The position numbers and the translations under genes were made by a program. DNA of 64,000 bases, from the NCBI GenBank assembly GCA_024137785.1, contig JAHRHZ010000141.1, forward strand, positions 1,589,944 through 1,653,943. The letters run 5' to 3'. Positions 1 through 64,000 of the stretch are shown piece after piece. The notes under the pieces are model-generated. The model worked only from the letters and a program-made list of their open reading frames with translations. It had not been told where the DNA came from and did not search any database. The number at the start of each line of letters is the position of its first letter. Positions within the stretch are counted from its first letter, which is position 1. The stretch comes from Ginglymostoma cirratum (Eukaryota).

Positions 1-173
1 CCCTCTCTCCCTATTTATTTCAGAACCCTCTTCCCCTCCCCCATTTCTGATGAAGGGTTTAGGCCCGAAACGTCAAGTTTTCCTGCTCCTATGATGCTGC
101 TTGACCTGCTGTGTTCATCCAGCCCCATGCTTGTTATCTCGGATTCTCCAGCATCTGCAGTACCTTTTATCTC
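1..173 (+). mobile_element. 3' terminal region (pLTR) of a Penelope-like retroelement, truncated by the window edge
   Basis: Nearly identical to the reverse complement of 49391-49530, the end of the GIY-YIG-encoding element; contains a hammerhead motif. Confidence 0.85.
43..78 (+). ncRNA. Minimal type I hammerhead ribozyme motif (Penelope-associated)
   Basis: AUUU-CUGAUGA-A-GGG(UUUAGG)CCC-GAAAC-GUC-AAGU: intact core boxes, 3-bp stem II, 4-bp stem I including one G-U pair, and no monomeric stem III loop. Confidence 0.7.
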
Positions 174-1280
174 TGATACAATTTAACAGTTTGTTGAGTT
201 GTAAAATGTTTGAATTACATCCTTATCAATGGAATTCGAAATAAAGCTTTTATGAAGGAAAGCTAAATAGCAATGCTAAGCATTTTGAGTGGAAGTAGTA
301 AAAATTAAATTAATTAAATTAAACTAAATTAAATTAATTAAAAATGGAAATTTAGTTTAAAATCCACATACGCTGTGTGAATAACAGGTGTCGTAAACTG
401 CAGTAGCAGTATTGTTTGATTTCTCAGCGTTATGTGAGACAAGAGTTGATCTACATTTCTAGAATGTGTCACTTTAACGTCATTTTAGTGTTGATTTTAA
501 ATATTTTTGTAACAATTCATAGAAATTGATATCCTTCTAATCTACCGTACTAAAGTTAAGACTAAATTTGGAAGAGTTCTTAGTGAAAAGCAAATGCTTA
601 GAAAACTAAATTGGTGCAGCTGGCGTATGCTGAGGAAGGAAAAATAAACGATTGTAAGTATTGTATGATGTCCAAGACAGATTATGGAGGTATTTTGTGA
701 ACATTATGAGATTATGGGAGATCCTAGGGCTGTCGATAATTTTGTATATTGTTGATTGCAAGTTTGCTGGATTAGGTGTATGGATTATGGGGATAAAGAT
801 AACAATGATATCAGCGTTACACGTGATTATTATAACGTTAAGAGTAAAAATTGTTGCATTTCACTGGGGTACTCAAAGTGTCATTGACCTTCTGATCTGG
901 GCTGTATTTAAGAAGGCAAAAGTGTCCCATAAGCATATCAGATTTGGAGAGGTTTCTGATCCCTACCACATATTTAGAGCTCTGCATAAAGTTCACTTAT
1001 GCTAAGAAATACAGGAGTTAACAAACATCTTTGATATTTCTCCAGAAAACAATTGGAGATGCGAGTAGGGTATGGTAATGGTCGGTCAACGGTGGTGTGT
1101 ATCTTAATGGGGTGAGTATGTTTAATATTGCCACCATTTTGTTCGAGGTTAAACCCCATATTCTATCCTGCTGTAAGTTACTGGACAAGAAGATCCAAGA
1201 AGGAGAAGGCAGTTTTGCTGTTGTAACCACAAAACAAAGGCAAATGCTATTGGTCGAATTAATTAAATTCTTAAAGCTTA

Positions 1281-1890
1281 TTGAATTGAATTGAATTGAC
1301 TGTTATTTATTAAATATCCTTTATTGTCGCTTGTACAGCAGTGCAGAAATGCAGGAGTACAGTGGATTTATTTTTTACAATGGCTGTCTTTAATGGCATC
1401 ACCTTCGATACAAATTTTCAAGTTACAAAACGTGAATACAAAATGAATAAAATGAAAAGTAGTAGAATTACGTACAGTGTCTGAACTAAGTAAGTCAGAA
1501 ATAAGATAGTCATAACATATTTAAAGTATCGATATTACAGTCCAGTAAAGAATTACAAATAGCAGCAGCTCAGCACGTCGTCTGACTGCTTGCACCAGGT
1601 TCCCGTTGTTCAGCTGCCCTGCACCAAAAATCCAGTCCACAGCCAGTTCCTCGTGTGACAAGAGTGTGGTTAAAATAAAAGAAAAATATGAAATCAAAAC
1701 CGTGATATTAGGTTTTCGAGTACAATTTGAAAACTTAAATTAGAAGAAATTAAGAAAGAATTTAAAAGATTTTTGAGTGAGGGAAGACAGAGAGAGAGAG
1801 ACAGAGACCGACAGGCATACAAACAGAGAGGGAGAGAGAGAGAACAGAGAGAGAGAGATTAAGAGAAAGAGGAACTTTTTGTGCCATGAT
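1281..1890 (-). mobile_element. Degenerate non-autonomous element with Rex1-like 3' tail
   Basis: (TTGAA)n tail followed by ttgtcgcttgtac...gtacagtg, as at about 35367 and 62740; purine-rich tract further in. Confidence 0.45.
1781..1870. repeat. Imperfect (GA)n microsatellite
   Basis: Runs of gagaga interrupted by gaca. Confidence 0.85.
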
Positions 1891-4199
1891 AGCGGAACTA
1901 ATTGTTAACTTTTGTGATGTGATTTGTTTGGATCTTTGTTTGTTAAGTGTTGCGTTGTGTCATTTATGCGCTTTCGTTGCCTTGATCTCGAGATCTGGGA
2001 ATGCTTTGTGTTTAGTTTGCATTTTAGGAATGTATGATGATTTAAAAGTTTAGTGTTTATTTCATCGTAAATGTGTGTTCAAGGTGATGTCAATTTAAGG
2101 TAATGGCAGTGTTCGTATAAAATAAAAAAAAGAAACCTGCTACGAAATATTTCCAATTTGTTTCTTAAAGCATGCTCAAAATTTACATCCTGCAATTGGT
2201 TAAATATGATTTTAGTAAATTGGAAAAGAAAACTAAGTCGAAAGACGTTGCACATTTTCTCCTTCCAGTAAATATTGCACTAGTTCTGTTTCTTTTAGTT
2301 TATGGACACAATCTTGTGTAAATGTTTAATTTCAGAATCTGTGAGACTGCATTATCATGTTTGGAATTGCTTTTCCTGACCTCAGTGAACGATTAATAAT
2401 TATCTTGACATTGGTGAACCTATAATTCCAGAAAATAATATTTTCTCATTTCAAATATCCGTTGATCTGAAATGATGCTTTAAGACAAAGGGATTTTGGA
2501 ATTTTGGAAAAAAAAGATCTGTTTTTGAAAAAGAAAAAATGTCGAATGATATGTTTTAAAATATGTGAAACTGAAATCAAAAAAATTTTAAAAATATATA
2601 AAATTTTAGGAAGTTTGTAAAGTTTCCCATTGTTTGGACACGGACTATAACACATGGCTGTTATTTTTGTACAGGTGAAAAGGGACTGTTGACTTAATTG
2701 CACTCAGGGGTCTTCACTCTACCACATTATATTAGCAGTCAACTGTCTCTAATTAAATAATTGTGCTTGCAGTGAAATGGATAGACTTTTGTCTTTGATA
2801 AGTGAAGGTACAGAATGATGTCGCTAACACCTTCAAATTATTGAAAGTAACTGCAGACTTCTAAAATCGCAACAGAGCGATGAACAAGTAATCCACAATC
2901 AATCAAGACACTCCTTAACGTTCCATCTCTTGTGCAGGAGAACTCCTATGAAAGCATCAAATATATCCCGTATTGGGATTTATAAAAACCGTAAGCCTGT
3001 GCACATTTTACTATATCGTAAGGAGAAATTATATTAAAATTCGCCCTGTCTGTCATCCTAAAACGTCTGAAGGGGAACAGCCTCCTGTGATTTAAAGGGA
3101 TGGTGGAAGCAATAAAATGTATGAACACCTCCTCAGTAGTTTTCATGCATGGAGAGAAAATTGTTCGTGTTCTATTTTCATAATTAACTGAATGACTGAA
3201 TTTGGAGAATCAAGTATCCAGAACAGGCTGTCAAGTATGTTAAACCTTTAAAAGGATTACCTCAGAAAAAGAATGAATAAAATATATTTTTACTTGAACA
3301 AAACAGAAATGCTGAATTATTGACTCAAGATTGAAGAATATGTTTCAATGCACGACAAATTTCTCCCGGGTTTAGAAGACAATGATGGGTGAACTGAAGA
3401 ACAAGATCGGAGAAGGTCATTCAGGGTGGAAACTGATGGCAGAAGACACACCAAAGATGGGCAAGAGATTGCAATAGCATTTGAAGTTAACATGCATTCT
3501 AGTAAAACAGGAAATTTTAATGATGCCATTAAATTTATTGCACATCACTTTCACTTTATGATGTTGGCATAATTACATTTTTGTTGAAGAGAAATGAAAT
3601 TGATGGCCGAGCCACAACACAAAATATTGAGACTGCGCATGGGCAGATGAGTAAAATCTCAGGTCGTTTTTCATAAAACCATACAAGATTCACTAATGTA
3701 TGTCATCTTATTGGGATACCATGTACGTTTGCAATAATGATGAGTGGAGTCAAAATTAGCATGGGACAAAAGAGGGGAAATATTTAGCTGAAGAATGGGT
3801 TTCAATCACGTGCACCAACTTGACAAAGAGCACGGCATTACCTGGTTGATTTGGCTATTAAAATGAGAAAGCGTTTTAATATGTAAGACAACGACACCTA
3901 CTCCTTAGAGGAAGTGATCGCGAAACATTTTGGAAAGAGTCAAGTGAGAGGAATTTCAAGGAGCAAGGAGAATTTAAATTTAAATAAGTAAAGGCATATA
4001 ATCGTTTAATAAGGTTGTCTTGGAGCTAAATGGGAATCTCTGTTACTCTGCATAGATAAAAATTTGTAGGTAATCAATGATAATGCAGTAAATCCAACTG
4101 CATTGATGATGAAGGAAGGAGACGAACATGATGTCCTGTGAGAATTTGACAATGGAGATGCTGACGCAATTGCTGTGGAAACATTAGAATGAGACCAAG

Positions 4200-5760
4200 T
4201 GTTGAAAGTGTTTGCGGATGGATCAAGGAAATACTGAGGGAGTGTCCAGTATGCTTCACAGGCAGTAGTTGTGGAGAGAACTTTATCTGGCAGCGCACAG
4301 ATTCCTCGGAGGTACTCAACCTATTTGGTAGAACTGATCGTGCTGACAGCAACACTGAAATTACCAAGGAATCAGAGATTCAACAGATTGTTGACATGCC
4401 TTTGTTGGAGTTCATGACTATATATTGTTCTGAGGTCGGCGATGGCACATCATCTCACCTGTGGATCACGCACACCACGAAGACCTGAGTGAAATATTAA
4501 TTCAGGCCTTCATCTGCCAGGATTTCTCAGCAGGATTATTTGCAAGAATACTGGAAGAAGAGATGAATTCGAGAATGGGAATACGCTGTCAGGTGGAATC
4601 TGGTCAAGAGATATATTTTACAGGGCAAGCGCGTGTCCTGTTTGGTATTAAGAAAACATTTCCAGCTCCCATACCAGCCTTAAGTTCAGATATGATTCTA
4701 ATGAATGTGTACTTCGAATTAGTCTGACGAAGACTCTGACAGAGGCACGGCAATGATAGGGTCAAACAATTTCTGAAAGGACTGGCAAAGAAGATGCATG
4801 GACTGAGATGGGTTTATTCGGAATGTCAGATGCAGGTTATTTTAGACATTATTGAATTTCTGAGGACAATGCAAAATACTTGTTTATTGACCGTCTGGTC
4901 AATAAGTACGAGCATTTAGCAGAGACATGTACCATTTATGCCAATTGGCTTTTCACTCACAATCTTACAGATTGTGGTTTTGTGACAAAGGACAACAACA
5001 CAAGTGAACACACAGCCCTCTTGCAGTACGATGGATAGTAAAATCTGCTGATGCTGGAATCTGAGACAACATAGTTTTGGAGCTGGAGGAGCACAGCAAG
5101 TCAGGAAGCATCAGAGGAGTAGAAATATCCCAAGCCGAAACGGTAACTTTCTTGCTCCTCTGATGCTGTCTGGCCTGCTGTGCTCCTTCAACTCTACACC
5201 GAGTTATCCTTTCTTGCAGTAAATCCTGTTAGGATCAATATATTGTTTGGACACAGCAGTCAGCGATAAGGAGACTGGAACAAAGCAGTGCAACTTTAAT
5301 TGAAATAAATTTGTTATCAGCAGACAGACATAGAACATTACGATTCAGGCACAAACTTTGCTTCAGTCGGTATGATGAGCTGTGATTTATCTTCTTATAC
5401 AATGAACTGAAGCAGATAAAGTAAACAGAGAGTTACAACAACCAACGATTGGTACTGGAAATGAACATTCAAATACACCGATGTATGAAGATTCTCTCTC
5501 ATGTTCCAGTAAGATAATGCAATTCGTTGGTTTTATTTTGTTATTGACGTTAGTGTGTAAGAATGATGTATTAAAGACAGTGACACAGGGGACGTATAGG
5601 AATTAAGGATTTCCCTATTAGCCATGATAAAAGAGGTAATGAGTATCCCCCGTAAGTTTCATAAGCTTGAATGGCCTTTAAACCACAGTCTTAGAGAGGG
5701 GAGTATAGTAGAAGCTCATGACTCCGTTGACAGGACGCCCGCTTGGTGCTTTTTTAGCTG
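4200..5760 (+). mobile_element. Highly degraded endogenous retrovirus-like pol (RNase H + integrase)
   Basis: Frame-broken translation gives KVFADGS...AVVV...SAQ...LVELIVLTATLKL and AFVGVHDY...HHEDLSEILIQA (retroviral RNase H pattern), DSGTNF at 5342 (integrase DxGxxF) and LTGRP near 5727. Confidence 0.6.
5029..5211. mobile_element. Palindromic Penelope-terminus-derived insertion
   Basis: Inverted arms of the pLTR sequence; flanking direct repeat TCTTGCAGTA at 5019-5028 and 5212-5221. Confidence 0.8.
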
Positions 5761-6988
5761 ACACAAAATGGCCAAAAATTTTTGACAAGTTGGTACTTCA
5801 GATGTTACAGGTAGACTGTAGTCTCCATATGGATATATCGGATATGATGAGATTCTTCATAAGAAGAAATTTTCTGTACATTAATTGTGGTTCTGTGAAT
5901 AGACAGTTCTGAACACATAAGCATTCAAATTGAGGACAATGCTGTAAGACCCAAGTGAGATACAGTCTCAAGGTTGCTGTTTAGAAAAAAAAAATCGTTT
6001 AAGGAAATGTCTGATCATACATAACCCTGAACTGTTTACTAAATTCAGGAATTATAAATGAAAGTAACAAATGAATGTGAAAAAGTTAGTTGCATTACTT
6101 ATGCAAATATTTAAAGGCAATAAGGACGCCCATTGTATTATTAGGGAAGATAAATTAGTAAATGGTTCAAATACGAATTCCAAAAAAAAAAAAAAAAGTT
6201 TGTCACGGTGTAAAAAAGAGATTGACAATCATTTGAAACTTAAGTGCAAATGTGGATAATTCACAAATTCAAACCATATAATCCCAATATGTCTGTTTAT
6301 AATTGGCTGGATTATTCGTCTGTGAGAGAAAGTTGAACCTCTGGTCTGAGTTCCACCGTGACTTGTATTTACTATGGCTCTCTGAATCAAGGCCATTTAC
6401 TTCATCCTTTGTCGCTTGTCTGTATCAGCAACTCTGCATCAATAGCCTTTGTCTCGTTTTATTGTCCTTTTCTCAAGCAAACACTTCACAGGGGTCCTCC
6501 TCTCTGGTTATGTTCATGCATTGCTAGACCACGTAACTGATCCATCACCTCTATATTCTGCTCACATATCACCTTTTTGATACATCAGCTATCTTTACTT
6601 AATCCCTCTTTCTCAGACTGGATTCAGGTGCGTCTCACATTTGTCATTGGAAAATGTAACTTTTTTTGTTTGTTTTTGTTGTCCCATACTCAATCTCCTG
6701 CTTTCGCTTCTTCTTTACCATATTTCGCAGTCATATGCTGAACGATTAAATTTTATCTCCGTCTTTATTCATCACTGTCTTTATGTCTTATTAATATGGT
6801 AGTTACTGTATCTGTGACAATACAAATTTCGAATTTAAAGGCAAAAACATAGAACATAGTTTTGAACAGAAATTAGTGAGCGGCCTGACAACAGTTCCTT
6901 TTCAATATTATTAATCATCATGCTAAACGTCACAATTTCACAATGATGCAGGTAAATATCTGACGCATGATAGTGTATTTGCACTTGC

Positions 6989-7009
6989 CAGCTTGTTCTT
7001 TTGCAAGTT
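6989..7009 (-). CDS. 21-nt heptad micro-exon, type B, (E)LAKEQA, GC donor
   Basis: Minus strand: catttctgttttcttacag|AACTTGCAAAAGAACAAGCTG|gcaagtg; homologous to the exons at 19606 and 32958. Confidence 0.8.
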
Positions 7010-7429
7010 CTGTAAGAAAACAGAAATGATTATTAAAGATCACCCCCCATGTCCAAATTCCATTCACATTTATAAACCTCATTGCAATCTATCTGTATCT
7101 CATTTGTGTTTTTTTTAATAACTTCTCTCTTTTGCTCGTCATCCGTGTCTAAAATTGCATACACTAAAGCATTGTTTATTGCTGATACTACCCAACATCA
7201 AGCATTCCTTTACAATCTTACATTTTTCTATTATTAGGCAAAATTCTAGCGTAATCAAAGATGATATTCTTTAAGGAACAATATTGACCACATCCAGTGT
7301 ATTTACTTGAACCATATCCAATTGCGATAATGGAATGTATTGGATCGCAGAGTGCAGAGTTCTTTACAGATCCGATTAAGTGTAGTTAAGTGAAGGCTCA
7401 ACAACAGCAGTTTGTTCCAATTTGAACAT

Positions 7430-10400
7430 TAATCGAATAAGATTAAAAGACGTAAAAGGAAAAGAGTACTTATTAAATAAATTTTAAAAAGGAAAAAGGA
7501 GGGTAAAAGTCAATGAACCGCACGCCTGTCTGGCCGTCGTTGACACTTCGATCGATGGCAGGTCTGGAGGCCGATCTTATTCCTAGCACCGTTCACAATT
7601 CTGGTCGAAGGCGAAATTCAATGGCTTGGAAGAAAACTCTGTCTTATACAGATCAACAACCAGAAAGGCACATAAAAATAAACAATTACAGAAGACAAAA
7701 CTTTTGGCCAGTATAGAAAACAGCTACTGAAAAAAGAAGCTACATGTGTCATCTTCAACAGATAAAGACATGTCCACAGGATCTATTCAAGGCCATGCAG
7801 CATGCCAAATATCCTCATTAACTTTCCCAGCCTATTTTACCATCACATAAATCTGTTTTCTCATACACCTTTGAATATCATCATTAGCCTTCAGCCCTTC
7901 GGTCCATTCTATGCATTCCACCCCGATGATATTTGACAAAGCATGTTTCATTTGTAAATGTAGATGCACACCAACAGTGTGCACTAGGATTCATAATAAG
8001 AACATTTAACCTGCACCAAAAATGCAAAACTACAATTAAAATAACTAGCATCACTATAAATAATGCAATAATGCTATGTATCCTCAAAATAATTATCATG
8101 ACGAACTTTGGAGTTCGATCCTTATACATATCTCACCCCTAAAGCAACGTCAAGACACTAATAGAATCAGCAAGCTGTGCCAACTGATTAAGGCGACCAG
8201 AATATCGACTACATTCTTTTTCAGTTAATACATTTACATGTTTTGCTTCAAAATTCAGTATATTCCAGAGTCAAGTTCTTTAATTTGTGTGTTTTTTTAT
8301 CCTCCAGCTCCCTATCCACAAAACACTTCCTCCATATGCAAGTAACACCTTTTGATTTATCATATATATGGTATCCAACAATACATCTCGAGCGTTCACC
8401 AGGTTTTCACAATGAATTATGCTTATGACTTTTAGTGTTCCCAGATTCCGTTGCCACAGACGCCTGCACTACCCGAGTCTTAGCTTAACCTTCTTCTGCA
8501 TACACATACTGCCCTAACACGTTACAATTTCACTAGCTGGTTTAATCATACAAACGCTTAAGATGAGGGACCTGTTCGTCATCTGAGGGGCACTTTCACT
8601 CAGTCCACCATTACTTCTCCCAGAGTTCAAATTCTTCCATTTTTGTATCATTTTGACATAATAACGAATCATTTGTTTTTTATTTTGGCATAATTCTTCT
8701 TATATCCCTTTCACTAATACCATTTTCATTGTTTAAAATTATGTTCCTCAGTGTCTTACCGTTTACGCAATGATTTCGAGCTCTTCAAAGCCGCACTAAT
8801 CCTTTTGTCAAGTATTCTCCATGTCTGAGACCAGTTCTTCAGGACATGTTTTTTTTTTCTACGTTTCATGTTTGTTACCTTTGAGGTAACATTTCCTTTC
8901 ACACATTTACATCGGTGGTCTAGGACTATGTCACGTATTTTGGACTCCCATATGATTTCATCAAATGACCAATGAGATTTTACTTGTCCCTCCACATATC
9001 GTCAGGATGCCTTGGGTAGCTTGATCGCCAATTCAACTTGTCTTAAAATGAAAGACAAGGACACAGACATCAGCAAGAGGAAGCTGTCAGTTTGGTACAT
9101 TTGTCCAAACTCATTTTCACTCAAATGGATTTTAACCTCAATTCCATTTGGAACTAATTATTGCACTTTAATTGTCTTCTGCCACCAGTCTCCACCCCAA
9201 TTACACCGTCTCAGCCAATTTTGCAACTAAACTGTTACCAACATGTTTAATTGAACAGATCTGTATATTCTTGTAGTCCATAGAAAGTAATATTACCATA
9301 TTTTAAAACAGAAGTTCAACATGTGTACGTGAATCACTAGCAACATATTTTGTTTTCCTTTTCCTCTACGATTAGCCACTTGTTGAGTCATTCTAGATAT
9401 TTCATATATGCTGATAGAAATTTATCCAATTTGAATATTCTATTTACTCCATTAAAGTCACTAACCATTTTTGTATGCATTGAAATCACTGAAACTGTAT
9501 TCGTACTCACTGCTATTTTCCAGAATACCTTTAATTTTTCAGGTTACTATTCTATTTTAACGTTTTGGAATAACAAGGTATGTGATAATTAATACAATTT
9601 TTACATGACATGATTAAGTGAACCCAGGCTCAGTGGTTTCAAGGTTCATGACATTCATTATAATTGATATTTCCATAGTACTTGCCCAACAATAAAACAC
9701 GTTATTGATGAATTGCTTGATGGTTTAAGGGTACTCATCCAGCCCTGTGTTCTGTGGTTTCAATTGTACAAATGGGTTCAGGCTTCAATGTTTACAACTT
9801 TCAATATAAAAATAAACAAACTCCATCCATTGTACCTCAAGCAGAATGGCTTAATTAGTATTAAGTTGATATAGATGCAGAAAATGGATTGTGGGGGGGG
9901 AGGGGGAGGGATAAAGTTCAGCATTACGTCATCCTTGCTGCTGCTCCTTGAAGGAAGAGAGTGCCCATCCCTTTGTTAAATTAGTGTTTCCTAAACTCCA
10001 AGCAACACAGGAAGGTGAATTTTCAAAATCCCAATTTCCTTATTACTTCAATATTAACAATGATTCAATCTTATCATATGGAATTAAATATTCACACGTG
10101 GTAAAACAATACGTTGAAGTTTAGTCTGACTGGAAAATGAAATTCCAGAAATGTAATTTTTGGAAGCAAATTTTACCCAACTCAAAACACACCACGATGC
10201 CAATTGCAAAGGCTACATATCTACCCAGCTTTACAAACAAAAATTTTGAATCAACATTTCGCAGATTTTGAGTTTACACAACCACTAATTATTTCTTCAC
10301 AGGACTTTCCTTTAACCATACTGTTCCACACTAATACAGGCACACATGAAACTCCCAAATCTCAAACTGACACTTTCAATTATTTGCAGATCTCGAGCTC

Positions 10401-10920
10401 CAGGGAACAAAAAGGCTCAAATTATACAAGACAACATTTAGCCATCAACAAACCAAAGTGCATTCCAACTTGACCGCAAAGAATTAACGCTTCCAGAAGA
10501 TTCATTAGATCTGAACAGCGCAGAAACCTGTCCTCTAGTTATCTCGACCGACAACTCGCCTGGAAGCTGAGTATTCTCCTGAACCCAATCACAATTCCAT
10601 TCAGAGGCAGAGTCCAATGACTTGGAATGGAACTCACTCACGCATACAGTGTAACAAACAACAGAACACAGAGAGCTAAAAACAACTATTCCAGAAGAAA
10701 GAAAAACCTGTGGGCAATACAGAAAAGAGCTACAGAAGAAAATAAAAACAAACTGCAGGTGTGGTGTTCAGTCTGGAAAGGAATTTTCATCAGACTCATT
10801 CAAGGTCATGCGACATGCCCAATATCATCATTAACTTTCCCAGGCTATTTTGCTATCCTGTATAATCTATTTTTTTCATGAAGCTGTCGAATATCATCTT
10901 TAACTTTTAGCCCTGGAACC
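7430..10920 (-). mobile_element. Old LTR-element remnant bounded by diverged direct repeats
   Basis: About 7690-7900 aligns with about 10690-10915 (ttcaaggccatgc...atatcctcattaactttcccag...gaatatcatc...agccct); interior is degraded with no clear ORF. Confidence 0.5.
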
Positions 10921-11009
10921 CATGCTACATAGTGGTGAATTGTTCAGCCATATCCCGTAAACTCCTTCGAGATCATACGCTCGTGCATTTTATTTTTCGC
11001 AGCATCTAC

Positions 11010-11030
11010 CTTGCTTGCAGTTTTTCAGAT
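11010..11030 (-). CDS. 21-nt heptad micro-exon, type A, (D)LKNCKQ
   Basis: Minus strand: cttttcctttcaactgtgtccttcag|ATCTGAAAAACTGCAAGCAAG|gtagat; differs from exon 55540 mostly at synonymous sites. Confidence 0.85.
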
Positions 11031-11373
11031 CTGAAGGACACAGTTGAAAGGAAAAGTATTACACCTTCAGCATATTTTTTTTTGATAAAACCAGTAAACT
11101 ATTTCAGTCACAATATTCCAATGCTGAGACAATTTACGGAGAAACAAAATCATATGATACTGCATTTATCACTTCACAAAAAAAGGAAGTTGAAAACATG
11201 GAATGTGCTGCCTCGCTGCAGCAATTCCATTAATTCAATGGTTTAGCTATTATTTTATTTCGCACGAAAATAAAATTGACAACTCAGTGGATAATAGTCA
11301 TTTCAACATCTTGAGAACTTAGTCACCAAAAGTTTATAGTAATGACATTTTTCAAGCAATTAATGTGTAACTT

Positions 11374-12725
11374 ATAGAGTCACATAGAGCCGTAGACTCA
11401 CACAGGGCAGAGACAGAACCCTTGGCTCACTATGCAAATGACAAAAAACAACCATCAAACTACATTAGAGATAATAGGAACTGCAGATGCTGGAGATTCC
11501 GAGATAACGAAATGTGGAGCTGGATGAACACAGCAGGCCAGGCAATATCATAGGAGCAGGAAAGCTTGATGTTTCGGGCCTAAACTCAGGGTCTAGGCCC
11601 GAAACGTAAAGCTTTCCTGCTCCTATGATGCTGCTTGACCTGCTGTGTTCATCCAGCTCCACTTCTTGTTATCAAACTACATTAATCTCATTTACCAGTA
11701 CTTGGTGAAACCTTGTGATGCGTTTATATTTTGAGTACTCACCCAGAAGCTTCTTAAAAAAAAAGGTCACTAAACAATCAGCCTCCACCACACTTTCAGG
11801 CTTCACATTCTGACACAACTGAGTGAAAACGTACTTCAAATAACTCCTATAAACCACTTGCTACTCACACAAAACTTATATCCTGTGGCGCTTGGCATGT
11901 CTGCGCTAGGCAAAAACTTCACAGGGTCTCTTCTGTCGATAAATCTAACAATTTTTGAACTCCACAAACAAATCCCCATTCACTCTCTTCTTCTCCCACA
12001 AAGAAGCAAACACAGAGTATTCAAACTCCTCCCTGAGACACTTAATCTTCGGAAACCTACTAGCAAATCTCTTCCTCACCATCTGAACCATATCAACCCC
12101 TTTCAATGGCAAACAGAATTGCACACTTTCTTCGAATTGTGGCCTAACTAATTCTTTCTAAACTTGAAACTCGTCTTCCTTGTTCCTATATTCTGCACAT
12201 ACGTCATCAATGCAAGCATCCAACATGCCTTCTTCACAACCCTGTACCTTCCAGGATCTATGATCTTGCACACCAAGTTCATTTTGTTCCTTAGTATTTT
12301 GGAGGAAAATATAATGCATTTTGTATGACATTTCCTTATCAGATCTCCCATGATGTATCAACTTGCATTAATTACAACCAATCTTCATCTGTCATTACTT
12401 TGCCCAATTTATCAGCTGACCAATAATCAGGCTGTGGTCTGAGACAATTTAGAAAATCACCTATTTTGAGCCATCTACGATCTTACTCATTATTACTTTT
12501 ACATCCACATTCATGTCATTAATCAAAGTACAACAAGTGGGAGAACATTAATCTTGTAGTATACCTGGTCACAGGTTCCAATTGCAAAAGCAAAAGACCA
12601 CCATGAAGCTTTGCCACACACTTGCAAGACAATTTGGCTCGAATCCCATTCACTCTTAACTTTGAGATCAGTTTACCATGTCTAAACTTGTCAAAAAAAC
12701 TTATTGCAGATTTGCAGAACAATAA
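11374..12725 (-). mobile_element. CR1/HER1-type LINE 3' fragment
   Basis: atagagtc/catagag tail repeats at the left end; ORF 12519-12722 FDKFRHGKLISKLRVNGI resembles CR1 RT AFDKVPHGRL..K...GI. Confidence 0.75.
11468..11670. mobile_element. Palindromic Penelope-terminus-derived insertion nested in CR1
   Basis: About 85-bp inverted arms; perfect flanking direct repeat ATCAAACTACATTA at 11454-11467 and 11671-11684. Confidence 0.9.
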
Positions 12726-14989
12726 TTTGAAACAACAAATTAAGTAATTGCCACTTCGACATGATAATCAACAATAGTATGCTCTTCGATCTATTCTATT
12801 TCTTAATATAATAGTTGAATGAAGAATTCACACTGATAACCTATTAAACCTATTACTTACACTCTGGCCCTCCTCAAGCACAATTGATGAGCGACACTAT
12901 TTTGCTTTCTTCACATATCCATGCACATACACTTTCTTGAGTTGTTTCCAACTTATTGAATCTGAAGTCCAGTGTGAAACAACGGAAAGAAAAACTCTTG
13001 CTGTTACCAGTATGCATTCATCAACATGAACCACTCAGCTAAATAGAAATTTCAAGTGTTGTTCCTTGTTCACGTTCTCGAAGTATCTCCTTTCTCGTGG
13101 ATTCCATCTATATGCTTCATGGGTTTCAGTAAAAAGCCAGAAAGACTAGTGTTTTGAAGATTACTGACCAATATCTGTTTCGACTGATTTTTATTCTGCT
13201 CTCTGCAGTCATGTTGCCAGTCTGACTGATAAAATTGGTGATCTTTTTGACTGTCACGCCATACCTTTCCCTGATGACATAGGATTCATTAGTGATTTGT
13301 CTTTTGAAATAAGGCATTGCAAACGAACCACACACACACACGCACACACAGAAGGCAATATTTGCAAATTGGTGCAATTTCCCAAACATGGTAAGGCATT
13401 TGTAAAACGATTTAGCAGCCCACGATTTTGTTGATATACAAACACTTCAGGAATCTTTGGATGTGCGTTTGAATTTCTGCCACATACACTGTTCATCTCA
13501 GTATCTTCCATTATTTGTGACGTTTGACTTTTTGGACTGCAAAAATCATTCTCCTTCTCTCAGGTCTTGCTGATATAATGCTATAGATGTTGCTTTTGGC
13601 ACCCTAAAATCAATTGAGATCACCCTATAACTTACAAAATGCAGCTTTAATGACGCTATGTTGTCAATATCGCACAATGGAGTGTTATTTAGCAAATTTA
13701 AATGGCACCTGTGATGATGCATATGAAATATGGTGAATAGAGTGTGGTTATTTTGTGTTATTTTTTAAAGACATATAGAGATAAAAAGGACTGACTCTGG
13801 AGACATTTACATGTCATGGCGAGCTTTAATTTTGAGAATGTTACATATGCTGTATTTGCAATGTTTCGAGATTTTATGTTTCAGAGCTGCTCACGTTCAG
13901 ATATTTTTAAAGTCTTTTTTTTGTTGAAGACTTACTTCCATTTGGAGGTATGATTTTCAGGTACACTTTGAAAAAGCAATTTCCTGAGTACACTATGGTG
14001 GTTACGAGATATATTTTCTATTTTCTTTTCTCAAGGGTTTGTGAAGGAACAAATGTTCCACGTTATTAAACATAGAACATTGTAAGTGTCGACGCAACTG
14101 GATAATTGTACCTATCTTTACTAAAAGACGATACAAACAGTTCCAGACTGACTACGTGTCTCTATACACCGTCATCATCCCCATTTTATTTTGGTAATCA
14201 TGTAACATTTTCTTTCTTAACCATTAAAAAAAACCTCCACGTCTATCTATTGCAGAAAACATCATAGAGTCATTAATTTCTACTAGGAAAAAAAAGTTTT
14301 TTTTAAATAAAAAATCTCGGATGAAACTTAGTGAGACTTTCTTCGAATGTCTGTGTGACTTGCTTCCAAGCGATCTACCCTACCCCCAATCAAAAATCAC
14401 AGCCTTATCTATTGCACACTTATTGGTCACATGTGCACTAATCATCTACGTTTCTACTGTATTAACTTTCATTATTCGAAACATTGGAAATTTGAGCCCA
14501 TCACCATAATGGCTGCTTTGGACACAATCCCTTCCGAGCAGGGATTTCCTTGATAATTTTTTTTTTTAAATTACATTATCAACATGTTAAGAACAGCTTT
14601 CTTTTCACGAGAATACATAAATGTGACGCAAAAACTGGAGTGATAATATAACAAAAACCATGCAAATTCAGGAACGGTTTTTCCTCTTCTACTGAAATTA
14701 AACCCTTCTTGGACGAAAAGTTACCATTCATATTTTCTACTGTTTCATATGTGTCTGGATATTAAACAGTCATGAACACACACCTTATTTTTGATACCAA
14801 CTCTTTCACTCAAAGTTTAAGAAGTTATACATTTCAATGTTTTTTTTCAAAAATACAATACTGTGCACTTATTTGCTAAATGTAGCAGCTAATATGCTCT
14901 CAACTTTCAAATCAGTTTAGCCTCCCTTGCATCCGAACAACTCAGATTCCAAACTGAGATTTTTTTCTTAATTGTCAGCATTTTTTTTT

Positions 14990-15082
14990 CTCAAGAAGGG
15001 TCTAGAACCGAAACGTCAGCTTTCCTGCTCCTCTGATGCTGCATGGCCTGCTGTGTTCATTCAGCTCTACACCTTGTTATCT
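14990..15082 (+). mobile_element. Single-arm Penelope terminus fragment
   Basis: gaagggtctagaaccgaaacgtcagctttcctgctcctctgatgctgc...ccttgttatct matches 1-140. Confidence 0.8.
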
Positions 15083-16709
15083 GCGATTATTCCATATATT
15101 TCTCACACGAAAACAATGTCCTTTGTTCGTGAGAATGTGCGTCTAAAACAGTTCATTTGCACATTCGAATACTAACAATCTGCCATTTTGAGAATGATTT
15201 GTTTATTTATATTTTCTGCCTTCAGATTGATAATGTGCGCAATACATTACGCCCATTTGAATATTTGCCAGTTTTGTTTATTTATCTTCTGATTTGGATC
15301 TTCAGAAATGTTTTCTGACAGTTTATTTCATTGATTAAGTCTTCGCTAACTTGGGAAACAAAAACTTAGCCTAAAAACATCTTCAACAGTTTGTTTTTCG
15401 TTAGACGGAATTGCATACATAAACGGAAATTGGCTTTGACAAATTAAGCCTTTTTTTCTAGTTATCCAGTATTCTACTTGTAAATTTTTGCAAACGATTT
15501 ACTTCAAAGAATGAAGGCTTTCATTTCTTTCTCTGTCAACCACGCTTTTAAAATGTAGGATTGCATTTAGTACTTTCTTGTGCAGGACCGTTCATAGAAT
15601 TATATAAGGTGCCTGACTATGCTATCATGCTTTCAATACTTTCCATTGACATCGTTTAATCGCACGTTGGTAGCTCTCACTAGGATTAACAAGTATTATT
15701 GAAAATTCGATTGCTAATTTACTAATTTATGTTTTGCTCTTCACATGTTTCTTCTGTTGATGGGTATTTGCGATATTCATTTTTTCCCTATTTCTACGAC
15801 CATGAAGACAAACCAATGATAATTGCTTGAATCAATGTTAAAGTCACATTATTTTTCGTTATAGTTTCCTTGGTATCCATGTGGAATGGACACAAGTTTT
15901 TTTTTGAGACAGTGTTCCCATTTGCTATGCGTTCAGTACATTTTGCAGTCTGTGAACATGTTAATCGTTGGTGTATTCTTTTATGTTATCACTTTTTCCT
16001 GCGTTACAAATTGCACAAATTCTTTTAAGTGAGACTTTTTTATCTCTTTCGTTTGCAACATTTTACATTATTTTTGCATTCGTGAAGTATTCTATATATA
16101 CTTACCACCGAAAAAAAATCAAATACATCTTTCTTGAGACGACGTGTCAGATCTTCAAGTATTTCGTCTCCCTCAACTATTGTGCCTTCTTTCATGCATG
16201 TAATTTATCGTAACGCAAAAGACACATACTTGCTTTTCTTAACTTGTTAACTGGAAAAGGTACCTTATTTTAAGAAAAAAAGGTACACCCATGAATGCTA
16301 ACTTGTGGAGAAGTGGTAGTGACACTACCCCGGACGTGGAAGCACAGGTACACGTTCCAATTGCTCCAGAGTTGTGTAATTACATCTCTGAATACGGAGA
16401 GAAGAAACGGAGATGAAATAAAACATACCAAAGGTGAACAAAATGCCCTCTTGTGTACCAGTGGTACTTTCCTGATCTTTGACTCACTCGGACCAAGTTC
16501 AAATCTCATCTGCTGCAGAACTGTGGCATGACATTCCTGAACTTTTTTTTTCCTTTTTTTTAAAGAAAAAGACTATAGGACAGTCTGTAGCGAACTGGGA
16601 CTAGCCTACCCAAGCCAATGATTTGGTTCTACTTTTCTGCGGCACAATAAATTCTTTTTCATTTTCAAGCGCTGTTCTTGTGTTAATGTAATACGTGACA
16701 TTAAGTACA

Positions 16710-18560
16710 TAGTAAGATGATAACACTGAGCAGTAGAACAGGAAGATTTGGTACATTAAATGAGCATTTGACATTCAATAAAATCACTACTGATCTGGCA
16801 ATCCTCTGAAAGTCTACACTCAACTTTTAAAATCTTAATCATTTGAATCGGCCTGTTCTACCGTTAAAAAAAAAATCATTGCACCATAATGCAACGGCAC
16901 TCCACAGCCATGAATTCCATAGACTCACTACCTTCGAACGGCAGATGCATATATAATCAACTGGTGACGTCTGTCTCTCAAATTATTCCTTCCACAACTC
17001 GAGCCTCCCAAAATTATGAACAACATGTTTACATCGACTCAAACAAGTACCCTAAAAATCATATTTGTACACATAAGGATGTCATATATTTCCATAAACT
17101 CCACTGAGAGGGGGCACGACATACTCAACCTGTTCTCCAATGAAAAAAACCCTCCACTCAGCGATTGATCCATTGAAAATTCTATGGATTACCATCAATG
17201 TCAAGATACCATTCTTTATATAACGGGATCAAACCTGTCCAAAGCAATCTCGGAATCACCCGAACAGCATTTTCCATTGCTTTGTAAATGTTTCCCTTTT
17301 TGATCCCGTTGACTTTGAGATACGTTTCAATATGTTATCGATCAATGTACTATATACCTGATGTTTGTGTTTCTTTCATAAGAACATCTAAATCTCTCTT
17401 TGATGTTGTTGCTTACTTTGTCCTCATCACATATAGAGTTAACACTCTCTGTTATTTTGGTCAAATTGCGAAATCTCACACTTTCTTCTATCATTTTATA
17501 TGGCCAACATGTACTTACTAAATAAAATCTCCAGCATACATGTGCACGCACACAAATATAAACCCCTGTATTCCCGCAGCTATCAAAAACATATAAGCTG
17601 ATTTTTTCTAAAATAACAAATGTATTTTTACTCTCCTTTACAGAAGAACAAAGAATTATCTATACAACCTTTATACGATGCATGAGCTGAAGTTGCTGTC
17701 ACTTAACATGTAATGTAAACTGCTGGAGCACATTAAATTTGGTTTTATTTCTTGGAAATCCACTTCATTTATCCTGAGATAGTCGGAACTGCAGATGCTG
17801 GAGAATCTGAGGTAACTAGGTATAGAAATGGATGAACACAGCAGGCCAAGCAGCATCAGAGGAGCAGGAAAGATGACATTTCATGCCTCGACCGAAGAAG
17901 GGTCTAGGCCCGAAACGTCAGCTTTCCTGCTCCTCTGAGGCTGCTTGGTCTGTCGTGTTCATCCATTTCTACACCTTGTTATCTCATTTAGCCTGGTTGC
18001 TTTTTATTAAATCGATTTCATTGTCTCCTGAAAAAGAAACCCAGGAAGTTTGTCACCCAATATTCTTCTGGCATAGAGCCAGACTGGTTCCTCTTCACAG
18101 TATAATGATGTATAAATATTCTGCAATCTATTCTTTAAATTGGACACTACCATTTTCCTACTGTAGTTGTCAATGACTTACAGTTGCCTGCTAGCTTCCT
18201 CACTCCTCTATGTTTTGAATACCGGATTGACAATTTTTCTGACATTTAAATATTTAGGATATTAAAGTCAAGAAGGTTACTTGCAGTGTCTTCTGGACGT
18301 CTGCTTCCACTTTGATTAGTAGCAAAGGATGCAATCCATTAGGACGAGAAGAATCTATGTCTCATGTTTTGTGTCACAAGCAATATTTCTCCAGGAATAA
18401 CATTTAATTTATTTTCTAGATGCTGTTTGCAGCTATCACAGTCTATGTCAAATAACAGTACCGTACACTATGAAAAAGTTGATACAACCAACTTCATCAT
18501 CTCCTCTTCTATGCCAAGCTTCCCCAATAATACTTCCGTAGTCTCCTATCTAATTGGGCT
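16710..18560 (-). mobile_element. Very old CR1-like LINE debris
   Basis: Patchy resemblance to CR1 3' end and RT antisense sequence; no ORF. Confidence 0.35.
17777..17983. mobile_element. Palindromic Penelope-terminus-derived insertion
   Basis: Inverted arms; flanks TCATTTATCCTG (17765-17776) and TCATTTAGCCTG (17984-17995). Confidence 0.85.
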
Positions 18561-19605
18561 AATACTCAATTTGGCGCTTTCTTTACATTCAATACTTTAA
18601 TAAACAAGTACAGTCCTTTTTATTGTGTTACATGCTTTTTGATTTCATGTTTTATTTTCACTCACTTCTTTTATTTTATTGTTCTTCACCTTTCCTCTCA
18701 TCGTAAATCTTTTTGATTCTCTGAATTATGACAGATGTTTGACGAACAGTATTTTTTTTTAATCTTTGTATCATCATTCATAACTTACCTTTGCCAAAAA
18801 ATGCCTTTCATTTCTTTTTTTACAGTTCTGATGTTAATTTGCTTTTACCAATCGCCCGTCAGTTTTGAATACCATTTCCGATTTTTAAAAAAAATTTGTT
18901 TATATGTGATTCAGCTTCAAAACTATCCATGTTCTGTTGTGCTGCCCCAGTTACAGTCTCATCTAAAAAAATTCATATTTTAATCTTCATAAGTTACGTT
19001 CTATATACTGTTAGAACTGATTAATTCTTCCTCAAAGCTGCTCTCTCTATTATTTTCCATCCCCATGAAATTTTCCATTTGGTATTCTTTCTCTTGAACT
19101 CGTCACCAATCCTCTACGCTGCTTATTATTCTCTGTCTAATTCCTTCGCTCCTCCGAACCCGGAACTGATTAGGACAGGCCTCACATGGCTGGATATTTA
19201 TTGATCATCTGTGGAATTCTACAGGTAACAAGCTAATGCATCTTTCTCTTGCCGTGATTAATGCAAGCTTCCAGTTCAGAGAAGTAGGAGAGTCTGATCA
19301 TCACTCACAGTAAAGTGATTCTGTTTCTATTGCCCGAATTGTTATGTATATTCATATTTCTCTGTATCAGTGTGCATATCTCTGCCAGTCTCAGCACTCA
19401 CAGTTCTATCACTGCACTGAAAAACTGATCACATGCACCTATTTATTGCATTAAAAGAGGAAGGAATCTTACACATTGTTGGTTAAAAGGCGGATATTTA
19501 GCGATAATACTTGACCATCATGTATAATTTTTATACCAGCGTCACACTTATCACAGTTTCCGCAAGATTTACATAAATACAGACAAACGTGTTAACTCTG
19601 CTTAC

Positions 19606-19626
19606 CTGATTTTTCTTTTGCGAGAT
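19606..19626 (-). CDS. 21-nt heptad micro-exon, type B, (D)LAKEKS
   Basis: Minus strand: gtgttttgttttcaag|ATCTCGCAAAAGAAAAATCAG|gtaagc. Confidence 0.88.
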
Positions 19627-21904
19627 CTTGAAAACAAAACACTGACTTTTACAAAATAATCCAATAACAAATTGAAAACAAGTTTAAATTCCAGAATGAA
19701 GTTTAATAAAAACACTTTCGAGATGCATTCATTTCTCTCAATGAATGTGTCTTCCTTCTTCCAATGCACTATATTCTCTTCAGACAGTTTAAAACACAGC
19801 AAAAAGACACGTTGCTTTTATTTTCCTAAGCAAAACATTCATATTCATGTATTTCTTTCTATGAAATTACATTTCTAGGTCTCCACTAATGTTCCTTTAT
19901 CCAAGTGCGAGTTTGTGCGAAGCAACATGTTGGTCCATCAATAATTAACAATAAATGGAATATTGTGGTTATTTTAAAAAATATAATATCGAATTTGTCA
20001 AACCTTCACAGACTGATCCTGTCACATTTCCTACTTACAATTAATTTCGTATGATTTGTACGCCCCAACAGGGGATGAATCAGTTCCAGTCGTTGTTCTC
20101 GTGGCCACATTTCTTTGTTGAAGAAGTGAAAGCCGAACATCAATAGATACAATTTAGTATTTGTTATATTCATTGCATGGTATTCATTTTTTTTAATTTT
20201 TGACAAAGCAGAGTTCAGATAAAGAAAAGGACACAAGCAACATAGTCTGATTTTGACAGACACTATTACCCTTCCCTTCAATTTATATATTCCTGAAATG
20301 AGCTTATTTACAATATTGATTCATTTCAGACATAAGACAACAACCTCTCGAAATCTCCCACGACTTGGATTTGTTTTATTCAAAGCAAATGCAAATGATG
20401 AACTCAGTAAAGAGACATTTTGTTTATGTGGTCTTGATTTAAACGTCCGATAGGAAATGTGTTTTTGTTTTTGAACAACCAGATGTAATGAGGGAATGAT
20501 TCAGGCTTAAATTCCTTGTATGTTGTCTCATTGTCTGGGAGAAACTGTTTTCATTTTTCATAGTCCAATACAACTACTAATTACAATTGGAAACAATGTC
20601 CTAAAAACCTTTTAATTAATAGTTGGTATTTCCTTTAAAATAATGGGGAAAATTGGCATCGAGTAGGAGTTGAATTTTCTGGTGTTAACTGAGTCTAAGG
20701 CGGCAAAATGTGTTGATGTATCAACGAGTATTACAAGGAGGCGCACGGCAGGACAGAAAAGTCCAAAAAAGTGCTTCTGTTAGCAACGTAATAACAGCAA
20801 TTAAAGTCATACATACATGAACAAAAAATCTCCTTCATGAGCAAGGCATTGGCAAAAAAGATGATGAATTATGAGCGAAAAATGTGATAGTTTATATAGA
20901 TCTGATAATAGCTACTGGAAATAGGGACAAGGTGATCAATAGTCGTAAATAAATAAGGCAGGATTGCATGTATTTTGTGGAAAAATGTGTAACCCAAAGT
21001 TCAAGGATATACCTTACAGTACTGTCGACACAAACACACTATTAATTGGGTATCTGGCCTCAGTTTATCATGAGTAGCAAGAAACAATTTGCATTAAAAA
21101 TAGGAAGAGACAGAAAACACGGTTGAGAATAGTTCATGTGGCTTCTTCGAAAAATATAATGAAGCACCGATTATTTTCTTAAGAAAAAAGTATGTGCACC
21201 TTGTGACAAAGAGAATGTGATAACAATTGTATGCTTAAAATTTGACTAGGCTTGGAATGTTAAAGCATCTAGTGAGCTCTGAAATGTTTAATTTATAGTT
21301 CTTCTAGTGAAACCACCTTTGGGAAATTCGTTGTGGGATCAGTGAACAATGTAATTATATAAAATTCCACATCATGAAGTTCAAAATAATAGGCTTATAT
21401 GATGTCATTGTTAAAGATTCTGCATTATAAAATGATTCCTGATAAGATTGCTTTGTAGTTTCCATCTTTCAGTGATTTTCCCAGGAAAAAAAACTATCAT
21501 ATTAAACATTTCAAACACTGAACTTTGAAGGTGCGAGTAATGAATTGAGAAACATATGGTTCCTTAAAGGACAAAATGAACGTCTCTTGATATACAATTT
21601 TTTACGTACTCAAATCAAAGCTACTTGGACGAAAGTTCGACTGAGAAGTCATATTAAAGTTGAAACTGTTCGAAAATATTCATGCTGTTGCGACAAAAGG
21701 GTGAAAAGTCAAATGTTTAGATATGTTTTACAGTCTAGTAGAATGCTGTTAAACGTAAATGAAAATTAACGACAATAATTATGGAGGCAAACTAGGATTT
21801 TGAACTCGGGGCAGTGAAATAACAACGTTATACTTCCAAATCGGAATGGTGAGTAGATTAAAGAGGAATTGAATTTGATGGTCCTGTCATATATCTGTTG
21901 CCAT

Positions 21905-23810
21905 TTCCCATCTAGCCAGAAGTGAAACTAGGTTTGTAAGGTGCTGTCTCAAGATCTTTGGTAAATTTCTGCATTGTATCTTTTAGATAAGATGCGTTGT
22001 TGGTACTCAGCTTTGATGGTGGAAGAAATGGTTTCCATTTGATCTCGTGCCATTCAAGTGTTTTTTTTTTCTCCAGGATGGCATCGAGCCTCATGAGTGT
22101 TGTTAGAGCATCCACCACAATCCTGACTTGTGCCCTGTAAATGATACAGGGGCTTTGAGAAGTCAGGAGTGGAGTTAGTTTCGACAATATTCGTGGCCTC
22201 TGACATACCCTTCAGGCCATTGTGTTTATAGGGAGTCTAATTGAGTTTCTGGTCAATGTTAACGCGCAGGATGTTGATTGTGGGGGATTAGTGATGCTAA
22301 TACCATCAAATATCAAGGAGCAGTGGTTAGTTTGTCCCTTACTGATGATCGGCATAACACGGCATTTATGTGACGCAAATGTCACTTGCCACTTGTCTGT
22401 CAATGCATGAGTATTGTCTAGATCTTGTTGCATTTTAAAACGAGCTGCTTTAGTATCTGAGGAGTCGTGTATGGTGCTCAATACTGTGCAACCATTGACA
22501 AACATCCCTCCTTTGTTATATTATGGTGGAAAGGTAATTGATGAAGCAGCTGAAGATTGTTGGGCCGAGTACTTTACCCTAAGGCACTCCTACAGGGATT
22601 TCCTGGAGCTGAGATGACTGGCCTCCAACAACCACGGCCATCCTCCTATTTGGCATGGACGAATGTCAACAGAGAGATTGTCCCCCGGTTCCCATTGACT
22701 CCAGTTTGGCTAAAGCTTCTTGATGATATGTTTGGTAGTATACAGCCTTGATGTCAAGGGTTGTCACTCTCAACTCACCTCCGGATTTAAGCTCTATTTT
22801 CCATGTTTGAAACAAGACTGTAATGAGATCCGGAGCTGAGTGCACCTGGTGAAACCTAACCTGTGGGTCACTGAGCAGGTTATGGCTGAGCAAGTACTGC
22901 TTTATAACAGTGATAGTGACATATTCCATCACGTTACTGATGGTTAACAGTCGATTGGGCAGTAATTGCACGAGTTCGATCTGTCCTTTTTTTTAAAATG
23001 TACTAGCGATACTTGGAAAGAGTTCCACATTTCCAGGTAGATGCCAGTGCTGTGCTTGGACTGGAACCACTTGGCTAGGGGAAAGGCAAGTTCAGGAGCA
23101 CAAGACTTCAGTACTCTTTCCGGAACATTGTCATGGCCCACAGCCTATGCAGGATCCAGTGCCTCCAACCGTTTTTAGATATCAAGTAGAGTGAATCGAA
23201 TTGTCTGAAGACTGGTATCTGTAATCCTGCTTCCACTGGAGGAGGCTGAGATGGATCTTCCACTCGGCACTTCTGGCTGAAGATGACAACAGCCTTATCC
23301 TTGGTATCAATGTTCTGGGATATTTCATCATTGAGAATGAGTTGCTTAATCGTCCACCATTACTCACCAATAGATGTGGCAGAACAGCAGTGCTTAAGTC
23401 TGACCCATTACTTTTGCTATCACTTAGCACTGTCTATCTCTTGCTGCTAATGCTGTCTGACATGCATGTCGTCCTGTCTGCTGGTTTCCACAAGTTGACA
23501 AGTTATCTTCATTTAGCCTTACAGTACTCCTGGTAAGTCTTCTGGCAGTCTTCATTGAGCCAGAATTGATCCCATGGCTGAATATTAATGGTTGAGTTGG
23601 AGATATGCCAAGCCTTGAGATTGTAGATTGTGCTGGAGTACAATCCCGTTGCTGTTGATGGCAGGTAGTGCTTGAAGGAAGCCCAGTCTTAAGTTGTTGG
23701 ACCTGCTCGAATTGTGTCCCATTTAGTACGATGATAGTGCCACACAAAGTGATGGAGGTTATTCTCAGTGTGAAGATGGAATCTCATCTCCATAAGGACA
23801 GTGCAGTTGT
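21905..23810 (-). mobile_element. CR1/L2-group LINE ORF2 remnant (RT)
   Basis: ORFs 22212-22505 (MFVNGCT..., from FADD; QQDLDN...DKWQVTF...KC), 22666-22971 (LDIKA) and 22944-23141 (G.DN.P.RVLK.CAPELA.PL) are frameshifted RT segments. Confidence 0.85.
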
Positions 23811-23989
23811 GTTTAGTGCGTGTCTTGTGAAAAAAGCACCATTTTTACAGTCTATTCAGATGTGATACTGCAGTATGGAATGACAGCTGCAAGTCCAGTC
23901 GGCATATCAATTATGACCAGCAAATTCTGATTCCCACATTTCATTTTACCTAGGTTTCCAACACATTCAATTAATACCCTTGTAACAGT

Positions 23990-25645
23990 TTTCGAATGCG
24001 GGAATGAAAATTAATAGGGCTTATTTCATCCCGGCTAGAGATTTTCCAATTGCCTGACAGATATTACATGCTAGGCAGAATTCAGTCACTCCCCCGAACG
24101 AAGTCTAGGCCAAAGCCAAAGGAATAAAAAAAGTTTTCTTATTTAGGACTGAGTTGTCCTTGCTTCCAATGAGATAATACTGGTAATTCATTTGCTACGG
24201 TCAAAAACTTTTCCTATAACCCATTGGTAATATGCCTTGATGATCTCCTGTTCATTTTTCAATCGCCTGAATGCGTGATGCTTTCTATTTCCTCATCAAG
24301 ACATCATATTTAAGTTTACAACATTCTGGGATAAACTCAGCTTAATCTTCTGTGTATGTTTTTGTAAAGCTGATAGTTTTTTCCTCTTGCTGTTGTAATT
24401 CACCAACTCACTCTGAACTAAAAATATTCACTTTTTCTACCGTCTGTTCTTCTTTCTGTTTAATAATTTGGTCAGACATAATCTCTGTCAAATAATCTTC
24501 AACTTCCTTATCTTTATTCTTTGACGTTTTCCTCCTGGTTCAATGTGCGGCTTTGTGAACTTGTCATTACCTGGTCAGGAAAAATTCCAGAATATGCTTC
24601 GTGTGACACCTGAATTTTCACTGGCGTTTCAACTAATCACATATTAGCGCCATATGTTTACTATTTTTGAATATACTTTTCCACTTATGAAAATTATTTA
24701 GTTTGACCCTTTCAAACTCAATGTCCGTTTGAACAGCATGCATCCTTAGATTGCTAAAAAGCTTTTTGTAGGCTTCTGGCACTGGCTTGTACACACGTTT
24801 GATAGCCTTTTTCACTTCCTCACACACACTAGATAACTCCTCTGATCATCATGCAAATGCCTCATTACTTTGCCTACCAACTTTGTTTGAATCAACAACA
24901 CCCACACAGTCAACAGGTATTTGTTTTTTTTTCAGTCATTTCTTGAACTAAAGTGAAAAGAGTTTTCAACATCCTTATTTTCGAAATTAAAAGCTCTTGG
25001 ACACATTTATGCAGACTCCCACAGGGTGTTGGACTACGAAGGTTTTACTCTCCGTCGGTACCCTATTCATTACTCCTTCTTTTCTTCTTTACCTCCACCA
25101 TCTAACTCGACATTCTTCTATAAGTGCAAACTTCTGAAGATCAAACTCTCTCTTTTTGCGTTTCTTCTCTCTCTTTCTCCCTTTCAACTATTATGGTTAT
25201 TCCTTGCTTTTATTGTTTTCCTCAGCTCGGTCTATTCCTTCCATTATTTTGTTTATAATTCAAACTGTTTCATTTGCACTTGGACTTTTAGCGTTTTCCA
25301 AATATTGCAATGGCATTCCTGGCATTTGTAAATGCGACTCTATTGCCACAGGTACTTCCCCTTTTCTCAGGGACAAAGAAAAGTCCAACTTCAGCTTTCC
25401 CACCAATTCCAAAAGTTTTATCTTGTTCACTTCATGTAAAACTCACGAAATGGCATCTTCCCCCCTGAGGAAGCTCTTAGTCCCTGAAAGATGCATTTTT
25501 GAACAAGGCACACCATGCTAAAATTAGTTGAATTCAACACTGGAAGTAGAAGACACTAACAGTTCCCAAAGACTTTTGCATTTGAGACTAATAATCTTAA
25601 ATCCAAGATGGAATTAGAATATTGGATCTCAACAAGAGCCCCAAA
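23990..25645 (-). mobile_element. Gypsy (Gmr1-like) gag remnant
   Basis: ORF 24633-24827 EEVKKAIKRVYKPVPEAYKKLFSNLR...EFERVK matches the Gmr1-type gag motif VK.AIL.AYELVPEAYRQ.FR; degenerate tRNA-Pro PBS-like sequence at about 25626-25643. Confidence 0.75.
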
Positions 25646-25647
25646 TT

Positions 25648-26260
25648 TGCCATGGAATAGACCATACCCCCTCAAGTATGTTCAGAGGATATCTTACATC
25701 ATTTTCTTTCTTATCGTAAAAGTAAATTTCAGGGTCTTTTTCAATTTCAATTTGATTAATCAAACCACTGAACGGTAAGCAAAACACAACTTATTTAAAC
25801 ACTCTAATTAAAATATATTAACGTGAGAAGAACTGGGAATAACTTAAATCTGTTGGAAAACTTCACAGAATAAAATGTGTAATAACGATTCGTAATTATT
25901 TGGGCCTTCATAACAACGTCCCACAAACATATCCTCGGCAAAAGGCAGATTAAGAAATCGGATTAACTCACATGCAGTTATCCAATGCAGGCATGATGGG
26001 ATTCAAAAGACAATCATGAGAGTAGATGTGTAGAAGCCAGGATATGTCCACTGCCTTCCAACTGTGCAGGTGAAAGTTAACTAAAAATCATGGATCTTTC
26101 AGAGTTTAAGCATACTTAACCAAGCTGCTTTTAGTGTTGCAATTGAATTAAAACCTGACATATTGTTTAACTTCTGATAGACTACTCAGTGTCTTTTCGA
26201 CAGGCTATCTTGAAAGAAACGAGAACAAAACACATCCCTTAACGCCTCAACTTCACTGTA
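25648..26260 (-). mobile_element. 5' LTR of the Gypsy remnant
   Basis: Abuts the PBS-like site; homologous to 55767-56387 (agacca-tacc-ccctca; cctcggcaaaa-ggca; tccaat-cagg). Confidence 0.65.
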
Positions 26261-28873
26261 AGCTTTTCAACATTCTCAGTCTGACAACTATTCTCTGTGC
26301 TTTCTGACAATTACGTTTCACTTACGTCATCTCCCCTCCTCTCATTCGCCATCAATTTATGCCCACAGTTTGAGATGATATCCCATGATGGCCTGAAAGC
26401 ACTTTTCCCCTCAAGAATTGCTGCGCGCTATGCATGAAGTCCTTGCAGAAAGTAAAATGTGGCAGACTGTGGGTTAACGTCTCAGGAAACTGAAGATTCT
26501 GACAACAAAACACCTAGATCAGAAGTCTTTAAAGAAACCTCTATTTAATTCCATGCCATTTGGAGTATTACACCGCAGGGATGTAAACACGTCTTTATAA
26601 ACATGTTGTCTGTTAAATATCTTAATCTTAGCCGCTGATTACTGCTCGACCTTGTTAACCTAAATTCCGTCAAAACACCAGGCTGAAATGCATTCCAGCC
26701 TAATCGGCATTTACTCTATAGCCACGATTCGATAACTTTTGAACAGCAGACTCTTGCCATACTGCCACAAGATTTAAAACTCTCACTGTATATCGTGTAC
26801 AAGACAAGGCTCCATGAGTCAATTGTTGCTTCTTCTACTGTCAAATTAAGCAGTCACTATCCTGAAGAAAGTATTTGTCTATAACATCCAGAAGTCACAG
26901 TATGCACTTGACTTACAAATACATTCTCTGTAACAAGATTTGTCTCTCCTCCTTTGTCACCAGTACGATAACAGTGCACTAACGCAGGAACTGATATAAT
27001 AGTCAAAGCCGAGGATACTTTGCACTCAAGAACAGGTTTCCCGCTTTACCCAATCCAAAATAATGTTCATCCTTTTCCCAGCCTGCACCCAATTCCTATG
27101 TTGCATTAACAGAAATTACTCCTCCGTATTCACGTGAACTGGACACCGTAAATGCATCTCATGGAACCCAAAAACAAGACGCTCTCCTGACTCTGCTCAA
27201 CCCACTTTTCCAGAATGCTCCCAACATTGTTGGACCAAGACCCCATGTAGCCCTCAGCTTCACCTCTGAATCATTGTTCACTTGCAAAATTATAGGCGGT
27301 CACAATAATTACTTTGCATATGACCTCATCAGTGCATCGATATATGAAATTAACATCTTGCATTATAAATTAACGTTTTAGACACGCTAAGATGACTTAA
27401 TTCGCGTTTATGGGAGAAAATGGCATTTTAACTGAAAGTCAGAATGTTCTTTATGTGATGGACTTTAAAAAAAGAAAACTTTCTGAAGAATAAGGCCAAA
27501 GCGGGAAAATGAGGTTTTCATGTGGGTTTCATCGTTTTAAGCTAGAAATGTGGGACTTTATTTTTTCAATGTCTCGAGGGAGTTTAAAATGACTTTATTG
27601 GAACGTGATGGATGCGTGTTCGCCGAATATCGCAAAGATACAGATGCTTGTTTACAAGAGAGTCAAAGGTTATCAGGACTATATCATTGATATGAAATTC
27701 AGAAAACAAGCAGTTCAGGCATTGCCCTATCGAATGATCGGGCCAAACGTCACAATTTGATCCGTAACTTGGTGCCCTTATTTTTAGTTCCTTGGAAAAG
27801 CACGATGCTTTTGACCAGAAACAATTCACCTGGATGTATGACACGGTCTAATATATGTTAAATATCTTTTGTGACATTACAGCACATGTCTCAGTACACA
27901 AACTGTAGCATTCCGCATTCGTTCCTATTTCACTTCCAATCAGGACTGTCTTTCAAAATGAGCTACACACATATACAACCAGCTCGTTTTTCTCGCTTAT
28001 CTCGGTTACAGGCCTGAACCATACTTTATATTATCTCTTCGTGTTCTACTGCCAACACATATTGCTTAGCCTTTGTCAGTGTTGCACTTCGTTTGCTACC
28101 TCTTCAGCCTCGATATGGATATTAATTTTTAAAACTATTCCCTTCATATTTTGCAATTGCACTGTAATGATGTGATGTGCCTGTATAATGCAAAATATCT
28201 GGAATTATGGGTCCACCACTGACCCTGTTGGAATATCCACTCCAAACGACCGAACAGCCTCAGCTTACATTGTACCAGTTAAAGTAACTGTATATTATGA
28301 ATTCATCAGTAATTTTGCTCGTTACTATCTTGCGCTGTGTTATAGCAAGTATCTCCTGGGAGACCACATAGACAACTTTAGCCACATTGCCCTGTTCAAT
28401 CGGCAATTATTTAACATTCCAACAATCTCGAGTGTTCTACTTAAGCATTATCTTCGATCTTCACGAATGAGGCCCACGGGGAGTTTAAAATATATGCTTA
28501 TTTTACAAAACAATTTCGTTTTGACTGCATTATTTTTTTTTTCTTTGTAAATCACACCAAAGTCTTAAATTAAACGGGTGAATATAAAGCGCACCTGCTT
28601 CGTATAAATGAACATTTTTACTTAAACAAAGTCCGAAGTCTGCTGTCATATAGATCTCTGGCGCTGTGTGTCTGATTGTAAGGAGAACTGTAAACTTGTT
28701 GTATGCATTCTCAAAATGCTTGCATAAAACATATCCAATGCCAAGGCCTTCTCACATTTTCAGTGGAGACAGCTCATCCCATAAAGCCTCTTCTGAAATT
28801 TGATTGAGTTCTACCAGATGGAATTCAATAACAGTTGGTTTGCTTCGTAATTCATGTTCAGCTATGAGTAAAA

Positions 28874-29570
28874 ACATAGAATCATCGAGTCAAACAGCAT
28901 GGAAAGAGATCCATCCATCTCACCAGTCCATTGTGACCACGTTCCCAAACTAAAGTCGTTCTGCTTGCCTCAGTTTGGTCCGTATCCCTCCAAACATTTC
29001 CTATTAATGTGCTTTTCCAAATATGTCTTAAATTTCATAATTGTACCTGCACACATCACTATCGCTGGTTTTCCCAAATAAAAGCTATCCCTCGTGTCGT
29101 TTTTAAATCTTTCTCTTTTGATCTTAACAATACGCCCCCGTCTTCAAATCCACCACTCTAGGGAAAATGCCTTGTTGTTCACGTTAACGCTGTTCACCTT
29201 ACCTATGCCCCTCTTGATTTCATAAACTTCTATCAAATCACACTCCAATTCCTCTGTTTTTGTGAAAATGGTCCCAGCCTAAACAAGCTATTCAAGCCCT
29301 CCATTCTAGCAGTATCCTCGTAAAACTTTTCTGAACCTTCTTGAGTTAAATACGACCCTACATATAATAGTGAGACTAGACCTGCACAAAACAAATCCAG
29401 AAGAGAAATCACCTACATCCTCTAAAATCTAAACATGATGCCGCAACTCCTGTATTCAAATGTCTGAAGAATGAAGACAAGCGTGTCAAATGCCTTCTTA
29501 AACATCCTGTCTAACTGTGACCCAAGTTTCAGTGAATTATGTACTTGAACCCCTAAACATCTATTTATTT
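28874..29570 (-). mobile_element. CR1/HER1 LINE 3' fragment
   Basis: catagaatcat tail; ORF 29422-29673 LGVQVHNSLKLGSQLDRMFKKAFDTLVFI...EYRS is the CR1 ORF2 C-terminus. Confidence 0.85.
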
Positions 29571-30152
29571 CATACACATGACGTTCTGCTCCAATGTCTA
29601 ATTCGATTTTTTGAACTCGATATGACCCCACTAGGCTTTTCATGAACACATTTACGTTTGCTATGCAAGTCAAAATCCTTGCATTTCATTTGACTTGATA
29701 AGTGCAGTCATCCCTTCTTTGCATACCATTTTCAGTAATACTCAGCCTGGCTTCAATCATACCTCATCACCAGCATCTACTGAATGCAAACATCATTGTC
29801 ATTATCATACTTTCCATCATGGTAATCATGTGGACGTTCTGTATTTCTGTGTCCATGCCAATTAAAACTAGCTGATTGTAAGTTTCTCTTATTTAAGTAT
29901 CGCCGTTTGGCTGCTCCTGAATTCCTTCAGAATGCTTTTGTTCAGATTGATGGACCCAGATGATCTTTTGGTCTTCTGGATTGATAACAATATGACGTCA
30001 ATGTTTTCCATGAACTTTCTTTTTTCTCTGTCATTTTAACTCTGAATGCAACGTCATTTCCATAAAAAAAAGTAGTTTTGTGATCAAAACGTACGGAATT
30101 CTGTTCTATCTGTGAAAATCAAACTTATCATAAGTAGATTTTTAATGCTATG

Positions 30153-30365
30153 CAGAGAAAATAGAGTGTGGAGCTGGAGGAACCCCGCAGGACAGGCAGA
30201 ATCAGAGGAGCAGGAAAGTTTCGTTCGGGACTCTTCCTCAGAATTGGGTCCTGACCCGAAACGTTACATTTCCAGATCCTCTGATTCTGCCTGGACTGCT
30301 GTGTTCCTCCAGTTCCACTCTGTGTTATCTTGACTGCAGCATCTGCAGTTCTAGTTATCTTCTTG
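30153..30365. mobile_element. Palindromic Penelope-terminus-derived insertion
   Basis: Inverted arms; flanks TTAATGCTATG (30142-30152) and TTAATACTATG (30366-30376). Confidence 0.8.
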
Positions 30366-30856
30366 TTAATACTATGTTTCCCTTATCTGCTTGCTCTTTT
30401 GTAAAAACTGCATGGCAAACAGTGTATGCTTTAAAAAATACTTTATATTGAAGTCGCGAAAACAAAGAAAATCACAAGTCACAATTGAAATTGTGAAACA
30501 ATATTCGATATCGTGTCAGCAGATGAATCCATACAATTGTTCTGTCTTCTTATTACATGTTCTGATTCTAAGAATGCAGGACTGATTTCTTGTTCTTTAT
30601 GATTCTAAGAATTCTACCATGAAATTATCTTTATTGCTTAGTAGAATTCGTTTCTAGTACTTTTGTACATGAAAGAGGGAGCCTTCGTCACTCAATGCAT
30701 CATAATGTCTGTTTTAGGAGTTGGGAACGTATACTGAAAACATCATTTTATTAATGACAAACTACTTATATCTGAAGTCTTGTTTTGGTTACTATGACAT
30801 GCTGACAACACGCCTGTAGTATTTTAAGCGCCCACATGTCTTGGTCAAATACTCAC

Positions 30857-30877
30857 CTTCTTTGAAAATCTTCAGAT
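30857..30877 (-). CDS. 21-nt heptad micro-exon, type A, (D)LKIFKE
   Basis: Minus strand: ttttttctctacaatgactcacag|ATCTGAAGATTTTCAAAGAAG|gtgagt. Confidence 0.88.
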
Positions 30878-31804
30878 CTGTGAGTCATTGTAGAGAAAAA
30901 AAAAATGTCTTTTTCTACAAGGTATTATTAGTATGTTCAGTTAATTAAGGTCAGCGATGGCAAAACAGAATTACAATAATAAATTTGATAAGTAGCAGAT
31001 ATTTTTATTAATTTTGTTACATTTGGAAATGTATATGAAAAAATCCAAGCTTCGCCATTTCCGTATATCCATGACAGCAGTACGTGTTATGTTATCTTCC
31101 TAAACGATAGGATACTGTTACCTCTATCCACCTACAGGCTCGTGCCCGTTGATGATTGCTTTTAATAAATATTTCCTTCCTTTGAGATGGGATATTCCCT
31201 TGCCATTTTTAGATGGGGGGAGCTTTCACATCTCGCCTCTCAACAGTAACAAATACTCAGTTTTCGACTGTTTCCACAACGTTAATACTTGCTCCATGAT
31301 AGGTTTACTACCTTTAAGTCCCCTGATCTTAATCTTTTTTATGTACTATTGCTTTTACGCCTTTGTAAATTATCATTGAAAGCAGGCATTTTAAATAGGC
31401 TCAACTCATTTCACACTAAATGTACAATATTTGCAAGTGACTAGCAGTATTGATTTAACCGTCGGATCGATTTCACAATTTGAATCATATCGTTCAGGAA
31501 TTCGCGCCTTCCAAAAAAAAAATTCAAATGTAGGCATACTGTTCAATCGTCAAAGCTACATCGTTGTATCACTCTGACGGAAGCATACTCTGTTTATCAG
31601 CTTCTGCATTTGTTTAAGTCGAATATTTAAAACTGATCAACAGTTGTAAAATCGACCATCGATGTGGATGCTTTGCTATGCCATTCTTAGCATGCAAAAG
31701 AAACTAATTTCACACATTTCGAACTTTCTCTTTGTTCCCTCTCTCCTGTCATCAGTGTCGTTTTAGAATAACTTTTTTGGCTTGGATTGCTGTACCCATT
31801 CCTC

Positions 31805-32594
31805 TGTGTAAAAACTTAAGTTCGTTTTTCGAGACCCTCACGGACTTGATGCAATAACAAGACATTGACCTGTTTAGAAAAACACAATTCCTTTATTACA
31901 AAGCAAGTACAAGCTGTGGAGGATCACTGTACTCAACCAGGCACAGAGTGTAGAGTCTCGTGAGCAGTTCTCCCCGAGCAGCGGACAGTCCCCACTTTTT
32001 ATACCTAATCGAGTGCATAATACATAAAGCAATTTTATATCTCACAATGGCATGTTACATGAAACAATCACTACATCGGACAATGACATGATAACACAAA
32101 CAATTACTACATCGAAAACATAAAGAAAGCAGGATACAGAATCGATTGTTCACAATGCGACTGCTAACAGCAGGAGGCGATTTCAAGTTGCCGAAGTGAC
32201 AGAATGTAAATTCAAGCTGCCAAAGTGTCTGGCTTGAACAAAGGTCAGTGTCCTGGCCCCTTTAACAGAAACAGAAGTCATATTCTTTACAGGATTTCAG
32301 AAGTCTCACACCTTTACAAACGTTGCCGCCTAATCTTATTTGAGACAGCTTCCACATACCCCTGTGCAGGAAGATAAAGATTTACAAAGTTTATACCTAA
32401 TTCTATTCAGGCAGGAAGCTTAAGGCAGTGTCTTTTCTACTTATGTGTAGGAAGGTAAGGATTTACAAAGTTTTACACCTAATTCTAGTTGAGCAGGAAG
32501 TTTTAAGGCAATGCCTGCATTCCTCTGTGTAAGCAGATAAAGAGCATTAATTTATAGAGAGTATAGAAATCAATGGGATGTTATCCCAATAACA
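31805..32594 (-). mobile_element. Solo LTR, ERV-like
   Basis: TG...CA ends; minus-strand TATAAAAA (31996-32003) followed by AATAAA (31892-31897); tandem ~81-bp repeats in the U3-like part; TSD imperfect (cctc/tctc). Confidence 0.65.
32361..32543. repeat. Tandem ~81-bp direct repeat, about 2.3 copies
   Basis: gtg.aggaag.taa.gatttacaaagttt...cctaattcta...gcaggaag...taaggca occurs twice, plus a partial third copy. Confidence 0.85.
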
Positions 32595-32957
32595 TCTCAC
32601 TTACACCTCACATTTTATCGCTGTCTTCTACAACCAAGATGTCTACACTTATTCTTATAAATATGGTTGCATGTGGCTTTCAGTGCTCCAATTAACGGAA
32701 ATGGAGCAGTTTCATTTCATGGCTTCGACTTGTTTCCCGGATGCGGTCAGATATTTTCTACACTTTGTTGCTTAGAAAAGTTGTCTCTTACTTCCATAGC
32801 AACTATGGAAGTAAATCTGTCTTGGCTGCAAATATGGTGTCACCATATCGTGGCAATTTCCGTTCAGTGTCGAGTAAATGTAATTAAATTTGATTCAAAA
32901 AGAAGCTTCATGCTATCGTATCATCGCCATGGTTTACAGAACATGCATAATACTCGC

Positions 32958-32978
32958 CTGCTTTCTCCTTTGCAAGAT
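32958..32978 (-). CDS. 21-nt heptad micro-exon, type B, (D)LAKEKA, GC donor
   Basis: Minus strand: tttttgttctctctgcag|ATCTTGCAAAGGAGAAAGCAG|gcgagt; 3 of 4 differences from exon 19606 are synonymous in phase 1. Confidence 0.85.
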
Positions 32979-33388
32979 CTGCAGAGAGAACAAAAATGAC
33001 CGTGATTAAACATTCAGTCCGAAAAACAAGCAACCACAAATAAATCTCGGGGCACCTTTATAAACAGATGCATTCTTTCAAGTATAGGCTATTGAATTTT
33101 TTCTCATTAAAGTCGAAAATTATCATAATCAAGAAAGAAAATTTTGGACACGTTATTAGTTCCTTTTTATAAAGCAATTGCATTTCTGACTCCCGATGCA
33201 TGAAAATTTGCCTAGTTCATGTTTGAGGACTGCCAATAGTCCTTAATCGAAGTCAGACTTTGGATTGTGAACAAGAATATTTAATCACGTGTTTCCGGTA
33301 TACTCAATCTGTTCTTATGGTTACATTTTCTTTCATTGAAACTATTTTCCGTATTGAATCATATTTCGGTAATTATAAGAACTCTCAC

Positions 33389-33409
33389 CCTCTTTCCCTT
33401 TCTTCAGAT
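33389..33409 (-). CDS. 21-nt heptad micro-exon, type A, (D)LKKGKE
   Basis: Minus strand: ttatgttttggtgaactgaag|ATCTGAAGAAAGGGAAAGAGG|gtgaga; acceptor weaker than the others. Confidence 0.78.
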
Positions 33410-35366
33410 CTTCAGTTCACCAAAACATAAACAAACAGACAAAAAAAAAACACCCAAACTATATCAATTGGTAAATAAGCTTTATCTATAAAGTATTGTC
33501 ATTCAATTCAAGCAGATATTGTTCGTAAAATCAAGGCATCAAACTTCATAAGTGGTTGAATACTCACATAATTCTAATGTCAATCAGGAAAACAAAAATG
33601 TTCAGAGGAGAAAAACAACAATTATACATTGAGGACGGCAACGCGCCCTCTTCCATAATATTTCTGTTCAAGATCTGGCAATCAATACCAACTAGAAAAC
33701 TCCGTACATTTAAACATAAACACTGACTGATGCATGCACTTCAGTTGACCGACTAGACCCGACCTCCACAGCAGTGAGGTACTCAAGTAGATGCAAATAA
33801 CACATTGCATGCTGATTTCTTGCTCACAGAAGTGGAAACAAACTCAGATTTGTTTTGTTTGGGGAGTTTTTTTTTCAATATGCTTCTCTGTAATACTTTA
33901 TTTTCTTCAGTTTCCAACAGGAATGCAAAAGAAAAGTTACATAGTTTAAACGCAAGATAACTTTATTGCAAAATGCCTGGAAGAAAACTAATTCCATTCA
34001 AATTCACATGCTCAGCGCCTTGTGTCAGCAGTGTGTTTTGTAATATATTTTCCTCATCTCGTCGTTTACGTAATTGCATTTTCCCCATATTTCATTTTGT
34101 TGGGAGAATGTGGTAAATCATGAATTGTGGGAACAAAAGGAAGTATTGTACGCTGTGTTTTGCAGAGACATGGCTCAATTTTGCATCATCTGACTTTGCC
34201 TCACAACAGAATGGCTTCTCATTCCAACAGTTGGACTGCGCAGTGTCCTCAGGCAAGGCAAAGAGCGGAAGCATCTGTCTTTTAATCAACATGTCTTGTG
34301 GCTCAGATGTGACGACATTGGCGAATTATTTCTTTCCAGGCATAGAATACCTAAAGGCAAAGTTCCTTTCCTAATACCTTCCACGAGGGTTTATGTACAC
34401 TATCCTGATAGCAGTTTACATCACGCCTCATGCGGAAGTGAAAAGCTCCCTCGAAGAAATACATACCACCACCGCTTGAGGTGGAATACCTCAAAGCGTC
34501 GTTCATCATAGCTGGTGATTTGAACCAGGTTCATCTCAAAAGTGTTTTCCCAAGATACCATCAACACATCTCCTTGACACCAGAGAGCAAATATCCTTTG
34601 TCATTGCGACACAACAATGGAAGGCACTTACCATTCCAACTCGCGAACAAATTTTGAGAAAACATGCCATAATTTTGTGCTCTTCTCCTGGCTGTGAAAC
34701 CCTAAGTGTAAGGCTCTGGCACGAATATTCGTAGCGTGCTGACCTGAGGAAATTAATGAGTTTCTACCTGACTGCGTATAGTCAAATGACTAATGTATAT
34801 TGAAGAACTTCGTGGACAACTTAAATGAGTAGGCAATTATTGTCACAGATTTCATCAGTATGTGTGCAGAGGACTACGTGTCAAGGACTTTAATCCTTAT
34901 GTTTACCAATTGGTAGCCACAAAGAAAAACAGGTCATTAGCATTTAGAATTTACAATTAACAATTAGATTGGTACTCAAGTACAGGGATTCATGAGTCAA
35001 GGAAGGTCACCAATGTCTGTACTTCCTCAGAAGGCGCAGGAAATTCAGCATGTCCAACAACGACTCTTGCAATTTTTAATTGATGCGTCACAGAAAGCAT
35101 CTTATTTAGATGTATCAGAGATCTGTATGGAAATTGCTCTGCCAAAGACGGCAATAAAATGCGCAGAGTTGTGAAAACAGTCCAGTCCATCAAAAACAAC
35201 CCCCCTTCATTTGATTCGGCCTATACTTTTTAATGCTTCGGGAAAGAAGCTAACATAATCAGCAACCCCACTAAACCCTGTTATACTCTCCTTCATATTC
35301 GTCCATCGGACAGAAGATGTAGAAGTCTGAAAACACGTATATTTAATAACAGTGTCTTTCTCTTTA

Positions 35367-36485
35367 TTGAATTGAATGCTGTTTTAAACTTGTGTTTAAA
35401 AATATACACAGTGAAAATTGTCTTATGGCTCCATGCTCTTTTGTCATTTCGACTTATGGAAGATAATTAGATATAAAATGAAATTATTGTATGAGACTTA
35501 AGTATTAACAAAATCAGAGTTCATATTCCTCCATTCCTGTGCTCTGCTCGACATTGGGGTGGACAGTTTCTATAATGCTCTCTAGGCCTTCCAATGTTCG
35601 TCAATCACAGCCGACTCTAAGGCTACTAATTCGGGTCTGTCTCAGCACAGCAGCTAAAGTCTAACATCTCTGGTCCCGAAGCCATTTCCGACCATAGATG
35701 CAGCCTTCTTTGCTGACATCAATGTGATGTCCATTCTGCCACAAATTCATTACCACTAACACTGGACTCAACCAATGTCAGATGCTATCACTTGCCACAA
35801 TGCCAAACTCACTGACGTTGCCTCCGCTGAAGTAGCAGCTGCCAATGCCATCAACAGTTCTGGTGTTCACTGATCTGCAAACTCCTCTGCTGCTATCTTA
35901 CCAGAATCATACATCACCACTGGCATCACAGTGGCTCAGTGGTGAGCACTGCTGCCTCACAGTGTCAGGGACCCGGGTTCAATTCCATCCTCATGCAACT
36001 CTCTGCGTGGAGTTTGTAGTTCTCCCTGCGTCTGCGTGGGATTCATGCAGGTGCTCTGGTTTCCTCCCACAGTCGACAGTTGTGCAGGCTAGTTGGTTTG
36101 GCCACGCTACATTGCCAGTAGTATTCAGGGATGTGTAGATTAGGTGGGTTATTTGGGAATGGGCTGGGTGGGGTGTTCTGAGGTTAGATGTGGACTTGTT
36201 GGGCCAAAGAGCCTGTTTTCAAACTGTATGGATTCTACGCTTCAGCCCGCTTGGGCTGAAAGTTGACGTAATCGTAGTCCACATTGGGTCCATGCTAGAT
36301 CCACTAAAGTCTGCGCTGGGCCCGGTCGTTCCAATACAATCTTTGCAACCAATCTCTGTCCAGAACGTCAGTTCGAGAAGAAAAAAAAGAACAAGAATTG
36401 AGAGAAGAAAGGAGAAGAAATGAAAAATAAAATCGGACTGAGTAGACCAGTCCTGGGCTCGAGTGTCCTACTCCAGAGCCATCTT
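35367..36485 (-). mobile_element. Non-autonomous element with AAGATGGC 5' end and Rex1-like tail
   Basis: Minus strand begins aagatggctctggagtagg, followed by a T/C-rich tract, and ends in a (TTCAA)n tail; same layout as 62740-63436. Confidence 0.55.
35922..36236 (+). mobile_element. HE1-type tRNA-derived SINE
   Basis: A box gtggctcagtggtgagc, B box gggttcaattcc, body tctccctgcgtctgcgtggg...ggtttcctcccacagtc, CR1-like tail gggccaaagagcctgttt. Confidence 0.9.
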
Positions 36486-38329
36486 GGAGAGATACCAGGC
36501 ATATGAATGGAACTCTCCTGAACTAGACTTTACGTTCCTCTGCATTCTGTTTTATTATCTTGATGTACTCATGTAAGATATGATAGTCTGAAGGATGCAA
36601 AATAATTCTTTTCACGCACCCTGGTACATGTGACAATAATGAAAGAAAAAGCAATATCATATCAAATAGTGTTTTGCAACAATATGCAAACCTTTGGGCA
36701 CAACCTGTTCTTTTCTTTGCAGAAGCAGTTTCTATGTAGCAGTGACAGTTTCCATGTCGTCAAGTGGTGTTTGAAGTGTTCAGTAAAAGTATGCCGTTTC
36801 CTCCTCGATATCTCTGACGAAACCATTAATTCTGTTCTATTCACATGTTTACCAAAGTTCTCATGCATGATTAGTGGGTGAGAAGTCAGGAAGCAGAAGT
36901 ACTCAATTCAATGAGATTAGACCTCAAATTAAACAGACTTTACATGGATAAATTTAACTTTTGACTTGTCTGTTCTTTAAGAGTGTTCAAACCTACAGTG
37001 TTCTCATAATAGCATTCACGCTGCACAGATGTGTCAATGTGCCTAATTTTCACTCATTCTACAACATCTATTAAAAAAAATGTTGTTAATATGTAACTCC
37101 ATATCTGCTATCTGTTAACAGACGTACAGGTGTAGTTGTGTTTGCCTAGCATGTAATAAATGTACATGTGTATCTAATTTTGCTTATCTCCTGATTGATC
37201 TGTTATTCTGGCATCTCTCTGTAGCCTGATTGCCACGTTCCTACTTCCGTCTCTGTGAATGTATGTAAAAATATATTTAAGTGAGACACGTCAATAGTTC
37301 TCTTTAAATGCTTGGCCCCTTGTCAGTGCGTTTCTTTCTTCTTTGTGTATTGAACCTCATTTTCTCTCTCACGCACATGCACAACATGGATGAAGACCGA
37401 ATTCCATCGCTACTATCATGTCTTTTCACTCCAAAAGTTTCCCAATGCATTGCACTTTCCAGAAATTTGTGCTTATTATGTTTTCTTTTAATTTACAACT
37501 TTAGTAAAGAAAGCATAGTTTACATAATTCTATTGTGTGTTGTGGTGTTTGAAAATAATCCTGACTCTGTTTGTCAGTATGTCTGTCTTGCCTCCAACAT
37601 ATTAACTGTGAGGCAACTCAGTCTCTGCACAAAAAAGAAACAAAGATACAAAACAAAACTTACTTCATGTTCACAATGAAAGGCGTGTCATATTTTGATT
37701 GTTGTAAGGTCAAACTATTCATAAGGGCTAACCATGTCAATGCTTCACAGACTTGCATCTAAAGTAATAAAACCATGAAGCCCATAGAAATATTGATTTA
37801 AATCATAACTCCGCTCACCAGATTCTTCCTTCACAAATATAATCGGACAAAAGACTCCATTATCAAAAGGAAACCCGAAAGTTAAGTATCAGCAAGGTCA
37901 ACCTTTGTTTTCAAAATTTATGATGAAAAGAAAATAGAGTGTTAATGCCTCAGTCAATGGAAATTTGTTTTCTTTATCTTTTTCAGTCGAAAGTGATTGA
38001 GGCACAAAATGGAAACAACTTGTACTCCATCTTTTTGATACACATACATTCATGTCAAGTTGTGTTTATCTCATCAGGTGATTTATGACTTACTCTATCT
38101 GAATGTGGATGAATGATTGTAATGGAAGAGCAGTGTTGAGCTGTTTAATAATAAATTACGTGTGATACCCTGGAATTAGTGACGAAAATGGTGACCATAG
38201 TTCAATGTCATTCCAGCTGTTCTTCATTTGTTTTTGCAGTTTATGGAATGCGATGTACAATCGTATCATTTCTGCAAAATCTTGATCATTTATACCATTA
38301 TAACATTTATTTTGATTTTTTTCCTTTCA

Positions 38330-39350
38330 TTCGTTGGCCCTGGGCGATAATATTGACTCTCTTCCACTCTCAGGTGAATCTATACGCGGCTGTAATGATC
38401 GATGTATCTACCACAGGCTCTGTTACACTTGGGGCAGAAGGTGATCGTGGGAACGGGAAGGTGGGATATTAGTGTGGCAGCATGCTCTTTTTAGCCGTTT
38501 TCATCTTCCTTCAACTTTCCCATGATGGCAAGTCTCAGGGAACTTGAGGCCCTTGACACATTCCCGAATGCTGCTCCTGCACTTTGGACAGTTTTGGGGC
38601 AGTTATTCTTAGTGTTTATGGGAATGTCACACTTTGCCAGTAAGGCCGTGAAAAAATCATTGAAGTGTTCCTCTCTTCCCATGGGATTCACCTCTCATTT
38701 TGAAGCTGGTATTGGAGCAACTGCTTGGGGAGTCTCGTGTCCGTCATGCAGACAACATACCCAGGCTATCATAGCCGATTAAGACTGGCGACCTCCTTGA
38801 TGCAGGAGTTGATTTGGTTGATTGCTGGTATCTCTGCGGCTTTATTCTAAGCATATTCAAAGAATATTGTACAGCCAGCGTTAGTGATACTATTCCAGCA
38901 CCTTGAAATGTCTGCTGTGGGCCTTCCAGGTCTCCAAGCTCTATAGAAGGGTGGAAAACCAACACAGCTCTTAAAAACATGATCTTGGTGTCGGATCCGA
39001 CCCCTGAAAGCCCTTTTCCTCAGCCAGCTGAAGGTTGTGCTAGCAAACAGGAGGCGGTGCTGCATCTCTTCATTAATAGCTGTTTTTGCCGACAGGACGC
39101 TCCTATGTAATGGAAATGGTCAAACTACTCTAATGCCTCCCTGTGGAGATTGATGATTTGGCGTTCGCTCCACAATGCTAAGCCAGTTTGATGGAAGGCC
39201 TTCACCTTGCAGATGTCCAGGGTGAGACCTAAGCTATCATATGACTCCATAAACCTACCAACAATGGTCCCGCGTACATTCTCTGAGTATGCATACACAG
39301 AAGAGTCATCTACGATGTGCGATGACGCAGATTGGGTGACTCGTTTTGGC
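38330..39350 (-). mobile_element. RTE-clade LINE 3' fragment
   Basis: ORF 39125-39481 IVDDSSVYAYSE...IV..F...GLTLDICKVKAFHQ matches RTE RT YADD..AHSE..LQ...GL..N..KTKV. Confidence 0.7.
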
Positions 39351-40724
39351 GTAAAAGTAATGGAGATTAAAAGAAAATCCTGCAGTGGGGAGCTGGAGCG
39401 TGTCGAGCGTGAGAGGAAACAATGTAATGAAGTGACGTTAGACTTCTCGTGTGCCACATTAGGATAAGAAATAAAACACATTGATTCAATGTGGCATATA
39501 ATTACACAAACTTGAGGGAAGCATTACATCCTAAGCATATTTTAAATATGTGACCTATGAATCATGCTCACCTTTGGCAATACCAAATTCAAGAACTCGA
39601 ATGCAGTTGGAGTAAGATTCCATCAATGACTTCTCTTTTGTTTTGAACAATAGGGTGAAAATAAAACATGCAACGCCGCCATTTCTGCACCTGCACTTTT
39701 AAGCTTCAAATCAACAGACTATATATGTACACAGGTTCCACAGGAATGTTATTTCACACTGTTTTAACAGAGTAACGACTGATGATATTGTAAACAATAG
39801 TCGCTACTTTTCAGACGAGTGGCGAGGTTCAGAATTTGGGACCTTTGTGGTGTCTTTAGCTGGTACTGTAATTGAATTTGTTCTCTTGGCATCACTTCAA
39901 AATTTTAACTAACTATCCAGTCAACTGAACAACCCCAGCGGAAATGACTCCCAAATGGTAATACATATTTTAAATAGTATCCTTATTTTTCACGAATGAC
40001 ATGGGCAAAATTTCTCCACTTCATTGAAGGAATCATTTGAAAAATAAAGTTTTAAAGCAGCATACGTGTTGAAAGTATTAATTATTAATTTCAAGAACGC
40101 GATCTGAGCAGATGGTTGAATGTGAATCAATAGTTTGTGAGCATTTAATTCCGATAAGATTTCATTGAGGTACCATTTCTCACTTTCCTTTCTTGGAAGG
40201 CATCAGAACTTTTGACACATACTAAAGTTACTAACACCGACTTCATTTTCTTTGTTCCAACAGGTGTAAATTTCCCGATAGGCCAGGTCGATGGACAAAT
40301 AAGCGAATGTGCAGTGTGCCAAATGGAATCCATGTCTGCTTTGAGAATAGAAAAAAAAACTCAATCAGCAACAGATAGATGAGATCTAATCGTATGCGGA
40401 TTTAAGCAAAATTGCTTCATGTCTCCCAACAATAGGCTTTCAAATTCTGGATAGGAAATAAATATCTCAACATTGTGAAAAGGCACACTCCATTCATAAA
40501 TTCGAATATTTTTTTTTCCAGAAAAGCAAACTGAATAATTCTTAATTCCTTGTCGTCCCTGAGCACTACTTTAACCAAATAACATGCAGCCACAACTGTC
40601 TGGAATATTGAGGTTAAGTAGACTGACAACTTACTGCTCAGATTAAGCCTTTTGTTTTTTCCTGCTGTTGGAAAGCTTATTTCCTTGTGATTTTTTTTCT
40701 GTTTTGCCTGTTCATACAATTCCT

Positions 40725-41034
40725 AAAATGCAGGACAGGCCATTCGACCTAACAAATCCACACAGAACGTCTGAAAACCATACCAGCCAGACCTACCCCC
40801 TACAATTGCCCCCGTACTTCCCACGGCTAACACACCTAACTTATATGCACGTGAACTCCATGGACCGGTTGGAACAGCCATTACACTTAGCTTTCACATG
40901 TTTGGACTGTGGGAGTAAACCAGATCACCGGCTGGAAACCCAAGCAGACTTGGGAAGAACGTGCAAACTCCACACAGTTGGTTGCCAGACGGTGGAAACA
41001 TCAGTAATGCTGACAACTGAACCACGGTGCCACC
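40725..41034 (-). mobile_element. HE1-type SINE
   Basis: ttggactgtgggagtaaacc...gaagaacgtgcaaactccacacag...ctgaaccacggtgccaccc is the reverse complement of the HE1 body. Confidence 0.88.
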
Positions 41035-41740
41035 CTCCATATTTCTTCAATTTGGCATGTTGTGTTTCAATTTAATAACTCATAATTATTGGCATGGAAC
41101 AAATTCTTGCCTCATCAAGTTATACTTATTTGTACATTTGATATACATGAACTGAACAAACATTAGACATTTGTGTCTATGTCAACTTCTATTCCAAAAT
41201 GACACTTAAAATCAACTGCTTGGAAAGATAACTTGTTATTCAAATTATTGTCATAATCCTGAAAGGCTCATGCAATTATTAATTCAACCAACGTCATTTA
41301 AAATGCTTTTGGTTAATTCTGTTCTATCGAAGTACTCATGATTGATTGTTGACATTAAAATGTGGAGCAGAGTTCACTGTTATCCGAAGAAGGCCTTATT
41401 TCACTAAATAGACATGTTTTTGATTTCGTTGCCGAAACACATGCCATGATACGTGCATATTTGACGAGAGGTATTGACTTCTATTCAGAAAGGCGTATAT
41501 GTCTGATACCCAGCTTTTCCTGAAGCTGCTGCGCAACTGGCGCTTCACTATTTGCATGAACCAGCGTCTGCTGGCCTCTCTTGTATTTGAATTACAAGCT
41601 TTTATCTTCCTTACCTATTTTATAAAGAAGTAAGTTTGTCCATTAATTTCAGTACCCACGCAGCTTTCACTTTGTGTCTCTCACATAAAGTCACCTCGCC
41701 ATCATTTTCCCCTCAGAACTTATCTTTCTCTTACCATTCA

Positions 41741-41925
41741 GAGACAGTAAGAACTGCAGATGCCGGAGTCAGAGATAGCCCAGTATGGAGCCCAGCATCA
41801 GAGGAGCAGGGAAGTTGACGTTTCGTGTCAGGACACGAATTGTTTGTGAACTGAAAAGCCAAATTCCTTTCTCCTCTTATGCTGCCTGTCCTTCTGTGTT
41901 CCTCCATCTCCAAACTGCGTTATCG
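41741..41925. mobile_element. Degenerate palindromic Penelope-terminus-derived insertion
   Basis: aactgcagatgccggag...catcagaggagcagg...gacgtttcg and an inverted partner arm; CTTTCTCTT near both flanks. Confidence 0.7.
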
Positions 41926-43914
41926 CTTTCTCTTGGAATTCTCGAGCTTAGAATTTGGTCGTCACATTAATATTTCCGTTTCAATTAGTGGCAGCTAAAC
42001 GTATGAAAGCAAGATTCAGTTGGCCTTATGAAACGAAAGAGAAATTGTGTGAGCTCAATCATTTTATAATAGCGCCAGACAGAAGAAATAAATCACAGAC
42101 TGTGTTATGAGAATATGCTTATATGATGCAAAGGTAAACAAATGGATTATATTTTAGCAGTTATAACTCCGAAGGATGAATTAAATACTGATCGTTATGC
42201 ATTTTACATTCCTTAAATTAAATTGGACAACGAAATAGTTCTCAAAAATTAAGACGAATTCTGTAGTTACCTTCAAGATGAAAGTTGAAATGACCCTGAT
42301 AGAGTCATTATAATGATATGGGCAGGTATGTGTGTATAATCAATGAAGTCTTAAACTGATGTTAGAAATGCTGTCCTTAATAAATAAAACCCTTTTAGGC
42401 TTAATCTGCTAAAATAGGTACAGGCTGAAAATACTTTGAAAGCCTGCTCAGACACAATATATTTGTTGTGATTTGCAACAAATGGAGCTCACCATTGAAA
42501 TCGCATTGAACCCGATTAGTACAAAATAATTGTGTCTGCACTACCACAGTGTCAATTGAGTTAGGAAATCCGTTTAATATACTATTCTACATTTGGAAAA
42601 CTGAATTGAGAAAGGCGGACAAGGTCAAATTTGAAACTTCTCAGAGGACACTTGAAGGTAACTGCATCCAAAGAGATTAATAAATGTTGGCTTTCTTGAC
42701 ATCTAACGACATTACCAATTTAAATTCATGCAGTTTCATATGAAGCATGGTCCAGGAAAATTTCAAACAGTAATCAAAAGGGTAATTTCAGTATTATTTA
42801 ATGCTGCATTGTGCATAGACACCCTGGTGATTTTTTTTCTGTCACAAATCGAACACGTGTTTGAAACATCTTGTAGAATTATTCTATCGACACAAGGAGG
42901 TGCACTTACTTATAAATCTAGCTAATTGAGTTTGCTTAATCAAAAGTAATGTTCTTTGGTTGCAGCAATAGACATGGACAGATGGACCTAGGCAATGACA
43001 AAACAACGGTTATTGTGGAGTTTCGAATGCTGCCACCAACCAGGGAAGTACAATGATTCCTAGGATTTAGTATTGTTTTTAAGTTTGACAGAAGTTTATA
43101 CCAAATTTTGGCAGTGTGGATACTACATAAATTGACCTGTGGAAAAAGTACAGGTAATTTGATTGTATGGAGGATTGGCAAAACACATGTCACAGTCCTA
43201 AACCTGTGCTGACCACTGTTGGACACAGCTAGTTACACAAAGGGATTAAAGGTATTATCAATGTGAACGACCTGATTTTTAGTTGTGTTACTCATATCAG
43301 TAGACAAAGAGAAGATTGAAAAATAATGAATTATTTTTATGAAAAGCAATATCACGTCATTGAGAAAGAGAACTTGAGTTCAGTTTTGGCTTTACGGCAT
43401 TTCAACATTAATGCTTTTATTAATGATTCTGAGACAATTGCATATACTGAGCACTATCCTTCTCAATTTTTTTGGAATTCAATGATAAAAAATACGTGAT
43501 TGCTTAGAGTTTATTATTACAGACATTCAATTTGAAAATTAAACATGTGGCAGGATAACAGATCGTAATTGGTACCATTTTGTCATGACTGTGATGAAGA
43601 AATGTGAAAGTGATTGGGTGCAAAAGAAATGGAATACCGTGGACTGTAGTATTCAACGTTTGCATGCTTCAGCTTCATGCAATCTTTGTATACTTACGTT
43701 TCGTTTTTGAGATGCGGCTGTAGAGGGAGTTTTCCATCTCATTTCTCTTGAAGAGAGCTGTTATAAATTTGGTGGCAAGCTGACGGCTTTATGGAAAGTG
43801 ACTAAACAGTTGTTTGTCAATTGGGCAGGAAGAGTTTGCATGTTTGGAATCAAGCTCACCTAGTTTTTTTTTTTTGGTAGTTGAAGCTGTTATGTATAAC
43901 TCACTCGTTATTTC

Positions 43915-45272
43915 TAGATTTGTTGTGTCACCTGAACTATCTCTGACTCCTCGCTTCCCTTCCTTGACACCATTTCCATTTCCAGGGAAAGACTGGTCAC
44001 TTCTATCCACTACAAGCCCACTGACTCCCACAGCTACCTGAACTGCACATTCTCATACCCCACTTCCTGTAAAGACTTCATCCCATTCTCTCAGTTCTTC
44101 CGTCTCTGTCGTACATGTTCAGATGAGGCCAACTTCGACAAAGGAGCCTTCAGAATGTCCAACTTCTATCTCAACTGAGGATTCCCCAGCTCCGTGTTTG
44201 ACAGAGTCCTCAACAGGGTCTGACCCATCTCCCGCACTTCTGCCCTCACTTGTTCTCTTCCCTTCTGCAACAGCGATAGCGTTACCCTTGTCCTTAACTA
44301 CCTCCCACCAGCATCCATATCCAGACGACATTTCCACCACGTCCAGCAAGGTACCACCACCAGACACATATTCCCCTCTCCTGCCTTTTCCGCGTTTCGT
44401 AGTGGTCATTCCCACTGGGACAGCCTGGTTCACACTGCCTTCACCCTCAGCATACCCCCACAGCCCCACGGCACCTACCCGAAGAACCGGCAAAGTTGCA
44501 ACATCTGCCCAATTAACTCCTTCTTCTCCAGTATACACGGGCCCAAGCATACCTTTCAGGTGAAGCAAAACTTAACCTGCATTTCCCAAAATATATTCTC
44601 TTGTATTAGCTGCTCAATATGGTCTCTTCTGCACTGGAGAATGGAAGCATAAACTACGTGAGCGCATCGCAGACAATCTCTATTCTGCTCGCAAAAAAGG
44701 ACCCTGAACTACCTGTTGCCTGCCACTGTAATACACTACCCTGTTCCCTGGCCAACACATGTGTCCCTGGGTTGCTGGAGTGTTCCATCGAACCACAGGG
44801 CAAGCTGGAAGTACAACACCTCATTTTCTGATTGGGGACCCTACAGCTTTTTGGGCGCAATATTGAGTACAATAAATTTAGTTCCTAAACTATCCCATGT
44901 CCCAACCCCCTACCCCACACACCAAGCCTTATTCCCACACAACCAGCTATCACACACCACCTGTTGTTAGTCTCTAATAGTCCCAAATAACAACTATTCA
45001 CTCTCCCAGTATAATCGTTATCAACCATTTATCTCTCCTATATCTGCTTTTTTTTTAGGTTCTGTTCTGTTGTTTACTCTCCACGCCATTTCCGCCCTTT
45101 TTTCTGCATAGAAACTGACGTTTTCCCATCTATCATCAACTCTGAGTAATGGTCACAAAACCCAAAAGGTTAACTATGTTTTATTTTCTTCACAGATGCC
45201 GCTAGAACTGCGGAGCTTTTCCAGCATCTTTGTTTTTCTTCATGATTCACAGCATCTGTAGTTCTCTCAATT
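43915..45272 (+). mobile_element. Penelope-like element, 5'-truncated (RT C-terminus + GIY-YIG + pLTR)
   Basis: Translates LPFLD...YKPTDSHSYL...SCKDFIPFSQFFRL.R.CSDE, then FQVKQ.LTC.S.N...CI.C; decayed hammerhead at about 45140-45175. Confidence 0.88.
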
Positions 45273-47483
45273 TTTATCTATTTTTACAGATTGGTTTGCG
45301 ATTTGAGTTAATGTGTTAATTAAAATTCACAAAGTGTTTATATTATAATGATTAAGTATTCTCAGTTGATCATGCTCACTAATCAATAGCTCCAATCGAC
45401 ATTTCCCCTTTAATGCACATGATGTCACGAGTGTTAATCTCTCCCGTTGTAGTATGCTCACGATATTTTCTTATGTGTAAAACTTGGAAATTATGGTTGC
45501 ACAGAACGGATTGGCTTCTTTTCAGATAAGAAATATTACAAGTAACCAGGAGCACTTTTGAACATGTCACGTACTGTAAATATTAAAATTTGCTCATTCA
45601 GAATAATAAATAATTCTGGGAGTGCACAGTTGACGTTGAAATAAACACTAAACTACATTTCAAGAATGTCAATCCATGTAAACTATCGTTTCTGCTTCAA
45701 AATGCTGCAAAAGTAACAAACATCCAGTAAAACTGATGTAATGCTGACGTTTCGTGGGAGATTCGTTCACACCTGTCAATGTTTTTACAGAAGTACCTTT
45801 TCAGTTCTAATGTAAAATATGCCTTGCATTAGTCAAGAGCGCAGATTAGTTGGAACGGAGAATTAATACGCTGAAACATTGGAGTAGAGAATGTATAAAA
45901 TGAACATCGTCGTGAGCAAACTCTAGATATTTGATAATACATGCCAGGCCATCGATGAAGGCTGAGTGTTCTTTTTGTTTTTTAATCCAGTCGATGAAAA
46001 GTTAAAGTGATTTGTCTTACTACTGTACTGAAACAATTGGGCTCATCATTTAAACATTAATGCAATCGAAACAGAAATACATTCTGACTATAGAGTAAGT
46101 GAATATTGTGACAACGATTGTCAAATTCAATAATTTACCTGGTGTATCGACCGCAAATATTACAAAGACCGCCAGATTGACTCCTAAAGCACATCACTTT
46201 GACAATTGGTAACGAACATGGTGCTGACCATACACATAAAACAAAATAAAGTGATGGAGAAAATCAGCATGTTTGTCAATACTTGCAAAGACAGAAACAG
46301 TGTTTCTGAATGTAGATTCATGATTTGAATGTAGATTGACTCTTTGCCCGTTATCATCAAAATATATGTCACAGAGACCAGGGTGAACAGGAACACTCCA
46401 TTCACTCTCCACAGAACCATGCTGTGATTTCCCTGAATATATATGCTTTGTTTGTTATTTTCCAGGTTTTCGCAAAACATTGTGTTCTATTTCCGAGTAT
46501 TAACCATCGGGTCCACACTTGCAAAATTAGAAACGAGAGTCCAACGCTCGATGAAATTGTGTATTTGGGAACACTGAGTGCTACACGCAAATATTAGAAA
46601 TGACTGTTGACATGCCATTTACGATTGTTATTCCCCATTAATTGTTGTCCATTGAGTTTTTGGTACGTCATTTATGACGTTTTATGCATCAATTTCTTCC
46701 CTGTATGCATTGAACCATCTCTGCATAATTAAAATTACCACTTAATTACGTTTGTTTCGGAAGACAGGCAATGCATTGACCAAGCAGTGTGAAACTATTT
46801 TATTTAACATCTAATTAATAGCCTTATGGTACAGTCAACATAAGATAAGACATAAATGCAACTTAATGAGTGAATTATCTAAGGAGAGGTCTCCAGCAAT
46901 TTGACCCTATTTGCCAATCGAATAATTGTTATCTTGCAGACGTTATTTTGCTTTATTCCATGACGATACACTGTAGAGAAAGGCCCTGAGGTATAAAATG
47001 TGAAGAGAAAACGTGTTTGTTTCAGCAATACGCAAGTTTTGTGTTAGCACTTCAAGATTTTTAAGTCGTTTTATTTTTCCAAACATTGCAAATGTTTTCA
47101 GACATATTTGTGGTTTGTCGTTATTTCTTTCCATCGAATGTTAAATTAACCAACCTCTACTATCTTGAAAACTGGATATTCGTTTCCTCCAAACTTCCCT
47201 GCACATCTATTTCATCTGTCTATTTAAAATTAATCGTATATCTTTCTTTCCTGTAATCCGTGCATCTACAGATGAATCCTTCTTAGTCCCCGAAAATACA
47301 GCAGTAACTTTCCTTTGGAATAAAAAACAGGAAGAACAAATGTCTTAGGATTCATCTATACAATATGAACCATATCACACACATTTTTCTTGAAAAGTAA
47401 GCACATCATGAGATAAATTCCAGGAAAGGTTCTACAGCGCACTCAGAAGATCGAACTCAGAGAACAGATTTTTTTTTTCTTAC

Positions 47484-47504
47484 CTTCTTGGGCACTTGCA
47501 AAAG
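47484..47504 (-). CDS. 21-nt heptad micro-exon, divergent B-like, (A)FASAQE
   Basis: Minus strand: gtactttatcctgtag|CTTTTGCAAGTGCCCAAGAAG|gtaaga; right length, phase and terminal G, but weaker homology to the others. Confidence 0.65.
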
Positions 47505-49390
47505 CTACAGGATAAAGTACTCATTTTGAAATGCACTCTTACATTTCCAAACGAGACACAACAGTTTTCAAAGTCAAGCTTAATTGAAATTGAATGAATT
47601 GCACTTTGACTTCTTATAGTTTGATTTAACATTCTCGTTTTTGCCACTTAATTTAGTTGCCATGAATTCCTCAATATACAAGGTCATTTTGTCTCAATTG
47701 TCGCTTAGCCTACTTTAAAGTATATGCGTCATGATCAAAATTACTTCTGGAAGATACCTGAACACATCATCTTCTAATGGTTTTCCATTGATCAATATGA
47801 AACTTTGAAGACTTTTTTTTTTACCCTACTGGTAATACCTATTAGTGCCCACATTGCAGGAATGCTATGATTCTATTAACTAACGGGAAATTGAGGAACA
47901 AGTACATCGGGAGATTCAAGACGGCTGTAAGAACAATCGGGTTCCAATAGTCTGAGGTCATACTTATCCAAACATAGTCTCACTGCCGTAGTGTTAAGGG
48001 CTTGGATGGGGGCAATGTGTTATCTGTGTTCAGGAAACTGTCTTGATGACTGTGTAGATGGTCATACTAGATACGAGAAAAAAATCAAACTCCTTTTAGG
48101 AAATGAGGCAGAGCAGAGTTAAAAAAAAAGAACAAGCCTGGTTCACATGTTAAAAGGTTAAACTTAGGCAATACAAATTTTAATGGAATTAGGCAGGAAC
48201 TTTCAGAATTTGTTTGGGGACGGTCTTTGCTCTGAAATGGACATCCTGCGAATGTTCAGCCTTCAGAAGCGAGAAAGTGTATAGGGCCAGCATCTTCCTC
48301 TTAATAAGAACGTGAAGATTTGCAGGAGTAAGGACCACTGAATGACAACAGAAACTGATGTTCTAGTTTAGCAAAAGATGGATGCATATGTTCGATAGAG
48401 GGGGGTGTAGGAGGTACTTAATAGTGAAATCAAGTGGTGAAATAGGGGACACAAAATAGCTTTGGTGGACAGGCGAATCCAGAGACGTTCTTTAAGTATA
48501 CTAAGGGCAAAGGAATAATAGGGCAGAGAATAACGCACAATGAAGATCAACCAGTATGTCTATGTGTGTTACCACAGGAGGTGGATTCGACTGTAAATGA
48601 ATATTTCGCGTCTGAATTTATTGGCATAAAGATAGGGAAGCTGGGAAATTTAGACAAATTAGTAATGATGTCTTGAATAACGTCCAATTTACAGAAGAGT
48701 TGATGCTCTGTATCTTAAAATCTTGATGACACTTGATTAATCTCCGGGACATAATCAAGTGCCTGATGCAACTTTCCTGGAAGCTAGGAGGGCAATTGCA
48801 GATATATATTGCCGTTGACAATCACGGGTGAAGTGCTGGAAGAACGGGCTTTGGTAAATTTTGTCTCATTATTTCAGTAAGTCTGCAAGGAAAACAGCAG
48901 GAACGTGTGGATCAGTGAGCCTAACGTGAATGTTGGGTATGGTGTTGGAACGGTTTCTGAGAGATAGGAATGAAATTCATTTGGAAAGGCAAGATCTAAT
49001 TAGGGTCATCTGTTATGCATTTTGGCATTGCCAATTCTTGTCTCACAAATCTATTGAGATTTTTGAAGAGAGACGAATTCAGATATATTTATTACAGAGA
49101 TGTAGGCTTTGTTTGCAAGATCTCAACAAGGTCAGCGGCAACGGTAGACTGGTTTGTCAGATTAGCTCAGATTGAATCGAAAGAGAGCGAGCCAATTAGA
49201 TACACCATTAAATATAGAGCAGGAGGTTGAGGTAGAGGGCTGTTACAGCAGCCAGCAGTGTTCCACAAGAATCAGTGCTTTTTCCACTGCTGATTGTCAT
49301 TTATATAAACGACTAATATAAGGTATTTTTGATATGTTTGTGGTTGACACCAGATTTGGTGGTAAAGTGAGCAGTGACGACTGATATCTA

Positions 49391-50384
49391 GAGAAAACAA
49401 GATGTGGAGCTGGATGAACACAGCAGTCCAAGAAGCATCATAGGAGCAGGAAAACTTGACGTTTTGGGCCTAGACCCTTCATCAGAAATGGGGGAGGGGA
49501 AGAGTGTTCTGAAATAAAGAGGGAGAGGGGGAGGCGTTAGAAGATGGATAGAGGAGAGAATAGGTGGAGAGGAGACAGACAAGTCAAAGAGGTGGGGATA
49601 GATCCAGTAAAGGTGAGTGTAGGTGGGGATGTAGGAAGGGGATATGTAAGTCCAGGGAGGACAGACAGGTCAAGGGGGCGGGATGAGGTCAGTAGATAGG
49701 AGATGGGGGTGGGCCTTGAGGTGGAAGGGCGGGATAGGTGAGAGGCAGAACAGGTTAGGGAGGCGGAGACAAGCTGGGCTGGTTTTGGGATGCGGTTGGG
49801 GGAGGGGAAGTTTTGAAGCTTGTGAAATCCATATTGATACCATTGGGCTGCAGGGTTCCCAGGCTGAATATGATTTGCTGTTCCTTCAGCCTTCGGGTGG
49901 CATCGTTGTGGCATTGCAGGAGGCCCAGGATGGACATGTCGTCTGAGGAATGGGAGAGGGAGTCGAAATTGTTCGCGACTGAGAGGTGCAATTGTTTGTT
50001 GCAAACTGAGTGCAGGTGTTCTGCAAAGCACTCCCCAAGCCTACTCTGGGTTTCCCCTATGTAGAGAAGGCCACAACGGGTACAGCGGATGCAGTATAGC
50101 ACATTGGCAGATGTGCAGGTGAACATCTGCTTGTTGTGGATAGTCTTCTTGGGGCCTGGGATTGGATTGAGGGAGGAGGTGTGGGGGCAGGTGTAGCACT
50201 TCCTGCGGTAGCAGGGAAAAGTGCCGGGTGTGGCGGGGCTGGAGGCGAGTGTGGAGCGGACAAGGGAATCACTTAGAGAGTGGTCCCTCCGGAAAGCAGA
50301 CAAGTGTGGGGAGGGAAAACTTTCTTTGGTGGAGGGGTTGGATTGCAGATGGCGGAAGTGTCGGAGGATGATGCGTTGGATCCA
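49391..50384 (-). mobile_element. Young 5'-truncated Penelope-like element with 12-bp TSD
   Basis: Perfect TSD GACTGATATCTA at 49379-49390 and 50385-50396; GIY-YIG ORF; pLTR matches 1-140. Confidence 0.93.
49755..50303 (-). pseudogene. GIY-YIG endonuclease domain of the Penelope element (open but 5'-truncated)
   Basis: PC...KCYTC...FTCTSANVLYCIRCTRCGLLYIGETQSRL..F.EH...E...I..LGTLQPNGIN. Confidence 0.88.
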
Positions 50385-52523
50385 GACTGATATCTAAGTG
50401 TATAATGTGAAGTTAGTCAGCGAGGACCGGGTTATGAGTATTTGCATGTGAAGTTTATGTTAGACACATGCGAGGTGTTCAATTTTGGCAAATCAAACCA
50501 TGGCCTGCCTGGCAGAATTAATGGTAAGGCACGACGTAGTGTTGTCAATCAAAAAGGAGTGCAGATGCATTGTTCCTTGGCTGTGATATGATAGATAGAC
50601 CTGGTGGGAAAGAATCTATTTGGCATGGCTGCCTTCACCGTTCAGAGAATTGATAGGAGCTGGAGCGTCATGTTCCAGCATTAAAGGACACTCGTGAGGA
50701 TATATTTAGTGTACTGTGTACATTTCTGGTCACTCTGCGAGTGAAATTATGTTATGAAGCTGGAAATCATACAAAAAAAAGACGTTAGCAATACATAAAC
50801 GTTTCAGTTATAAGGTCAGTTTTGATAGGCTGGGACCAGTTTCCCTGAAACATAGAAAGTTAACCTTAACTTTGCAGAGACTTATAAACTCTAATAGGGC
50901 ATAGATGATGTGACTAGCCAAGGGTGCTCACCCCCCGCCCTTCCCTGTACCAAATAACGAAACTAAAGGGTTTAGCCTTAACGGGAGTAGGAAAAGATTT
51001 AAAAGTGACCTACAATACAATCTTATTTTTTTTCACAGAAAAATCACTGCATATATGGAACGAGATGTCACAAGACATAATACAGATATGTACAACTGCA
51101 ACATTAAAAAGTCATTTGACCAGGAACATGGATAGGAAAGGTTTATACAGACATGGCCATAAGCAGGTAAATGGGGCTCGTTTAATTTACAAAACCTGTT
51201 TTACATGGATGATAGGTGTGGAAGGGTACGTTTGCGTGTTCTGTGACTCTCACTTTAAATACAAATTAGTGCCTTAAATCCATTTTGATGAGGTCGTAAT
51301 GCCTGCACAGTTCTGAATACATCTGCTTTCGTGTATCTACCTATGTAACACATTGTAATCTCTGAGCACGTGTTACAAATTTAAGAAAAATTGAAGGGAC
51401 CGAACTTTCATCTAATCATTACAACAGGCATATAATTATATCTTCATCAAGCTCGCATGCCATCCTAAAATTCTGTAGCTCCTACATCAATGACTTCCCG
51501 TGTTTCTAAAGTTCTGAAGAAGGATGACAATGACTTGAACATTTAAGGCATTGTCCTGAAACCTGCTTCGGGACTACTTACTGATATTCTTCAGGTCATC
51601 GTAGTTTTACTCGTTGTGTCTTGGTCATCTAATCTTTTGCATACTTGAATGTCTGATCTGGTTGCAAACTAAATAACATGTCTGTGTTTCAGTACGCTCG
51701 CTCTGTCAACTTCTGTCTCTACGTATCTATTCATGTCGTTTCTTTTGTTGTCAGTCGGTTGCTTTTTTTTAATTGACGAACTGGTTTGTTGTGTGCAGAA
51801 CAAATAAACGCAACAGCTGTATAAAGTAACACGCAAGCACATTTACAAATTCACCAAATGCAAAGACTGAGTTATCCAAAGAACACATTTCTTCTCAGAA
51901 GAAATAGAGAAAGTTCAATAAGCAATTCTACAAGAATTAACAGAGGGAATTATTAACAGTTCTTGACTGTAATTCGTGGTAGGAATTCTGTTTTTCAAAA
52001 AGGCTGCTAATATGACAATGATTTATGTAATTATTTTGCTGATTAGAAGATGACTGCTCTATACTTTCTGTCCATTGGTATTTCACTAGGTTACTCAGAA
52101 AGGTCAGCGCTCAGATTGTTTCAAAATTAGGCAGAGCGCTTGTTTTTTTTTACGCAAGGAAGTCATGTTTCTTTACAACTATGCTGAAAGTTACCAGGTT
52201 TTCTAAAAACATTGGGAATGTCTGTTTATTAAAAGGCAAATACGGTATAACCTTCCTGCTCATAATTTGTTCCATCTCTGACATGTCCTTTTAGAATGTC
52301 CAGACTTTTAAAAAAAAAATTAGACTTGGATTAAAATAGTTCATTTACCTGCTCGCAGTCACGAGGCCACTGCCTGTATATATTTATTTTCATCACTTGT
52401 AAAGGCTTAACTAAATGTAATCATCTATGATTGAGCAGTAGAGCAACTCTTGAGACCAAAAAGTTTACAAACAGGGTGGTTGAACTGCTCTGATAATTAA
52501 AATAGAAATACAATCTCTCAATC

Positions 52524-53380
52524 TGTTATGGTGAGAGTCCAGGTTCACTTCTAATAATTATGCATGACACACACAGAGAAGCTCTCCTCGCCTTTATACT
52601 TTGTTAAAAAGAGTGGTTAAATAAAAGAAAATTCCTGATATTCACTTTGTTAGTAACAATTTATTTATGTAACCCCAACAGTGAACAAATTAGCAAAATT
52701 AATAACAAACCGAGCAATTCCCACTTAACGACTAACTATTCCAAAACTGAACTACAACCTCCTGGCATGGTGTTCCAATAAGCACAAGTCACATTTGTAT
52801 AAACTTACGTAATAAGAAAATAAATTCAAACTTAGTCTATCGAAGCCTGCATGCGTTTCTTCTGCTATTCTCAAGTCTTAAAATCTTCCTTCTGCTGATC
52901 CGGCGATCAGGTGTGTTTTGTCTGTGAAACCTTCTGGGAATATTCGTAGCTAGAAGTGTGTGGCAACTTTTATAGATAGATGGTGATTTCGTGGATATTT
53001 TAGAGATTTCTCTTGACAGCCAGATGCTTATTTCTCAATTGATTCTTTTGCACACACTGATTTTGAAAAATCTCTCCTTATATACCTCGAATGGCAAGTA
53101 AATTTTCTTACAACAATCTTGGTCTGACGTTATCAAAACAATCAGATTTAAATTCGACATTTTTTTTTTCAATCGCTAAGTGCTCGGCTTACATTAATTG
53201 GCTGCTTCCAGCTATTTGCCAAAACATCAAATCAAGCCTAAGGTTTCCAATCACGCAGCCAATTGATACAAATTTCAAATTCAGAGCTGGTTTTACATCC
53301 TCAGCTACATACACCAACAATTTTTTTTTGTATCAATCTCTAAGCTTAAAAAAAAACACTTTTCCTCTTAAAGGAACCAA
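52524..53380 (-). mobile_element. Probable solo LTR
   Basis: Starts TGTTATGG; layout resembles the LTRs at 25648 and 55767; right end and TSD not resolved. Confidence 0.45.
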
Positions 53381-55539
53381 GAATCTTCTCCGATGTCTTT
53401 TTCCTTAAATAAATTCTAACTTCCTGCTTCCCCATTCGCACTTACGCTGCGCAACTTCGTGACGCTAACAAAAAAATTCATTGCAAGAAATCTATGTTGT
53501 TTAAGTGTAAATAACTCGAAATAATCGAGCAGGGTTGGTGTCTTGAAATGTTTGACATTGGCAAACTTCCAAATTGTTGCAACAGTTGTGTAGTTCTTTG
53601 ACTTCCATGCTTGGCGGAGACTATTTACTTCATCAAAAGTAAACCAAATATTGCCAACTGTGCAATAGTTCATTCTTGCTTTTTCAAAATAGAAGTACAT
53701 TTATGGAATTTCTATGTGCACAAAACATAAACAAATACCCTACACTTTGGGATCCATTTGTGGGTGAATCCTGAAGCAGTCTTCAAAGATTCCAGTACTG
53801 TTTCCTCACAAGAAAACGAACTAAATTGAAGTCTTGTGGGAGTTTTCTGTTTTTATCTGCCTACTTCTGCGTGTGTCTGAATGTGCGAGGATTGTCTGTT
53901 CTTTCGTGTCTTAAATAAACTGTGTATTTACTTTTCACAAAGCAAACTTTCATCAGTGCTAACTGACTGTTCTTTGTGTGTTTCCTTTTGACGAAATGTA
54001 ACTGCGCATCTACCAATTTCATACTGCCTGTAATAAATCACTCAACCGGCGTATAAAAGTATAATCTTGTTTGATATTTTATTGTATCATTTTTAGCTTA
54101 CTGTTTCATGAAGAAGCAACATTTCTGCTCCATCAGTCAATCAATTTTATTCAACTTCCTCTGTAGTATAAATTCGATCAACGAAGCTGCAATTCTGTCC
54201 ATTTGTACTCTCTGTCGCAACAGTGTCACAAGCTTTGTCCACATAGTATCGATAGAGTATTCATATGTGTTGGTGGTTTTGTAAAAGTCGAAAGGGTGTA
54301 ATATCACTAGTATGCATTATGGTTGTCTTTTTTTTTTGTCCATATCCGTCAACCCTGATATGTGAGAGAGCATATAACGTCCTTTCAAGTTTCATACGTA
54401 ATGATTGATTTCTGAAGGTAAACTCCCCGCCTCTTATTTATCATGATTGCAAAGTATAATTCCAAATTATTTGACAAACATTAAATGCTATTTTCAGTAT
54501 GGAAGCTTAAATTTGGCCTTTGGTGCAAGTGACATACAACAAGACCACGTCAAATGGCTGGATTATCTCATATATCACGCATTCAAGAGATTATTTTTCT
54601 GTTTGATAACTCACATAGACGATGTGTAAAGCCATTTATGAGACAAAAAAAAACTTACAGCATGTCGGAAAAGTCAGTGGGGAGCTAGTAAGTTATTTAA
54701 GGCGAGGAAGCAGTTCAGGAAACCACAACTAAAAACAAAGATTGTAGTAATTCAAAGTGGTCAAAAAATACATGCAAACCACCTAACACCGTTGCCTTCA
54801 ATAATTTGTGTTTTACAGATGTGTTATCATTTCTATTTGAAATTTTTGGTGATTACACACAAAAAAAAAACTTAACGGCGATTCTTTTCAATTTCGGGCT
54901 GAGTAAAATTACCAAATTTGCTTCATAGAAATGGAAACTGGAGACATGTGAATGGCGCATCACTCACACTGTCTATTTTGTTAGTTAGTATATTCAAGGG
55001 TAATCATGCTTTCACTAATTCTTTCTGCACCAGCCATCTCTCAGTCCCGTTCCTTCATTTCTTCCCTCTTCCTCATCAAGTCCCTCGCCTCTTTATTATT
55101 CAACAACATACCAAGACTCTGTAAAACCAAAGTTGTTTTATTTTTAACTTTGACTATGTCTCCCTTCCTTCGTTATTCCTAACAATTTCAACAACGACAG
55201 AATTACTAACACTATCTCTAAACCTTCGTCAGAGTACAGCATCACTGACGGACACAGCATGTTTCTGTAACAGAACTTGTTCTGCAATAAATTCCTTATC
55301 AGCCGTTATGTTCTGTGACTCAAACACTTATAAGCAATTATGCTAAGAATTGCTGAGAACGCACTGACAAAATATGGTGTGTTTAGCATTCAGAAAATGG
55401 ACATCGTGAAGTCAATTGAAGACACAAAAACATAGTTACTGATTTTCCTGTAGAGAGAAGACTTTATTATTTTTCAGCAACCTTGCATATTGTGAACGAC
55501 CTTCACAGAGCAGCGCAGAATATGTCCTTGCACCCTTAC

Positions 55540-55560
55540 CTTCTTTGCAATTCTTCAGAT
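55540..55560 (-). CDS. 21-nt heptad micro-exon, type A, (D)LKNCKE
   Basis: Minus strand: ctttccatttatacgtttcag|ATCTGAAGAATTGCAAAGAAG|gtaagg. Confidence 0.88.
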
Positions 55561-55766
55561 CTGAAACGTATAAATGGAAAGTATTAAACCATTTCCCCCC
55601 CTTAGATTGTTCAATTAATAGAAACGGTGAAAGAGAATAAAAACAACACCGATATCTTTTCCTATTCAGTGAGAATTCCATTCAAACACAAATCAGGTCA
55701 ACGGGACGACCCGAATCGGTTAACAACGTGTTCAAGAAGAGCACAGCAGCACGTTATTATTGCATT

Positions 55767-56387
55767 TGCTTTGGACCAGACCAGTACCACCCCCTCAGAA
55801 TATTTTTAAGAAGGTAGCTAAGTACGAAGGATGTGTTCTACTCTGAAGTAACTGGTCCAACTAACGGACTTTTAGCGGAAGGCAATTTATTTCAACACAA
55901 TACTGTATTCGCAAACAAAGTAGAAAGGAATTTAAAATAAATTAAATGATGGAAAACTTAGCTGAGTAATAGATGCAGTACACAGCACAAATTATATGTT
56001 CCAATATAGTCACATCCATAAGCAAACTTCTTGGCAAAAATGGCAAATTCAGACACAGATTCTTGCATGAAGTTCTCCAATCCAGGAGGTAACCACACCA
56101 GAAGAGATTTCAGACAAAGTAACATCTAGGAATCATTTACTGAAGCTTCCACCTCTTTCGGATCTCAACCAGCTTCTCGTTGCTAAATCAAAAACAGTAG
56201 AAAATTTGGTCTGCAGGGCTGGCCACCCCCCACCAATTGGTTCAACTGGTAAAAAATCCTAAACATCCGCGAACTTATTTAATTAAAACATTTTCAGTAG
56301 TGAGTTCTTCACCCCTGCCTTTACAACATCTCTGCAAAAAACTCATGAAAAGGAATGAACTTTTTTTACTGTGACAGCATCATCACA
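55767..56387 (-). mobile_element. Solo Gypsy LTR with 4-bp TSD
   Basis: TG...CA ends, CATT on both flanks (55763-55766, 56388-56391); homologous to LTR 25648-26260. Confidence 0.75.
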
Positions 56388-57744
56388 CATTGTATTGTGA
56401 TCTTCATGTTATGCCTCCTCGTGATGATATGGCATCAGTCGCGGCTGGAGGCAAAAAAAAGTGTTGAAAACATTCAGTCACCAGAGCCATTTACACGAGA
56501 CCGTGCCACTTCGCTGTTCCTTTAGTCTAGGTGACCAGTACTAGCAACTAATTTAATTAAAATTAATCATTCAAGCCTCTCCAGTTGCTACCAATATCTT
56601 GACAGCAACAGGCCTCCTAAATTAAATGATTGGAAACTGAATGAATCAACAATGAATATTATTGTAACTATTCAACCTTTTTATCTCCTTGATGGGATGT
56701 GAAGAAAATATCCAACTTATGATATACTGCTGGAATAATTGAATTGACAACATTGTATCAGAGGAATTGTCTTTCAAAGTGCTTCCCAAGAAACAATTTT
56801 ATGGCAATAAAACACACAAAATGTGTATGTTTACTGTTAAATTAAAAATAAACAAAACTTTCCAGATCATGACACGTTTGTCAAAGGCTTTAATATTCTC
56901 AGAAATAATCAGCGAAACTTTCGGTGCACTTACTTCCTTCTGATGGGAAACAGTTGTAAATGGAGCATCACACACGTGTATCGAGTCATGTGTCACAAAG
57001 TCCGACTAAATTATGTTGTCGTAATAAATTGTGCAGATTAAAAGGGCAATAAATTCATTGTTGTTACAATTCCAGGGAAGTCGTTTATCCAACTGCGTTC
57101 ACTTGAAAGTTTAAAATCTACTTTTGCCTCTCAATAAGAAGCTCACTAGTCCTTTTTGAATTTCCCACTGGCATTCCTGAACTTGTGGTCAAGATGGTCC
57201 TGTCTTTCCTCTTTATTTTCCCTAATGCTCTCGTTACAGATATGAAAATATTTAGAATCCGCTTCCTTGGATATTATGATCGCGTTAAAGTTAGTATATA
57301 AACTTTTGGACAACCAACAAACTGAACATGTAATCAAACCTTCAAAATTGATTTTATGAATACTTCTCTAATATTGTGTGTGGCTTTCTTCTCCTTTTCA
57401 GAGTATATGCTCTTGCTTAGTCTTTGTGACCACTGAGCGGAGAAAATTTCTTCTCATCATCAATATTGCTAAAATAATCACTTAGCTCTTTAAAATGACA
57501 GAAAAAAGTTTTTTTTTTAATCCCTTTTTTAACCTCTTGTTCCTTTCTATGATTTTTTGGGAGGTGGAGAAGGTAATATTCTGTTACAATTGTGTAATGT
57601 AGTTTTTTGCAAAGATTTGTAGCTCGCGTTGTGGACGAAGTTGGGGAATTGCATTCCAAGCCAGTGTGTTTGAATGCTAACGTATGAATGCTAATGCTAG
57701 GTAACATTAATGCAGCTCCAGTGAAGTTTTGGTGTTCTGTTTCG

Positions 57745-57965
57745 AATACCCGGCTTCCATCAAAAAATGCATTGAACTTGACGCAATGCACAAATCACTG
57801 AAAAACAGAACCGGAAGTGATGGCAACCACCCCAGCAAACCGAGACATACAAATAAGCAGTGGGACAGAACATCAGCTCTACATTACAGGTGCACTGAAG
57901 ATGTCACCTAGCAGTGTGATGAAACGTTTGCAAACAAACACACCGGCTCAGCGAGCATGTACAAC
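57745..57965 (+). mobile_element. 3' end of a second Penelope family
   Basis: SIKKCIELDAMHKSLKNRTG resembles the Penelope ORF end SINKHIELDPIY.PL..RTG; followed by a hammerhead. Confidence 0.7.
57891..57932 (+). ncRNA. Minimal type I hammerhead ribozyme motif
   Basis: UGCA-CUGAAGA-U-GUCAC(8 nt)GUGAU-GAAAC-GUU-UGCA: 4-bp stem I, 5-bp stem II with a G-U closing pair. Confidence 0.72.
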
Positions 57966-58461
57966 CTTATACAGAATTGACTGTCTATATATTAATCTTT
58001 GACAAAATTTTGACTTATATTGAATTCAAATGTCACCATTTGCCACGGTGGTACCTAATACCCATGGGCTGACAACTTTAATTTGTGGTTATGAGCTTGT
58101 GACGCTGTGATTTTTCCACAATCCCACCTTAACACATCTCGAAAAAAAAAACAAAACGTCCAATCAAAGGCAAAGTTTTGTCGGTGGTTGACTCGCAAGA
58201 AACAGGAAAATGTAACTGCAAAAACAAACTTGGCCAAACAGCTTAGTTGTCGTTTTATCGTTGACATTTTGGAAATTACCAAATTAATAAACAATAAAAG
58301 TCCTCCGAGAATTTGAAATTAAAACAAAATACATTAATTATAGGATGAAAAGAAAATCTTTGTGGATTTGCATCCTTCTTACTGCATTAGCTTTTTATTT
58401 TGGTATTATAGATGAATATAAGTAAGTGTGAGAATTAGGGTATCAACATATTTAGTGCAAA

Positions 58462-58499
58462 GTTCTGATGAAGAGTTGTAATGGACTCGAAAAGTTAAC
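58462..58499 (+). ncRNA. Hammerhead-like motif in a short Penelope-terminus fragment
   Basis: GUU-CUGAUGA-A-GAGU(8 nt)ACUC-GAAAA-GUU-AAC; GAAAC is changed to GAAAA. Confidence 0.55.
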
Positions 58500-61400
58500 A
58501 CTGTGCAGATGTTTCCTGCTGCGTTGATGTTCGATTGCTTTATGTGCTTCTCTCAAATTTTTAGCCTACACACCGTTTAATTTCTTTTAATGTTAATTTA
58601 ATGGCCTCCATCATCTGAACATGTCGATTCCCGATGTTCTCCACTTTCTTTAATTTCAAATGGGAAATGTTTATTGCATACTTCCATCTTTACAGATATC
58701 TCAGTTAATTTTTTTTTCTCTCTGCAACCTGAAACGGTCTGTGCCTTTAGGAGTGATATGTCCTGTGCCGTTTCTCTTGTAGAAGAGTGTGGCCACAGGA
58801 GCTCCGGAACGCCTGCTTTAGTTGCAACAGGCAAATAGTTTGAATTTCCTGACTGTGTTTAAATTTAAGTGGATAAAAGAAGAATGATTGCTTGTAGTTA
58901 GTTTTGCGTTGCACCAGGGATTAATTTTGATTGCAGTTGGGATTTAGAGTTAGCCACTGAGACGGAAAGATACAACTCTCTATCTACTGCGGCAAAAAGC
59001 TTGAGTTCTCTCTCTGCTGTTGGATTGTTTATTTCTACTGACAAGGAAGTGAGATAACATGCAAGATAAACCCGTTTTGCTGAATTTGACTTTGTCAAAC
59101 ATGTTTATTAAATTCAGCTTTATTGCAGCATGTCTAATTGATCTTTAAATAACATATTATTTAAGTAATTCTACAAATAAAACTTTACCATTTTTTTCTT
59201 GTTTTTACTTTCTGTTTTTACTGTCTTGTAAGAAAAACATATCTTTTACTTAAGGCTTAACTGTAGAGCATGTGCATTATATGTGCATCAAAATATCTTC
59301 CACTTGTCTTTCAATAAAGTCGAAAAATTGGTGTAGTCCATGAACTTGATGTGTTTTGAGGGAGTTTGGTCTAGTCCGTAACATACTGTCAAATTATGTT
59401 TGTTCTAAACAATATTTTAAGCAGTCTTTTCAGCTCTCTGGATTCCTGTGCTCATGGTTCAAAGCTTATGTAATTATCACTTCTTTCTTGTTCAACGGAG
59501 CATTTCATTTGATCTATCTGTGTCCTCATGTCTCATCCTCTTGTTTCTTTCTGCAGTCAATGGAATTGCTAAGATTTATATTGCTTTAATGCGACTTATT
59601 CGTATCTCTTTCCCCCTGGCTAATTTAATAAGTATCTCTGTCTTAAATCTAAACTGAATTCATAACTCTACACTGCCATATTTGGGCAAGAAGAGCATTA
59701 ATTATCATCACTTGGGTCATTATGTGATTATCTGGGAAAGTAACATGTTCATTGTTAATTGTACTGACATCTACAAAGCCATGCCACAGAAAATAGCTTC
59801 AGAGCGCAGCTTAAACACGAGCCTGTCGTGTTTACAGTCTACTTGATGATTGTGCCTTTTTAAAGAGTTCATTTCAGACATGCCACGTATCTCTTCACTT
59901 ATCATTTTTGTTTATTTGTAATGATTTTCTTTTGTGTTTATTTTTTCGAACACGCCTCAAGAAACATACTCTGTGTTCTGGTTTTTTCCCATTTTTTGAC
60001 ATTATTCATCGTTCCTAAGAATACGAGTCTGAATAGAAGATATGTTTTTTTTTTGTCATTGTAATAATTTTTAATCCCTTATTGCAGCGATCTAATTTAT
60101 TTTCACAAAACAATGTTTCTGGTAATTTGGTAGCCTTTGCTAAAGTCTGCATGACACTTGCAATTTAGAAAAACGATTTTCTTAAACAGCGAACATCTTT
60201 TTCCCCCATGTGACTCAATCAACATCAATAGATTCTCCAACATTTTCTGGTATATCCCTTCTACTGAATGTTGTCGTTTTCTTCTTTTTGATATTTATAT
60301 TTAACTCATTTACTTGAAAACATTCTTGATTAACGACATTCCATGAATCTACTCGTGCAAATTAAAATGTTAACATAGTTCAAAGTTTCAAAATGCGAAA
60401 AGCAAAACGATGGGCTAACGTTTATATTTGCTTTATGCCTGCGCAGAAAATGGAAATCATATGCTTGTACTTTTATATATGTTGGACAAACTCTTCGTCC
60501 TTCAAGTAAATAATGTAAATGAGGATCAAGTACAACTCACTTAGCACACGGTAAATGCTCAAGATTCATGATAAGTATAACATGTCTCAAATGTTAGTAG
60601 CAGCACGGGCAACAGGATAGTAAAAGGAATAATGAGTTACACAAATATAATATGGACCAACACAATAATTCTGAAATTAATTGACAACAAATTACCAGAA
60701 AATATATTACACCAATGGGAAGAAAAAAACGAGTCAGTATGATGTTCTACAAAAAGGAAGATACAGGTCAGAGTTACTTAAGATAAATGTTGACAAAGTG
60801 CAGAGAGAACCAGAAAGTACATGTTGAAAATGTTTGCACAGAGATATAGGGAATTATCATGAGAAATTACGCAGCACAGTAAAGTGAATTTCATTTAATC
60901 AGTTGTGAAAAAATGATGCATAAAACAGCAATATGCTTCAAAGAAATATCAATTGAAATAGGGATATATGGGCAGCAAGAAGGAAATAGATTATGACAGG
61001 CAGAATCATACCCGTGATAACGAATGGTAAGTGTGCATTATAATTTATGAACCTTCATTGAATTACATATAGGTTTTAAAAAGGGTGATAATGAATTTAG
61101 ACATCACTTTGATTCATGAAATATACACAGTGGCATTTATATTGAATAAATTGGAAAGCTACTAACCAATTTCCCCTATGGACCTCCGGTGTCTCTGTTC
61201 TATTTCTGTAGAAGACATGTATTTTGTTAAACAGATGTGGAAAAACTATACAGTGTAAGAAATGGAACGATTAAGTCAAGTGTTTCCAAGTCTTAATCAT
61301 CATAACATTAATACGAAAACAAATCAACGGCAGTGTTAGAAATAAACATGAGAGGCAGCTAGCAAAATTACTGACAAGTTTCAAATGAATAGTTCTGCTC

Positions 61401-62739
61401 AAAATAAAGTATGCTGAAGCTTCTGGGGCAGGAATATCAAAAAAAAAAACACACGCTTTGCTCTTTTTTTATAACAGAACAAAAGGAAATAGCAGAAATA
61501 AAACTATAGAAAACTGACCAATTCCGCAGTAAGTAGTTCATGCACATTATTCCTGTATCAACTAGAGTACAGTTTTCCTTTAAAGAAAGCAAAATATGCA
61601 CAGTGCTTTTAGTTCAGACATTCTGATTTTCTTATTGAAAGCACAGTTACTCGAGAGTAGCAGAAGGTTGAAAGTAATTCTGCGTCCAGAAAATAAGATC
61701 ATAAATCAATTCACGTAACTATTGAAGAAGACACTCATTGTTGATCAATTATCCACAGCCATTCGATCAGGAAATCGTCAGCAGCAAAGCTAACAGTATT
61801 CTTCAAATACATTGGTACTTTTGAAAATAGTGTTTGACAATATGCCGCCTTATGGAGTGATTGATCAAGTAGTGCAATTCGTAGTCATCAGACAGGTTAG
61901 CAGCATTAAATCATATTAAGTTTCAAGAGAGTAAAAAGATATAGGAGCGTGTAAAGGTTTGTTTTTCTGTGTTTATTAAACATGATGCTTCATACGGTTA
62001 ACATAAACACTTAAAATAATCCACACATAGAGAGAATGTTGCCACCCACACAAACAACACATACACTGGTGGACACACACACACGCACAAACTGCATTTA
62101 TGTAAATTTCTCTCTTTTTCTACGTCTCCGATAGACGCTTTATCTACGCAACGTCATTGATTGAAATGTGAAACATTTTTGTTTGCTTCTCAGGCCATGC
62201 AATTTCTCAGTTGTGAAAGGAACAATGATTATCAGATTTTATGAAATATTCTGTTTGTGATTTTTAACATGTAAGACAACATGAATAATTCCGAAGCAAA
62301 TGAAAAGTAAAATGTTACATTCCAGGCGAACTTGGACTATCTCATTACGAACCAATAACTGAAAGAGACATATTTCATTTTTCTGAAACAGAATTCTGTC
62401 AAGTAGTTCCAACTCCAGGATTTGTCTTGGTGGAAACGGATCTGAATAATCTTTTTTCTAAAAAAACACTAAGAAATAGGAGCTCAGAATGCTGTCAATG
62501 AAAGAAAAGAGTTCTAAACATCACTGACAGTTTTCAACATCTTCCATTTAAGATATGCCCTTGTATGTTGCCATATCTACTCCTGAATGAAAAGCATAAT
62601 GATATCTTCCTGAAGTAAACCCTCTAAGCTGAAACATATCAATCAGATCAATTCTAATTCATCGTGACAGAACGACACAACTTGTGTGATTGCATGATGA
62701 AAACGTTTATGGAGGGAGATGCTGGAAAAAAAATCTTTT

Positions 62740-63436
62740 TTGATTTTGAATTTGATTTTGTTGTCAGGTGTACTCAAATATAAACTTACAGGGGGACAGT
62801 GAAAAGTGTACAATGTCGCCAGACAAGGCACCATTTAGGTTCAAGTGCGTAAGCACAGAATCTTCAGAACGAGGAAGTAGGGAAGACAAAGTTTAACGTC
62901 ACACACTGCAGTAATTATAGTGTAGCAGAAACCATACGAAATAATGTTAAAAGCGACACCTTGTACAATGTCTTAAGTTTAAGCATAAAATAAAGAAATA
63001 AAGCTGGATGTTTAATAATTACAGTTATTAACCAGTGCTGAAGCACGGTGGGGGAAGAAGTTTGAATGATCACCTGGCACCTGGAAATCCACAGAAGTCC
63101 GACAGACTGCCAAGTGTCAGCAAAATACAACCATGCCAGATCGAGAGACCATCAAGCTGGGACGCCAAGATATCAGTGCACCAGTTCGAGATTCCACCAT
63201 ATCGGGCTTAGAGACTGCCATGCTGGGCCACGGGTCTGCCATACCAAGTTCGAAAGTTACCTCGCCAGGTCTGAGGTGACCCCTGAGGTGAAGAGTCTGT
63301 GGCTGGGAAAAGAAAGAAAACAGAAAAAGAAAATGAAACATAAAACAGAAGAAAAAAAATAACGAGAGGAATAAAGAAAAGGAAATGGACGGAGCAGACA
63401 ATCTCATTCTAAAATAACCTACTCTGTCGCAATCTT
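62740..63436 (-). mobile_element. Non-autonomous element with Rex1-like tail and internal ~21-bp degenerate tandem repeats
   Basis: Minus strand begins aagattgcgacagagtagg, then a T/C tract, repeats at 63130-63275 (gagactgccatgctgggcc-like), and tail tttcactgt...tacacctgacaacaaaatcaaattcaaa. Confidence 0.6.
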
Positions 63437-64000
63437 CTTGGCTCACATGCAACGACTGCTAATCAAACGTTTCCTCATAGCTCAGACTCTGCAGCTTCAT
63501 CAAGATTCTTTTCAACATTCATTGTTAATGGGTTTTTTTTCTGAAGAACCAACCATAATTGAGATGTCACGGGATTAGTTTACATACAGTGACATTGATT
63601 TCCTTTTTTCAAATCAGACGTTCAAAGTAATAACAGTACCAAAGAATTCAGAGTTAAGCTTCTAAACGTATATATAAATAAAAACTGATCTTTCTGCTTC
63701 TTTGGTCTGTTTTCATAGAAAATTTGAAATCATTTTTGACTGATCACCGCAAAAAAAATCAAACCCGTCATGATTGAACTCCAAAATTAGGAACCTTTTG
63801 TTAGTGAACTCGACAAGTGCGGACGAATTACCAACAGGGAAATAATTGAAACTGAATTTAGAAAGAAGAGAACGTAATTCTACTCTCAGCACCCAGACAT
63901 CTTGCTAATTAAAATGACAGAACATTATAAAAAGTAAGAGATTGTGGTCTGGACATGAGCATAACTGTATAGATAAGATTGTCAATTTTAAAATTGTTCA

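Follow-up and report, generated by a model that had tools for sequence, protein, structure and literature searches.

A predicted shark gene of at least 0.9 Mb built from one-heptad micro-exons and coding for a putative coiled-coil spacer

The minus strand of contig JAHRHZ010000141.1 (C141) of Ginglymostoma cirratum carries, at one locus, 122 exons of 21 nt that are distributed over 609 kb and specify one heptad each; the first eight lie in the stretch of 64,000 nucleotides analysed here (contig positions 1,589,944 to 1,653,943; below, the window). We put at roughly one half the probability that they belong to a predicted shark gene, at least 0.9 Mb in length, whose protein product would be a long dimeric coiled-coil spacer. 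An earlier note on the window had proposed a coiled-coil gene under selection, with phase-1 exons of one heptad each, that forms the cytoplasmic tail of a butyrophilin (BTN)/BG-like receptor. The gene itself is borne out by leave-one-out profiles, reading frame and pN/pS. The BTN/BG assignment is weakened over the DNA covered, which reaches neither end of the gene, and the alternative named in the note, a different coiled-coil gene whose exons each carry one heptad, fits better. The expansion of 21-nt exons is new; in titles and abstract openings of the literature outside subscription journals and supplements, no description of a shark gene of such a kind was found.

In gene order, the array opens with a type A exon at 55540..55560 of the window (C141:1645483-1645503; subtracting 1,589,943 from a contig position gives the window position). 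It is followed by a divergent type B exon at 47484..47504, a type A exon at 33389..33409 with a weak AAG acceptor, a type B exon at 32958..32978, a type A exon at 30857..30877, a type B exon at 19606..19626, also with an AAG acceptor, a type A exon at 11010..11030 and a type B exon at 6989..7009. As proposed, all eight are minus-strand segments preceded by AG and ending in G, followed by GT in six cases and by GC in two (32958 and 6989), and when joined in phase 1 they yield the same stop-free translation of 56 residues. They contain 168 coding bases; the remainder of the window (1..64000) would be intron of the predicted gene, which, given the rest of the array and its flanking exons, should extend past both window ends. 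The 410-nt intron preceding exon 32958 is a typical short A-to-B intron (array median 437.5 nt). The acceptors had been described as mostly polypyrimidine-led; those of exons 33389, 47484 and 19606 are weak under a generic splice model.

Profiles were built from seven of the exons at a time and used to score all non-training AG-N21-GY sites of the window. In 8/8 trials the eighth exon ranked first among 353 minus-strand sites, including the divergent exon 47484 (score 15.8), and none of the 312 plus-strand control sites scored higher. No ninth 21-nt copy was found in the window with the profile, the next score being 8.4 vs. at least 27 for the eight exons. A generic splice scan of the window returned 37 candidates per strand, none of them convincing besides the eight. 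An origin of the 21-mers as interspersed repeats or by chance is ruled out by the leave-one-out result, the single locus, the reading frame and pN/pS.

An iterated profile seeded on the eight exons retrieved 50 array exons in 464 kb, 42 of them outside the window and all on one strand; the weakest scored 21.9, while the highest of 2,404 plus-strand sites reached 9.6. With a score threshold of 12, the profile scan selected 122 exons among 4,833 minus-strand sites, vs. two among 4,539 plus-strand sites. The 114 exons beyond the window lie on the minus strand between contig positions 1576788 and 1036490. When the whole genome was searched with three patterns, all matches (20/20, 8/8 and 2/2) fell on the minus strand of C141, and a looser pattern placed 26 of its 29 matches on this contig, compared with three matches for the control. 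The two exon types, whose consensus sequences are D/E-L-K-K-C-K-E (A) and x-L-A-K-E-Q-A (B), alternate at 100 of the 121 junctions and together define a period of 14 residues. The alternation becomes looser toward the 3′ end of the array, and one exon-like copy is present in inverted orientation. Introns between array exons range from 0.1 to more than 20 kb. Ten clusters of homologous flanks recur in order along the locus, a signal of block duplication, and judged from these flanks the array expanded in this way. The absence of intron similarity reported in the earlier note thus stands for the eight window exons but not array-wide, where 75 of the 122 exons fall into clusters with homologous flanking introns.

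The array frame contains a single stop in 854 codons, vs. 41 and 58 stops in the other two frames. Of the 122 exons, 121 are open, the exception being located at contig position 1214917; AG and GT/GC ends are intact in all. Values of pN/pS, uncorrected and obtained on exons picked by a profile that includes exon sequence and hence biased toward conserved copies, were 0.43 for type A, 0.53 for type B and 0.50 for 54 duplicate pairs, compared with 1.0-1.7 in the other frames. Together with the stop counts, these values of 0.4-0.5 support the claim of coding selection on the 21-nt exons. For window exons of the same type, the differences, which had been described as largely synonymous, are so by rate (pS 0.56, pN 0.23) but not by number, with 24 synonymous and 40 non-synonymous changes. 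A genome search for a spliced retrocopy, using the junction motif with up to three mismatches, gave no matches.

Outside the array, an open-frame scan of the minus strand revealed 23 candidate exons of 27 or 36 nt downstream (contig positions 1025870 down to 801631) and five weaker ones upstream (1709457 to 1677529). Downstream, open candidates on the minus and plus strands numbered 14 vs. 1 for the 27-nt and 9 vs. 1 for the 36-nt length, other lengths averaging 1.5. With positions a and d assigned after the sequences were seen, hydrophobic residues occupy 24/32 a positions, 14/32 d positions and 33/147 of the rest, a pattern matched by none of 20,000 shuffles. Scored with the type A profile, two of the 36-nt exons reach 17.2, against a maximum of 11.7 among 386 plus-strand controls. 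Lengths alternate at only 13 of the 22 downstream junctions, and some of the 23 candidates are probably false. The five upstream candidates do alternate in length, and their heptad signal is non-significant (4,916 of 20,000 shuffles reach it). Within the array, 27/36-nt candidates are at background (2 and 2 vs. 4 and 1), and narrow patterns for exons of these two lengths found no copies below contig position 801631 or above the array. A lone 21-nt copy was brought into the 27/36-nt region by a 3.9-kb duplication.

The 21-nt array and the 27/36-nt block are linked only by a shared strand, phase and register and by two exons that resemble type A. From these features it seems probable that pairs of 36- and 27-nt exons, three heptads per pair, continue the same gene in register, and that type A arose from codons 1 to 7 of the 36-nt exon. 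Since the 27/36-nt exons keep the heptad register, the predicted gene is likely to measure at least 0.9 Mb and to code for about 1,100-1,140 residues. The inferred span is 907,853 bases, of which 70,465 read N and about 3,400 would be coding, and the exon number is about 15 times that visible in the window. The most downstream exon found, at contig position 801631, is an internal one. Array and flanking exons apparently constitute one single-copy shark gene of about 0.9 Mb.

Over the 122 array exons, the hydrophobic fraction is 0.90 at codon 2, 0.38 at codon 5 and 0.03-0.08 at the remaining five, with 0.04 at codon 4 and 0.03 at codon 7 (0.39 if Ala is counted). Proline is absent from the 854 residues, and Fourier analysis of the translation gave a peak at a period of 3.5. 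Of 121 g-e′ pairs, 45 are attractive and two repulsive, and i,i+3/i+4 ion pairs number 274, compared with 186 ± 11 after shuffling. Cysteine occupies codon 5 (position d) in 28 of 56 type A exons, and in most type B exons this position is Glu, which is unusual for a stable core. Very probably, as far as the translation allows one to predict, two chains would pair in parallel as a coiled coil in which position a is Leu, position d is Cys or Glu, and acidic residues and Lys make g-e′ salt bridges. Since the predicted core is poorly packed, the dimer would probably be loose and joined by surface ion pairs. The product would mostly be one long, proline-free α-helical rod and, at a rise of 0.1485 nm per residue, about 1,140 residues would extend over roughly 170 nm. 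Because an exon equals a whole heptad, its duplication, loss or skipping keeps both the frame and the coil register, and the rod can therefore lengthen by tandem block duplication.

The cysteines could also point to a secreted or cell-surface rod, either a structural fibre or the neck region of a lectin, a tetherin-like factor or another type II membrane protein, in which Cys at d every 14 residues links the chains by disulfides. Symmetric exons that are all in phase 1 are typical of extracellular modules; the type A cysteines would pair in a parallel dimer, and the disulfides would compensate for the weak core. We nevertheless regard such a rod as unlikely. A signal-peptide-like candidate first exon 40 kb upstream (contig position 1684988) was rejected, since such candidates occur at background rate (1.05 Mb contain six on the minus strand and three on the plus strand), and 27/36-nt candidates occur farther upstream. 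The DNA examined showed no C-terminal extracellular domain.

Somewhat less likely still is a type I BTN/BG-like receptor. Its exons for the signal, for IgV (alone or followed by IgC) and for the transmembrane segment would then lie beyond the 208 kb covered upstream, and the array would be a huge cytoplasmic tail through which the receptor dimerises and, like the BG "zipper protein", attaches to the actin cytoskeleton. Chicken BG genes form a long coiled coil from 27-37 phase-1 exons of 21 nt, the first codon of each being split, placed after IgV and transmembrane exons (PMC5938342); duplication alters their number, and stop-bearing or read-through exons may shorten the tail (PMC5938342, PMC4046983). 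The shark array resembles them in exon size, phase and change of exon number by duplication. It differs in its at least 122 exons over 609 kb, its strict alternation of two types, its flanking 27/36-nt exons and its hydrophobic codons, 2 and 5 rather than the 4 and 7 of BG (PMC5938342). Butyrophilins, which are present in cartilaginous fish (PMC12841164), likewise carry very short heptad exons, which follow the transmembrane exon (PMC6790196). In BTN/BTNL genes there are only a few of them, between that exon and B30.2 (PMC5938342, PMC6790196, PMC12841164), whereas no IgV, IgC, transmembrane or B30.2 exon was found joined to the at least 122 heptad exons of the shark.

The receptor exons were sought on both sides. 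Past window position 64000, where IgV/IgC and transmembrane exons had been expected, none was found in 208 kb. In this region, of which 5 kb read N, no candidate ending in phase 1 exceeded an 18-residue hydropathy of 2.0, the top value, and the candidate exons directly 5′ of the array are the hydrophilic 27/36-nt ones. None of 81 upstream open frames of at least 88 aa matched an Ig family, while a control IgV was detected, and the D-x-G-x-Y-x-C motif is absent from the minus strand over 1.05 Mb. A V-set search of the genome scored 150 of 809 candidates, which leaves room for an IgV exon farther upstream, and introns here may exceed 20 kb. Nor was a B30.2 exon, expected before window position 1, matched downstream on C141 by SPRY (150/165 candidates scored), PRY (149/149) or a divergent B30.2 query (133/133), searches limited by stretches of N and by the failure of PRY to detect a known B30.2 on this contig. 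RING and B-box patterns were absent from 1.05 Mb; tblastn and phmmer detected neither domain, and Pfam matched none of the 81 upstream frames. A B30.2 exon at C141:2651509-2652024 is on the same strand, but it lies 1 Mb upstream and finishes in a stop and therefore cannot end the array gene; an IgV exon at C141:616003 is on the opposite strand. A 111-nt candidate exon upstream (contig position 1721809) is unproven: it had no homologue among longer proteins, no Pfam match and uninformative Atlas matches, and its sole library match, to WD40 repeats of a 1,584-aa protein, was spurious.

Least probable of all is a decaying relic whose selection signal is historical, or at least two tandem genes with the 21-nt and 27/36-nt blocks transcribed separately: one exon with a stop, one inverted exon-like copy, the 21-nt copy isolated in the 27/36-nt region, the looser alternation at the array 3′ end and the lack of a retrocopy match agree with it, but 121/122 exons are open and splice ends intact though flanking introns of related copies are only about 75% identical, duplicate pairs are more similar in exons (0.85) than in flanks (0.75), and no first or terminal exon was recognised between the blocks.

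For the coiled-coil spacer gene, it is conceivable, at a little under an even chance, that it belongs to a putative family of giant shark genes with 27/36-nt micro-exons, and that its product serves inside the cell as a dimeric spacer or scaffold and not as a membrane receptor tail. Such a spacer or scaffold would keep a terminal binding domain far from its anchor, as the coiled coils of TRIM or BG proteins do. A bolder and doubtful proposal is a splice-tuned molecular ruler: a vertebrate gene of about 1 Mb with at least 150 micro-exons of one heptad each, in which regulated skipping would set the length of a rod of 100-170 nm in steps of about 1 nm. It would be a member of a shark-specific gene family whose register has no relation to that of BG, and its repeat unit would have passed from three heptads (36 + 27 nt) to two (21 + 21 nt) through a splice-donor shift before block amplification. 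A parallel in exon layout is offered by the Schistosoma MEG genes, which have 10-20 exons, mostly symmetric tandem micro-exons, code for small secreted proteins and are alternatively spliced (bioRxiv 10.1101/2023.06.21.545858). The shark coding sequence likewise consists of tandem symmetric micro-exons that automatic annotation overlooks and whose skipping would preserve the frame; it has at least 122 exons, and no homology is implied.

The predicted gene would thus be near a megabase in size and invisible to ORF-based annotation, since only 168 bases of the window, and about 3,400 of the whole 908 kb, would be coding. It would reach the one-heptad-per-exon design of chicken BG tails at three to four times their exon number and, since the register differs, apparently independently. 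Cells expressing it would have to splice more than 120 successive 21-nt exons over introns of 0.1 to more than 20 kb. The locus offers a clean case of repeat-protein growth under the combined constraints of intron phase, coiled-coil register and the size of the exons.

All eight minus-strand segments that the earlier note had proposed as micro-exons were confirmed: each is 21 nt long, is preceded by AG, ends in G and reads in phase 1 without a stop, with a GT donor in six cases and GC in two. In leave-one-out scoring, every window exon ranked first among 353 competing minus-strand sites, and none of 312 plus-strand control sites outscored them. The feature is real. The introns between the eight exons measure 410 to 14,074 nt, and a generic splice scan of the window detected no further convincing exon.

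The remainder of the window contains interspersed repeats, including a family of ~90 nt with copies at window positions 51-140, 5073-5209, 11468-11674, 14993-15082, 17776-17986, 30122-30330, 41836-41925 and 49358-49531. Three back-to-back inverted pairs of this repeat, 5-51 nt apart (11503-11673, 17808-17986 and 30156-30330), could form intronic hairpins. Retroelement open frames with a Cys-rich motif, which we take to resemble a Penelope-type GIY-YIG endonuclease, lie on the minus strand at 49537-50393 and have many copies across the region. A local duplication (7731-7911 and 10744-10927; 73-74% identity, 3.0 kb apart) is out of exon register, and an 82-nt tandem repeat (2.3 copies) occupies 32355-32543.

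The analysis covered positions 799,944-1,853,943 of the contig, C141 (JAHRHZ010000141.1), and within them a search profile seeded on the eight window exons was iterated. The first 464 kb held 50 array exons, the weakest scoring 21.9 versus 9.6 for the best of 2,404 plus-strand sites; over 864 kb, 122 exons scored >12 among 4,833 minus-strand sites, versus 2 of 4,539 plus-strand sites. An upstream site at contig position 1790827, above threshold in the 464-kb scan, was excluded from the array count. The array spans 609,014 bases, from contig position 1645503 (the first exon of the window) to 1036490, including 60,055 N bases, stretches of which probably hide further exons. Genome-wide pattern matches in the 4.36-Gb assembly were confined to the array locus (2/2, 20/20 and 8/8); with a looser pattern, 26 of 29 matches fell there, and control matches numbered 3.

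When spliced, the 122 exons (119 GT donors, 3 GC) give 854 codons with a single stop, compared with 41 and 58 stops in the remaining two frames. That stop, a TAA at codon 7 of the minus-strand exon 1214917-1214937, lies between good splice sites and is the only one in the array; the exon could be dead and skipped, or could truncate the product as in the tails of chicken BG genes. Two exon types can be distinguished, type A (56 exons, consensus D/E-L-K-K-C-K-E) and type B (66 exons, x-L-A-K-E-Q-A), which alternate at 100 of 121 junctions (shuffled mean 60.5, maximum 81 in 10,000 shuffles); the median intron is 437.5 nt from A to B and 3,438.5 nt from B to A. The array exons are coding and under selection. 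Uncorrected pN/pS, a descriptive figure here because pairs are non-independent and the exon set was picked by sequence profile, was 0.43 for type A (1,540 pairs), 0.53 for type B (2,145 pairs) and 0.50 for 54 homologous-flank pairs, versus 1.0-2.8 in the remaining frames. The claim that differences between window exons are largely synonymous fails by count (40 non-synonymous versus 24 synonymous) and stands by uncorrected rate (pN/pS 0.41, 12 same-type pairs).

Homologous flanking introns group 75 of the 122 exons into 10 clusters, which recur in a set order, about four to six exons to a block; among the homologous-flank pairs, 327 match exons of one type and 7 match an A with a B exon. Since identity between blocks ranges from 63 to 89%, the duplications were spread over a long period. 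The first 27 exons lack flank homologues and look older; the window's eight are among them, which bears out their reported lack of intron similarity. Gain or loss of a symmetric exon encoding a whole heptad would keep both the frame and the coil register. A 21-mer that resembles a type A exon (score 25.2) and is bounded by AG and GT lies on the plus strand at 1133380-1133400, inside the array where alternation is irregular; it has no flank partner above null and is possibly a small inversion.

Further micro-exon candidates, of 27 and 36 nt, were selected solely for their splice scores, their length and an open frame. At contig positions 799,944-1,036,489, the minus strand carries 14 candidates of 27 nt and 9 of 36 nt, all of them open, compared with one of each on the plus strand and an average of 1.5 for other lengths. 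Taking codon 2 as heptad position a and codon 5 as d, and carrying the register across each 36+27-nt pair (three heptads), hydrophobic residues occupy a in 24/32 cases, d in 14/32 and other positions in 33/147, a pattern matched by 0 of 20,000 shuffles, with the register set after the peptides were seen. Since a 27-nt and a 36-nt candidate adjoin at only 13 of 22 junctions, some of these candidates are false or partners were missed. The opening of two 36-nt exons resembles type A (each scores 17.2, versus <=11.7 in 386 plus-strand controls), which suggests that type A derived from a 36-nt exon through a donor shift. Upstream, five candidates at 1709457-1677529 have lengths 27/36/27/36/27; their heptad signal is non-significant (reached by 4,916 of 20,000 shuffles). 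We strongly infer that the 21-nt array and the 27/36-nt exons form one continuous gene; from the first upstream candidate to the last exon seen, at 801631 and internal, it would cover 907,853 bases, with about 1,140 codons in all. Within the downstream 27/36-nt region, 934261-938149 is a 3.9-kb copy (88.8% identical) of 1364357-1368195 that places an identical type B exon (937573) 430 kb from its source. Broken plus-strand open frames at 1031234-1033456, in the intron that follows the final 21-nt exon, presumably represent an endogenous retroelement, their motifs resembling reverse transcriptase, RNase H and integrase.

The hydrophobic fraction in the 21-nt exons is 0.90 at codon 2, 0.38 at codon 5 and 0.03-0.08 elsewhere. 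The predicted product contains no proline; A, E, K, L, Q, M and R together make up 71% of it, and its hydrophobicity has a periodicity maximum at 3.5 residues. Of 121 g-e' pairs, 45 are attractive and 2 repulsive if Leu is placed at a, whereas placing it at d gives 25 and 6. Ion pairs within the helix number 274, versus 186 +- 11 in shuffled sequences. Helix and dimer are thus strongly predicted from sequence, and the product would fit a coiled coil of two parallel chains whose core is weak: d is occupied by Cys in 28/56 type A exons and by Glu in 39/66 type B exons. We give a probability of just over one half to the reading that the product is a giant coiled-coil protein of a shark micro-exon family, serving inside the cell as a spacer or scaffold. 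Such a rod would dimerise along its length and hold an end domain 100-170 nm away from its anchor, its intracellular localisation and the end domain being tentative parts of the proposal. An extracellular rod, linked by disulfides, is a doubtful reading of the same coiled coil.

The earlier note's assignment, a BTN/BG-like (butyrophilin or chicken BG) receptor tail, is unlikely. The 21-nt exons, the split first codon and the coiled coil are common to the BG tail, as far as the excerpt of PMC5938342 describes it. Unlike BG, the gene has a different register and no transmembrane exon directly ahead in the 208 kb searched; butyrophilins have few heptads in the excerpted sources, versus 122 exons here. 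As two BG features and one butyrophilin feature fail, we file the gene under neither. Cartilaginous fish possess butyrophilins according to the excerpt of PMC12841164, and that of PMC4046983 cites actin-myosin regulation for the soluble BG tail.

The IgV/IgC and transmembrane exons expected beyond window position 64000 did not appear: by hydropathy, the 208 kb upstream held no transmembrane-grade exon, and of the 81 non-repeat minus-strand frames there that reach 88 aa (frames crossing locus borders left out), none matched an Ig, RING or B-box family, in a search that did recover a control IgV. The Ig F-strand motif was absent from the minus strand of 1.05 Mb, and among 150 of 809 candidates scored in a genome-wide V-set search, one match fell on C141, on the opposite strand. 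A plus-strand V-set Ig exon near 616,000 (Pfam E 3.4e-16), which we take to be nectin/PVR-like, limits the room for the 3' end unless genes overlap. A minus-strand 111-nt candidate at 1721809-1721919 (phase 1-1, good splice sites, ATG near its start, open only in the gene's frame) is possibly the first coding exon; a search for a homologue found none. Nor was the B30.2 exon expected before window position 1 found downstream on C141 with SPRY (150 of 165 candidates scored), PRY (149/149) or divergent B30.2 (133/133) queries. The sole B30.2 detected on C141, a divergent minus-strand terminal exon with a phase-1 acceptor at 2651506-2652026, was ruled out as the end of the array gene, being 1 Mb upstream and the last exon of a different gene, which may be a paralogous micro-exon gene. 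A Chiloscyllium punctatum protein with 80% identity to it carries the annotation of an isolated 178-aa B30.2, as would be expected if preceding micro-exons had been missed. Since the PRY query missed this exon, a divergent B30.2 of the array gene could be missed likewise; it could also lie in masked DNA or be hidden by the end of the contig.

That the locus is a relic, or several genes, is distinctly improbable. Literature searches yielded no account of such a shark gene, which supplements and subscription journals, outside their scope, could hold; the excerpt of 10.1101/2023.06.21.545858 offers Schistosoma MEGs as a parallel in architecture only. What is striking in this putative giant coiled-coil gene is the scale of the array and the change of repeat unit.

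Follow-up and report, generated by a model that had tools for sequence, protein, structure and literature searches.

We have found 121 exons of 21 nt, free of stops and all in symmetric phase 1-1, arrayed over 609 kb of a shark contig (C141); the array was delimited by a splice-site and profile scan. On balance, its sequence points to one very large gene, at least 800 kb long, that would encode a long parallel two-stranded coiled coil. We consider it very likely that these are genuine exons, most of them joined by splicing in a single reading frame. What is new here is a size more than three times that of its known counterpart, the tail of chicken BG, together with a different heptad register, a division of the exons into two classes and 18 dead copies that survive as a fossil record.

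A two-class array of 21-nt exons

The window, that is, the whole 64-kb stretch of DNA presented, carries just the first 8 of about 120 array exons. All eight are 21 nt long, lie on the minus strand in phase 1-1 and are preceded by AG; the donor is GT in six and GC in two (32958, 6989). Two dead B-type copies (37819-37839 and 30387-30407) were missing from the exon list of a preliminary description of this DNA. In transcript order the features are:

55540..55560, minus strand: exon 1, class A, 21 nt, phase 1-1; opens the 21-nt array
47484..47504, minus strand: exon 2, divergent class B, 21 nt; groups with B on the tree
37819..37839, minus strand: dead B-type copy, acceptor AG lost, donor kept; B-profile score 17.2
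33389..33409, minus strand: exon 3, class A, 21 nt; acceptor tract weak
32958..32978, minus strand: exon 4, class B, 21 nt; GC donor
30857..30877, minus strand: exon 5, class A, 21 nt
30387..30407, minus strand: dead B-type copy, donor GT lost, acceptor kept
19606..19626, minus strand: exon 6, class B, 21 nt
11010..11030, minus strand: exon 7, class A, 21 nt
6989..7009, minus strand: exon 8, class B, 21 nt; GC donor

The second dead copy follows an A exon at 449 nt, a distance usual for A to B (median 437 nt). As a control, dead B-profile sites numbered 11 on the minus strand and none on the plus strand. Every item of the preliminary description held within the window: the exons translate in phase 1 as it gave them and alternate at 7/7 junctions, the introns it put at about 0.4 to 14 kb measure 8035, 14074, 410, 2080, 11230, 8575 and 4000 nt, and three residues beyond Leu the four A exons have C, G, F and C, the three typical B exons E.

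The array continues 553 kb past the low end of the window, to C141:1036490. Of the AG-21nt-GT/GC candidates in the 924 kb surrounding the window, 123 of 5187 on the minus strand scored at least 14, vs 1 of 4882 on the plus strand, an inverted A copy. The array exons are far beyond chance expectation. Classes A and B alternate at 100 of the 120 junctions between stop-free exons (mean 60 and maximum 85 in 100,000 shuffles), with the earliest break after exon 20. The alternation had been called strict, which is true of the first 20 exons but not of the whole gene; the two-heptad period is likewise maintained softly and not as a strict rule. Since 20 of 120 junctions join exons of the same class, alternation is not essential.

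A tree was built from the 122 exons with intact splice sites, each with 40 nt of flank per side. The classes separated on it, as the preliminary description had proposed, with 3/122 exons misplaced and a support of 0.74, and nearest-neighbour comparison of intron flanks alone placed 109/122 exons in the correct class. Judged from these sequences, A and B are supported as two old exon lineages. This much of the earlier proposal of growth by ancient exon-pair duplication stands, but pair duplication alone does not account for the array, the middle of which grew in blocks of about 4, 6 and 11 exons; the 11-exon block has a B-B junction built in and was copied several times. Because blocks were duplicated, neither the 145 paralogous exon pairs nor the 18 losses are independent. 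These pairs, non-independent as they are, share 85% identity in the exons vs 63% in ungapped flanks, with pN 0.126 vs pS 0.24. They show purifying selection, and a pN/pS near 0.5 is constraint of moderate degree only.

Every exon is frame-neutral, and transcripts could therefore use varying subsets of them; equally, tandem genes or a partly dead gene might have been read as one. We regard this alternative as very unlikely. It would fit the 18 dead copies among 139 array sites, the one exon of 122 with intact splice sites that carries a stop, the one inverted copy and one displaced block, the runs of N that break up the array, and our retrieving no annotated shark protein for the array in sequence searches. 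Neutral simulation at flank divergence, however, leaves 40% of exons intact, whereas 121/122 are stop-free; moreover, no internal exon of larger size stood out within the array as the sign of a gene boundary, and a test block from it matched at this locus alone.

Alignment of 36 exon-derived peptides gave no protein at E <=10 among 7998 candidates scored, which is weak evidence. No sequencing runs were found for the one 251-nt stretch looked up, a result that carries no information on expression. A literature search, with most subscription journals outside its reach, returned no paper on the gene or on shark heptad micro-exon arrays. A suggested likeness to the small exons of human TSBP1/C6orf10 found no confirmation in a literature listing.

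Predicted coiled coil and the order of its heptads

Among the seven possible registers, the best places a at codon 2 and d at codon 5, with a core fraction of 0.68 hydrophobic (Ala and Cys counted). In this register, 46 of 122 g-e' pairs are attractive vs 2 repulsive. A heptads have Leu at a and Cys, Ala or Tyr at d; B heptads have Leu at a and Glu or Gln at d. There are 29 Cys in the 854 residues and 28 of them occupy d of A heptads (codon 5 is Cys in 28/56 A exons vs 1/66 B exons), the other half of the A exons having Ala, Tyr or other residues there. It had been suggested that the Cys residues could lie at a helix interface, and a codon 5 at d agrees with this. A coiled-coil dimer with Cys at d is thus predicted, and we judge it likely, from sequence statistics only. 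Glu or Gln at every second d makes a poor core and counts against the coiled-coil rod.

In our reading, each exon would supply one heptad of a two-stranded rod. An A heptad would clamp the dimer through its residues at a and d and an Asp/Glu-Lys g-e' salt bridge, and a B heptad, with Glu or Gln at d, would form a loose segment. Alternation of clamp and loose segments would yield a stable yet flexible rod, its 21-nt part measuring about 126 nm. The array would have grown by amplification of an ancestral A-B pair, later in blocks of 4-11 exons, and losses that preserve the alternation would have been favoured.

The dead copies bear on this last step. Removing them lowers the number of same-class junctions from 26 to 20, where random loss would give 29-30, so that losses tend to preserve alternation (P about 0.003, range 0.002-0.004, for loss events that are not independent); the test counts recognisable dead copies, wholly deleted exons falling outside it. 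Several losses removed a single surplus B, turning A-B-B or B-B-A into plain alternation, and both window copies are of this kind. In three cases adjacent A+B copies were lost together; three losses of single exons introduced breaks. We lean towards the view that alternation is kept partly through selection on the protein.

Alternation might instead be a by-product of gene structure and splicing, the protein needing only a long charged helix, and we hold this to be improbable. The partner of a dead exon would then be co-skipped and decay neutrally. A and B lie about 440 nt apart and the next A several kb off (median introns of 437 nt from A to B vs 3438 nt from B to A), which would put duplication breakpoints between pairs. 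The spacing of the paired dead copies, 200-600 nt in two of three cases, speaks for such a by-product, as does the copying of a B-B junction within the 11-exon block. Co-skipping does not, however, predict the single surplus-B losses that restored alternation, and class-specific residues are conserved although the introns are about 30% diverged.

Flanking DNA and a neighbouring B30.2 gene

Downstream of the 21-nt array, in the same phase and heptad register, lie candidate exons of 36, 30 and 27 nt, about 23 of 27-36 nt in all, chosen by eye from candidate lists. Over 190 kb, candidates of 27, 30 and 36 nt number 12, 10 and 13 on the minus strand vs 4, 1 and 2 on the plus strand. Large hydrophobic residues or Cys occupy codons 2, 5 and 9 of 83%, 83% and 75% of the 36-nt exons (n=12), and codon 4 of 8/10 27-nt exons; the two sizes share one continuous register and form a phase 1-1 three-heptad unit. 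Exon candidates are still present at 845 kb, the end of the DNA scanned, in which neither end of the gene was found. Two further candidates beyond the last 21-nt exon, of 75 and 33 nt, fall within an LTR-bounded element and were discarded for that reason.

On the same contig and strand lies a gene with a B30.2 exon at C141:2.651 Mb (SPRY, Pfam E 1.5e-16); phase 1-1 exons of 21, 24, 27 and 36 nt come ahead of it, the 3' order of the gene being 21, 21 and 27 nt and then B30.2. The two genes share the phase 1-1 36- and 27-nt exons and the three-heptad unit. For an adjacent 36+27 pair of the neighbour, the top-scoring partners are two such adjacent pairs in the array gene (8/21 identities), and 1 of 100,000 shuffles scored as high, for a pair picked after the likeness was noticed. 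The array gene differs in its additional 609-kb two-heptad 21-nt array, and its own B30.2 end was not found. Sequence likeness suggests that it is probably a paralogue of this B30.2-ended neighbour; that it has its own B30.2 end we give an even chance. By paralogy, the rod would belong to the neighbour's B30.2 (PRY-SPRY) family and would provide a B30.2 head with a dimerising spacer or a tether to the cytoskeleton, by analogy with what has been proposed for the BG tail.

Genome-wide searches detected no B30.2 downstream on C141 (150/165, 133/133 and 149/149 candidates scored), the last of them also failing to detect the PRY part of the neighbour itself. Local profiles over 1.01 Mb gave no B30.2, IgV or transmembrane exon and one weak plus-strand fragment; beyond the last exon seen, the DNA so scanned ends about 220 kb short of the next gene. 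Upstream of 55540, about 208 kb contained no more array-type exons, no IgV by motif or phmmer match and no signal-peptide or transmembrane candidate that stood out, a further ~800 kb upstream being outside the scan. Well-spliced candidates in the first 108 kb upstream included no window of mean hydropathy >2. An IgV query from a shark butyrophilin (BTN) matched 35 sites in the genome, none on C141 (58/58 candidates scored), and a V-set family search found no exon near the array among 150 of 809 candidates scored. A search for such exons with a DNA pattern gave 170 matches, of which the 100 listed end before C141, and is uninformative there. For a C-type lectin head there were 33 matches (93/93 candidates scored), none on C141, in a search whose sensitivity is reduced by split exons.

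The nearest strong upstream candidates, of 36 nt (C141:1705244) and 111 nt (C141:1721919), are not hydrophobic. The latter, an unconfirmed candidate exon, is single copy in the genome; it had no relative by word search and no Pfam match, and Atlas gave only unnamed short clusters with weak recognition. Its one library match, to the WD40-repeat protein P0001 (E 6e-5), was dismissed as chance.

A secreted protein or ectodomain stalk, in which an inter-chain disulfide ladder would build a structural fibre or tetherin-like tether and not a cytoplasmic B30.2 carrier, seems to us quite unlikely. The concentration of Cys at d of A heptads would suit it, as would the phase 1 of all exons, which is typical of secreted and membrane modules, and the failure of the searches made to find a B30.2 downstream. 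Opposed to it are the roughly 208 kb of upstream DNA scanned, in which no signal-peptide or transmembrane candidate stood out, the Ala, Tyr or other residues at the Cys position in half of the A exons, and the closest relative found, which ends in B30.2; butyrophilins and TRIM proteins carry this domain on the cytoplasmic side (available text of PMC8813856 and PMC4046983).

Comparison with BG, butyrophilins and TRIM proteins

The array makes it possible to ask directly, as is rarely the case, whether selection acts on heptad order in a coiled coil at the level of single exons. It also indicates a very large vertebrate gene, with no annotated protein retrieved, and a shark gene family that may bear on the origin of the butyrophilin, BG and TRIM B30.2 architectures. 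The most far-reaching version is tentative and, taken jointly, rather doubtful: an unannotated family of giant shark genes, with a BG-like rod independent of birds, exon-level selection and a B30.2 head. Such a gene would approach 1 Mb and hold some 150 micro-exons or more, for a rod of 160 nm or longer; surplus exons would have been removed, or A and B lost together, keeping a clamp/loose code, and Cys at every second d could make up a redox-sensitive ladder.

The coiled coils of TRIM proteins are short, and larger exons encode them. In TRIM proteins with PRY-SPRY an oligomerising coiled coil precedes B30.2 (available text of PMC8813856), an order that the proposed shark rod would share if it carries a B30.2 head. 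In butyrophilins the stretch from the membrane to the B30.2 exon contains small phase 1-1 exons, and a conventional shark BTN in the same genome (C2:23.28 Mb) has 27-nt exon candidates in that stretch. A BTN has IgV, IgC and transmembrane exons and few heptads, whereas the shark gene has at least 121 heptad exons in addition to the candidates of 27-36 nt; IgV, IgC and transmembrane exons of BTN type were not found in the scanned DNA, which stops short of the 5' end.

The exon-per-heptad design is already known from chicken BG tails, the function of which is still open. In the available text of PMC4046983 and PMC5938342, BG has a long coiled coil whose heptads are each encoded by one of many 21-nt exons that begin with a split codon, a tail that contains Cys, and an exon number that varies by duplication and loss (13-36 21-nt exons in one haplotype, up to 37-38 repeats). 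The shark gene has the same kind of exon, and its 121 are over three times the longest chicken BG tail described there. The mostly hydrophobic a and d positions of BG are codons 4 and 7 (available text of PMC5938342); read in this way, the shark exons have a core fraction of 0.21 vs 0.68 for codons 2 and 5, where Glu or Gln stands at d in class B. Two-class alternation is a feature of the shark array, and none is described for BG in the parts of PMC4046983 and PMC5938342 available. BG also has signal, IgV and transmembrane exons, the last directly before the heptad exons; none was found near the shark array in the DNA scanned, nor was a transmembrane exon seen directly ahead of its heptad exons. 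Chicken BG forms a disulfide-linked dimer at the cell surface. The shark gene has a BG-like design that probably evolved independently.

Extent of the array

All eight 21-nt exons named in the preliminary description proved to be real, reading in phase 1 on the minus strand with AG and GT or GC flanks. Separated by introns of 410 to 14074 nt, they alternate between classes A and B at 7/7 junctions and represent array exons 1-8. Window positions (G000:C141:1589944-1653943 of the 4.36-Gb genome, where G000 is the assembly and C141 the contig) equal contig positions minus 1589943, and values above 64000 are C141 coordinates. A profile scan run without a splice requirement added two dead copies, a term used here for exon copies in which a splice site is missing or a stop or indel is present; both leave the alternation of intact exons unbroken.

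Window 37819: B-type copy, one splice site lost
Window 30387: B-type copy, one splice site lost

GC donors occur in three of 122 array exons, two of them B exons in the window (32958 and 6989). Window introns also carry pieces (44042-44652 and 49537-50393) of a repetitive retroelement whose frame is GIY-YIG-like; we take this retroelement to be Penelope-like.

Pattern searches located similar exons far along the contig, and approximately 1 Mb around the window was then analysed. Profiles grown from the 8 seed exons were scanned over both strands of 924 kb, and a score of >=14 was reached by 123/5187 minus-strand candidates versus 1/4882 plus-strand candidates. A single array accounts for 122 of the 123, running from C141 1645503 to 1036490 (609 kb), and the remaining exon lies in the 4.4-kb block listed below. 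One array exon has a stop, leaving 121 stop-free exons (55 A and 66 B), a minimum because N stretches, one of ~50 kb, interrupt the array. The gene is far larger than the window reveals. Three further features were located (L-numbers are sub-stretches).

L045:3437-3457 (C141:1133380), plus strand: inverted A-type 21-nt exon with good splice sites, inside the array
L053:4974-4994 (C141:1214917), minus strand: A-type exon with an in-frame stop and intact splice sites
L088:4318-8769 (C141:934261-938712): 4.4-kb block with one intact B exon, inside the 36/27-nt region

A scan of 12 kb detected no inverted B partner for the first. The block is 86-89% identical to array part C141:1364357-1368882 and is either a duplicate that was displaced or a sequence misplaced in the assembly.

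Alternation, growth and loss

The alternation, at first described as strict, is unbroken through exons 1-20 and fails at 20/120 junctions over the whole gene. Alternating junctions number 100/120, whereas 100,000 shuffles averaged 60 and never exceeded 85. Because class labels derive from seed-trained profiles, two checks less tied to those labels were added. A FastTree tree of each exon plus 40 nt on either side split A from B with 3/122 misplaced (support 0.74), and with intron flanks alone the nearest neighbour was of the same class for 109/122; the separate clades anticipated in the preliminary description were thus recovered. The A/B order represents an old two-heptad code, strongly yet not strictly kept. 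Exon L035:5958-5978 (minus strand, C141:1435901) groups by descent with B in the tree and has acquired the Cys and Lys that characterise A exons.

Growth by duplication of an exon pair had also been proposed. An ancient A-B pair fits, but pair duplication alone is insufficient, since subfamily order reveals units of ~6 exons (28-33, 34-39), 11 (56-66, 67-77; including a B-B junction) and 4 (84-87). Introns leading from A to B have a median of 437 nt (n=50), much shorter than the B-to-A median of 3438 nt (n=50). Self-comparison detected intron-containing blocks 63-89% alike across C141 1.24-1.50 Mb, and a genome search with one test block returned 29 matches, all on C141. These patterns agree with block duplication after an ancient A-B pair had formed.

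Dead copies make up 18/139 sites (13 by flank homology, 4 by profile scan and the stop-bearing exon), a count in which wholly deleted exons are invisible. Same-class junctions number 26 with dead copies restored and 20 without them, versus 29-30 after random removal of 18 sites (P 0.002 unmatched, 0.004 class-matched; P 0.02 in a preliminary version with 98 sites and 14 losses), although the losses are not independent because block duplication copies relics. Three A+B neighbours were lost as pairs and several surplus B copies singly; three single losses made alternation breaks. Some selection probably lies behind the kept alternation. Including the stop exon at C141:1214917 would end the protein after 105 heptads, and skipping it would preserve the alternation; 660 nt before this exon is a dead B copy.

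Flanking exons and the neighbouring B30.2 gene

The following features flank or adjoin the array.

C141 1705244: 36-nt candidate exon upstream, in the same register as the array
C141 1721919: 111-nt candidate exon upstream, unconfirmed
L064:7269 to L065:6254 (C141:1027212-1036197): element with 684-nt direct repeats, 85% alike, and broken plus-strand frames
L078:2884-3006 (C141:1826827), plus strand, opposite to the gene: short frame with a weak B30.2 profile match (E 0.001 in 24,355 ORFs)
L081:441-932 (C141:616003), plus strand: V-set Ig exon, 91% identical to Rhincodon typus LOC125487965

The LTR-bounded element, whose broken frames are presumably pol-like, fills the intron behind the last 21-nt exon. 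Beyond it, candidate phase 1-1 exons (36, 30 or 27 nt) continue to at least 845 kb, with 35 candidates of these sizes on the minus versus 7 on the plus strand in 190 kb; those downstream (eleven 36-nt, ten 27-nt and two 30-nt exons) were chosen by eye. A 36+27 pair equals three heptads in the register of the 21-nt array, and 3/12 36-nt exons start like A exons (profile scores 11.5-15.1). Because the stretch between the 21-nt and 36/27-nt arrays yielded no terminal exon, their belonging to one gene would be the simplest reading of the sequence. The V-set exon, apparently nectin-like, bounds the possible 3' end of the array gene.

No B30.2 exon of the array gene was found in genome-wide searches or with a local profile over 1.01 Mb; the frame at C141:1826827 is possibly a decayed one. 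IgV and transmembrane exons were not found by motif or profile in ~208 kb upstream, and a genome search for butyrophilin (BTN)-type IgV gave none on C141. The same strand does carry a SPRY exon ~1 Mb upstream (Atlas score 0.96), in a neighbouring micro-exon gene where phase 1-1 exons of 21, 24, 27 and 36 nt precede it. For the neighbour's adjacent 36+27 pair, the top scores were obtained with two pairs, likewise adjacent, in the array gene (BLOSUM 25 and 19; 18 and 24), and 1/100,000 shuffles scored as high as the first match, for a pair chosen after inspection. The comparison supports the array gene as a putative paralogue of the neighbour.

Predicted product and comparison with known systems

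The conceptual reading has 854 residues, is rich in Lys, Glu, Ala, Gln and Leu, and carries a net charge of +9. In 90% of exons codon 2 encodes a large hydrophobic residue, and the best core among 7 registers places a at codon 2 and d at codon 5, with 46 attractive versus 2 repulsive g-e' pairs. Position d in A exons holds Cys (28/56), followed by Ala and Tyr, and in B exons Glu (39/66) or Gln (14/66). Over 145 pairs, exons are 85% and flanks 63% conserved, the ungapped flank comparison understating identity, and pN/pS is 0.126/0.24. With the coiled-coil rise of 0.1485 nm per residue, 121 heptads would span ~126 nm. The gene most likely encodes a dimeric coiled coil, a long rod belonging to a B30.2-related family of shark micro-exon genes.

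A literature search found no published description of this gene. Butyrophilins, in the portions of the accounts consulted, combine few heptads with B30.2 (PMC8813856, PMC12841164). The nurse shark genome has a conventional butyrophilin gene (L099-L100, G000:C2:23278900-23289700) with IgV, IgC-like, transmembrane, 27-nt candidate and B30.2 exons, on contig C2, which holds the majority of the genome's B30.2 matches. According to excerpts of two reports, chicken B-G (BG) tails within a single haplotype are encoded by 13-36 exons of 21 nt (PMC4046983); BG repeats can reach 37-38 in number, and codons 4 and 7 provide positions a and d (PMC5938342). Against these excerpts the array gene departs from the BG register, its a and d falling at codons 2 and 5, and no membrane anchor was detected in the DNA examined, so we assign it to neither BG nor BTN. 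What it shares with BG tails, as those excerpts describe them, is the exon-per-heptad design.
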